Shown in pieces: positions 1 to 49,306 of a DNA stretch of 49,306 nucleotides. The position numbers and the translations under genes were made by a program. The stretch lies in IMG/VR virus record IMGVR_UViG_2654587756_000001; one strand, given 5' to 3'. The first letter of the stretch is position 1. Each line of letters begins with the position of its first letter. Source of the DNA: a virus. The notes under the pieces are model-generated. The model was not told the origin of the DNA. It saw only the letters and a program-made list of their open reading frames with translations, and did no database searches.

Positions 1-1128
1 ATGATTATGGATAAAAAAGACGAGCTAATAGTTAAAAATTTTTGTTATGAACGTGGACTTAAGGATGTTACAATAAAGAGTTACACGACTGCTATTGGAC
101 TTTATTCCCAATTTCATGAGATGCCCTTCCATGAATTATTGGATGAGGCTGAAAGGGAAGAGCAGGAAGGTGTCAAATGGAAACATTCTATGTTGAGGTC
201 TAGACTTCTGGCATTTAGAAATCATTTGCTGGAGAAAGGACATCTTGCTAATACCGTTAAAGGTTATACTAGCAGAGTCCGAACAGTTTATGAAGAAGGA
301 TATGACATTGAAATTGGCAGAATGCCAAAGTTAAATCAGAAAAATGTTAAAAAAGCCACACCTATTTCTTATAATGATTTGCCCGATAAGGAATTGATAA
401 GGCATGTTTTAAAAATGGTTAATCCTTTAATGAAGGCCATTATTTTATTCATGACCAGCAGTGGCTGTGCTAAAAGGGAAACTTTAAATTTGACTATTCA
501 GGATTTTATAGATGCTACCTATGAATACCATCAAAAAAGTGATTTTGATGATGTTCTCGTAGAATTATATGGTAGAGACGATATTGTTCCATCCTGGAGT
601 CTAAGAAGGCAGAAAACCAACAAATATTATACTACTTTTTCAAGTCCGGAGTCTACAGCTGAGATATTGCACTATCTGGTAATAGATGAAAGAGAATTAA
701 CCAATTCATCTAAGCTGTTTAATATCACTTCCACCCATCTTAATAATACGTTTGGAAAAATCAACAATCAGTTAAAGCTGGGTAAAGCAGGTGCATATAA
801 TAAGTTTCGTTCTCATATGTTAAGGAAATTTCATGCCAGTCAATTGTATAATGATGGGCTTAGTATGGATGAAATTGATGAACTTCAGGGACGGGGTAAA
901 GACCAGACCAGAACTTCCTATTTCATGGAAGATCCTTTACGATTAAGAAGTAAGTATATTGAACATTTGGGTGCTCTAACAATTAATGTTGATGTAGAGA
1001 AATTATCTTTTAAATCTCCAGAGTTTATGCAAATTGAAAATGAAAATAAACGTTTAAATGAAGAATTGGATAAACTCAGGAGTGATATATCTATTATCAA
1101 AGAAGCTTTAGGAAATAGTCTTGAATAG
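1..1128 (+). CDS. int: Tyrosine recombinase/integrase
   Basis: N-terminal SAM-like core-binding region, box I-like SSGCAKRE, HMLRKFH (HxxR), LQGR and TSY (catalytic Tyr), C-terminal coiled coil. Confidence 0.9.
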   Translation: MIMDKKDELIVKNFCYERGLKDVTIKSYTTAIGLYSQFHEMPFHELLDEAEREEQEGVKWKHSMLRSRLLAFRNHLLEKGHLANTVKGYTSRVRTVYEEGYDIEIGRMPKLNQKNVKKATPISYNDLPDKELIRHVLKMVNPLMKAIILFMTSSGCAKRETLNLTIQDFIDATYEYHQKSDFDDVLVELYGRDDIVPSWSLRRQKTNKYYTTFSSPESTAEILHYLVIDERELTNSSKLFNITSTHLNNTFGKINNQLKLGKAGAYNKFRSHMLRKFHASQLYNDGLSMDEIDELQGRGKDQTRTSYFMEDPLRLRSKYIEHLGALTINVDVEKLSFKSPEFMQIENENKRLNEELDKLRSDISIIKEALGNSLE

Positions 1129-1279
1129 ATTATTTCCATTTTATACATTTTACTATTTTTTCTTATTTTTTACTGAACACCAATTTTAAAAACATCGGCG
1201 ATTATTTTTTGAGGGTAAACAATTTAATATAAAAACTGTTTTTTCATTGAATATTATTCAAAAAAAGTAAAAGATAAGT

Positions 1280-1287
1280 TTTATATA
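1280..1287 (+). promoter_or_regulatory. Archaeal TATA box with purine-rich BRE-like upstream sequence
   Basis: AAAAGATAAGT-TTTATATA about 26 nt upstream of the 19-bp repeat array. Confidence 0.5.
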
Positions 1288-1312
1288 TTCAAAACACCAA
1301 ATCTATGATTGG

Positions 1313-1388
1313 GTCTTATGAGTGAGGACAATTCTTACGAGTGAGAACAATTCTTATGAGTCGGGACAATTCTTACGAGTGAGAACAA
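1313..1388. repeat. Four tandem 19-bp imperfectly palindromic repeats (operator/iteron-like)
   Basis: gtcttatgagtgaggacaa / ttcttacgagtgagaacaa / ttcttatgagtcgggacaa / ttcttacgagtgagaacaa; units 2 and 4 identical; no spacers. Confidence 0.95.
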
Positions 1389-1873
1389 TTTTTTTTGTAA
1401 GGCTTAAACTATCAATTTAGTGAGGTAAAATATCAATAAAACATGAAAAAAATGTAATGAGAAAAAAGAAGATCTTAAACCATATAAAAAAGGATTATAA
1501 TATTAAAAAAATATTTATATGGAAAACGAGCTAATAAATATTATTTTTTAATATAATCCTAAATTATAGGGCCAGTAAGAAAAATAGAAATAGTAAACAG
1601 AGTCGCCAAACTATGTTAAAATTAATACTTTTCAAAACTTAACCCAATATTTAGTTTATTTTAAAAACTATATAAAGATTTTCAAATTGAAAAAATCAGT
1701 GCTTATCTTATTCTAAATATGTGGTAAAGAATGAAAAATTATTTTTACCGACTCGCTATTTTTACTTTTCATACATTCCTGGCCAATATGATTAAGATTT
1801 TCAAAAATCATTTCTCTCTCAATTACTTACTGAAATAATAATTGGGAGGTGAAAAATATGGGGTCGCCAAAAT

Positions 1874-2047
1874 ATGTATGAACTAAAAAAATCAATAAAC
1901 CAAAGAATACGTAAAGAAACCATTGTTGTCCATAACTTTCAGGCTCTTGAAGAAGCAATTGCTGAAATTTCAGAATCTGAAAATATTAACAATGAAAGAA
2001 AATTCTTTGCTTTATATGAAATAAGGATATCGAAACTGGATTCATAG
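1874..2047 (+). CDS. Small hypothetical protein (57 aa, not in ORF track)
   Basis: MYELKKSINQRIRKE...SKLDS read by hand; GGAGGTGA upstream. Confidence 0.5.
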   Translation: MYELKKSINQRIRKETIVVHNFQALEEAIAEISESENINNERKFFALYEIRISKLDS

Positions 2048-2106
2048 ATTTAATCCATTAGATTGTAGAACTATAATTTTAAAAACATTCAAGGAGTCGC
2101 CAAACT

Positions 2107-2211
2107 ATGTTAGAACAGGATGTAAATGGAGTGCCTCATGTTTTAGTTCCAAAAGAGGTATGGGATAAAATATGGGACGTTTTTGATAGAATTGAAAATG
2201 TGGGTGAATAG
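2107..2211 (+). CDS. Small hypothetical protein (34 aa, not in ORF track)
   Basis: MLEQDVNGVPHVLVPKEVWDKIWDVFDRIENVGE; AAGGAG RBS; stop abuts the next ATG at 2213. Confidence 0.55.
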   Translation: MLEQDVNGVPHVLVPKEVWDKIWDVFDRIENVGE

Positions 2212-2212
2212 A

Positions 2213-2554
2213 ATGAATAGCTATTCCACATTTGTAGATGATTGCATTAATGAGGTTGATCAGATGACATCCTCCATTAATCAATTCGAAGACAATTACC
2301 ATGGCATCTTAACCCACAACGGTGAGATTAAAGTTGCCAAAGGTGATGTAGAACAAAAAATTCTCCACATTGATGATAATGGCACTGTATTAGTTAAAGG
2401 TGCAAAAAGTTCCTACTCTACATTAATACACGCAAAACTGTTGCCATTAATTAATTATGCAACTAAAGGAGATACAGCATTCATCAAATTCAGAAGGGGT
2501 GAAGCTTTTATTGTTGGATTTAGGAAAAAGAAAAGAGTTGATTCACATGTCTAA
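2213..2554 (+). CDS. Hypothetical viral early protein
   Basis: ORF track 2183..2554; ATG at 2213 fits the coupled operon. Confidence 0.65.
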   Translation: MNSYSTFVDDCINEVDQMTSSINQFEDNYHGILTHNGEIKVAKGDVEQKILHIDDNGTVLVKGAKSSYSTLIHAKLLPLINYATKGDTAFIKFRRGEAFIVGFRKKKRVDSHV

Positions 2555-2681
2555 ACCGGCCAGACTATATCCTAAACCAGAACCAGTCAACATTAATCTA
2601 AAATTAATTTTGATTGGAAGTATATTATTTGCTTTAGTATTGGGTTGGATTGGAATTGCAACCAGTTATGGGGGGTTCTAA
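2547..2681 (+). CDS. Small single-TM membrane protein (44 aa)
   Basis: Hydrophobic LILIGSILFALVLGWIGIA; overlaps the upstream stop. Confidence 0.6.
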   Translation: MSKPARLYPKPEPVNINLKLILIGSILFALVLGWIGIATSYGGF

Positions 2682-2715
2682 TAGGAACTCTCCAATCTTT
2701 ATAGGAAGTGAAAAA

Positions 2716-3276
2716 ATGGTAAAAGCAGAAATTATAGAAAATTCAGAAGTCTCTAAAGAAAACGGATTAATAGCTGCAGATAATGTTCCTAATGTTGATG
2801 TGGCTATTGAACAATGGGACGCATATCAAAAACTATGTAAAGGATTATTGAATGAAACGGATTATCAGGAAATCATTGTAAAAGAAAAGGATGAAAACGG
2901 AAACTATATTAAAGTCAAAAGGCACTTTAAAAAGAAATCAGTATGGCAAAAACTCTCACGTGCATTCAATGTCGACACTTCAATTGTAGATCGTGACATT
3001 GAAAGAACCAAAATGGGCAGAGTACGTGAAGCTTATTACTGCGTTAGAGCAACTCTTCCAAATGGACGCAGCGTAGAATCAGACGCTTTATGTTCTCGCT
3101 CAGAAAAAGGAAAAGACAAAGTCTCAGATCACACCATTATGTCCACAGCTAAAACACGTGCAACTAATCGTGCAATAGCTGAACTGATAGGTGCGGGAGA
3201 AGTATCAGCAGAAGAAATGACAGCTGAAAAAGCAGTTGAAAATCAATCAAAATTTTTAAAAGAGGACAATAGCTAA
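2716..3276 (+). CDS. Putative single-strand annealing/recombination protein (Rad52/Sak-like)
   Basis: C-terminal MSTAKTRATNRAIAELIGAGEVSAEEM resembles the conserved helix of viral annealases; lies in the replication module. Confidence 0.45.
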   Translation: MVKAEIIENSEVSKENGLIAADNVPNVDVAIEQWDAYQKLCKGLLNETDYQEIIVKEKDENGNYIKVKRHFKKKSVWQKLSRAFNVDTSIVDRDIERTKMGRVREAYYCVRATLPNGRSVESDALCSRSEKGKDKVSDHTIMSTAKTRATNRAIAELIGAGEVSAEEMTAEKAVENQSKFLKEDNS

Positions 3277-3311
3277 ATCCTCAATTTATATTTTTTTAGG
3301 AGAAGGATAAA

Positions 3312-3812
3312 ATGAGTTTTAATGACAAACAGACTATCTTCACAGGTACACAATTAGATTATGAAGAAATTGTAGAAATTCCGGACGGATATGAAAAAGC
3401 AGAATTGAAAGACTTCGGAGACGGCAAACTATTGGCGGGAAGGCCAGAAATGTCTTCTGTTACTTCTTACACATTTGACGATGATGGGGAAGAAAAAACA
3501 GTCAACAGATTCAAACTATACATCTTTCAGGATGATGAGCAGTTATATATTGAAATCAATGTAAACCTCAAAAACGATGGAGACATTCACAAAAATATCA
3601 GAAAAGGAAGTGTACTATTTGATTTTATTACCAGCATTCTTGAATTGGAAAATGCAGGTTCAGTCGGCAAATCAAACATCATCAAAAACGTTAATCTTAA
3701 AGAGTACCGTGAATTCGTAAACAGATTAGGTGAAATGACGATACAGGTTAAAGAAAAAACTGGAAGCTATGTCTATTACAGTTTCATTGTACGTGATGTC
3801 CAAGTAAAATAA
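3312..3812 (+). CDS. Hypothetical protein, possibly ssDNA-binding
   Basis: Beta-rich, acidic; sits between annealase-like gene and MCM. Function inferred from position only. Confidence 0.3.
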   Translation: MSFNDKQTIFTGTQLDYEEIVEIPDGYEKAELKDFGDGKLLAGRPEMSSVTSYTFDDDGEEKTVNRFKLYIFQDDEQLYIEINVNLKNDGDIHKNIRKGSVLFDFITSILELENAGSVGKSNIIKNVNLKEYREFVNRLGEMTIQVKEKTGSYVYYSFIVRDVQVK

Positions 3813-3836
3813 ACGAATAAATGGAGCAAGCTCAAA

Positions 3837-5807
3837 ATGGCTACCGGTAAAGCACTGTTAAAAAAATACATTAAAGAAACACATAAAAAAGAGATTGACA
3901 AACTCAAATCTCAAAATAAACAGTGTAAAGTCAGTATTGATTATGATGATTTAAATCAATTCCTGATTGATCAATCCGGGAAAGATTTCTGGAAACATAA
4001 AATATATGAGTTCATTAATCAGATGGATGAATATTTCGATACTGGCAACGTTACCTTAAAATTCATAAACGTGCCTGAAAGAGATAACCTCCATGATTTG
4101 GATGCTACATATAACAATGAATGGATAAGCACCAAAGCAATGATTAAAAACATAACTGACGTCCGTGTTGATTTAAAAACTGCCTGTTATCTTTGCAGAG
4201 AATGTGGAAAACGGCACTTCTTGCACATCTCCAACCCCACACAGCAAACAAGGGTTCCACCTTTTTGTGATGGTTGTGGTGCAAGAAGCAAATCCATGAA
4301 TTTTGATAAAGAAACAAGTATTTACAGGAATTATAGATTATTGAAACTTGAAGAACCATTGGAGTTAAGGAGTGGAGGTTCAACAAGAGAATTTAAAGCT
4401 ATTGTTTTAGATTTTCTTGCATCTCCATTCACTAATCTGAAAGTAGGTGATGTTGTTAATGTAACTGGCCTTTTCAAAATTGAACCTAGAAAAATTAAAG
4501 GCCGAAGTGACGGATTTGAGTTCATAATTCATGTTCACAACATTACTCCTGTAGATGATGTTTTTGAAGATTCAAGGATTAGTGAAGAGGACATTAATGA
4601 AATAATCAACCTGTCTAAACAGGATAATGTTTTTGATTTGTTGTGGAGGACTTTAGCTCCTGAAGTTTACGGTCATGAAACTATCAAGAAAGGTTTGATA
4701 CTTCAATTATTTGAAGGAAATAGGCCGATTTCTGATGTGTTCAAATCCGAGAATATGGACAGATGGACAATACATATCCTATTAATTGGCGATCCTGGAA
4801 TCGGAAAAAGCCAGTTAATACAGGCTATGAAAAAACGTGCACCTAAAAACATTACTATAAGCGGAACCAACACATCACAAGCAGGATTAACGGTTTCGAC
4901 CGTAAAAGATGAATTGACCGGAACTTGGACAATGGAAGCCGGTGCAACAGTACTGGCAGATACTGGTGTTTTATGCATTGATGAATATGATAAGCTTTCC
5001 CCTTCAGCACAGAAATCACTTAACGAACCCATGGAACAGTCAAGTGTTTCAAGTGCTAAAGCGGGACTGGTACAAACAATGTCTGCAAGAACATCAATAC
5101 TTGCCGGTGCAAATCCAAAATATGGCAAATTTGACAGATATAAATTATATCGGGACCAATTGGAAATACCAGAATCCAACTTGTCCCGTTTTGATTTGAT
5201 ATTTGCCCTTGAAGATGATGTGGATAAAGAAAAGGATTCTAAACTTGCTGATGCATTGCTTAATAAAGATTTCATCCTTGATGAATCTGAAACAATAGCT
5301 ATTGATCTATTTAAAAAATACATAACATGGATTAAAGCCAACTGCTTTCCAGTATTGAGCAGAGATGCAAAAATACTCCTTAGGGAGTTTTATGTTGATA
5401 CAAGAAAAGTTGCTTCACAGACAAGTGACGGAAAACCCATAACTGCAAGGGATTTAAAGGCTTTGGAGAGATTAACAATAGCTAGAGCAAAATGTGAATT
5501 TCGCTCCGAAGCTACAATCAAAGATGCAATTGAAGCTATTGACATTTACAAAGAAGCATTAAAGGGTTTAGGATTATCATTAGCAACAGCAGGTGAGTTA
5601 TATGGAGTTCATTCACAGGATGAATTAAGTGTTATTTCTGATATGGAAAATATGATTAGAAATAATATCGATATGGAAGGGGGCATGTTATCTTCTGAAT
5701 CATTGAGGCATTTGGAAATTGAATGTGGCATGTTATGTCATGAAAAAGGTATAAATCGAGAGGGGATTTTTGACATTGCATATGAGAATGTGAAAAAAAC
5801 TCTTTAA
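3837..5807 (+). CDS. mcm: MCM replicative helicase
   Basis: Zn finger CRECG...CDGCG, Walker A GDPGIGKSQ, Walker B LCIDEYDK, arginine finger LSRFD, sensor ITARDL. Confidence 0.97.
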   Translation: MATGKALLKKYIKETHKKEIDKLKSQNKQCKVSIDYDDLNQFLIDQSGKDFWKHKIYEFINQMDEYFDTGNVTLKFINVPERDNLHDLDATYNNEWISTKAMIKNITDVRVDLKTACYLCRECGKRHFLHISNPTQQTRVPPFCDGCGARSKSMNFDKETSIYRNYRLLKLEEPLELRSGGSTREFKAIVLDFLASPFTNLKVGDVVNVTGLFKIEPRKIKGRSDGFEFIIHVHNITPVDDVFEDSRISEEDINEIINLSKQDNVFDLLWRTLAPEVYGHETIKKGLILQLFEGNRPISDVFKSENMDRWTIHILLIGDPGIGKSQLIQAMKKRAPKNITISGTNTSQAGLTVSTVKDELTGTWTMEAGATVLADTGVLCIDEYDKLSPSAQKSLNEPMEQSSVSSAKAGLVQTMSARTSILAGANPKYGKFDRYKLYRDQLEIPESNLSRFDLIFALEDDVDKEKDSKLADALLNKDFILDESETIAIDLFKKYITWIKANCFPVLSRDAKILLREFYVDTRKVASQTSDGKPITARDLKALERLTIARAKCEFRSEATIKDAIEAIDIYKEALKGLGLSLATAGELYGVHSQDELSVISDMENMIRNNIDMEGGMLSSESLRHLEIECGMLCHEKGINREGIFDIAYENVKKTL

Positions 5808-5823
5808 GGGAAGTTTTGAAATC

Positions 5824-5856
5824 ATGGTCATATGGTCATTATGCCCATATGGTCAT
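5824..5856. repeat. Four near-tandem ATGnnCAT octamers (operator-like)
   Basis: atggtcat-atggtcat-t-atgcccat-atggtcat, bracketed by ttgaaat...atttcaa inverted repeat. Confidence 0.85.
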
Positions 5857-5917
5857 AATATTTCAAGACCCCTGAAACTTTTTTGAGAATTGAGTATTAA
5901 TAATGGAGGTAAAATGT

Positions 5918-6385
5918 ATGACTAAAAAAAGTTTGAAAGTTAGTATTGAAGAAGAAATTTTAGAAAAAGCAAAAAATCACATACCTAATCTATCTGGTTT
6001 TGTTGAAGAATGTTTAAAACATTACTTGGGTTATGTAAATGGAACATACCCTATAGGAAACATCAATGAAATCACAGACAACATCGGTAAATTACAAGTA
6101 GAACTATTTTTAATCAATCAAAACTTTGATGCTGAAGAAAGTAGATTGGAAGTTGAAAATTTTGAAAAAGATAAGGTCTGGAGATTTCTGTGGAATGATT
6201 ACAGGGTAAGATTAATTCCTGATGATGCATTAATGAAAAAAGCTATTGAAGTATTGAGAATAGATGAAGAAGAATTAGAAGATATTCTTGATTGGGTTTA
6301 TGAAACGGATATTGATGTGGATACTAATTCATGGCAAGAAGTGTTGAAATTATATTGTGAAAACAATGAATTAGTTAATTATTAA
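5918..6385 (+). CDS. Ribbon-helix-helix (CopG/CcdA-like) DNA-binding protein
   Basis: N-terminal KKSLKVSIEEEILEKAK..IPNLSGFVEECL; GGAGGT RBS at 5905. Confidence 0.65.
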   Translation: MTKKSLKVSIEEEILEKAKNHIPNLSGFVEECLKHYLGYVNGTYPIGNINEITDNIGKLQVELFLINQNFDAEESRLEVENFEKDKVWRFLWNDYRVRLIPDDALMKKAIEVLRIDEEELEDILDWVYETDIDVDTNSWQEVLKLYCENNELVNY

Positions 6386-6420
6386 TTTGAAGTTTTATTA
6401 AAAATGATAACATAACAATT

Positions 6421-7596
6421 TTAAGGTTTAAACAGACCAATTTCATCTTTAAATCTATTTTTTATTTCTTCAGTAGTTATTTCATTGTTTTTAAATTTTT
6501 CATATAATTTTAAAAAAGGTATGGTTGTAATAATTAATGTTTCATATTTTTCTTCTGCTTTTTTTATAGTTGTTTTATCAACCTCTTCACGTTCATAAGG
6601 GTTCTTTTTAATAAATGTATTAATAATTAATAAAGGTTTAATTATTTCTTTTATATTATTTTCATCTAAATAATCTTCCCTATCTGTAACATGATCATCT
6701 AATTGTCCAAGATGTCCTTTTTTTACATTACTATTAACACCTTTTATTTCACCAATAAATGTGATATCATTAAATTTTATTAGAAAATCTTCTTTATAAA
6801 CATCTTTAAATTCAGATAAATCGTAATCAAGCATTTCTTCTAACATTTTAAAAACAATTTTTACTAAAGGTTTTCCTTGCTTATACAATATTGATTTGTA
6901 ATAATTATTTTCTTCAAGTTTATTTTCTGCAGTGTTAATTTCTTCTTCTAACAATTGTATTTCTTGTTTTCTTTGTTCAATAAATAATTTTTTTTCTTCA
7001 TCATCAAACATTTCAATTTCATCAAACCAGTTGGGAATATCAATAATATCTTTAGGTTCAATTTCTTTGATAAAATGAATAATATCTCTATTATTTTCTA
7101 AATTTAAAGTTGTATATATTATATTTTTATATTTGATTGTTGTTGCATTATCATTAGTATTTTTAGTGATTATTTCACATGAATTATGATTAATATCTAA
7201 ATAAAAATCAGCACTTAATTCAGCATTATCCATTTTTGTTTTATTTTTTTCAAATATTAATTCAAAAGGAGGTGAATTAAAATATAATTTTAAAAATTTA
7301 TAAATCATATTTAGTTCATCTTTAATTCCTCTCTGCTTGCTATATTTATTTTGGGGTAGTATAACTACAATTTCACTTGAGTAGGGTTTGTTTATACGTG
7401 CTTTTATTGAATAAAAATCATCAGCTTTTTCAAATATATCATATTGATATTTGAATATATTGGGATTATTCAAACAAATTAAGTTATAATCAAATGTATC
7501 AAATGCTTCAAAATGTGTTATTTGATTAATTATTATGTCTGGAAAGTTATCTTTATTGATTGGAGGATATTTTATTAATTGAATTTTTGGAGTCAT
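6421..7596 (-). CDS. PD-(D/E)xK nuclease-domain cargo protein
   Basis: Coiled coil followed by EDFLIKF...IGEIKG..NVKK..LGQL motif; very AT-rich, antisense to viral genes. Confidence 0.55.
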   Translation of the reverse strand: MTPKIQLIKYPPINKDNFPDIIINQITHFEAFDTFDYNLICLNNPNIFKYQYDIFEKADDFYSIKARINKPYSSEIVVILPQNKYSKQRGIKDELNMIYKFLKLYFNSPPFELIFEKNKTKMDNAELSADFYLDINHNSCEIITKNTNDNATTIKYKNIIYTTLNLENNRDIIHFIKEIEPKDIIDIPNWFDEIEMFDDEEKKLFIEQRKQEIQLLEEEINTAENKLEENNYYKSILYKQGKPLVKIVFKMLEEMLDYDLSEFKDVYKEDFLIKFNDITFIGEIKGVNSNVKKGHLGQLDDHVTDREDYLDENNIKEIIKPLLIINTFIKKNPYEREEVDKTTIKKAEEKYETLIITTIPFLKLYEKFKNNEITTEEIKNRFKDEIGLFKP

Positions 7597-7690
7597 ATTT
7601 ATCTATTTATTTTTATATTTTCATTAATCTTTTCACTAAAGTTCAGAATATTTAATTAAAAAATTATTAATCAAAAAAGAAGAAAAAAAT

Positions 7691-7720
7691 GGAAAAACTT
7701 GTCACTTCACCAAGTTTTCC
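7691..7720. terminator. Hairpin downstream of vapBC
   Basis: ggaaaaacttg...caagttttcc inverted repeat. Confidence 0.35.
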
Positions 7721-7739
7721 ATATAAAGAAATATTTATT

Positions 7740-8141
7740 TTAGATACCCTTTACATTAATTCTTTTTTCTCTTGCAAATTCCTTATCAAAAGTAACTAAA
7801 TAATCCAAATTATATTCCATTACTGTTACAATCATGCCAGAATCCGTAAAGCTTAGTTTACCATCAAATTTATTAAATATTTTAATAGTTTTTGAATTAT
7901 AATGGGGTATCGTATGTTCATTTATAATTTTAAAGTTATCTATCATGAAGTAATACATTGTTTCTGCTTTTTCAGCATCCCCTTTTAAATTAACAACATT
8001 AACAACTTCTTCTATTACATTATCTCCAATATAACAATCTTCAGATAATAAGTCTCTAAGTTCTAATGCTTTTTCTTTATTACTATCGTTTTCTAACGCT
8101 AATGCAATTATAAATGAACTGTCGAAATAATATTTTTTCAT
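7740..8141 (-). CDS. vapC: PIN-domain VapC toxin
   Basis: YFDSSFIIAL, EEVV, SFTDS, LVTFDKEF acidic PIN motifs. Confidence 0.9.
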   Translation of the reverse strand: MKKYYFDSSFIIALALENDSNKEKALELRDLLSEDCYIGDNVIEEVVNVVNLKGDAEKAETMYYFMIDNFKIINEHTIPHYNSKTIKIFNKFDGKLSFTDSGMIVTVMEYNLDYLVTFDKEFAREKRINVKGI

Positions 8142-8371
8142 TTCTTATATACCTCTCTTTTTAATTCAACACTATTTGTAACCTCTTTTGTTTTAACAAT
8201 ACCAATTATATCCTCTATATTGACTTTGTTTCTGAAGTTAACTTCTGGTTGCCCATCATCAGTTATTCCCCATTCTACAATAGTTTCATCATTTATATCA
8301 AAAGCTTCTCTCATCTCTTTTGGGATGGATGTTTGGAAGTTTTTATATATTTTTGTATTTGCTACCATCAT
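8138..8371 (-). CDS. vapB: AbrB/MazE-type antitoxin (VapB)
   Basis: QTSIPKEMREAFDI...VEW swapped-hairpin motif; 4-nt overlap with vapC. Confidence 0.85.
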   Translation of the reverse strand: MMVANTKIYKNFQTSIPKEMREAFDINDETIVEWGITDDGQPEVNFRNKVNIEDIIGIVKTKEVTNSVELKREVYKK

Positions 8372-8710
8372 ATTTTTTCACCTCATATCTCACATATCTT
8401 TCATATCATTGCATCTTAAATTAATCATAAAATATTAATCTGTTAAATTATTGCTAAAACATTAAAGTTTACAATAGCGTTGGTTATAATTATAAATTCT
8501 GTTATATATAAATTTATCTGTCAATTAAAAATTTATGATAAAATTAGGATTAACAGAAATTCAAAACTATAAAAAATACATCGAGTTTTAATCTTATTTT
8601 TTATTTATCTTTATTACCAAATTATTTATTACTTATTTTATATAAAAAATATAATAAATATTATAATAAAAGATATATTTCAAGTTAAACATTAATTGGA
8701 AGTGATTATT

Positions 8711-10012
8711 ATGGGTGTTGCTAACTTTATTAAAACTAGATTATTGAATAATCGTGTAGAACAATACAACACAAAACGTAGCTATTGGGGTGAAGATGAA
8801 AGACAACCTAGAACTGATGGAATCAATACTGGCCTTGATCTAATTGATGCGCTTCCACCAGTAATTAATAAGACAATAGCTAATGCACGATATGCCGTTA
8901 AACTTGACGGATATACTTCAGGAATTTTGAAAAACAGGATTGATAAAGCTAATGTTAATATGGTATTGGTGGACAAGGACAATAAACTCTCACAGGAACA
9001 GAAATTAACTTTAATATTATGGGCCAGAAAAATCGACATCAGCCAGGTAGCAAAAAACATCCTGCAGGGAGGAATGGTTGATGGAGAGGGTTTAATTAAA
9101 CCGGTTGAACGTTGGGATAAGGATATCGGCAAATATATTAAACCAATATTTCTAGAAATCGGTGCTAAAGGCTATGGATTAAAAAAGGAATTTAATGATG
9201 ATAATGAAGTGCAGCTATTCCTGCATGAAATGCCTAAAGATGTTGTTAATGGCACTCCTGAAGACTTTAATAATTTTGTAAGCGTTGAAGAAGGAAAATT
9301 AACAGTTAAATATGACGCTGAAGAAGTTATTAACTTTATGTATAATGAAATATACTGTGAGGCTCAAAGCATTATCCTGAATTGCTTAGATGATATTTAT
9401 CATAAGTGCAATCTGGAGAGAAATCAGGTGGAGAGAATTAATAAGGATAATATTATTGAGGTTAAGCCTTCACTTGATGCTAACGGTCAACCTATAATTA
9501 CTGAACTTTCAAGCACTGCTAAAGAAAATCTTTATTCAGATTATGGAACTACTGCAGACAGTAATGTGGCTATTGTACCTCCAGGAATTGAATCTAAAAT
9601 ACTTGGGGGTAACAATTACCAGTCAGACTATACTAGACAGACTGAAATCTTTAGAAATAATATTTTAAGAACTTTTGTAACACCGCAGTCTCAGGCAGGT
9701 AATGAAAAATCAAACCAGAATGTTGCAGAATACATTAACGATTCGGCTATTACAGGTTTCATTGTTAATGTAGCCAATGACCAGAAATGGGTTTTAAAGT
9801 ACTGCAATGAACTATTAAATCGCCAATTGGAGTTAATGGGTATTAAAGATACGTATAATGTTTATTTTAGCTATTCAAGAGATGATGTTGTTAAATATAT
9901 AATGGAGTTATCAGCTGAAGGTGATGAAATATATGAGAATTATTTAAGTAACTTTGAAGAGGAACAGCCTGTAGGTGAAAGGATTGTAAGTGATAGTGGA
10001 GCCGAAATATAA
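8711..10012 (+). CDS. Putative portal protein
   Basis: ~434 aa, directly upstream of the prohead protease, helical ends with central beta region. No diagnostic motif recognised. Confidence 0.6.
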   Translation: MGVANFIKTRLLNNRVEQYNTKRSYWGEDERQPRTDGINTGLDLIDALPPVINKTIANARYAVKLDGYTSGILKNRIDKANVNMVLVDKDNKLSQEQKLTLILWARKIDISQVAKNILQGGMVDGEGLIKPVERWDKDIGKYIKPIFLEIGAKGYGLKKEFNDDNEVQLFLHEMPKDVVNGTPEDFNNFVSVEEGKLTVKYDAEEVINFMYNEIYCEAQSIILNCLDDIYHKCNLERNQVERINKDNIIEVKPSLDANGQPIITELSSTAKENLYSDYGTTADSNVAIVPPGIESKILGGNNYQSDYTRQTEIFRNNILRTFVTPQSQAGNEKSNQNVAEYINDSAITGFIVNVANDQKWVLKYCNELLNRQLELMGIKDTYNVYFSYSRDDVVKYIMELSAEGDEIYENYLSNFEEEQPVGERIVSDSGAEI

Positions 10013-10072
10013 TATATATTTATATAAAATAAGTAATAAAATATATAATAAATAATATAATAAAAAGTGATA

Positions 10073-11023
10073 ATGATGAGGCATGAACTTTTTGAAGTCG
10101 GATCATATGACTATTCCGATCTGGACAATCGACTTGACAAACCTGTTGAATGGACTGAAGATGATCTAAAGCTAATAGCTGAAAACTACCGTGGAGGAAT
10201 TCCTTTAACTTCTGAGCATGACAATATCTATGTCGGTATTGGAAACAATATCTCTTATGAAAAAGGTAAGCTATTCATTGAAGTTCCGGATGAACTGGAT
10301 ATGGAAGGAAAAGGTCTGTCCCCTAAAGTTGATGTCTTGCTGAAAGATAATGGAGATTCATTTGGAATTGATACTATGAGCTTAATAGATGTTGGTGTAA
10401 CTAAAAACCCTAGAAAAATTACTTTATTGAATTCTGAAATAACTGAAGATGTTGGAGAAACCAGAACTCATGAGCCACAACCTCATCCTCCCAGTAAAGA
10501 TGCTAATGTAGCAACTAGTCTGTTATTGGAGAAATTGCAGGGCAAGGATGCAGAAATTGGAAAGCTTCAGGATGAAATAAATAGCTTAAAGGAAGAATCT
10601 GAAAAATATGATGAAATAAAAAAAGCTATTGAAGAAAATAAGGAATTCATAGACAGTAAAGATGAAATCCTAAAAGAGTTATCAGAACTCAGAAAAGCCG
10701 AAAATGAAAGAAAAATAAAAGAGTACGAATCTAAATACAACTTTAACTATAATGAAAATGCACAGGATAAGGAAATAATTGATAAACTATTGTCTGGTGA
10801 TGTTGATATGGAACTGATGGAAAAACTGGCAGAGAGAAGAATACAAATAGAAGCCAGTAATGACGGTTCAACGCCTGGTGGAAGAAATCCTGAAAATTCT
10901 GGAAATGAGGGAGAAGTCGGTGAAACCGGCAGTACATCTGATGAAAATGCACCTTCCTTTACTACCCGTGAAGAATATAATAAGATTTTAAAGGACATGG
11001 GATTCAACAGAACTAGAATATAG
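10073..11023 (+). CDS. Prohead protease-scaffold fusion (Mu gpI-like)
   Basis: N-terminal IPLTSEH..VG, GLSP, LIDVGVTKNPR motifs, then acidic coiled coil and short C-terminal helix. Confidence 0.7.
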   Translation: MMRHELFEVGSYDYSDLDNRLDKPVEWTEDDLKLIAENYRGGIPLTSEHDNIYVGIGNNISYEKGKLFIEVPDELDMEGKGLSPKVDVLLKDNGDSFGIDTMSLIDVGVTKNPRKITLLNSEITEDVGETRTHEPQPHPPSKDANVATSLLLEKLQGKDAEIGKLQDEINSLKEESEKYDEIKKAIEENKEFIDSKDEILKELSELRKAENERKIKEYESKYNFNYNENAQDKEIIDKLLSGDVDMELMEKLAERRIQIEASNDGSTPGGRNPENSGNEGEVGETGSTSDENAPSFTTREEYNKILKDMGFNRTRI

Positions 11024-11610
11024 CTATGATGGTGTATTTTTGTTGCTTTTTACACTGGAGCTAGATTTTTCATGAATCCCTCGTTATTTGATGGGGAAGT
11101 GATTTTTTATACATTTTCTCACTTCTCCTGATATGCTGTATTGATACCCTTAATGCCTAATTAATGGGGGACAAGCCCTCATTTTAATTGCCCATGAGTG
11201 CCAATACAAATTAATTTAAGTTTACAAAACTTAACCCGAACCGACCGATAAATGGTCGGTTCTTAAATTTGACAAATTTAATAATTCCAAACCATAAACT
11301 CGGAACAGGGGGACAAGCCCCTGTTCCTCGAAACTTGATAGTACATTAATTGGGGGATCTATAGTATAGGCCTTTCGCTAACGCTCAAGGCGTCCAGTTC
11401 GACCTATGGTCGGACGGAACATCGAGATAAGATTGAAAATATTATTTTTATTTTGTAGAGTGGATTACGGAACCGACAACTGGTGTCGGTTCCTTATTAA
11501 GTATATACTCGCCAATTCTATTCGCCCCCACCTATACCATGCCTTCCACATATGCTTCCCTTTGGTCAGCATAGGGTCGGCATGGTTATGGTGGGGGCGA
11601 ATTGGCTCGT
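11021..11610. ncRNA. GC-rich multi-hairpin non-coding region (structured RNA or DNA cis-element)
   Basis: At least 8 stem-loops, including perfect 9-12 bp stems at 11238-11262, 11302-11327, 11469-11493 and 11521-11601. Strand and transcription unknown. Confidence 0.5.
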
Positions 11611-11705
11611 TTATAACGTGCGGTATGGAAGTTGGATTTGATTTGAATAAAATTAGTATTTAATCAATAGGTCAAAAATTATTTCTTCATGGAATCCAAA
11701 TACAA

Positions 11706-13082
11706 CTAATTATTTTCGATATTTTGTTTAAGATTGTTTATTAATTTTAATATTTCAATTAATCTTTCGTTATCTTGATTAAAATAATTTAAGAAAATTT
11801 CATATTCATTCATATCTTTAACATATTCTTCAAATTCCATTAAAAACCAAATTAAACTATCACAAACTGATTTAATAACATTCCTATCATTTTGTGTAAT
11901 TTCACTAATATTTTCGTGGATTAACTTATTTCTTTTTTCTTTAATATAATAAATTCTCATTTGATATGATTTGGGATACTTGTAGTGTTTAAGTATTTTT
12001 CTCATATAATTTATCACATAATTATCTGATCTATCAATGCCATTCTTAATTATTCTTTCACTTAACGTCCAGAATTTAAGAAATGATATATCTAAATCAG
12101 CCTCATTTGATGCTTTGTAATATAATATCAGATATTCATTTATTTGATAAATAATTTTTTTATTTTTGGATCTCATTAAAATTTTATAAAAATCATATAA
12201 TAAATTTGTATTTGAAAATTTAATTAATTTTGATTTTTCATATGTTTCACTATCTTTTAAAATACAATATGAATTAAATTCATCGCCAATAAAAGTATTA
12301 TCTTCATTCAATTCATGAATTGAAGAAATTTTTATGTCAGATAGATTATAGTCTACACTTAATGTATTTGCTCTAAACATTTTAACATTTTTTCGAAATA
12401 AATGTAAGAATGATAAATATCCAAAAAATAAATATACTCGATTAATTGCTTCTTTTTCCATCATGTAAAAACTTTTTCCTTTTGCAATATATTCCAGCAT
12501 AATATATTCAGTTTTAAAATCTTTTCTTAATTTTTCATCTTCAAAAGATAAATTATTTGGATTAAATATCTTTAAATTAAATAAATGCAACATTTCACAA
12601 AATTTATCTTTGATTGAATCTATTAATTCAATATTTGTGTAAAAAATAAATTTTATTTTAAAATTATTTGTTGTTTTTGAAGAGTGGGCTATTTTATTTA
12701 TTTCAACTAAAAATTCATTTAGAATATCCTCATCGTTTTGATATTTTACATTATTCAATATCCTAAAAATATGTATTATAAATTCTTTTTCAGTGATTTC
12801 ATCATTCATTTCATTTTCAAAAGTTGTAGTCTCTTTTAAGTATGACCAAACAAGATTTTGATAATATTCTATATTTTTGCTTGTTGACAAACGTCCGTCT
12901 TCATCTTCATCAATAATCTTTGATCCTTCAATTAATGTTTCTTTCAAAGATTTCAAGTGAGAAGATTTATTTTCTTTAAATTGAATTGGTTGTTTAGCTA
13001 ATTTTAAAAAGACTCCACAATGATTGCAGTATTTTGAATTTTCAGGTATGTTTTTATTACCGCAGTTTTCACATGATTGCAT
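11706..13082 (-). CDS. Zn-ribbon plus HEPN (ApeA-like) cargo protein
   Basis: CENCG...KYCNHCG at N-terminus; FLKFWTLSERI helix and RNKLIH (Rx4H) near C-terminus. Confidence 0.65.
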   Translation of the reverse strand: MQSCENCGNKNIPENSKYCNHCGVFLKLAKQPIQFKENKSSHLKSLKETLIEGSKIIDEDEDGRLSTSKNIEYYQNLVWSYLKETTTFENEMNDEITEKEFIIHIFRILNNVKYQNDEDILNEFLVEINKIAHSSKTTNNFKIKFIFYTNIELIDSIKDKFCEMLHLFNLKIFNPNNLSFEDEKLRKDFKTEYIMLEYIAKGKSFYMMEKEAINRVYLFFGYLSFLHLFRKNVKMFRANTLSVDYNLSDIKISSIHELNEDNTFIGDEFNSYCILKDSETYEKSKLIKFSNTNLLYDFYKILMRSKNKKIIYQINEYLILYYKASNEADLDISFLKFWTLSERIIKNGIDRSDNYVINYMRKILKHYKYPKSYQMRIYYIKEKRNKLIHENISEITQNDRNVIKSVCDSLIWFLMEFEEYVKDMNEYEIFLNYFNQDNERLIEILKLINNLKQNIENN

Positions 13083-13301
13083 ATTTTAGGGTTTATTATT
13101 TATGATATAAATTGCTATTTATTTTTCTTTATTTACCGAAAGAGTTTATCTATTACAGATAGGGCTGTTAATGTTGTTCTTAATCAAACTTCATGATATA
13201 GATAATTGTCTGTGAAAACACTTTTTAAAAGTGGAATCATTAATGTTAATATTACTTTTTTTATTATATTATTTATATAAATAAGATAATAAATATTAAT
13301 C

Positions 13302-14489
13302 ATGACATTAATTAAAGAATTACAAATCAATATTTCAATGAGTAATTTCACTGAAAGGAGTAGTAGCTATTCCTCAAATTATGATTATATATTGTTAGAT
13401 TCTCTAGCTGGTAGTTCTTATTCAAGCTTATTCCGAAATGATTTGAAAAATCTAAAAATCAAAACATTGGATGGGACAAATTGTCCAGTACTATATCTTC
13501 CAGCTTATGAATCTAAACCTGCAGTTATTCTTGTTAGAATTCCAGTTGCTGAAATTTCACAGACAACTAAATTAATTTTAGCAGTATATGATAAGTCAAC
13601 TACATTTTCAAGTTCACTTTCTACTTCTGGTGAGGTTCAATTTTTTGATGCAAATAGTGATACATACTCAGATTTTTTTGAGTCATGTTCTGGTTTAAGT
13701 GTTGAATATGATTCAATTGATTCGGGAAATGTGATACGTTCACGTTTTGTTCCAATGGATGTCTCATGTTTATGTACTAAAAATTTATCAGGCCAATCAT
13801 GTGCAAATGGCAGAGTAGTTTTTGCCAGGTTTAAAAGGGCTGGTGGAGCTATTACTACTTATGATTCTTTTAACTATCCATATGGCAGTGATGAACTATT
13901 AATATCTGTATTTATGCAAACAGATTATAATTTAACACCATATCATGAAGATATGAAATTTAGTTCCATAATAACTGGACAAGAGAAAGACTATTGTTTA
14001 CTTGATGGTGTTAGTGATTTAGTAATGTCTTCTTCATGGGATGCATATAATTCAGGAACTGATGAGGAAGGGGACTGGAAACAATACCATTATCATATGA
14101 GAGCAGGAACGGGATTTTCAGTTAGTTCTGATTATTTGGAAGGATTTAGTAGAAACAATCCAGCACATATTCATCAAACAAGTTATGATGAAGTAATGAT
14201 TGATGCAACATTTTATGAAGATTCTGAATTATCAGATTTCAATTATTTGGATTTAAAATGGCTGCTTGTATTTCCATCCCCATTATTTGCAGCTAATGGT
14301 ATTCCAACAATAACAGTTACAGAAAAAGATTCTAAACATGGAATTAGATTATATAAAGGAATCCATGAATATCCTAAAGCCTATAAAGGAGCTATATTAT
14401 TGTGGGATGCTAATGATGAGAATTTAGAAGATACCGGACTGCATCTGCCGGATAAAATAATTAATCATAACTGGGATTGGGTGTTTTAA
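13302..14489 (+). CDS. Putative virion protein with DUF2341-like N-terminal domain
   Basis: NLKIKTLDGT.CPV...AVILVRIP...ILAVY resembles the DUF2341 pattern; first gene of the fibre block. Confidence 0.4.
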   Translation: MTLIKELQINISMSNFTERSSSYSSNYDYILLDSLAGSSYSSLFRNDLKNLKIKTLDGTNCPVLYLPAYESKPAVILVRIPVAEISQTTKLILAVYDKSTTFSSSLSTSGEVQFFDANSDTYSDFFESCSGLSVEYDSIDSGNVIRSRFVPMDVSCLCTKNLSGQSCANGRVVFARFKRAGGAITTYDSFNYPYGSDELLISVFMQTDYNLTPYHEDMKFSSIITGQEKDYCLLDGVSDLVMSSSWDAYNSGTDEEGDWKQYHYHMRAGTGFSVSSDYLEGFSRNNPAHIHQTSYDEVMIDATFYEDSELSDFNYLDLKWLLVFPSPLFAANGIPTITVTEKDSKHGIRLYKGIHEYPKAYKGAILLWDANDENLEDTGLHLPDKIINHNWDWVF

Positions 14490-14490
14490 A

Positions 14491-15267
14491 ATGATTATTG
14501 ATTATGATGGCGGAAGTACAATAGGACACGGACGTGGATATCCAACAGGATTGGAACATTCAGAAAAAATGGATGTTATTGCATGCCTTCTGGATGAGGG
14601 CGAAAGAACCTATGTTAATGAAGAGCATACTGCATGGATTTCTTCTGATAGATGTGCAGTCGGTGAAATGGTAACACTGGATGAATCTTCATCAATGGAA
14701 CATACAATAGTTAGAAAAGCCAAAGAAGGGGATTTGGCTTTCGGTTATCTTTTAGGTAAAGTACAGGTCAAAACTTCAGGACTAACATTGGTTACTGTTG
14801 CAGTTTTAGGTGATGTTTTCAGATTAAAACTCAAAAGACCAGCACCAAAGGAAATACTTCCAAACACCAGAATCTACATTGACGGTGACGGTGAATGCAA
14901 TCCGGTCGAAGGCCATGATTTAAGACTATTATCCATTGTTAACCTAACGGAAAACACATCAACCAATTACATTAGGGTATACAGACAGATGTCTGAGATT
15001 GAAATGTATCCGGAATCTCAGAACTGTATTGATCTTGCAGATTGCAGTTTTGAACAGGATGAAATAACTCATGTCGTTAATATGATCATACCTTCAGAAT
15101 CAAATATTATGGCTCAGGCCAATTATGTTAAGGATAATGATGGTGTTACATATTGTGAGCTTCCTGATGTGGCTATTGTCAATAATGTCAGATTTGTATG
15201 GGAAGACAATAAACTGTACATGGAATGGGAAGGCTGTGATGACGGTGAAAAAGTATACTTTATATAA
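14491..15267 (+). CDS. Capsid decoration-like paralogue with C-terminal extension
   Basis: N-terminal ~135 aa align with 32888 and 16815 (AVLGDVFRLKL vs LVLGHLFRLKL vs LLLGGLYRLKL). Confidence 0.55.
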   Translation: MIIDYDGGSTIGHGRGYPTGLEHSEKMDVIACLLDEGERTYVNEEHTAWISSDRCAVGEMVTLDESSSMEHTIVRKAKEGDLAFGYLLGKVQVKTSGLTLVTVAVLGDVFRLKLKRPAPKEILPNTRIYIDGDGECNPVEGHDLRLLSIVNLTENTSTNYIRVYRQMSEIEMYPESQNCIDLADCSFEQDEITHVVNMIIPSESNIMAQANYVKDNDGVTYCELPDVAIVNNVRFVWEDNKLYMEWEGCDDGEKVYFI

Positions 15268-15332
15268 ATAAAATAATAAAATATATAATAAAGTAGATAA
15301 TAAAATATATAATATTATAGAGAGGTTTTAAC

Positions 15333-15524
15333 ATGACAATAAGGAAACTGGTAGGAACTTTAGAAAATAAAGGACCATACATTGACACATCAACAGGCCA
15401 CTGGTTCTACTGGAACGGCACCAAATACGTTGACAGCGGATATCCTTATGCCGTTAAACCAATAATATCATTTAAAATAGAAAATGGTATTCTCTATTAT
15501 TCAATCACTTGGGAGGCACAATGA
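15333..15524 (+). CDS. Small fibre-associated protein
   Basis: PYIDTSTGHWFYWNGTKYVDSG resembles PYIGxNGNW...DTG fibre repeats; GAGAGG RBS. Confidence 0.55.
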   Translation: MTIRKLVGTLENKGPYIDTSTGHWFYWNGTKYVDSGYPYAVKPIISFKIENGILYYSITWEAQ

Positions 15525-15679
15525 AATACATCAAATACTTTGAAACTTTAGAAGAATACGAAACCTGGATAAACGTAGAAGAAAACGCTCGTGAAGTATA
15601 CGAAAATGAAGAAAAGATTTGTGTTGACGGAGTAATTTTAAGTCATACTAATGATGAGGCGATAGCAGATGATATATGA
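15521..15679 (+). CDS. Small acidic hypothetical protein (52 aa, not in ORF track)
   Basis: MKYIKYFETLEEYETWIN...IADDI; ATGA overlap with upstream stop and overlap with the next gene. Confidence 0.6.
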   Translation: MKYIKYFETLEEYETWINVEENAREVYENEEKICVDGVILSHTNDEAIADDI

Positions 15680-15920
15680 ATGGTTAGAAAAGAACAGAAA
15701 AGACATTGACATATTAACATCATTCTTAGTTACCGTTATTCCCATTATCATGTTATACTCAGAATCTTTAGGCATTAGTGAAAATACTGTTCCCTACTGC
15801 ATCCTCATGATAGTGTTAGGAATAGCCAGCCATTACGCAAGTAGGATAAGAGGCGAAGGAGATGTTGAATACGCTAAGAAAAAAGCTAAAACAGTATTGG
15901 GATACCCTCAAGGAGAATAA
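15669..15920 (+). CDS. Two-TM membrane protein, holin candidate
   Basis: Two hydrophobic segments and a basic C-tail. Confidence 0.45.
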   Translation: MIYEWLEKNRKDIDILTSFLVTVIPIIMLYSESLGISENTVPYCILMIVLGIASHYASRIRGEGDVEYAKKKAKTVLGYPQGE

Positions 15921-15944
15921 AATCCTTTTAAGAATAATATTAAG

Positions 15945-16208
15945 TTGATGATTATGAACGAATTAAAAAAGAAGATATTCATCTGTAACTTTACCAAAAC
16001 AATTTCAAGTGCTGTTTTAACAGCAATAGCTATCAACATTATCATGACTAATGCAACTAAATGGAGTTTAATTGAAGGTCTATTACCATTTACATTAGCT
16101 ATCATTATTGTCGCATCAATTGATTATTATCAGTATAGATGTGAGCGTGAAGACAAGATAAATTTGGAAGATTTGGAGTCAAGAATCCAAAAACTGGAGA
16201 ACGAATAA
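15945..16208 (+). CDS. Two-TM protein with C-terminal coiled coil, holin candidate
   Basis: Two hydrophobic helices, then LEDLESRIQKLE. Confidence 0.45.
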   Translation: MMIMNELKKKIFICNFTKTISSAVLTAIAINIIMTNATKWSLIEGLLPFTLAIIIVASIDYYQYRCEREDKINLEDLESRIQKLENE

Positions 16209-16209
16209 G

Positions 16210-16809
16210 ATGGATAAAAATATTTTAATTGCAGTCCCGACCTTTGAAAACATCAAGCCGGAATGCTTTAAAAGCATATATGGTCTAACAAGGCCTGAGG
16301 GTTATAACCTATGCTTTGATTATGTAGCAGGCTATGACTGCGCCAAGGCCAGAAATCAGATTGCTAAAAACTCAATGGCCGGAAACTATGACTATGTATT
16401 AATGGTAGATTCAGACATTCAGCTACCGTCAGATGCTTTAGTCAAATTATTGGAATGTGAATCTGATATTGCTCTTGGATGGTACTACAGAAAAAGAACA
16501 AAAACAGATCAGACAATAATCTACACCTTCGGAAAAGACTTCAACGATGACAACTGCATCAAAGGAAGAACAATGATTCATGAAGTTCCAAGGCCAATTG
16601 AAATTAAAGGAGGAGGACTGGGAATTGCATTAATCAAAGTAGAAATCTTTGAAAAACTCCAATATCCATATTTCAAGTTCGTAACTTATCCAAATGATTC
16701 AGTCCTGTCAGAAGATTTATATTTCTGCAATTTAGCTAGTGAAAATGGTTATAATATAAAATGCAATCCGACTGTAAAAGGAAATCATATATTTGAAATA
16801 TTAATGTGA
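16210..16809 (+). CDS. GT-A (family 2-like) glycosyltransferase
   Basis: ILIAVPT, ARNQIA, YVLMVDSD (DxD), GGGLG, SEDLYFC. Confidence 0.85.
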   Translation: MDKNILIAVPTFENIKPECFKSIYGLTRPEGYNLCFDYVAGYDCAKARNQIAKNSMAGNYDYVLMVDSDIQLPSDALVKLLECESDIALGWYYRKRTKTDQTIIYTFGKDFNDDNCIKGRTMIHEVPRPIEIKGGGLGIALIKVEIFEKLQYPYFKFVTYPNDSVLSEDLYFCNLASENGYNIKCNPTVKGNHIFEILM

Positions 16810-16814
16810 TATAC

Positions 16815-17447
16815 ATGACAGATACAATTGTTTTATTGGAAGAAAGAAAGGAGATTACTACCTTCTTATTGGATGATGGAGTTAAAACATTAGTCGATAA
16901 TGTAGTAACTGCATCAGGTAGTAGTCTTGGATATGAATATTCCAATAAGTGTGTAGTTGATGATATACTTTGTATTTCAGACAAATCTGCAATAGGAAAA
17001 GAAAGTTTAAGAAAATACACCGGAAACGATACTGAAGTTCCTGTAGGCGTACTTGTCAATGAACCAGTTGTAATGACGGCTGGGGAGAGAAAAGGAAGCG
17101 TACTTCTCTTAGGCGGACTTTACAGATTAAAACTAGCTTCAGGTATTGTTAATGTTAAAGCAGGAGACAGAATAAAATTGTCTCCAAATGGAGCAATTGT
17201 TGATAATGCGGGTGAGTTTCTGGCATTTCATCCTGTTGCAAATTCGGATGAATATAAATATGTCAATTGTTTCCAAGTCAGTCTTGGAGGTAAAGGAGAG
17301 AAAGGAGACACCGGAGATACAGGCGCTGCTACTGTCATACTCGGGTCTTATAATACTTTCGAAGAATTAATAGCAGCACATCCAACTGCCAATGAAGGAG
17401 ATGCATTCCTAGTAGATGGAGAACTATTCGTTTGGCATAACGATTAA
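16815..17447 (+). CDS. Capsid decoration paralogue fused to short collagen and truncated fibre module
   Basis: First ~155 aa clearly homologous to 32888; then [13 protein letters not shown] and ILGSYNTFEELIAAHP..GDAFLVDGELFVW. Confidence 0.75.
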   Translation: MTDTIVLLEERKEITTFLLDDGVKTLVDNVVTASGSSLGYEYSNKCVVDDILCISDKSAIGKESLRKYTGNDTEVPVGVLVNEPVVMTAGERKGSVLLLGGLYRLKLASGIVNVKAGDRIKLSPNGAIVDNAGEFLAFHPVANSDEYKYVNCFQVSLGGKGEKGDTGDTGAATVILGSYNTFEELIAAHPTANEGDAFLVDGELFVWHND

Positions 17448-17479
17448 AAAAATTAACTAAAATAAAATAGAGGTGTTTA

Positions 17480-18356
<877 letters not shown>

Positions 18357-18381
18357 AAAATAATTCCATAAAATCCCTAAT

Positions 18382-18426
18382 AATAGGAAGTACTCGCTAT
18401 TAACAGTAGTACTTCCTATTTTTTTT
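18382..18426 (+). terminator. Perfect 13-bp hairpin followed by a T-run
   Basis: aataggaagtact-(13 nt)-agtacttcctatt-tttttt. Confidence 0.65.
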
Positions 18427-18450
18427 AAAAAAATTTCAAAGGTGAAAAAA

Positions 18451-18669
18451 ATGTCATGGATAAATGTAGGAAGAGTAAAAGGAGACACTGGAGCTAAAGG
18501 AGATACCGGTGCAACAGGTCCCGTTAATCTAGTTTCAACATTGAATACAAGTGACACAACAAATGCAGTTACTAACAGTGCAATAGCTACAGCAATTCAG
18601 GATGTTACAAATCAGATAGGAACAATAACCGCAGCACAAAGTGCCAATTTAACATTACTTGGGAGCTGA
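18451..18669 (+). CDS. Small collagen-containing adaptor-like protein
   Basis: [23 protein letters not shown] followed by a helical tail; AGGTGA RBS. Confidence 0.75.
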   Translation: MSWINVGRVKGDTGAKGDTGATGPVNLVSTLNTSDTTNAVTNSAIATAIQDVTNQIGTITAAQSANLTLLGS

Positions 18670-18674
18670 TTAAC

Positions 18675-19778
18675 ATGCCATTCACTCCACCAGACCTTTC
18701 AGAAATTCTAACAAATGAACAAGAATTAAATACAAAACTAAATTCCTGTAAAAGTGAATTACAAAGTATATTAACAAAGGAAGGGATTGACTATACTTCA
18801 TCTGAAGGCATTATTCCATTAATCAGGAAACTACCATACCCAACTCCAACAACAATAGAATTATTTGGAACAAAAGAATTTTTAACTAAAGATGGTTCTC
18901 AAACATATAATCGAAGTATGGATTTACGTCCAATTGTTAGAGATCAAAATGGTAAGTCCATGATGAATCTTTCAGTAACAATAAGAAGAAGATCAGGAAC
19001 CACATCAGGCGCATGGACAACTTTAGGCACAATAACAACCGGCCAAAGCTTAAACGTAACTCCACAATCAAACAACGGAAATTATAGATATGAAGCATAT
19101 GTCACCAATAACAGCAATGTTTCAATACATTACGATGTTCCAAATTATTACATGTATTATCCAGCCAAATATGGTCAAATTTTAGCAAGTGTTGTAGATT
19201 ATGCAAATCCGATGGAATACAGCAATTGTAGAATAAATACCGAAGACTTCTCAATGGGCGGGAATTTTATAGACCTTCATGCCCAAAGTGCAGGACAAAT
19301 GTATGCAATATTCCCATTAAAATATTATCCGCCATTAACTCATGTTGATACAAACACAAACATACAGATAGGATTTGATATAACCAGAGGAAATGTTCCG
19401 GTTTCAACAAAAGCCATAGGTATTGGTGGAGGAATGTATAATCCAGAAGATTCATATGGCGGATCACTAGGATTGTTTCTGGATGCATCAGATGGTGATA
19501 CATTAACTTCAAGAGATACATTTTTTATTCCACAATGGTCAACAGATAAGGGTTTTACAGAAAGTGGAGTAAGTAAAGAATGTTATATTCAAATTAACGG
19601 AACTTATAATGGAGGTTATGCATATATGTACGGAGAAGGAGGAGATCCATCAGATTATATGCCCTATTGGTATGGTGAATCTATAGGAACACCTGTCGTT
19701 ATGGCATATGCAAATAATGTCTCAGCAAATGAAAAAGTCAGATTAAAAATAAAATATATCAGAGCAGTTACACCCTGA
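18675..19778 (+). CDS. Putative fibre tip/adhesin-like virion protein
   Basis: N-terminal helical module, then beta-rich Y/G/T-rich domains; inside the fibre block. Confidence 0.45.
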   Translation: MPFTPPDLSEILTNEQELNTKLNSCKSELQSILTKEGIDYTSSEGIIPLIRKLPYPTPTTIELFGTKEFLTKDGSQTYNRSMDLRPIVRDQNGKSMMNLSVTIRRRSGTTSGAWTTLGTITTGQSLNVTPQSNNGNYRYEAYVTNNSNVSIHYDVPNYYMYYPAKYGQILASVVDYANPMEYSNCRINTEDFSMGGNFIDLHAQSAGQMYAIFPLKYYPPLTHVDTNTNIQIGFDITRGNVPVSTKAIGIGGGMYNPEDSYGGSLGLFLDASDGDTLTSRDTFFIPQWSTDKGFTESGVSKECYIQINGTYNGGYAYMYGEGGDPSDYMPYWYGESIGTPVVMAYANNVSANEKVRLKIKYIRAVTP

Positions 19779-19790
19779 GGTGATTAATTA

Positions 19791-19934
19791 ATGAGTATTG
19801 CAAGTAATGTTATAGAAGAGAATAACAGATTAACACTGGCTAGGTCATTATTAAGGGAAAAATTAACTCTCAATAATATTCATTATGAAGATTCAGATAC
19901 AATTTTTGAATTAATAGCCAGATGGCCAAAATAG
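19791..19934 (+). CDS. Small helical protein (47 aa, not in ORF track), similar to N-terminus of 18675
   Basis: LLREKLTLNNIHYEDSDTIFELIARWP vs ELQSILTKEGIDYTSSEGIIPLIRKLP; GAGGTGA RBS. Confidence 0.6.
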   Translation: MSIASNVIEENNRLTLARSLLREKLTLNNIHYEDSDTIFELIARWPK

Positions 19935-19937
19935 TTT

Positions 19938-20993
<1,056 letters not shown>

Positions 20994-21001
20994 GTGATAG
21001 T

Positions 21002-21265
21002 ATGGAATTATCGGATGAAATGTTAACAGAAATTAGCTATGTGCAAATCTCAAAATATAGGGAAAAAGTGATGAAATCCCTGAATGGGAAAGTATTGATG
21101 CCTTCCCAAATAGCTAAAAATTCAGGAATTAGAACAAACCATATTTCAAAAGTATTATCTGAACTGAAAGCACATGAATTAGTCGAATGTATTAATCCAG
21201 AAGTTAGAAAGGGCAGGTTATACAGATTAACTGATAAGGGGGATGAATTAGTTAAAAATATCTAA
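21002..21265 (+). CDS. Winged-helix transcription regulator
   Basis: MPSQIAKNSGIRTNHISKVLSEL...KGRLYRLTDKG. Confidence 0.85.
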   Translation: MELSDEMLTEISYVQISKYREKVMKSLNGKVLMPSQIAKNSGIRTNHISKVLSELKAHELVECINPEVRKGRLYRLTDKGDELVKNI

Positions 21266-21415
21266 TAATTTTTAGTTGTTCTACTATTTATAATCATGTT
21301 TTGATTAAAATTGTACAGATATTTTAATTAATATTCATATTCTTGTTAATAACAGATTTTACATGATGCTACATATAATTATTCTTAAAAATTTACAGAA
21401 CTAAAATAAAGTTAA

Positions 21416-22969
21416 TCATAAAAATACCTTTTTAATAGTACTTAATGATGTATAATCAGATTCATATAACATTTTTTCAAAGGTTTTATCCAATATCAAT
21501 TCTTTAAAAAGTTCTGAAGTTTTATTATCATGTATATCATTATAATGATATGCACAACTTAAAATCAATAAATTGGAGTAATGCACATAAAATTTATTTC
21601 TGTAACTTGTAATTGATTCAAACCATTCTGAATTCAAATATTTAATGGATTTCAATGTTTTATTAATTTCAGTTAATAGTTTAGTTTTATCCATACAATC
21701 TAAATAATATAATAAAATAAAATTGCTTAAATTTGTTAAAGCATAATTTAAAAAGATACATGTTTTATCATTATTTAAAAGATTATCTAAATGTTCTCTA
21801 CGATTTACAAAACATATTTTTAATAATTCAAAATATCTATCTTCATCACGGTTATAATTTTCCAAAAGTTTTCGTCTATAATCATTTTCTTGAGAAAAAT
21901 ACGAAATCTCAAATTGATTAATAATAAATGCCATATCAATTTCAACGTCCTCTTTAATTAATAAACCTATACTTTCATTAAATAACATATTTCTATCAAA
22001 AATTTGTATTAATTTCTTAAATAACTCACTATCCTGTTTATATGCATGAGATAATATATTTTTAACTAGATTTCTATTTTTAGACATTTTATCATATTCT
22101 TTATCTAAAATTTTTTTCAAAGAAGGAAATACAATGAACTCATTATTGATAGTGTTATTTTGTAAAATCATTAAAAGTTCTTCAATAGTGCATGATTTAA
22201 TGAATAATATACTTGAAAATAAATTAGTTGATTCCATCATTGTTTTTACAAATAAATCAAAATCTAAATTTTTAAAAAATAAAATTAAACTGAATAGTTC
22301 ATTTGTAAAAACTAATTTTGAATTTATGGTGAAATAAGTTGTTTCATCCATGTTAATTAATCTTAATAGAGATGTATCAGATTCTGTCTCGTAAGTATTT
22401 ATAGTTTTAATAATTTTAATATAGAATTCAAAACTTCTATTATTTTTTATATCCAAAGTTGGAACATTTAAAGATTTGAAAAAATCGGCTAAGCTCTTTG
22501 AAAAATCTTTGAACTGTTCATTTAGGTTATGGATTTTAACTAATTCAGCAATATCTAATTTTAGAAAATGAAGATTAACATGGAAAAATATTAAAAAAGA
22601 ACCAATGTCAGTATAGTTCATACTATATTTAAAAAATGGAAGAATTGTTTTATAGACACTCAATTGAAATTCTTCATTGTAAATGGATTCTGATTTGTTG
22701 TTTTCATAAATTATTTTATCAATTTTATCTAAAATAGATCCAATCCTTAATGATTGATTATTAAATGGAAATTCAAAATAACTCCATTCTTTAGTAGAAA
22801 ATTTTAATAATTCATGGAAAAGATAATCCAAGTCTTTATTAAGTTTAATTTCATCTAAATCAATGTTTTTTATATTTATCATTTTTTCACCATTTAAGTT
22901 GAAGTTATTGTTGATTCTCTGGCCATATTTTATATTCTGGTTCATCAAATTCTGACCATATTTCTTCAA
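21416..22969 (-). CDS. Hypothetical alpha-helical cargo protein
   Basis: 517 aa, AT-rich, overlaps the upstream PLD-like gene. Confidence 0.7.
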   Translation of the reverse strand: MKKYGQNLMNQNIKYGQRINNNFNLNGEKMINIKNIDLDEIKLNKDLDYLFHELLKFSTKEWSYFEFPFNNQSLRIGSILDKIDKIIYENNKSESIYNEEFQLSVYKTILPFFKYSMNYTDIGSFLIFFHVNLHFLKLDIAELVKIHNLNEQFKDFSKSLADFFKSLNVPTLDIKNNRSFEFYIKIIKTINTYETESDTSLLRLINMDETTYFTINSKLVFTNELFSLILFFKNLDFDLFVKTMMESTNLFSSILFIKSCTIEELLMILQNNTINNEFIVFPSLKKILDKEYDKMSKNRNLVKNILSHAYKQDSELFKKLIQIFDRNMLFNESIGLLIKEDVEIDMAFIINQFEISYFSQENDYRRKLLENYNRDEDRYFELLKICFVNRREHLDNLLNNDKTCIFLNYALTNLSNFILLYYLDCMDKTKLLTEINKTLKSIKYLNSEWFESITSYRNKFYVHYSNLLILSCAYHYNDIHDNKTSELFKELILDKTFEKMLYESDYTSLSTIKKVFL

Positions 22970-24380
22970 ATAACTCCAAAATTTTATTCCCGTTTGTTGC
23001 TTCTTGAATTATGTGTATATTTTTATCAATACTATTTAAAGATGTCCCTAACGAATATGCTTTAAGATTAGAATTTGATTGTCCAGCATTTGGAAAAATT
23101 AAAAATCGATCATGTAATTTTTCAGAATAATCTGTAATTATAAATTCCATATTATATTTAAAATTATTTCTGTGTAAAATTATATTGTTTCTATTAATTT
23201 CCATAAATTCTTCCATACCTGAACTAAAATTACTTAAAACTTTTTTAGAAGTCATTGCTTTAATTTTAACATTGGCAAGATTTAATGGACTAAATAAGCT
23301 TAATAATTCTTTATAAGATAAGTAAGGATCAATAATAAAAACTTCTTTTTGACCATATTTTTTAATTAATTCTTGTAGGAATGCCATGCTACTTTTCTGT
23401 TTATTAGTAGACAATAAACTGCTCTTATTTTCTTGTGAATTCAATTGATTTTCAGTTATAGTGCTGTTAATTATATCTACATAATTTTTTGGTTTTTCTT
23501 TAATTAAATCAGTTTTATCTTTTTCACCAATAATAACCTTAATTTTTCGTATAAACCTTGGGCAGCAACTATAAACCAATAAATTAGGATTTCTTCTCCA
23601 AATTAATGAATTGCTTAATTTATCCAATGGGCCAGTATCAATAAATTGTGTTTCACTACCATCATAGTCAACAATAGTATTACTTAAAAAATTATGTTCT
23701 ATTTTAATAGTATTTGTTATACTGCATTCAGGAATAGTATCTAACTTATTATTCCAATAAAAATCAATGTAAAAACCATCAAAAGTATCATTTGCATGAT
23801 AATTTAAATTTAAAATAGTAATTGGCAATTGAAAAACATAATTACCAAATCTATCATCATTTAATGAAAAATCCAAAGGTAAAACTTCTAGGATTCTATC
23901 AACTAGTTTTTCATGTTTTTCAGAATCATTTTTAAAATAATCAAAATTAGCCTTGTCCTCTTCAAAGAATTCATAAATATAAGAACCTGAAAAAAAGTTA
24001 TTTTTTAAAAGAGTATTTAATCTATTTCCCTCATCAGGAGAAATATATTGTTTTGAAAGCAATTTCAATGAAGAACCTTTTAGAACTATATAATCTTCTT
24101 CAAATTCACTATGGACTAATTTACTAAAAATATCAAGAGATTGTTTTAAGGAAAAATAATGTTTATCAAAGCATAAAGTAAAGTCATCATCTATTCGTTT
24201 ACGACCTCCATGTTCTTTATCTAATTCAATATATTCTTTTTCTTCAAAAGTAAAAATGGTATATACATTAATATACTTTTGAGGATTTTCTCGTTTATCA
24301 ATTAAATATATTTGAACGGCTTCACAACTATTGTAAAATCCTAAAACTCCAGGTTTCAATAATTCTTCAATCGGCAACAT
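22905..24380 (-). CDS. Protein with C-terminal PLD-like nuclease domain (resembles VPA1262-type proteins, from memory)
   Basis: VFIIDPYL...LHDRFLIF...AYSLGTSLN motifs. Confidence 0.6.
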   Translation of the reverse strand: MLPIEELLKPGVLGFYNSCEAVQIYLIDKRENPQKYINVYTIFTFEEKEYIELDKEHGGRKRIDDDFTLCFDKHYFSLKQSLDIFSKLVHSEFEEDYIVLKGSSLKLLSKQYISPDEGNRLNTLLKNNFFSGSYIYEFFEEDKANFDYFKNDSEKHEKLVDRILEVLPLDFSLNDDRFGNYVFQLPITILNLNYHANDTFDGFYIDFYWNNKLDTIPECSITNTIKIEHNFLSNTIVDYDGSETQFIDTGPLDKLSNSLIWRRNPNLLVYSCCPRFIRKIKVIIGEKDKTDLIKEKPKNYVDIINSTITENQLNSQENKSSLLSTNKQKSSMAFLQELIKKYGQKEVFIIDPYLSYKELLSLFSPLNLANVKIKAMTSKKVLSNFSSGMEEFMEINRNNIILHRNNFKYNMEFIITDYSEKLHDRFLIFPNAGQSNSNLKAYSLGTSLNSIDKNIHIIQEATNGNKILELFEEIWSEFDEPEYKIWPENQQ

Positions 24381-24493
24381 TTTTTCACGACCTTTTAAGT
24401 ATCAAGTTTATCTTAGGTATCTGTTAATTGAGATATTTTTTTATGAAAAGTTGAGAAAAATATTTTCAAAATGTTTTAAGTAGGAGGTAATGT

Positions 24494-25363
24494 TTAATCA
24501 TGATTAATTAAATTTACAAATTCAAGTTCTTCATAGATGTCATCAATTAAAAATTCTTCTAAAATATTTTTAACTTCAATATTGTTTTCAATATCAGTGT
24601 AAAAGTTTGCATTGAATTTTGTTTTGTTTTTTAATTCTTTATTGTAATATTTTTGGAATAAGGGTTTTATTTCATCTTTATTTTTATTATCTATCTCATT
24701 CACTAATTCTTTATTTTGCAGGAGATTATCTTTTAGTTTTTGCAATAACTTTAACTCATATTTTCCATATGATGTTTCAAATTTTGTGTTGATAATGTGG
24801 ATGAGATTTATCATTTTCTTTTTTTCTTCTTCTTTTAGTTCTAACCATCTTTCATATTTTTTTTCTACTCTTGAATATAATCTATCTGGTGAAATTAATG
24901 TTCTTTTTACAAAATCACAATTAACACACTTCCAAGTATACCACATATCATGTTTTGTGAATTCTAATTTGGTTCCGCAGTTATTACATTTTGGTTCATC
25001 TGAAACATTTAAATGATTTTTTATAATTGAAATGGATTTTCCACGATAATCTCTTGGAATTTGAATCGTCCAATATATGTCTTTATAGACTATATGGCCA
25101 CAATTAATGTATTTAGTCATATAATCAGGTAAATAATATTCAATACCTTCTTCCATTTTTGCCTTTATTAAAATGCGTATTATCCAAAATATTAATGGTA
25201 CAAATAGTAGTAGATAAATGTAAAATGGAAGTTCATATATTGTTTTTAATGACGTGTTTGTTATATAAGAATAAATTGAAGGTATTGCTATTGGTAACAA
25301 TAAATTTATTATTCCAGATATAATATTTTCGTATGCTTTTTCTATTATTAATTTTCTATCCAT
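24494..25363 (-). CDS. Two-TM plus Zn-ribbon protein
   Basis: Two hydrophobic helices; PKCNNCG...WKCVNC. Confidence 0.65.
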   Translation of the reverse strand: MDRKLIIEKAYENIISGIINLLLPIAIPSIYSYITNTSLKTIYELPFYIYLLLFVPLIFWIIRILIKAKMEEGIEYYLPDYMTKYINCGHIVYKDIYWTIQIPRDYRGKSISIIKNHLNVSDEPKCNNCGTKLEFTKHDMWYTWKCVNCDFVKRTLISPDRLYSRVEKKYERWLELKEEEKKKMINLIHIINTKFETSYGKYELKLLQKLKDNLLQNKELVNEIDNKNKDEIKPLFQKYYNKELKNKTKFNANFYTDIENNIEVKNILEEFLIDDIYEELEFVNLINHD

Positions 25364-25364
25364 T

Positions 25365-25565
25365 TTAACCTCTTATTATATTTAATTCTAGTCTTTCTGT
25401 TTCAGTATCAAGTATCCACTCTAAAGTATCTCCAGATTCTATTTTCAAAGCCTTTACATAGGTTTTCGGTATTGTTGTAATCAAGGAAATTTCACCTTGG
25501 TTTCTCACTTTTGTCTCTTCATTGATTTTCATAGTCAATATTATATTCTTTATCTTAAATAACAT
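25365..25565 (-). CDS. AbrB/MazE/SpoVT-type DNA-binding protein
   Basis: SLITTIPKTYVKALKIESGDTLEW; divergent from the MTase. Confidence 0.8.
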   Translation of the reverse strand: MLFKIKNIILTMKINEETKVRNQGEISLITTIPKTYVKALKIESGDTLEWILDTETERLELNIIRG

Positions 25566-25658
25566 TTTTGATTTGTTTTAATAGTTGAAAAAGTAACATT
25601 TAAATATCATTGGGTAGATATTATATACTAGTTAATACAAAATATAATTTGCATAGAT

Positions 25659-26669
25659 GTGATAACCATGATAAAAGTTGTAGAATTATGTGCAGGTGCA
25701 GGCGGATTGGCACTCGGATTTGAAAAAGCAGGTCTGGAACACGAACTGCTTGTGGAAATAGACAAGGATTGTGTGGCAACACTCCACAAAAACAGGCCGG
25801 ACTGGAATGTGCTTCATGCAGACATAAAAGAGGTTGACTTTACTCAATATCATCCGGATATAGTAGTGGCAGGACTTCCATGCCAGCCATTTTCATATGC
25901 AGGTAAAAAGTTAGGATTCGATGATACAAGAGGAACATTATTCTTTGATTTTGCAAGATGCATAAAAGAAACCAATCCGAAAATGTGCATAATCGAAAAT
26001 GTGGAAGGTTTAGTCAGGCATGACAAAGGACGAACCATGGACACCATTGTAAATGTATTGGAAAACGAACTTGGATATGATGTCCAATACAAAGTCCTAA
26101 ATGCCGTAGACTATGGAGTAGCACAAAAAAGAAAAAGAATGTTTCTTGTCGGAACCAAAAAAGGACTGATATTCAACTATCCAAAAAAAGTCAAAGGAAA
26201 TCCAGTGCTGCGCGATGCCCTAAAAGATGTTCCCGAATCTGAAGGAACAGAATACTCCGATAAGAAAAAGGAAGTGCTTGAACTCGTTCCGCCAGGAGGA
26301 TGCTGGATAGATCTTCCAGAAGAAGTTCAAAAGGAATACATGGGCAAAAGCTTTTATTCCGGTGGTGGAAAACGGGGAATGGCAAGAAGAATATCATGGG
26401 ACGAGCCATGCCTGACACTGACAACTTCACCCTGCCAAAAGCAAACTGAAAGATGCCATCCTGATGAGGTAAGGCCATTTACAGTACGGGAATATGCAAG
26501 AATACAGTCATTTCCAGATGAATGGGAGTTTGAAGGTGGAATAACTTCAAAGTATAAACAAATAGGCAATGCGGTTCCTGTAAGGGTTGCTGAAGCTGTT
26601 GGGCGTGAAGTGATTAAAGCATTAACTGGAAAAAATAAAAGAAAAGAAGGTCAGACAACTTTGTTTTAA
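25659..26669 (+). CDS. DNA cytosine-5 methyltransferase, M.Eco47II/M.Sau96I-like (probably GGNCC or GGWCC)
   Basis: Motif I ELCAGAGG, IV GLPCQPFS, VI ENVEG, VIII QKRKR, X IGNAVP; TRD GGCW...SGGGKRG...KQTERCHP typical of that family. Confidence 0.93.
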   Translation: MITMIKVVELCAGAGGLALGFEKAGLEHELLVEIDKDCVATLHKNRPDWNVLHADIKEVDFTQYHPDIVVAGLPCQPFSYAGKKLGFDDTRGTLFFDFARCIKETNPKMCIIENVEGLVRHDKGRTMDTIVNVLENELGYDVQYKVLNAVDYGVAQKRKRMFLVGTKKGLIFNYPKKVKGNPVLRDALKDVPESEGTEYSDKKKEVLELVPPGGCWIDLPEEVQKEYMGKSFYSGGGKRGMARRISWDEPCLTLTTSPCQKQTERCHPDEVRPFTVREYARIQSFPDEWEFEGGITSKYKQIGNAVPVRVAEAVGREVIKALTGKNKRKEGQTTLF

Positions 26670-27379
26670 TCATCAAAGATATGGTCTTCATATTCTTTAA
26701 TTATCTTTTTATCTTCCTTTGAAAATTCTTTCTTAGTTCCTAATATGTCATTAATTGCAATGGGGATTGCTCTGAAAGTTTTTTTCAAAGCATGAGGGTC
26801 ACCGGTAACTAATTCATATACTTTATCACAACTAATTCTTCTTATTCTTTCATTATTTTCATAATTCTTCTTTTCCCAGATTGCATCGTCTGATTTGTAA
26901 TTTTTGTGTATGATATAAGCCCAGTAAGCAGTTGCATTTTCATTTTCCTGTACAATTTTTTCAAGGTTTTCTCTCACAGTTTTTCCTGATCCACTATTTA
27001 TTGTATTATATTTATTTTTCACTTCAATGTATATGGTTCCATCATCATTTTTTAAATCAACGTGGCTATTGTCACCGGTTCCTAAATCTTGCCAACCTTC
27101 TACTCTACCTAACAATCTTTGATGGAATTCACCCATTTTGTTTTCAATGCTTTTACCATTTTGTCTTATTCGTTCTGCTTTAACCCATTCTTCAAAGCTA
27201 ATATCATTCACACATAAATCAAACATTATCTTAAATTCATCAAGTCCATATTTAGATTTTTTTAGTAAGTCTATTGCTGATGGTATTTCTTGAGCATCAT
27301 TTGGATAAGAATCCATAACTCTTTTAACTTCTTCAAGAAACACATCATCTGAAACAAAATCAACATATTTATTTGTCAT
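26666..27379 (-). CDS. Eco47II-family restriction endonuclease, paralogue 2
   Basis: RQNGKSIENKMGEFHQ, VDL...YIEVKNKYNTINS. Confidence 0.85.
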   Translation of the reverse strand: MTNKYVDFVSDDVFLEEVKRVMDSYPNDAQEIPSAIDLLKKSKYGLDEFKIMFDLCVNDISFEEWVKAERIRQNGKSIENKMGEFHQRLLGRVEGWQDLGTGDNSHVDLKNDDGTIYIEVKNKYNTINSGSGKTVRENLEKIVQENENATAYWAYIIHKNYKSDDAIWEKKNYENNERIRRISCDKVYELVTGDPHALKKTFRAIPIAINDILGTKKEFSKEDKKIIKEYEDHIFDD

Positions 27380-28093
27380 TTAATCATCCTCATTTTTGAA
27401 TATTATATTGTTGTATTCCATTTTAAGTTTTTCATCATCTTTGCTTAGTCTGTAATCTTCGCTCAATATTTCAACTATCGCTTTTGGTATTGCATCAAAT
27501 GTTTTTTCAAGTGCTTGAGAATCTCCAGTTATCATTGCATATAGTCTATCTCCACTTATTCTTTTTATTCTTTCATCTTCTCTTTGTTGATATTTCCAAA
27601 CTCTACATTCTGATTTGTAATTCTTGCTTATAACATATGCCCAGTATGCAGTAGCATCAGGATATTTTTCTATAACCTTTTCAAGTTTTTCACGACATGT
27701 CTTTTCAGATGAAGAGTTCATGGTATTGTATTTGTTTTTCAGTTCAATGAATACTGTGTTGTCTTCTTTTTTAAGATCAATTTCTGTTTCATCACCAACA
27801 CCTAAATCCACCCATCCATTGACTTTTCCTAAAAGTTCCTGATGAAATTCTCCAATCTTATTGTTGATAGTTTTGTCTTGCTGTCTTGTCAATTCTATTT
27901 TTGACCATTCATCAAAGCTAATCTGGTTTACACAAACATCAAAAATAGTTTTGAATTCATCAATGGTGTTTTTGCTTTCGGTCAATATTGATGTGGGAGT
28001 TATATTTTCATCTAGGGTTTGATATGAGTCTACAACTTTTCTGACACATTCTAGAAAGTCTTCATCTGAAACAAATTCAACGTATTTGTGCAT
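27380..28093 (-). CDS. Eco47II-family restriction endonuclease, paralogue 1
   Basis: RQQDKTINNKIGEFHQ, IDL...FIELKNKYNTMNSSS. Confidence 0.88.
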   Translation of the reverse strand: MHKYVEFVSDEDFLECVRKVVDSYQTLDENITPTSILTESKNTIDEFKTIFDVCVNQISFDEWSKIELTRQQDKTINNKIGEFHQELLGKVNGWVDLGVGDETEIDLKKEDNTVFIELKNKYNTMNSSSEKTCREKLEKVIEKYPDATAYWAYVISKNYKSECRVWKYQQREDERIKRISGDRLYAMITGDSQALEKTFDAIPKAIVEILSEDYRLSKDDEKLKMEYNNIIFKNEDD

Positions 28094-28420
28094 TTTTCCA
28101 CCTTGGATAAATAATTAAGTTATATTTCTGTTATTCTTATTTTATAGTATTTTTGTTATAAAAATAGTATGGAATTATATCCAAAAAATTTAATAAATTA
28201 ATGTTATTTGAATCATGAGAGTATATTCTTACAAATATTAAAAGTGGGTTTAATAAGGGATACTAATTTTATTGGGGATTAGTTTTCAAATGCTCTCTAG
28301 GAAAAAACACTATTATTAATAGGTATATAAATTTATATAATCATTTAAAATGTTACATTTAATATATATGAAGAATAATATAGTAACATCTTTAAATTAA
28401 TTAATGGATGTTCGTAAATT

Positions 28421-28864
28421 ATGAGTTTTAAGTTGTCTGCTAAAGATTTCGTATTGTTACTATTGAATTCAGATAATCAAAAACCTATTAAAGGTAATTT
28501 ATTTATTCAAAAAGAAATGTTTTTAATAGTTGAAGAAGTTTGGCCTGAATTAAAAGAAGAATTACAATTTAAAGCTTATGATTATGGACCATACAGTCAT
28601 GTTTTAGTTAATATCTTAAAGGAATTGTGCAAAGATTTTTTAGTTAATTTTGAAGATTCTGAAGGTAATATATATTCAATTACTAAACAAGGTCAAATGT
28701 ATTTAGAAGATATTGAATTTCCTGAGGGTATTGAAAAAAAAGTTAATAATCTTAAGGTTGGATCTAATAAATTAGGATATAAAGGATTATTACGTTATGT
28801 TTATTTTAGTTATCCTGAATTCACTATAAATTCTAAAATTAAAGATGAAGTTTTGGGAGAATAA
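28421..28864 (+). CDS. Panacea/SocA (DUF4065)- or YwgA-like winged-helix protein
   Basis: IKGNLFIQKEMFL...FKAYDYGPYS...YSITKQG. Confidence 0.6.
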   Translation: MSFKLSAKDFVLLLLNSDNQKPIKGNLFIQKEMFLIVEEVWPELKEELQFKAYDYGPYSHVLVNILKELCKDFLVNFEDSEGNIYSITKQGQMYLEDIEFPEGIEKKVNNLKVGSNKLGYKGLLRYVYFSYPEFTINSKIKDEVLGE

Positions 28865-28866
28865 TA

Positions 28867-29502
28867 ATGGGGTTTGATTTTGGATCTATTGTTGAATTGT
28901 TAGGCATTATATTTTCTTCCGTGCTTCCATTTGTATTAAAAAATAATCTTTGGGATGATAATGTTCCAAAGACTATTGAAGAATTTAATGAAAAATATGA
29001 AGATAAAATTAAAAGCATATTGAAAGATAATCTTTTTGAGTCTTCAAATGTTTTAGGAAATATTATAGATAATAGGTTAGATCCTAAAATTGATTTTTCA
29101 GGAGATAAAGAAAAATCTGCCCAATATACTAAAATTATTGCACAACATGAGCCTTTTTTCATTAATATTAAAAAACATATTGAAATTGAGAATATGGTTA
29201 ATGATGTTGAAGAAACTTATTTTAATTTAAATAATATTATTCCGGATATTAATAATTTATCTGGGGCAATTGTAATTTTAGGAATCATTGCAATATTATG
29301 CATATTATTTTTTAATAATGTTCCAATCATTGTTTATATATTATGTATTTTATATTCATCAATTGTTTGTTGTATTTTTAGAGTTGCTAGATTATATTTT
29401 AAATTTAAAGTGTTTATAAAAAAAATCATATCTCATAAAAATTGGATTTTAGAACATTCTAAATCAATTAAAAGATTAAGTGATGATTATTATGAAAATT
29501 AA
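28867..29502 (+). CDS. Membrane protein (two C-terminal TM helices)
   Basis: Hydrophobic AIVILGIIAILCILFF and IIVYILCILYSSIVCCIF. Confidence 0.7.
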   Translation: MGFDFGSIVELLGIIFSSVLPFVLKNNLWDDNVPKTIEEFNEKYEDKIKSILKDNLFESSNVLGNIIDNRLDPKIDFSGDKEKSAQYTKIIAQHEPFFINIKKHIEIENMVNDVEETYFNLNNIIPDINNLSGAIVILGIIAILCILFFNNVPIIVYILCILYSSIVCCIFRVARLYFKFKVFIKKIISHKNWILEHSKSIKRLSDDYYEN

Positions 29503-30655
29503 AAGTATTAAAGTTGATAATGTTGATAATAGTTCACGAGCTATTACTATAAAAACTTCCGAAAAAAATATTGAAACTCCTAATAGATGCATTGTTACCT
29601 CTGAAATTAATAAAATTAAAGGCATGAGAATTAGAGCTGATGCTCCTCCTGGACCATTAGATGTTGTTAATGAAGATTTCCCATGGCAAATATATCAAGC
29701 ACCATTAGATTATGGTTCGAAAGTAAGGAAGAATATTTCTAAAATTAATGGATTGAGAAATAAGATAGGAACTGTTAGATCAACTATGAATATTCCGAAA
29801 AATATGTTGGAAGATGATGAATATAAGAATATTCTTAAATTAATTTATCCTAAAATTACTCAAAAAGACAATATCGATGCACCATTTATGACTGCTTTAA
29901 TGGAGATACAGTTAAAATCAGGTGCAGATATTATTGTTATTCCTGAACCTTATATCAATTCATCTTATGATGATTTTGTTAATAATTTAAAGAATGCTGT
30001 TAAATTTTTGGATGATTGTGATAATGAAAAACCAATTATGCCGATTATTGATATTAAGACAAATAAAGATCGTTTTGATAATAAATTAAAGTATATTTCA
30101 GAACAACATTTAAATCCTAAAAAAGATTTTGGGTTGTTAGGTATTTCGTGTAGAGTTTATGGGTCACAATTCAATTTACATACTCTTCGTAATATGTCTG
30201 ACAAATTCGAAAAATTTTGGATTCATGGATTTGGAGCTTATAGAAACCAAGCTAAAAAAACATTTTATAATCCTCATGCAGTTACAATTTGGGGCATTGA
30301 TACTGTTGGGGTAACTCCTCAAGGCAGATATATTCCTGGAGTTACAGATGTTAATAATGTTAATGAGAAAGGCGAAGTAAAATTAAGATTATATACTGAA
30401 GATTCTTGGGGGATTCATAAAGGCCTTCAAAGTTTTGTTGAAAATCATTTATGTGATTGCGATGGCTGTGATTATTTCAGAAGAACAACCAATCCCAACA
30501 ATTTGCAAAATTCTTTAGATGTTCATGAGATTATTCAATCTCATAATCAAATTGTTAATTCTAGACGAAATATTCAAGAAAATGATTATTTATCTTTAGT
30601 TAAAGAAAAAAAAGATTTTAAAGAATATTATTTAAGTTCAGTGGGAGATATTTAA
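29480..30655 (+). CDS. Divergent tRNA-guanine transglycosylase (TGT)-fold protein
   Basis: SRAITIKT...IETP, QLKSGADII, WIHGFG, WGIDT and Zn site CDCDGC...H match TGT architecture; no DSGG motif. Confidence 0.65.
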   Translation: MMIIMKIKSIKVDNVDNSSRAITIKTSEKNIETPNRCIVTSEINKIKGMRIRADAPPGPLDVVNEDFPWQIYQAPLDYGSKVRKNISKINGLRNKIGTVRSTMNIPKNMLEDDEYKNILKLIYPKITQKDNIDAPFMTALMEIQLKSGADIIVIPEPYINSSYDDFVNNLKNAVKFLDDCDNEKPIMPIIDIKTNKDRFDNKLKYISEQHLNPKKDFGLLGISCRVYGSQFNLHTLRNMSDKFEKFWIHGFGAYRNQAKKTFYNPHAVTIWGIDTVGVTPQGRYIPGVTDVNNVNEKGEVKLRLYTEDSWGIHKGLQSFVENHLCDCDGCDYFRRTTNPNNLQNSLDVHEIIQSHNQIVNSRRNIQENDYLSLVKEKKDFKEYYLSSVGDI

Positions 30656-30672
30656 GTTTTGTTTTTTCTTAT

Positions 30673-31506
30673 TTATTCATAGGGAATATAAGTCAAATTA
30701 AAACTTGAATTATCTTTAATCATTCTATAAACGGGAATGTTCCTTAGTTCACATAATTTTTTGATAAAATATGCATCTCTCTCATCAATTTTATAACCTA
30801 AATAAACATTTTTCGGTGTTAAAAATTTGATATAGGGTTTGTTGTTGTACCATTTAATTTCAAATAATTTCCCTGGATTTTTAAGCATAATTATTCTCCA
30901 TTCTTGTTCATATTCCCATTCAATAGATTTATTGGTAAATGTTTCAATGGCTAATTTTCCTTTGTCTGCGCCATCAAATATTTTAGGCAAAATTTCTTTA
31001 TTTCTTTTTTCTGTAACATAAGCAATTGGGAAAAGAATTTGTTTTAATTTTTTATCATATTCTTTATCATTTTTAAAATCATACTCAACACAAATTCCTT
31101 TATGTTCTCCACCATAATGATGCCACATTGGAGTAATATCGTTTCTCTCACTGAAACAAGCAATATAAATTAAATCTTTCATATATTTATTAGCTTCATA
31201 AAAATTGTTTTTGATATCATTTTTATCTAACATAGGGTTTTTTATAGGGTTATTATAAAATTCATCCAAGTCATATAATAAATCCCCTTCAAACGGATCA
31301 TTTAAATCTTTAATTTCTCGTAGATACATTAAATCATCTAAAATTAATGTTTTTGCATGTTTAACGCGAGTATATTGGAAAATTTTTGTTAAGTGCTGAT
31401 TTTTACAATCAAGCCATTTTTGTTCATCATCAACTTCAATTTTAAAATAATTATCAAAAAATTTATTCCGCCAGTTATTGTCATCCATAGTTAAACATTT
31501 ATTCAT
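30673..31506 (-). CDS. DUF2971 family protein
   Basis: LNDPFEG, ACFSE...MWHHYGG.HKGICVEY, KSIEWEYEQEWR. Confidence 0.88.
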   Translation of the reverse strand: MNKCLTMDDNNWRNKFFDNYFKIEVDDEQKWLDCKNQHLTKIFQYTRVKHAKTLILDDLMYLREIKDLNDPFEGDLLYDLDEFYNNPIKNPMLDKNDIKNNFYEANKYMKDLIYIACFSERNDITPMWHHYGGEHKGICVEYDFKNDKEYDKKLKQILFPIAYVTEKRNKEILPKIFDGADKGKLAIETFTNKSIEWEYEQEWRIIMLKNPGKLFEIKWYNNKPYIKFLTPKNVYLGYKIDERDAYFIKKLCELRNIPVYRMIKDNSSFNLTYIPYE

Positions 31507-31710
31507 TGTTCTATTTATTTTATTTCTTATTAATGCATAATTTATTTATTATTCAGAGATAAAATTGTTATTATGTGTTATAATAATGAATTCATTAAAG
31601 AAATTGAAATTAATAATTATGATGATTTAGTTAAGAGTATCCAAGGAAAATCTAAGAAATGTGATAATCTTCGTGATAAATTTATATTTTAATAAATTAT
31701 ATAATGTTTT

Positions 31711-32307
31711 ATGAGTGAGTTAAAACAGATTGTTTTGAGTGTATTTAGTGGTGTTGTCTCTTCATTTATTTATAGTATTATTTTAGTATTTTTTGGATTT
31801 CTAAGTAATGGAAATGATGTGAGTATTAATTCCTTTTTAAAAATTTTAATTAATAATTGGTTTGTTTTATTATTAATATTTCTAGTAATTGCAGGCATTA
31901 TTTATCAAAGATTTAGAATGATTGAAAAATGTTATATTCAGGAATATCAAAGTGATTTCCCTGTTGTTGAAAGGAAATCAATTTGTTCATCAAATTTAGT
32001 TTGGAGAGTTATTATTCAAGATAATAATCATGCAATAAATTCACCTTATTTTACTTATAATTTAATTGGTCCTTTTTGTTCCAATATGTTTGAAGATGAT
32101 GTATGTTTAACTCCTCTTAAAATAAAAAATAGATTTTTATTTTATGAATTAAAATGTCCTTCATGTAATAAGAGATATTTTAAATTTAAAAGTTTAACAT
32201 GTTATAAAAAGGATATCGAGTTGAAAATTTATCCTTATTTAATTAAAAATAAAATTTCAACTTCAGAACAGTTTATTAAATTTATAAAAAATAATAGGCA
32301 CTTCTAA
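31711..32307 (+). CDS. Two-TM plus Zn-ribbon protein, probable distant homologue of 24494
   Basis: Two TM helices, LVWRVII, GPFC...CLTPL...LKCPSC. Confidence 0.6.
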   Translation: MSELKQIVLSVFSGVVSSFIYSIILVFFGFLSNGNDVSINSFLKILINNWFVLLLIFLVIAGIIYQRFRMIEKCYIQEYQSDFPVVERKSICSSNLVWRVIIQDNNHAINSPYFTYNLIGPFCSNMFEDDVCLTPLKIKNRFLFYELKCPSCNKRYFKFKSLTCYKKDIELKIYPYLIKNKISTSEQFIKFIKNNRHF

Positions 32308-32405
32308 ATTTTTTAAAAGAGTTTTTTTTGATGTTTTAAAACAAATAGTTTGGGATAGATAATATATCTAAAAATTTTTATTTTGCATATGATAAATATT
32401 AGTTT

Positions 32406-32816
32406 ATGATTAGCGATTATAAATGTCCTAACTTCGAATTCAACACCATTGTAGATGAATTCGGCACTGAAAAAATATTTTTCAAAGCAGATAATGCAAA
32501 GCTCATTTTCAGTGATTATGAAATATATGATATTTCAGATGTTAGATTATATGTTTTGGATGATATTAAAGTTGATTTCAAATCAGATGTGAGGATAGAA
32601 AAGGACTATACTGAGTTCAATATTGTCTTTGAATCATCTGATGGTTGGTTAGTCAATATTGAAAAATGTTATTTCACATATTTTCAAAATATGTATCCAG
32701 TCTCTGCAGAGGGCCTTAAGGTAATACTTACTAAAGGAAAATCCAGTAATAATGCTCCAATAAGGTATTATAAATTCATTGAAAATTTAAATTTTTTGTT
32801 AATCTTAAAAAAGTAG
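32406..32816 (+). CDS. Hypothetical protein, possibly 3'-truncated
   Basis: 136 aa beta-rich ORF that ends in the AT-rich promoter region of 32888. Confidence 0.45.
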   Translation: MISDYKCPNFEFNTIVDEFGTEKIFFKADNAKLIFSDYEIYDISDVRLYVLDDIKVDFKSDVRIEKDYTEFNIVFESSDGWLVNIEKCYFTYFQNMYPVSAEGLKVILTKGKSSNNAPIRYYKFIENLNFLLILKK

Positions 32817-32887
32817 CTATTATATATAAATATTTATATATTAAAAATAATAAATTAAATAATAAAAATAGGTGGAGGACATTATTA

Positions 32888-33367
32888 ATGGCAGATTCTA
32901 TTATTTTACTTGAAGAAAGAAAAGAAGTCACAACTTTCTTATTGGATGAAGGTACAATTACTGCAACCACCGTAACAACTCCAACTGGAGAAACACCGGG
33001 TTATGAATACTCAGGAATCAAAGTTAAAGTTGATGATGCTGTAACTTTATCTGCAAACTCAGATATTGGAAAACCTACAGTTAAAAAATATACTGATGAA
33101 GAAAATGAAATCATCTTGGGTGTTGCAGTTAACGACCCAGTAACCATGACTGGAGGGAAAAGAAAAACCGCAATATTGGTATTGGGACATTTATTCAGAT
33201 TAAAATTAGCATCAGGATTGTCAAACATTAAAGTTAACGACAGAATAGCTTTAAGCAGCACAGGAGCTATCAAATCTGATGACGGCGAATATATTGCAAT
33301 GCATCCTGTAGCTAGTTCTGACGATTACAAATACATTGAAGTATTCAGACCTTACGACATAACTTAG
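32888..33367 (+). CDS. Putative capsid decoration/cement protein
   Basis: 159 aa, beta-rich, directly upstream of the MCP genes, strong GGTGGAGG RBS. Confidence 0.6.
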   Translation: MADSIILLEERKEVTTFLLDEGTITATTVTTPTGETPGYEYSGIKVKVDDAVTLSANSDIGKPTVKKYTDEENEIILGVAVNDPVTMTGGKRKTAILVLGHLFRLKLASGLSNIKVNDRIALSSTGAIKSDDGEYIAMHPVASSDDYKYIEVFRPYDIT

Positions 33368-33378
33368 GTGAAAATGAC

Positions 33379-34317
33379 ATGATTACAAAAGGAAATGATA
33401 CTAAAGTACAAAATGAAGTAATAGCTCAAACTATTACTGATGAAACTGCAAAAAGATTGAAGTTGGCTAGATTGTTTCCTAAACAAGAAATTAAAGAGAA
33501 CTCCGATTATTATACTTATTTCAGACAGAACATTAATCTTGATGAAGCTATTAAAAAAGGTTTACTTGGAGAGGCTAAAGACATTGCTCCTGGTGCATCC
33601 TTGCAAGAGTTAAACATCAGAAAACCAGTAACAGACACAATTTCTATTGATACTGTTGGTGGGGTCTTAAATGTTAATAAAGACATTTTTGACAGCGATA
33701 TTGTTTCATTTGAAGATTTATTAGGTGATGTAGCTACTGTTATTGCAAATCGTATTGAATATAACATTTACGATACATTATTAAGCTCACCAAACGTTCC
33801 TGTATACAATACCACTCAAACTGAAGATACCATGGAAGCATACGGCCAGTTCATCCTCAAAGCACAGGAAGCTTTCAAAGGCAATGCCGGTTCAGGAGCA
33901 GACTTAACAATAATGGCCGAGTCTTACAAAACATTATCATACGTTAAACAATTAGCTTACAGTTCCAACAAGTTAGTTCAACCTGTAGAAGACATCAAAG
34001 AATATTACGGTATTGATAATATAGATCTTTTAGGAACAACTCAGGCTGATGGCGGATCATTAGTTGGAGATAAAGAATATATCGGATTTGATTTAAGAAA
34101 CGCTCCATTAACTGTATTGTATTCCAAATCTTCAGGAACAACTACTGCACCAATTACAAGTGATGAAAACATTGCAGACTTTTATCCAATCATTGAAATC
34201 ATGAGAAAAGACATTTACGATGAGTTACCTCAATATACAAAATTGTTCATCCAAAGTAAAGTCGGAATATTATTAAATAAACCTGGACTTGCCTTGAAAG
34301 GTACTTGCAGACCATAA
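33379..34317 (+). CDS. HK97-fold major capsid protein, copy 1
   Basis: E-loop-like KDIAPGASL...TISIDTVGG followed by spine-helix-like FEDLLGDVATVIANRIEYNIYDTL; 312 aa. Confidence 0.8.
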   Translation: MITKGNDTKVQNEVIAQTITDETAKRLKLARLFPKQEIKENSDYYTYFRQNINLDEAIKKGLLGEAKDIAPGASLQELNIRKPVTDTISIDTVGGVLNVNKDIFDSDIVSFEDLLGDVATVIANRIEYNIYDTLLSSPNVPVYNTTQTEDTMEAYGQFILKAQEAFKGNAGSGADLTIMAESYKTLSYVKQLAYSSNKLVQPVEDIKEYYGIDNIDLLGTTQADGGSLVGDKEYIGFDLRNAPLTVLYSKSSGTTTAPITSDENIADFYPIIEIMRKDIYDELPQYTKLFIQSKVGILLNKPGLALKGTCRP

Positions 34318-34331
34318 AGGAGTGATTGTTA

Positions 34332-35258
34332 ATGTTAACCAAAGGAAATGATTCTAAAGTACAAAATGAAGTAATGGCACAGATAGTTGCAGACACTTCA
34401 GCAAAATGGATGAAATTCACCAGATTACTTCCAAAGCAAGAAATAGAAGAAAACTCACAATACTATACCTATATGTCACAAAGAGTTAATATCGAGGAAG
34501 CTATTCAATCCGGCGTGCTTGGTGAGGCCAAAGATATTGCTCCTGGCGCAACCCTTCAGGAATTAAACGTCAGAAAACCAATCAGCGAAACAATATCAAT
34601 TGATACCATTGGGGGTGTCTTGAATGTTTCCGCACAGATGTTAGATTCCAATTTAATCTCCGTTAATGACATGTTACAGGACGTTGGAATTCTCATCGGA
34701 AGAAGCATTGAAAGGGCAGCTATTGACATGATAATGAATTCATCCAAAGTAGCTACCTATGACTTTGAATCTGGTGATGATACTGGTATGACCATTCTTA
34801 AAGCTCAAGAAAAATTCAAAGAATCAGCAGGAAGTTTCACCAACTTAAACTCAATGGCTGTTAGTTATAAATCATTAACAACATTGAAATCAGACATATT
34901 CTCAAGCAACAGACAAGTCGAACCGGTAGAATTAATCAAAAGCTATTATGGTGTGGATAACATTGATATCTTAGGTACTGCTGTCTGTGATGGCGGTTCT
35001 GAAATGGGTGACAAAACCTACATCGGTATGGACTACATTAACTCTGGAATGAAATTGCTATACTCCAGAACTACAGGAACAACCGTTGCTCCTTTAGGAC
35101 CTGACGGTGAGATGTATGATTTCTATCCATTAATAGAATTCATGAGAAAAGACATTCGTGATGAATTGCCAATGTATACAAAGCTATTCATACTTTCAAG
35201 TGTAGGGGTGTTAATGAACGCACCAAACAGAATTATCAAAGGTGAATTTAGAGCATAG
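34332..35258 (+). CDS. HK97-fold major capsid protein, copy 2
   Basis: Colinear paralogue of copy 1 (37 of the first 60 residues identical by hand count). Confidence 0.8.
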   Translation: MLTKGNDSKVQNEVMAQIVADTSAKWMKFTRLLPKQEIEENSQYYTYMSQRVNIEEAIQSGVLGEAKDIAPGATLQELNVRKPISETISIDTIGGVLNVSAQMLDSNLISVNDMLQDVGILIGRSIERAAIDMIMNSSKVATYDFESGDDTGMTILKAQEKFKESAGSFTNLNSMAVSYKSLTTLKSDIFSSNRQVEPVELIKSYYGVDNIDILGTAVCDGGSEMGDKTYIGMDYINSGMKLLYSRTTGTTVAPLGPDGEMYDFYPLIEFMRKDIRDELPMYTKLFILSSVGVLMNAPNRIIKGEFRA

Positions 35259-35286
35259 AACCATAATTTAATCTCCTAAATATTGG

Positions 35287-35445
35287 TCCTTTCGTAAAGA
35301 GAGCGTGTAGGGATTAAAGAATATTAAATCTCTAAAAGGATTGGTAGTGAAGTTTTACAATTGCTTTTTCTTCACTAACATCTTCTGCTAAGAGTTTAAT
35401 AACTCCAAATTCCTTGACAAGCTGGGACTGACCCTCTCCCAGCTT
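35287..35445. other. Cluster of stem-loops downstream of the MCP genes
   Basis: tagtgaag/cttcacta (35345-35377), aagctggga/tcccagctt (35419-35445), plus tcctt/aagga and tagggatt/aatctcta pairings. Confidence 0.5.
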
Positions 35446-35494
35446 CAACTATTTATTTAAGAAATGGCCATATTATATAAATGAGGCTATAAAA

Positions 35495-35917
35495 ATGAAA
35501 TTAATTATAGATAGTGAAAATTCACATCCAACAACAATAACAGTTAAAGGAAAAGAAATAACATTGCTGTTAATAGAATCCAGTATCTTAATTGATTCAT
35601 CACAAATAGCTAAGCTATTCGACAAGAAAGAAAAAACAGTAGCCACTAAAGTGCAGAAATCCAAACTGGAGAAATATGAAACTGATAATGTAAAAATATT
35701 AAAGAATTACGGACTGATGAATCCTGATGCAATTAAACCAAGACCATTCTATGATTTAAGACAAATCCTTCAAGGACCAGCTTATTATTACTTCAAAAGA
35801 GAAGATGAAGTTAATCTAATTGAAGTTATCATTAGGGTAGCTATTGGAAAACATCGTGAATGGATTCATAACAGAAATATTGATAATAAGTATTTGTTTG
35901 AAACGAATCTTTTCTAA
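35495..35917 (+). CDS. Hypothetical protein, possibly antirepressor-like DNA-binding
   Basis: ILIDSSQIAKLFDKKEK...RPFYDL weakly resembles ORF6N/KilA-type domains. Confidence 0.35.
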   Translation: MKLIIDSENSHPTTITVKGKEITLLLIESSILIDSSQIAKLFDKKEKTVATKVQKSKLEKYETDNVKILKNYGLMNPDAIKPRPFYDLRQILQGPAYYYFKREDEVNLIEVIIRVAIGKHREWIHNRNIDNKYLFETNLF

Positions 35918-35974
35918 GAAATTATAAAAAAGAATAGTCAAAAAAGTTAAATTAAGAGACATATATAATAATTT

Positions 35975-36676
35975 TTGATAAATATGCAAATCGGAGATTA
36001 TGTCATTAAACCAACTTCAAACAGTGCAGAAAAGAAATTGATAGAATTTATCAAATTTAATGGTTTTAACCATGCTTTAAAATTTGAAAATTCTCATACA
36101 ATAGATAACCGGTTATTAGTAATAAATGTTATTCGTAAAACATATTTTTACATTGATAAGCATAATTTAAGTTCAAATCTAATTAATGAAAAAACTTTTT
36201 ATGAAAATGTCAATTATTATCCTAAAGGAAAAATAATGCACAAAAAAATATTTACAAAGGATGATAATTTACTCTATGAAGGATACACAATTAACAATAA
36301 ACCTTTTGGATTTGGAATATTATATTATTCCAATGGTAATAAATATTGGGAAGGCATATTTGATTATAAAGGAATAATTCAAGGAAAAGAATATTATTCG
36401 AATGGTAAATTAAGATTTGAAGGAATCTGGAAAGTAACCTCAGGATATTGTAAAGACACTCCTGAAAGAGGTAATCTTTTTAATAAGGAGGGTGAATTAA
36501 TATTTTCAGGTAAATTTGAATTAAAACGTGGTGGGGTAGGATACCTAATGGTAAAACATCCGAAAATTTATTATGAATTGGAAGAAGATTCTCCGAAAAT
36601 AGAATTTGTATGGGCTTATGATTTAAAAGAATGTGGAGTTAAAAGCAATTATCCTTGGTTAAATGATGATATTTGA
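35975..36676 (+). CDS. MORN-variant repeat protein
   Basis: Repeated YEG...GxGxLYYSNG.KYWEG / GKEYYSNGKLRFEG. Confidence 0.7.
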   Translation: MINMQIGDYVIKPTSNSAEKKLIEFIKFNGFNHALKFENSHTIDNRLLVINVIRKTYFYIDKHNLSSNLINEKTFYENVNYYPKGKIMHKKIFTKDDNLLYEGYTINNKPFGFGILYYSNGNKYWEGIFDYKGIIQGKEYYSNGKLRFEGIWKVTSGYCKDTPERGNLFNKEGELIFSGKFELKRGGVGYLMVKHPKIYYELEEDSPKIEFVWAYDLKECGVKSNYPWLNDDI

Positions 36677-36864
36677 AGATTAAAATTCTTTATAATTTTT
36701 GACTTGGATTGTTCCCATAATATATTAATATTTTTTTAAAACATATTGAGTTTATCTGTAGGTTCCTTTTTTGTTTCTATTTTCAACTTCACGATTCTTT
36801 ATATTTAATAATACATTTATTTTTTTCAACAAATATAATAGCTATGATATATAAATAATATAAT

Positions 36865-37683
36865 ATGTTAGATAATAAAAATAATAATATTAGTTGGACA
36901 AGTTTTTGCCAAGCCATGAACTCAATTGCATTCTGGTTAATCCAGAACAAAAAGAACTACAAAAAACGTGATTACTATCAGGTACTTAATTTAAATGGTA
37001 GCTGTAGTGAAATTGAAAAGAAAGCGAAAAAATTAGGTGAAGATAATTTAGTTGTAATGTATACGATGGCATTAATCAAAGATAATACATCCCTAGACTT
37101 CCTTCCAAACTTTGTAACTTTAAAAAACGGAGAACAATTAGACAAAGCAGAGTACGTGGATATGGCAATAAGAGTTGAAGCATTCATTAAAGCAAATGGA
37201 AGATACCCTGCTATTGTATATAGAATTTCAAAACTTCCAGATTACAATGACTCAACAATGCAGCTATTCATCAAAACATTTAATTATAAAGGAAACACAA
37301 TTGATGAAGCTTTAGCTATTATAGCAAAGAAGAAATTATACAGCAAATACTTTGATTCTCAAAAAACAGACAAGAAAACAATTAATGATGCAAGTAATGG
37401 TAAAGGTTCCAATTGTGTGGACTGGGGACAAGTTTTTTATAGAGTAGCTAAATATTTAGGTTATGATGTCCAGTTTGTCCATGTTAAATGTAGAGTTTCT
37501 GGAACTGGCCATATAAGGTTAAGATTGAAACATTCAAAACATACTGAAGGTAATTGGATTATTCGTGATCCCGCTGCAGTAGCAGATACAACTTCAGGAA
37601 ATGTCAGAGAAATGTGGTGTGAAGATGGATATCTAATAGCATATGATCCTTCATGGATTTTCACAGATTTGTACAGTAGTTAA
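36865..37683 (+). CDS. pei: Pseudomurein endoisopeptidase (PeiW/PeiP-like endolysin)
   Basis: Pseudomurein-binding repeat YVDMAIRVEAFIKANGRYP; catalytic triad NCVDW / GHIRL / IRDPA. Confidence 0.9.
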   Translation: MLDNKNNNISWTSFCQAMNSIAFWLIQNKKNYKKRDYYQVLNLNGSCSEIEKKAKKLGEDNLVVMYTMALIKDNTSLDFLPNFVTLKNGEQLDKAEYVDMAIRVEAFIKANGRYPAIVYRISKLPDYNDSTMQLFIKTFNYKGNTIDEALAIIAKKKLYSKYFDSQKTDKKTINDASNGKGSNCVDWGQVFYRVAKYLGYDVQFVHVKCRVSGTGHIRLRLKHSKHTEGNWIIRDPAAVADTTSGNVREMWCEDGYLIAYDPSWIFTDLYSS

Positions 37684-37823
37684 CATAAATGTTAACATCT
37701 TTTCATTTTTTAACATTAACATCCGGGCTTGATTTCAAAAGTTACTTTTCAACTGTTTAATATATTAAGAATCATCTTCATAGATATTAACAATATTCAA
37801 TATAAACTAATAATCATGAAGTT

Positions 37824-38639
37824 ATGGTTTTGTTATTAAAGAGCTGTGTTAAAATGTCTAATCTTAAAACAAGTGAAGAAATTAAAAAACAGGAATTTAA
37901 GGATTTGCTATGGAATAAAAAATACTTTAAAGCATTAGATTTCTTTAAAACAAATAAGAATGGTGTAATTTTCGATAAATGGGATGTTCATTATCTAGCA
38001 GAAGGAATGTATAAATTAGAATGTTATAAAGAATCTTATGAGCTTCATGAAATGCTTTTTAAAAATGAACCTAATCAATTAGAGATTAATTTTTATGAAC
38101 GATTAAATGAATCTTGGATTAAAATTAATGAAATGGACTATGATAAGTATTGTGAATGTTTTTATAGTAATTATGTGGATGAAACACCTAAAGAAACTAT
38201 AAAATATTGTCCAAAATGTGGAAATAAACTTACAATAGTTCTCTATGGTTATATTAATATTGGTGAAGATGGTCTTGGTGAAGACTATATTTTAGGAGGA
38301 TGCATAGTTGATGATTTTAATACCCTAAAAATTTGTAAAAAATGTGGAGCAAAATTTAATAAATATGATTTATATGGTCCTAATTTAGAAAAAATAAGAT
38401 CAGAAATACTTACAAAAGAAGAAAGTGCTAAGATAAATAGTATATATGTAGAATTAAAAGATCAGGAGACTCATGGAAGCTTACCAATTCATTTATTAAA
38501 ATATCTCTTTAAAAATAAATTTGGGATAAATGATTTTGAAAAAATAATTGATAAATTAAAACTTGCAGGGTATTTATATAACCCTATTGAAGGTTATATT
38601 AAAATAAAAAAGGATAATTGGGAGGTTGTGAAAGAATGA
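37824..38639 (+). CDS. Hypothetical Zn-ribbon protein
   Basis: CPKCG..LTIVLYG...LGGCIV...CKKCG; possible C-terminal wHTH. Confidence 0.65.
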   Translation: MVLLLKSCVKMSNLKTSEEIKKQEFKDLLWNKKYFKALDFFKTNKNGVIFDKWDVHYLAEGMYKLECYKESYELHEMLFKNEPNQLEINFYERLNESWIKINEMDYDKYCECFYSNYVDETPKETIKYCPKCGNKLTIVLYGYINIGEDGLGEDYILGGCIVDDFNTLKICKKCGAKFNKYDLYGPNLEKIRSEILTKEESAKINSIYVELKDQETHGSLPIHLLKYLFKNKFGINDFEKIIDKLKLAGYLYNPIEGYIKIKKDNWEVVKE

Positions 38640-39136
38640 TTGAAAAAATCTTTAATTGGCTAGGTTTAACTGAAGACGATTATTATATTGATGATGAATG
38701 CGAAAATGATAGATTTCTAATAAATCATTATGGTATTTTAATTGATAAGAAAAAGAAAAATGCATATTTCAAATTGAATCCATTAAGGTATGAAATAATG
38801 AAAGATTTTCCTAATCACGTAGTTGATAAAATCACAGATAGTGTAGCATTTAGAAAAATTGATTACACACGATTTGAATTAACGAATGATAATAAAATTT
38901 TAGATAAAATAACTAATAAAGAATATGATGATTTGGAAGAAATTGTATTATTGTTAAATTCCCAAAATCAGTTTATAGACAATATGAAAGATATTATTGA
39001 TGATCATATCCAATCAGCTAATCGTAATGCTCGTTATGCATCAGAAGTTGGTGACACAGAAGAAATGGATATGCATTTATTCTATAGAAAACAATTCAAA
39101 AAAATTAGAAAAGAATACAAAAAACTTATTCCATAA
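38636..39136 (+). CDS. Hypothetical protein
   Basis: ATGA overlap with upstream stop; GGAGG RBS. Confidence 0.65.
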   Translation: MIEKIFNWLGLTEDDYYIDDECENDRFLINHYGILIDKKKKNAYFKLNPLRYEIMKDFPNHVVDKITDSVAFRKIDYTRFELTNDNKILDKITNKEYDDLEEIVLLLNSQNQFIDNMKDIIDDHIQSANRNARYASEVGDTEEMDMHLFYRKQFKKIRKEYKKLIP

Positions 39137-39451
39137 ATTTATTCATTTTATATCCAAATAATCATTATTAAATCAAATAGAAAAATTATCTGTTCGTAAC
39201 ATTCATGGATAGTATAATTATTCAAATTATTTTCTAAAAACGCTTCATAATCGTAGTTTAAAATATTATTAGAATTTTAAAAACTCTATGTTAATGCTAC
39301 GTGATATTCTCAAAATCAAAAAATAAAATGTTTAATTTTAATTAACACTAACATTAAATATTATAACAAGGAATATGGGTTGAAATGTTGAATTGTTTAC
39401 ATTTAAAAATTCAAAAATAAAATATGATTTATATTCTAGGAGAATTTTATT

Positions 39452-40066
39452 ATGGGTAAAAAGGAAGATATTTTAATTGGAAATGTTATTTTTTCAAATA
39501 AATGGTATTCTGAAAATTGGTTATTTAAAAATAATTGTGGGAATATTACATTCGCACCAGTATTTAAAAGATGGATTTTCCAATCTGGAGATAGATTTAA
39601 TGATTATGCATATAATAGTAAATTATTTAATTCCATTAAAGAAAATCATGAATCTATTGAGATGAATGTTCAATTAAATTACAATAAACATAATAAAGAA
39701 ATTAAAATAGACAATGATTTAAACCTGAAAATTAACCCTGATGTAATTAATAGTTCTTATCATAAGATATTATTTAAACATGAAAATATTGAAGAAATTT
39801 GGTTTTATCATATTTATCATTCAAATATATGGTTTATTGATATTTTAGAACCATTTTCCGATTTGAATAATATAATAAATTCTTCTTCAATGGAATTATT
39901 GGTTAATGAGATATATTTTGATGTTCTGAAAAATATTTTTGATTCGTATGGGTTCAATGCTTCAAGTAATCTTTCTGAAGGTATGAAAAGACTTGCTGAG
40001 TATTCAGAGAAACAATTTTCATTTAAATATTATAATGGAGTAATTATGAATTTAAATCCAAAATAA
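39452..40066 (+). CDS. Hypothetical AT-rich cargo protein
   Basis: 204 aa ORF with AGGAG RBS. Confidence 0.6.
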   Translation: MGKKEDILIGNVIFSNKWYSENWLFKNNCGNITFAPVFKRWIFQSGDRFNDYAYNSKLFNSIKENHESIEMNVQLNYNKHNKEIKIDNDLNLKINPDVINSSYHKILFKHENIEEIWFYHIYHSNIWFIDILEPFSDLNNIINSSSMELLVNEIYFDVLKNIFDSYGFNASSNLSEGMKRLAEYSEKQFSFKYYNGVIMNLNPK

Positions 40067-40264
40067 TTCTTTATTAAAGTCCCGTAATTTAATTTTTTTC
40101 ATCGTGTGAACTTATTTTTTTAATTATAATTTTAAACTCCTATTCGTTGGATAAAATGAATTGTTGAATTTTAATATATAATTTTTAAATTCAAATAATG
40201 ATACTTTTATATAAAAGTAATAATAAAATATTATATTAATTATTATATACGGGTTGTAATAAAT

Positions 40265-40462
40265 ATGGCCAATATAAATAATACCTCATCCTATATGGAT
40301 GAAGACAAAAAGCAAATAATTAAAGAGTCTAATTATACTTATAGGGATGCTCTTGAAGTTTCAGCTTATCTCATTGAAGTTGGCAAGTTCGAAAGATTCT
40401 ACAAAGAAATGCAAATCCACGATCTTCAAAAGGAACTTGACGAAATGGAAGATGACGAATAA
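40265..40462 (+). CDS. Small RHH-like protein, paralogue of 40597
   Basis: NTSSYMDEDKKQIIKESNYTYRDALEVSAYLIEVG. Confidence 0.55.
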   Translation: MANINNTSSYMDEDKKQIIKESNYTYRDALEVSAYLIEVGKFERFYKEMQIHDLQKELDEMEDDE

Positions 40463-40596
40463 CTTCAAAAAATATATCTCTCGTATATAACTCTTAAAAG
40501 AAAACTATTTTTCATAAGCAAAAGTAATATTTATTATTACTTTTATATTTTTTTATAATAAAATTTTATATATAATACATAATAAATTAATATATT

Positions 40597-40845
40597 ATGT
40601 TACTTGAAAAAACAAACATCAGTGCAAGAGTTGAAATAACACTCAAAAAAATAGTTGAAGATTCTACTTTTACCCACAAGGATGCATATGAACTTGGAGC
40701 TATGCTAATAGCTATTGGAGATGCAGAAAAGACAATAACACAAATACATAAAAATCCTAATTATGAAAAAATTATAAAACAAAGGGAATACAGATTAATC
40801 GAAGCAAGAAAAAAGGAACTTGAAAGAGAATTAAGAGATTTATAG
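40597..40845 (+). CDS. Small RHH-like protein, paralogue of 40265
   Basis: TNISARVEITLKKIVEDSTFTHKDAYELGAMLIAIG plus coiled coil. Confidence 0.6.
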   Translation: MLLEKTNISARVEITLKKIVEDSTFTHKDAYELGAMLIAIGDAEKTITQIHKNPNYEKIIKQREYRLIEARKKELERELRDL

Positions 40846-40860
40846 GAGGGACTAAACCCT

Positions 40861-41670
40861 ATGGGTCGAGGAAACTCTGATGTTATATATTTTTTAGAAC
40901 AGCATGAACAGGAAATAATAAACTGCTGCAAGAAAGGAATGAGCAATAACGAAGTCAGAAAATTACTAAAAACAAAATATAATAGAGATGTTGCAGACAT
41001 TACCTATAGAAAATTCAAAGCTAATTTAAATCTGACTAAAAATGATTTTCTTGAAACATTATTGGATGAAATAATAGCTATGAAAACATCTGGAGCAACA
41101 GATGAAAGCGTCAGAAGATGGCTGGCAGAAGAACATGAATTCGAAGTAAGCAGAGCATCATTTTCAAGATTCAAAAAGAAATATCATTTAACAGACAAAG
41201 ACAAAGACCCAAGAGCAAGAGATAAAGAAGCATTAACAAACAGAGCCATTAACCAAAGACAAATAACAGATAATAATCTTCATCATGATAATATTGACAT
41301 AGCTATTGATACAATCCTCCAGCAACAGGTCACAGACATTAAGACTGGTCTGGAAAATCTGGATAAGATAACAAAAAATGCAGTGGGAATTGAAATTGAC
41401 TTTGAAAAACTGGATCAAGAAGTAAGATACCATGCAGGAGAAAAAAGTCTAGCAAGATACTTACTTGATTTGGCTGAATTAAAAATAAGATACTTGGAAT
41501 TGTCTGTACGTGCATTTGACGCTAAAAACAAATTATTCAAAGATGAAATGGACAGATTATTTAAAAATCGTGTTCTTGAACTGGAAGATAAAAAAATAGA
41601 GATGTCTCAAAAGGATATAATGAATGAAATAGAAGTTCTTGCAAAACAAATAGATGATAATAATGTATGA
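40861..41670 (+). CDS. terS: Putative terminase small subunit
   Basis: Two HTH-like repeats (SNNEVRKLL..KY / TDESVRRWL..EH) and a coiled coil; overlaps terL. Confidence 0.6.
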   Translation: MGRGNSDVIYFLEQHEQEIINCCKKGMSNNEVRKLLKTKYNRDVADITYRKFKANLNLTKNDFLETLLDEIIAMKTSGATDESVRRWLAEEHEFEVSRASFSRFKKKYHLTDKDKDPRARDKEALTNRAINQRQITDNNLHHDNIDIAIDTILQQQVTDIKTGLENLDKITKNAVGIEIDFEKLDQEVRYHAGEKSLARYLLDLAELKIRYLELSVRAFDAKNKLFKDEMDRLFKNRVLELEDKKIEMSQKDIMNEIEVLAKQIDDNNV

Positions 41671-43072
41671 TGAAAACGACAAATTTTATTTAGATGCAAG
41701 AGACAAAGCTATTCTTCAGAAATGTGTATATGAAAATCCATATATACCATTTAATCCATTTCCAAAGCAAGCAGAAATGGTATTGGCAACAGAAAAGGAA
41801 GTATTAATCGGAGGTGCTGCAGGAGGAAGTAAATCAACCAGTTTATTAATGAGGGCATTATTTTATGTTCAGGATGATGTTAATGAATATCATGCGTTAA
41901 TCTTGAGACGTACTTTATCTGACTTGAAGCGTAAAGGAGCTTTAATTCATAAAGCTAGTCAATGGCTAAATCGAAAGGAAATTCAAAATAATCAAGCTAT
42001 TAAACCAAAGTGGGATGGAACTGAACACTCATGGACATTTCCAAACGGCAATTCATTAACATTTGGATATTTAAGAAATATCAATGACCTGGACACATAC
42101 CAAGGTTCAGAATATCAGTTCATAGGCATAGATGAACTAACACAACTGGAAAGATTCAAATACATCTATATGCGCTCACGTGTAAGAAAAACAAAAGACA
42201 ATAAACTCCCAACACAACTAATGTGCTCCAGTAACCCTGGTAAGCGTGGAAACAAATGGGTACGTGAAAGATTCATAGAAAAAATAGATGAAGACATACA
42301 GGACAAATCACAAATAAGATTTATCAGCTCCAGCTATTTGGACAATATCTATTTGGATAGAAAAGACTATGAAGAATACTTAATGGGTCTTGACAGAGTT
42401 ACACGTGAACAGTTAATGAACGGTAACTGGTATGCTTCAGTTAAAGGTCAGCTATTTGACGAATCAGACTTCCACATAATCTCTTATGATGAATATCTAA
42501 AAATTCCAATAGTCAGAATTATCAGGTATTGGGACTTAGCAGCTACTGAAGTACTAAATGATGATAAACTGAAAGGCGATGATCCAGATTATACTGCTGG
42601 AGTATTGCTGGCTAAAGATCTATCTGGAAATATCTATATTTTAGATTCATACGAATTTCAGCTCGAGTCAAGAAACCTGATTAATGAAATACTAAATACG
42701 GCAGCACGTGACAATTCGGATGTTCAGTATATTGAATTAGATGGGAGTACAGGTAAAAACTTTGGATTACTTATAATTGATGAGCTAACGAGAAGAGGAT
42801 TCACTACCGGTGTTGGTAACTCAAGAGAAAATAAAGTAGATCGTGCAAGAAGAGTTTCCGCTGATATCCAACTGAATGGAATTTACCTTGTTGGAAAGGA
42901 TAGAACAGGGTTCACCAAAAAATGGGCCATGGAATTTCTAGAAAAAATTACAGCTTATCCAAATGAAGCTATTCATGATGACTGTGTAGTGGCATTTACT
43001 GGAGGATATGAAAAAATAGCTAGTGAAAAACAAACTCAGAGAGTTGATGTAGATAAATGGTATTCTACATAA
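41654..43072 (+). CDS. terL: Terminase large subunit
   Basis: PFPKQ, Walker A GGAAGGSKS, Walker B IGIDEL, CSSNPG, nuclease YWDLAA and HDDCVVA. Confidence 0.95.
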   Translation: MIIMYDENDKFYLDARDKAILQKCVYENPYIPFNPFPKQAEMVLATEKEVLIGGAAGGSKSTSLLMRALFYVQDDVNEYHALILRRTLSDLKRKGALIHKASQWLNRKEIQNNQAIKPKWDGTEHSWTFPNGNSLTFGYLRNINDLDTYQGSEYQFIGIDELTQLERFKYIYMRSRVRKTKDNKLPTQLMCSSNPGKRGNKWVRERFIEKIDEDIQDKSQIRFISSSYLDNIYLDRKDYEEYLMGLDRVTREQLMNGNWYASVKGQLFDESDFHIISYDEYLKIPIVRIIRYWDLAATEVLNDDKLKGDDPDYTAGVLLAKDLSGNIYILDSYEFQLESRNLINEILNTAARDNSDVQYIELDGSTGKNFGLLIIDELTRRGFTTGVGNSRENKVDRARRVSADIQLNGIYLVGKDRTGFTKKWAMEFLEKITAYPNEAIHDDCVVAFTGGYEKIASEKQTQRVDVDKWYST

Positions 43073-43110
43073 ATATTATTTTAATAGCTTGGTGATGTTC
43101 TTTTTCTAAA

Positions 43111-44364
43111 TTAGCTTTTGCTAAATTTATTATATTCTGAGATGTGGTCCAGTAGATTAGATATGTCGCTAGAAGAGATTATATTTTTCTCATCGAATAA
43201 ATATTCAACTGTTTGTTTTTTTGAATAACTATAAATTGAATAATATTCTTTAATCAACTGTAGATCATTTTTAGATATTTTTGAAGAAAGTTCTTTCAAT
43301 AATTGGAGCCTATAAGAATCTAAAATATTTAATAATTCTTTTTTAGAATATTGGGAATCAATTATACGATCTGCTAAAACATTATCACTACAATTTTCCA
43401 ATGAAAAATATTTTTTTAATAAGATTTTTTGTTTATAATTTAAGTCTAAATCATATAAAAGATTGTTTCTAAGATGGTTTCTTGTTGATGTAAGTTCATT
43501 TATTAAAGCATCCTTTGAAAAATTATTGTTTATTAAATAATTTACAAAATTTTTTTTAGAATTCTCAAATCTAAAAATAACTAAATACCTATATTTTTTA
43601 TTTAAATCATTATAGAATTCATTAAATATAATATCATAAATTTCTTTTTCTTCATGTTCCTCAATTAAAGATTTTAAAATATCTGATTTAGAATCTTTAT
43701 CAATAGAAAAATGTTTCTTTAAAAAACTTAATGTAGAATCATCAATATTAATATATAATATTTTAAATAATCTGTTTTTTTCTTGTTTTTCTAATATTTT
43801 TAATCTTAAATCCTCTTCAATAAGTTGTAATTCTTTATTTAATTTTTTTAAATCAGATTCAATAGTTGGGATAAATTCTTCTTCTAGTTGTTTAATATTA
43901 AATATTATATCTATTTTTTCATCCTCATTACAATTAGATAATATTTCTTTTTCTTCTGAAAGTAAATTAGTTAGTGATTTAAATTTCTCTCGTTTTTCCG
44001 AGATTACTTTTAACAAAGATTTTAATTCATTTTTTTTGATTTCAATATCTACGTCCAACCCACTTTTAAAAATAAGGTCTGCTTTATTTTCATTGCATGA
44101 GCGACATAATGTTTGAAGGTTATTAATACTATTTGACCCGCCTGCAGCAAGTGGGATAATATGGTCAATAGTTAATTCTGCACCATTATTTTTACTAGCA
44201 CCACACATTTGACAACGATATCCATCTCTTCGATAAACTTTATCATACATTCCTTTAGGAAGTTTTATTCTACCTTCTCTTTCTTCAAGCGGAGTCCCAC
44301 ACATATCACAAAATTTTGACCTTGAATTTCTTTTTTGACGACATTTAGGACAATATTTTTCCAT
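43111..44364 (-). CDS. HNH endonuclease with Zn ribbon and long helical tail
   Basis: RRDGYRCQMCG...LTIDHIIPLAAGGSNSINNLQTLCRSCNENK. Confidence 0.9.
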   Translation of the reverse strand: MEKYCPKCRQKRNSRSKFCDMCGTPLEEREGRIKLPKGMYDKVYRRDGYRCQMCGASKNNGAELTIDHIIPLAAGGSNSINNLQTLCRSCNENKADLIFKSGLDVDIEIKKNELKSLLKVISEKREKFKSLTNLLSEEKEILSNCNEDEKIDIIFNIKQLEEEFIPTIESDLKKLNKELQLIEEDLRLKILEKQEKNRLFKILYINIDDSTLSFLKKHFSIDKDSKSDILKSLIEEHEEKEIYDIIFNEFYNDLNKKYRYLVIFRFENSKKNFVNYLINNNFSKDALINELTSTRNHLRNNLLYDLDLNYKQKILLKKYFSLENCSDNVLADRIIDSQYSKKELLNILDSYRLQLLKELSSKISKNDLQLIKEYYSIYSYSKKQTVEYLFDEKNIISSSDISNLLDHISEYNKFSKS

Positions 44365-44609
44365 TTAATCACCGAATTAAATAATTCCATCTTATCTAAA
44401 TAATTTTGGATGCTATGATTTTTCTTTTATAATGGGTCACATATGCGGATTCCATTATATTAATGTCCCATATATTGATTATTATTTAATATTTATAGTA
44501 ACAAGTTAATATCAATTACTGTTAATATGATTATAGCTACTACTTGTTAATCAAAAGAATATTTAGAATTTCAGTTCAGGGGTTGATAAAATTTAGGCAC
44601 TATTATCTG

Positions 44610-45155
44610 TACTGGGACTTAGTAGCTACTGAAGTACTAAATGATGATAAATTGGAATGTAATAATTCAGATTATACTGCAGGAGTTTTATTAGCTAAAG
44701 ATTCAAAAATTAATATCTATATTTTGGATTCGTATGAATTTCAGCTTGAGTCAATGAATTTAATCAATGAAATCATCAATAATGTAGCACATAATAAGGT
44801 CGATGTGCAATATAGTAATGTAGATGAAAGTATAGGTAAAAACTTTGAATTCTTAATTATTGGTGAGTTAACAAGAATATAACTTATTAATTATGCAGGT
44901 AACTCAAAATAAAATAAAATTAATGGAGTAATGAGAGTTTTCGTTGATATTCAACTGAATGGAATATGCCTTGTTGGGGAGGATGGAAGTGGGTTCACCA
45001 AAAAATGGGCCATAGAATTCTTGGAGAAGATAACTGCATATCCAAATCAGACCATTTATGATGACTGTGTGGTGGCATTCACTGGAGGATATGAAAAAAT
45101 AGCTAGTGAAAAGCAACCTCAAAGAGTTGATGTAGATAAATGGTATTCTACGTAA
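44610..45155 (+). pseudogene. Degenerate duplicate of the 3' 546 bp of terL
   Basis: Colinear with 42527-43072, same final peptide QRVDVDKWYST, in-frame stops near 44880-44911, no 5' part. Confidence 0.92.
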
Positions 45156-45283
45156 TTATAATTTTTAATTTGTTAATATTTTTTTAGAATTTTTAATTTT
45201 TTTCAAAATGAATATTTTAAGGTTGTGGATTAATATTTATATATCATTGTGCAGAAATATTATAGTACCTGAGAGAAAAGCAG

Positions 45284-45310
45284 TAAATATTTTTTATAGT
45301 ATACGGGCAA
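45284..45310 (+). repeat. 27-bp direct repeat, copy 1 (att-like candidate)
   Basis: taaatattttttatagtatacgggcaa; 26/27 identical to 46735-46761. Confidence 0.75.
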
Positions 45311-45383
45311 AATCCATTTTACAAAGTTTTTTAAATTAATAAAACAATATTTTTATTTAATTTTACTTTTAATCTATTATAAT

Positions 45384-45971
45384 ATGGGTGAGAAGTGCAT
45401 GGAAGAATATTTGATGGAAACACCAAGCATTGATTACATGAATCCTCTTTTTCAGGATAAGGTTCGGGAATTGATGAATCAATCTGAAGATAATCTGGAT
45501 TATATAAAACGATGTTACATCTTTGTTAGGGATGAAATTTCTCATTCATGGGACATTAAAACAGATGTGGTTTCAAGAACTGCCAGTGAGGTGCTTGAAA
45601 ATAAAACTGGAATCTGCTGGACAAAATCTTGTCTTCTTGCAGCACTTCTAAGAGCAAATCAGATTCCATCAGGCATCAGTTATCAGTTGCTTACAAGAGC
45701 GGATGATGCAAGTGAAGGTTATATGATTCATGCTTTAAACACTGTGTATATAAAGGATTTAGATAAGTGGATCAGACTTGATGCTCGAGGAAATAAGAAA
45801 AATATTAATGCATTTTTCAGTTTGAATGAGGAACGCTTGGCTTACACAATCCGAAGTGAACTTGGTGAAATTGACTATCATGATAACCATGCAGATTTGG
45901 ATGAAAGATTGGTTAATATTCTGATGCAAAGTGTGGATATCTTGGAGCTTACAACTGATTTTGAGTTTTAG
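45384..45971 (+). CDS. Transglutaminase-like protein
   Basis: GICWTKSCLLAALLRA, IHALN, WIRLDARG (Cys-His-Asp). Confidence 0.88.
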   Translation: MGEKCMEEYLMETPSIDYMNPLFQDKVRELMNQSEDNLDYIKRCYIFVRDEISHSWDIKTDVVSRTASEVLENKTGICWTKSCLLAALLRANQIPSGISYQLLTRADDASEGYMIHALNTVYIKDLDKWIRLDARGNKKNINAFFSLNEERLAYTIRSELGEIDYHDNHADLDERLVNILMQSVDILELTTDFEF

Positions 45972-45985
45972 TTAGAATTTCATTA

Positions 45986-46033
45986 ATATGTGTTTTTTCA
46001 TAAAGTCGCACTTTGAAAATGTTTATTATTAAT
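45986..46033 (+). repeat. ~48-bp intergenic repeat, copy 1
   Basis: ttttttc(a/g)taaagtcgca(c/g)tttgaaaatgtttatt shared with 49021-49066. Confidence 0.8.
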
Positions 46034-46080
46034 AAAAATTATAAGATTAAATAACGACCATTACATTATGGTGATTTTTC

Positions 46081-46377
46081 ATGGTTTTTACTATTGATGA
46101 TATTAGAAAAAGAGTTATTCCAATTGTAATTAAATATGGTATAAGTACTTTTAGTCTTTTCGGATCTTACGCTCGGGAAGAGGCCAATGAAAATAGTGAT
46201 TTGGATTTTGTAATGGATAAAGGTGATTTGAAAGGTCTGCAATATGTTTCTTTAGTCCAAGATTTGGAAGATGAATTTAATTGCCATGTTGATGTAGTTA
46301 GTAAAGGCAGTTCAAATAAAAAATTTCTCGAAGCAATAAGCAAGGAGGAGGTTCTTTTATATGAACGAGAAAGATAA
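46081..46377 (+). CDS. mntA: Minimal nucleotidyltransferase antitoxin
   Basis: LFGSYAREEANENSDLDF...VDVV. Confidence 0.92.
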   Translation: MVFTIDDIRKRVIPIVIKYGISTFSLFGSYAREEANENSDLDFVMDKGDLKGLQYVSLVQDLEDEFNCHVDVVSKGSSNKKFLEAISKEEVLLYERER

Positions 46378-46702
46378 AAGAAGTGCAGAAACCATAATTG
46401 ACTATTGTGACCGTATTGCTGATTATTTAAATCGATTTGATGATGATAAAGAAATTTACATGTCTGACAGTTTATATAAAGATGCTTGTGCATTAGTTAT
46501 AATCCAAATGGGAGAATTTGCCAATAGATTTTCAGATGAATTTCTTGAAGAATATGATGGAATTGAATGGGGTCAATTAATTGGATTGAGAAATGTCACT
46601 GCCCATAATTATGAAAATATAATTGATGATATAATTTGGGAAGTTATGCATGATGATGTTCCAGAAATTAAAGAATATTTAGAAAAAATTCTTTATCATT
46701 AA
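46361..46702 (+). CDS. hepT: HEPN (DUF86) toxin
   Basis: QMGE...WGQLIGLRNVTAHNY (Rx4H); overlaps the MNT gene. Confidence 0.92.
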   Translation: MNEKDKRSAETIIDYCDRIADYLNRFDDDKEIYMSDSLYKDACALVIIQMGEFANRFSDEFLEEYDGIEWGQLIGLRNVTAHNYENIIDDIIWEVMHDDVPEIKEYLEKILYH

Positions 46703-46734
46703 AGTTATCTTCAATTCAAATATTAAAAAAGTAA

Positions 46735-46761
46735 TAAATATTTTGTATAGTATACGGGCAA
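46735..46761 (+). repeat. 27-bp direct repeat, copy 2
   Basis: taaatattttgtatagtatacgggcaa. Confidence 0.75.
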
Positions 46762-47393
46762 CAAAAGATATATCTTATTTTTTGTTTATTTTACTTATTA
46801 ATTTGTAATATTAAGTTTATTCTTTATTAACCTAATATAATTTATTTGATGATTTTATTGGTTGCAATATATTGGTATTTTTAAAAAACTAGTCTTTTTT
46901 TTAAGGAATTAATTGGTCTTTTTTAGTAGGTATTTATATATTGTATGGTTTTTTTAGTATATTGACTTTAAAATTCTTTGAAAAATTATTAGGAAAACCA
47001 TTCATTAACTATTTCATATTCTATGTTTCCATAATGAATTCCTCCATACTGATGTTAACAATTAATGAAGAATATTAAAAATATAATTTTAAAAATTGAA
47101 TAAGGATAAATTTGTTAAACAAATTTTGATACATCCCTATTCAACATATAACTTGGTTGGTACTGTACCGGCCAAAACATCCTATGAGGTTATATAATCC
47201 TATGGGCATCAAGTATATAAAAGTTCTATCCATTACTTATTATCAAATTAAAACAATATTTCATTCTAAAAACAATTTTATATTCCAAAAACAATGTTTA
47301 TTTTTAAAAATAAGAAAGTATAAATAGTTTTAAAATAAAATATCTAATTCTAAAACATTACTATAATAAGATCTATTGATGGTGTTTTTATAG

Positions 47394-48971
47394 GTGGTTG
47401 ATAATATGAAATTATTTGAAAAACCAGGTTATGAAACTATAATTGGAGATGGCAGACATTTAACGGAATATATGAAAAATCTAATCAAAGAAGGTAAGAT
47501 TTCAGAAAGTGAGGCAATGTCAATTAAAGATAGATTAAAAAATGGATTTGAGAATGGCAGTATTAAAGAAGAAGAGCTAATTCTTAGGGCTCATGAAATG
47601 TTTTCTGATTTTCCGTATGATTATATATGGTTCTTTGGGAATGTTATGTCAAAGGATGAAACCTGTCCGATATGTCTTGAAAAAATGGATTATAAAGAGG
47701 GTTCTTGTAAAAATTGTGGTTTTGATCTTGATTTAGTTCATTTAAGTTTAAAAGAGTTTGAAATGATGGATATTTTCGCAGATTTTGTTGATTCACATGA
47801 AGACCTTAAGGATACAAAAGACATGCTTTTAGAAAATGATTATTATGGGGACCATTTATATAATGATTTGCTGCTCCAAATATTTTTGGATGATTCCTTA
47901 AAAAGGGAATATGATAGCCTTCATTTAAATAATTTTGTGGATTTGGATGAAATGTATGCTGATTTTAAAGAGGATACATCTGAAGAAAATTACTCCCAAG
48001 AGAATGCTCAAACAACTTGTATGGATGAAATTGAATTTTGTAAAATGGCTGACAATAAGTATCGTCTAATCCCAAGGGTTGATGATTCATATGTCATGCC
48101 TGTTGATTTGAATAGATTTAAACTTTATACTCTTGTTGATGAATGTAATGATGCAGATTTTGCATTATATGATTTGTCTTTTGTCCCATGGTGTTTTAGA
48201 CAACAACTTAGAGATTTGTCCTTTGAAGGAGGATTTTTGACTCATAATGCCTGTAAAGCTAATTGGCAGGATTTTTCAAAAGACTTGAGGCGTTGGCAAT
48301 TGAAAGAATTTTTAGAAAAACATGGTATTGATGCCACGGGCAATAAAAAACATCTTGTTCAAATAATTGCTGAAAGTAATTTGCCATTAGAAGAATTCGT
48401 GTCTGAAAAAACATTTTTAACACAAGAATCTTATGATTACTTGAAAGAATATGAATGGATTCAATTTTACATCGATAATCTTTATTATTTTGATTTTTTA
48501 GACTTTTTTGATTTTTTGGATAATCATAATGGCAGTATTGAGGAGATTTCTCTAAAATACTTGGATGAACATATTAAATTAGCTGAGGAGTCATTGGATT
48601 TTGATTATATCATGAGGACTTATGAATCCAAAACAAGAATTCTTCATTCAATTTTAAAATTGGATGAGGCATTGGAATGTGATATTCGAATATTGCATTT
48701 AAATATGAATCCTATTTGCTTACCCAATTATAGCTTTTCTTCACATGTTCCTTTAGATTCTGAAAATATTTCAAATCTAAAAGAAGCAAAATCAAAATAT
48801 GGGGAGGAAGTAATCTTCAAATCATTTAATAAAAATTGGAATTTTATGGGTTTTAAATCAATAATCATTCCTAAAAATGATGTTTGGGATTATTTAATTA
48901 ACGCATTAAATTCTAAAGATCAGAATCATGGAAGTAAAAAAATTCGTGAAAAATATTTCTTGTCTTTTTAA
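47394..48971 (+). CDS. Hypothetical acidic protein with Zn ribbon and SAP-like motif
   Basis: CPICLE...CKNCG; QLKEFLEKHGIDATGNKKHLVQII. Confidence 0.7.
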   Translation: MVDNMKLFEKPGYETIIGDGRHLTEYMKNLIKEGKISESEAMSIKDRLKNGFENGSIKEEELILRAHEMFSDFPYDYIWFFGNVMSKDETCPICLEKMDYKEGSCKNCGFDLDLVHLSLKEFEMMDIFADFVDSHEDLKDTKDMLLENDYYGDHLYNDLLLQIFLDDSLKREYDSLHLNNFVDLDEMYADFKEDTSEENYSQENAQTTCMDEIEFCKMADNKYRLIPRVDDSYVMPVDLNRFKLYTLVDECNDADFALYDLSFVPWCFRQQLRDLSFEGGFLTHNACKANWQDFSKDLRRWQLKEFLEKHGIDATGNKKHLVQIIAESNLPLEEFVSEKTFLTQESYDYLKEYEWIQFYIDNLYYFDFLDFFDFLDNHNGSIEEISLKYLDEHIKLAEESLDFDYIMRTYESKTRILHSILKLDEALECDIRILHLNMNPICLPNYSFSSHVPLDSENISNLKEAKSKYGEEVIFKSFNKNWNFMGFKSIIIPKNDVWDYLINALNSKDQNHGSKKIREKYFLSF

Positions 48972-49020
48972 ATTGATAATAATAGGAGTTTTAAATAATT
49001 GGGTGTGAATACATCTAATC

Positions 49021-49066
49021 ATATGTTTTTTCGTAAAGTCGCAGTTTGAAAATGTTTATTATTAAT
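49021..49066 (+). repeat. ~48-bp intergenic repeat, copy 2
   Basis: See 45986-46033. Confidence 0.8.
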
Positions 49067-49111
49067 GAAGTTTATATCTTATAATACAATTAGGAATAGG
49101 AGGAGATTTAT

Positions 49112-49306
49112 TTGCAAGAAAGTAATGAATTAGATTCAACATGTGGAATTTCTGATGAAGAGCTTACAGAAAGATTTAAAGCATCTATTAAAATAGATCA
49201 AGATATTTGTAAAATTAAAGGACTTCCTATTGCTGGTTATGATGATGAACTTGATTGTCCTTACATAGAATATCCTGATGGGAAAAGAGAGTATGTCAAA
49301 GAATAA
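49112..49306 (+). CDS. Small hypothetical protein
   Basis: AGGAGG RBS, TTG start; GLPIAGYD...PYIEYPDG. Confidence 0.6.
   Translation: MQESNELDSTCGISDEELTERFKASIKIDQDICKIKGLPIAGYDDELDCPYIEYPDGKREYVKE

Follow-up and report, generated by a model that had tools for sequence, protein, structure and literature searches.

A Methanobrevibacter millerae SM9 provirus without a recognisable tail module: head genes, cement-domain fibre proteins and related viruses

The window, i.e. the whole stretch of 49,306 nucleotides that was analysed, contains the integrated provirus of Methanobrevibacter millerae SM9, and the virus family to which it belongs has no long tail. In our judgement the element is probably, if with no great certainty, an autonomous virus of a widespread and mobile Methanobrevibacter family, which lacks a long tail and carries collagen-like head fibres rooted in the capsid. 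This reading builds on direct observations, namely the gene content, its conservation across the relatives, the fold of a cement protein and the fused forms of the fibre proteins. As an autonomous virus it would provide its own packaging, capsid and lysis functions, with the small and large terminase subunits (TerS and TerL), a portal, a protease/scaffold protein, two major capsid proteins (MCPs), a cement protein, a pseudomurein endoisopeptidase (Pei) and small membrane proteins. Host recognition would proceed through collagen-like fibres, which are assembled from several gene products and would stand on the capsid shell, and a lectin-like module in 13302 and probably Ig-like modules in 18675 may serve as adhesins (genes are named here by their first position). 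The portal vertex may be closed and opened by a small device, for which 13302 and 14491 are the candidates, and this device would be a very short stub or nothing deserving the name of a tail. A stricter version, in which HK97 capsids with a portal have no tail, adsorb by the collagen fibres and release the genome through a bare or minimally capped portal, appears unlikely to us.

The element and its integration site

A 49-kb prophage of SM9 with integrase, MCM, terminase, restriction-modification (R-M) and endoisopeptidase genes was published in 2016 (PMC4987999). The 2.54-Mb genome has four perfect matches to the 14-mer TAGTATACGGGCAA, which all belong to the provirus locus and share one orientation. 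The first of two neighbouring copies precedes the window by 2327 bases and the second is found at 45297-45310; hence the right end at 45,310, as given by an earlier reading made from the sequence alone (the sequence-only reading), agrees with a putative attR. The left end would lie about 2.3 kb outside the window, past an inserted group II intron. Between the putative att cores the provirus measures about 47.6 kb, the intron included. The flanking DNA, where tail genes might have been sought, contained none: an rRNA operon and the group II intron are found upstream, and host-like genes on the other side. The Rfam search of the window gave no match.

1..1128, + strand, tyrosine integrase (PF00589, E 1.9e-6), with the putative attL 2.3 kb upstream, outside the window
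45297..45310, + strand, putative attR core TAGTATACGGGCAA

Head, packaging and lysis functions

The following genes form the head, packaging and lysis part of the element, together with a probable regulator and some small conserved ORFs.

8696..10012, + strand, portal protein candidate (position and 90% identity to the 'portal protein' of BK063679)
10067..11023, + strand, prohead protease/scaffold candidate ('prohead protease' in the BK063679 annotation; charged, probably helical middle part)
15333..16208, + strand, small conserved ORFs 15333, 15669 and 15945 (sequences, hydropathy, conservation)
16210..16809, + strand, GT-A-like glycosyltransferase candidate (phrog_1574, E 3e-23; weak Pfam glycosyltransferase matches)
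33379..35258, + strand, two tandem HK97-type MCP paralogues (PF25209)
35495..35917, + strand, Rha/pRha-like HTH protein, probably a regulator (weak phrog_518 match; from sequence)
36865..37683, + strand, Pei with a pseudomurein-binding repeat (PF12386, PF09373; phrog_37889)
40861..41670, + strand, TerS candidate overlapping the TerL start (by position; 82-87% conserved)
41654..43072, + strand, TerL (PF03237, PF04466, PF17289; phrog_979, E 8e-83)

The sequence-only reading had named most of these genes together with the integrase and MCM. Pfam agreed for the integrase, MCM, one HK97-type MCP, TerL and the pseudomurein lysin, whereas gene position and the annotation of a close relative were the basis for the portal, the protease and TerS. 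TerL contains both the ATPase and the nuclease domain (PF03237, PF17289, phrog_979). The two MCPs (33379-34317 and 34326-35258) are 56% identical to each other; MCP2 matched PF25209, Phage_capsid_4, in Pfam (E 3.3e-7), as an HK97-fold MCP should, and the 97% identical MCP product of vir323, the virus deposited as BK063679, is annotated as HK97-like. The portal and protease candidates are 86-90% identical to their counterparts in BK063679. No significant Pfam, PHROG or PDB-sequence match was obtained for the portal, for 10067, which gave weak coiled-coil-type matches only, or for the TerS candidate 40861, with a weak HTH match only.

Several small genes were considered as head-tail connectors and rejected. 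The 35495 protein is Rha-like with an HTH and hence probably not structural. An adaptor or stopper role was weighed for the ORFs 15333, 15669 and 15945, but two of them encode membrane proteins and one a fibre-joint fragment: 15333 (63 aa) bears a joint-like motif, and 15669 and 15945 are small membrane proteins that may be holins.

Cement-domain proteins and the fibre module

The cement protein and the genes of the fibre module are as follows.

14491..15267, + strand, third, divergent cement-domain paralogue with a C-terminal domain of ~140 aa (blastp E 2e-6 to 16806)
16806..17447, + strand, head-fibre base composed of cement domain, short collagen segment and truncated joint module (cement domain 52% identical to 32888)
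17484..18356, + strand, collagen-like fibre shaft (PF01391, E 1e-26; from sequence)
18442..18669, + strand, fibre connector with donor strand, short collagen segment and terminal helix (in relatives part of one protein with the cement base)
18675..19778, + strand, variable distal protein, likely an adhesin (low identity across relatives)
19938..20993, + strand, collagen-like fibre with two intact joint modules and a tip domain (PF01391, PF24243; from sequence)
32888..33367, + strand, capsid cement/decoration protein of the beta-tulip class (AF2 model and fold searches)

The AF2 model of 32888 has a pLDDT of 87.5, and its predicted base-domain fold is that of beta-tulip cement proteins and of the phi29 gp8.5 type. 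Foldseek matched the model with probability 1.0 to HFTV1 capsid chains and to the base of phi29 gp8.5, the top rows of the VIA search were nearly all capsid decoration proteins, and cement clusters were matched in the Atlas search. The matches to this predicted fold include phi29 gp8.5 and the decoration proteins of lambda (gpD), HFTV1, BB1, Pam3 and T1. No cement family was matched by sequence in a Pfam scan of 32 members of the cement-domain family, distant ones included. The two MCP genes lie directly downstream of 32888.

The 16806 protein is a paralogue of this cement protein which continues into a collagen run. The N-terminus of 17484 provides the strand that is missing from 16806, and its C-terminus is truncated in the same manner; the truncated joint modules at both C-termini match the intact modules of 19938. 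In relatives, P0226, P0333 and P0334 are fused proteins that unite the base, the collagen and an 18442-type end, and their C-termini are 67-69% identical to the 18442 protein. The 14491 protein is 88% conserved in relatives and alignable with the others in alignment A2, and its C-terminal domain terminates in a complete joint-like motif; its sequence gave nothing meaningful against the PDB chains. The same search was equally empty for 18675, which is only 37-46% identical to its relatives, often over just its first 14-17%, and for which a language-model lead pointed to Big_1/Invasin Ig-like clusters at 0.85-0.87.

The only 'tail' labels that Pfam and PHROG gave in the window fell on the collagen-like fibre proteins 16806, 17484, 18442 and 19938. 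Since 32888 is predicted to have a cement fold, 16806 joins a cement paralogue to the start of a fibre and relatives carry fused forms, these so-called tail fibre genes most likely encode head fibres. Like phi29 gp8.5, these fibres would be anchored through a cement-type base, here a paralogue of the cement protein of the capsid. Attachment by head fibres, one of the options of the sequence-only reading, has gained direct support here, and the labels 'tail fiber' and 'preneck appendage' in databases are probably misleading. As in phi29 gp8.5, a cement base is joined in 16806 to a fibre that would be trimeric, but the fibre of SM9 is collagen-like, split over several genes and equipped with truncated joint modules and adhesin-like ends. 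Phi29 moreover possesses a complete short tail, of which no counterpart is detectable in the SM9 provirus.

Search for a tail

No family of tape measure, tube, sheath, hub, baseplate, adaptor, nozzle or ejection protein was matched by any screened ORF of the window in Pfam or PHROGs, and no match to the PF10145 tape measure was found in the whole SM9 genome. Among the conserved late ORFs the longest encode 438 and 395 aa, whereas the tape measure of a long tail would be a long, helical product conserved in the family. A tail block was also missing from the seven genomic loci, the four metagenome contigs from ENA and the circular vir323, which share a common late gene order. The large ORFs in the variable regions of these relatives, where identified, are UvrD/PD-(D/E)XK, TPR and ResIII cargo, and several others had no Pfam match and are not conserved in the family. 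One of these, a 692-aa helical protein beside the fibre genes of some relatives, was considered as a tape measure, but SM9 and most relatives lack it and membrane segments occur in its C-terminal part, so that it was rejected. The missing tail module, on which the sequence-only reading had been built, is therefore a property of every relative examined (11 and vir323), and this intact tail-less gene set argues against recent decay.

The protein in which a nozzle fold might have been hidden is 13302.

13302..14489, + strand, conserved late protein (N-domain 1-110 of no assigned fold; conserved C-terminal part)

Its central part (110-327), which varies between relatives, was modelled as a ConA/lectin-like sandwich instead of a nozzle. 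Foldseek against the PDB returned generic beta-sandwich matches only for this model (TM ~0.2), the 13302 profile gave nothing meaningful against PDB chain sequences, and a profile-profile comparison found it unrelated to the cement family. Neither of the two folds predicted (the 13302 core and 32888) is a tail part. Distant-homologue searches traced 13302, 14491 and 32888 only within Methanobrevibacter and the viruses of this genus, and returned no named relatives.

An ordinary short-tailed, podovirus-like virus might still have a divergent adaptor or nozzle among the conserved ORFs, i.e. the end domains of 13302, the C-domain of 14491 or 18675, and its cement-like domain would then anchor the fibres at the neck or tail. 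We hold this to be possible but doubtful. The top fold matches of 32888 are nearly all decoration proteins bound to the shell and its gene adjoins the MCP genes; in 13302 the part that was modelled forms a lectin sandwich and neither a nozzle nor a knob, 18675 varies too much between relatives for a core tail part, and the small conserved ORFs encode either membrane proteins or pieces of fibres.

Relatives and dependence on a helper

The MCP was present in 33 of the 89 sampled genomes of the genus, i.e. in about a third, several of which carry more than one copy. The closest relative is Caudoviricetes sp. vir323 (BK063679 / NC_133304), a circular methanogen virus genome of 34,179 bp from a goat faeces assembly, which was reportedly deposited by Medvedeva et al. 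in 2023; its contig was the only relative found in two scans of IMG/VR. MCP2 and TerL of SM9 are 97% and 93% identical to those of vir323. Both have the same late operon with two MCPs, the cement protein, fibres, Pei, the TerS candidate and TerL, and neither has a tail block. Vir323 lacks the integrase, MCM and the early module and has different cargo, yet it is circular and complete, whereas the SM9 copy is integrated, ~11 kb larger and provided with an R-M island, an HNH insert and a TerL remnant. The Methanobacteriales siphoviruses psiM2, psiM100 and PhiF3 have a TerL 36-37% identical to that of SM9 and a Pei-type pseudomurein lysin as well, but they are long-tailed and show no match to the MCP of the SM9 family.

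Tail borrowing, another option of the sequence-only reading, would make the element an archaeal analogue of capsid-forming PICIs (cf-PICIs), a satellite whose heads are completed by the tails of a helper virus. The gene set follows the same logic, with integrase, replication, terminase and capsid genes, a putative portal and protease and no tail genes, and members of the family are very frequent, often with several copies per genome. However, cf-PICIs are ~10-15 kb long, whereas the members of this family have 34-50 kb and the SM9 element, at ~45 kb, is 3-4 times larger. It is also not the small genome devoid of lysis and adsorption genes expected of a satellite, as it has its own Pei lysin and a large adhesin and fibre module, and no connector genes were found for docking a foreign tail. 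A resident helper was not detectable: in six carrier genomes (SM9 and five others; two in a single contig, the rest 98-99% complete) the only PF03237 terminases were the element's own, and PF10145 was missing from five of them, with one match in the sixth. The circular and complete vir323, without integrase and replication module, likewise speaks against a satellite. Because of the size, the own lysin and adhesin-like fibres and the lack of a second terminase in the carriers, we do not favour tail borrowing and rate it as very unlikely.

Methane in the rumen and in the human gut is produced mainly by Methanobrevibacter species. If the autonomous virus with capsid-anchored fibres and no conventional tail is the true one, the classification of archaeal "head-tailed" viruses would change, the delivery of genomes through the pseudomurein wall would be seen in a new way, and a defined set of adhesins with a lysin would be of interest for methane mitigation. 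If there were no tail at all, the prokaryotic HK97 lineage would have its first tail-less member in this family.

Variable genes and mobility

The remaining genes and sequence elements of the provirus are as follows.

2183..3812, + strand, four early genes 2183, 2457, 2650 and 3312 (accompany the integrase in relatives)
3837..5807, + strand, MCM replicative helicase (PF00493, E 5e-73)
7740..8371, - strand, PIN-domain toxin and small upstream partner gene, cargo (PF01850)
11024..11700, no strand assigned, conserved GC-rich stretch after the protease gene, without a credible ORF (72-83% DNA identity in relatives)
21416..32816, no strand assigned, low-GC cargo island missing from most relatives (C5 methyltransferase and two Eco47II-type endonucleases)
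43111..44364, - strand, HNH endonuclease with zinc ribbon (PF01844; an insert, none seen in relatives)
44594..45185, + strand, remnant copy of the TerL 3' end (78% DNA identity to 42510-43104)

The much cargo of the SM9 copy, the HNH insert and the TerL remnant could suggest a particle producer of the GTA or transducing type, defective or domesticated, which has lost its tail genes. The lack of tail genes and the capsid proteins, 85-98% identical across species-level genomes, would also suit such an origin. But the copies differ between genomes in both site and arrangement, several genomes have multiple copies, and a close relative has a circular genome; the comparison of these loci thus did not show the immobile, vertically inherited locus of a GTA. 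The transducing particle proposed earlier is not favoured, since this close relative is a self-contained circular genome of 34 kb, and we regard the whole explanation as highly improbable, still more so than a satellite.

The GC-rich stretch at 11024..11700 matched no Rfam family. MCM (656 aa) is the longest ORF, as had been noted before and as was confirmed from the ORF list; its slot is variable, and among the relatives MCM is present only in G189. The early genes occur with the integrase in six of eight relatives, where they can precede or follow the structural genes and point in one direction or the other.

Gene inventory of the provirus

The window corresponds to 547,222-596,527 in the single-contig 2,543,538-bp genome of Methanobrevibacter millerae SM9. 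The element itself has been described before: the SM9 paper reported one integrated 49-kb prophage with integrase, MCM protein, terminase, restriction-modification genes and endoisopeptidase, the rest being hypothetical (PMC4987999). Pfam confirmed the integrase, the MCM helicase, the major capsid protein MCP2, the large terminase subunit (TerL) and the pseudomurein endoisopeptidase (Pei) lysin with its pseudomurein-binding repeat, and PHROGs also confirmed TerL and Pei; MCP1 is a paralogue of MCP2 (56% identical). Three ORFs, designated like the others by their start in the window, had no significant match in Pfam, PHROG or PDB sequences, and we accept 8696 as putative portal, 10067 as putative protease/scaffold and 40861 as putative small terminase subunit (TerS) from gene position and the curated annotation of a close relative, to whose annotated products 8696 and 10067 are 86-90% identical.

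The Pfam and PHROG screens matched no ORF to the tape measure, tube, sheath, baseplate, adaptor, stopper, nozzle or ejection-protein families, and "tail" labels were limited to four collagen-like proteins, 16806, 17484, 18442 and 19938, of which 19938 additionally carries a short PF24243 "phage tail tip" motif. MCM is indeed the longest ORF in the window (3837-5807, 656 aa), as the sequence-only reading had stated, and its observation that a tail module is missing was borne out by family searches of the ORFs, flanks and relatives and extends to the whole virus family. The element is best read as an autonomous temperate virus that lacks a long tail and would adsorb by modular collagen fibres rooted in the capsid. 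No recognised gene accounts for portal closure or for DNA delivery, and 13302 and 14491 are candidates for these functions. A divergent short tail is a serious rival. The small ORFs 15333, 15669, 15945 and 35495 are implausible as adaptor or stopper; 15669 and 15945 are small membrane proteins, 15333 has a motif like the joint module of the collagen proteins, and 35495 looks like a Rha-type HTH protein. The two membrane proteins (window 15669-16208) lie inside the structural operon, distant from the Pei lysin gene, and may be holin-like or virion membrane-active proteins.

Some further features of the window were observed. The MCP paralogues (33379-35258) stay a tandem pair in all copies examined, which suggests a fixed division of labour, e.g. 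hexamer versus pentamer. A stretch of about 600 bases after the protease gene (11024-11700) contains no credible ORF, has a GC content above the surroundings, is conserved at 72-83% in relatives and matched no Rfam family. Directly upstream of the TerS candidate, two small helical proteins conserved in the family (40265-40845) look by eye like paralogues of each other.

Relatives and conserved gene order

The element is closely related to Caudoviricetes sp. vir323 (MCP 97% and TerL 93% identical), whose circular genome of 34,179 bp came from an enrichment of goat faeces and has an annotation that includes portal, prohead protease, "tail protein", "tail fiber protein", "preneck appendage protein", two MCPs, Pei and TerL. 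The IMG/VR contig underlying this record is longer by 127 bases, as expected for a circular assembly. When 300 more genomes of the taxonomic family were searched, the MCP pair was found in 33 of 89 same-genus genomes at 85-98% identity, several of them carrying two to four copies each, and homologues were recorded in M. smithii too. Gene-by-gene comparison of seven genomic copies, vir323 and four ENA contigs gave the following order.

Conserved core gene order of the element and its relatives
Part 1: portal, protease, then a variable cargo slot
Part 2: 13302, 14491, three or four small ORFs, glycosyltransferase-like gene
Part 3: 16806, collagen and adhesin genes, wHTH gene, then a second cargo slot
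Part 4: 32888, MCP1, MCP2, Rha-like gene, Pei, then a variable stretch
Part 5: two small paralogues, TerS, TerL

The identifiable large ORFs in the cargo slots of relatives were a UvrD/PD-(D/E)XK helicase-nuclease, TPR proteins and a ResIII helicase; no Pfam match was obtained for several more, a non-conserved 692-aa membrane-anchored protein among them. None of these twelve relatives carries a tail block, so the SM9 copy has not simply lost one, and the possibility of a block present in relatives and deleted in SM9 was not upheld. The module of integrase and early genes (window 1-8600) was compared with G126b, G189, G080 and vir323: it precedes the portal gene in some copies, follows TerL in inverted orientation in others, and is missing from the circular vir323. 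Among the copies examined the replicase slot holds MCM in SM9 and G189 only, an unrelated 671-aa protein taking its place in G126b. Between TerL and the early module, the G189 locus (L052) has a 2-kb ABC-transporter membrane gene with 80% DNA identity to a gene of SM9 located some 11-13 kb past the right end of the window; the G189 gene could be host-derived cargo or mark a composite G189 locus.

Probable capsid cement protein and collagen fibres

The structural model of 32888, built on an alignment including paralogues and relatives down to 27% identity, was good (pLDDT 87.5). The top Foldseek matches were all shell-bound decoration proteins, among them capsid chains of Haloferax tailed virus 1 (probability 1.0) and of Borrelia BB1, FCWL1, Pam3 and T1, together with the base at the N-terminus of phi29 head fibre gp8.5. 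An Atlas search returned the family of 32888 first, followed at low TM by "phage cement" clusters. We conclude that 32888 is probably a capsid cement protein, because three fold searches agree, their scores being moderate, and because its gene adjoins the MCP pair, 11 bases upstream.

The collagen-like protein 16806 is 52% identical to 32888 across the whole cement domain, after which it has a short collagen run and then a module breaking off after "...GELFVWHND". The C-terminus of 17484 breaks off likewise ("...GELYVYQ"). Two intact versions of this module are present in 19938, where it continues to "...WxNxGSIKG" and then collagen, and the N-termini of 17484, 18442 and 19938 begin with precisely the piece cut from the truncated modules. 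In three proteins of metagenomic relatives (P0226, P0333 and P0334) the cement domain, collagen and an 18442-type end (67-69% identical) form one polypeptide, and an Atlas cluster of 359-aa collagen proteins has the same cement domain at its start; in these fused forms the collagen fibre is therefore physically continuous with a cement-like base. Because of the fused forms and the cement fold, the genes labelled "tail fibre" most likely encode head fibres. The gene 18675, 3' of 18442, varies strongly among relatives, and a language-model search gave a lead to Ig-like adhesins.

Helper functions

A tail-borrowing satellite would depend on the tails of another virus. The SM9 genome has a single PF03237 terminase, that of the element, and no matches to PF03354, PF10145 or PF05065. 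Five further carrier genomes of high quality have as many PF03237 matches as element copies, and a PF10145 tape measure was found in one of the five. These terminase counts and the scarcity of tape measures indicate that a resident helper is unnecessary for the element's persistence; a lytic helper may exist. Among the options raised from the sequence, attachment by head fibres gained from the cement fold and fused fibres, and the tail-borrowing satellite and the transfer agent, a producer of transducing particles, are less likely.

Boundaries and flanking DNA

The 14-mer TAGTATACGGGCAA has four copies in the 2.54-Mb genome, all at the provirus locus.

Copies of TAGTATACGGGCAA
SM9 genome 544894, 2327 bases left of the window, plus strand: copy 1, putative attL
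Window 45297-45310, plus strand: copy 2, putative attR
Window 46748, plus strand: copy 3
57153, beyond the window end, plus strand: copy 4

Two degenerate copies lie near 51112 and 54371, between copies 3 and 4, and the right-side repeat is embedded in a longer TATA-like repeat. The further copies may be left over from other insertions at this site; the 14-mer may be the att core of repeated insertions, 45.3-57 kb then being a string of decayed islands.

Tail genes upstream of the window, another possibility considered earlier, were not found in the flanking DNA on either side. A group II intron carrying an RT-maturase gene (L012:17700-19975), immediately outside the window on the left, separates the putative attL from the integrase gene. 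Farther left are the 5S, 23S and 16S rRNA genes, along with conserved host genes; the right flank carries toxin-antitoxin, hydrolase and ABC-transporter genes. The intron has 100% identical copies at two more sites in the genome and more diverged copies elsewhere, and two relatives (L056 and L057) have a group II intron 3' of their fibre genes.

The 3' end of TerL is duplicated (window 42510-45185), the intact gene ending at 43072 and a 78% identical remnant lying at 44594-45185. Between them is an HNH endonuclease gene (43111-44364, minus strand), which is present in none of the relatives examined. This arrangement resembles the scar of recombination or homing, or else what is left of a second, more divergent provirus at this site.
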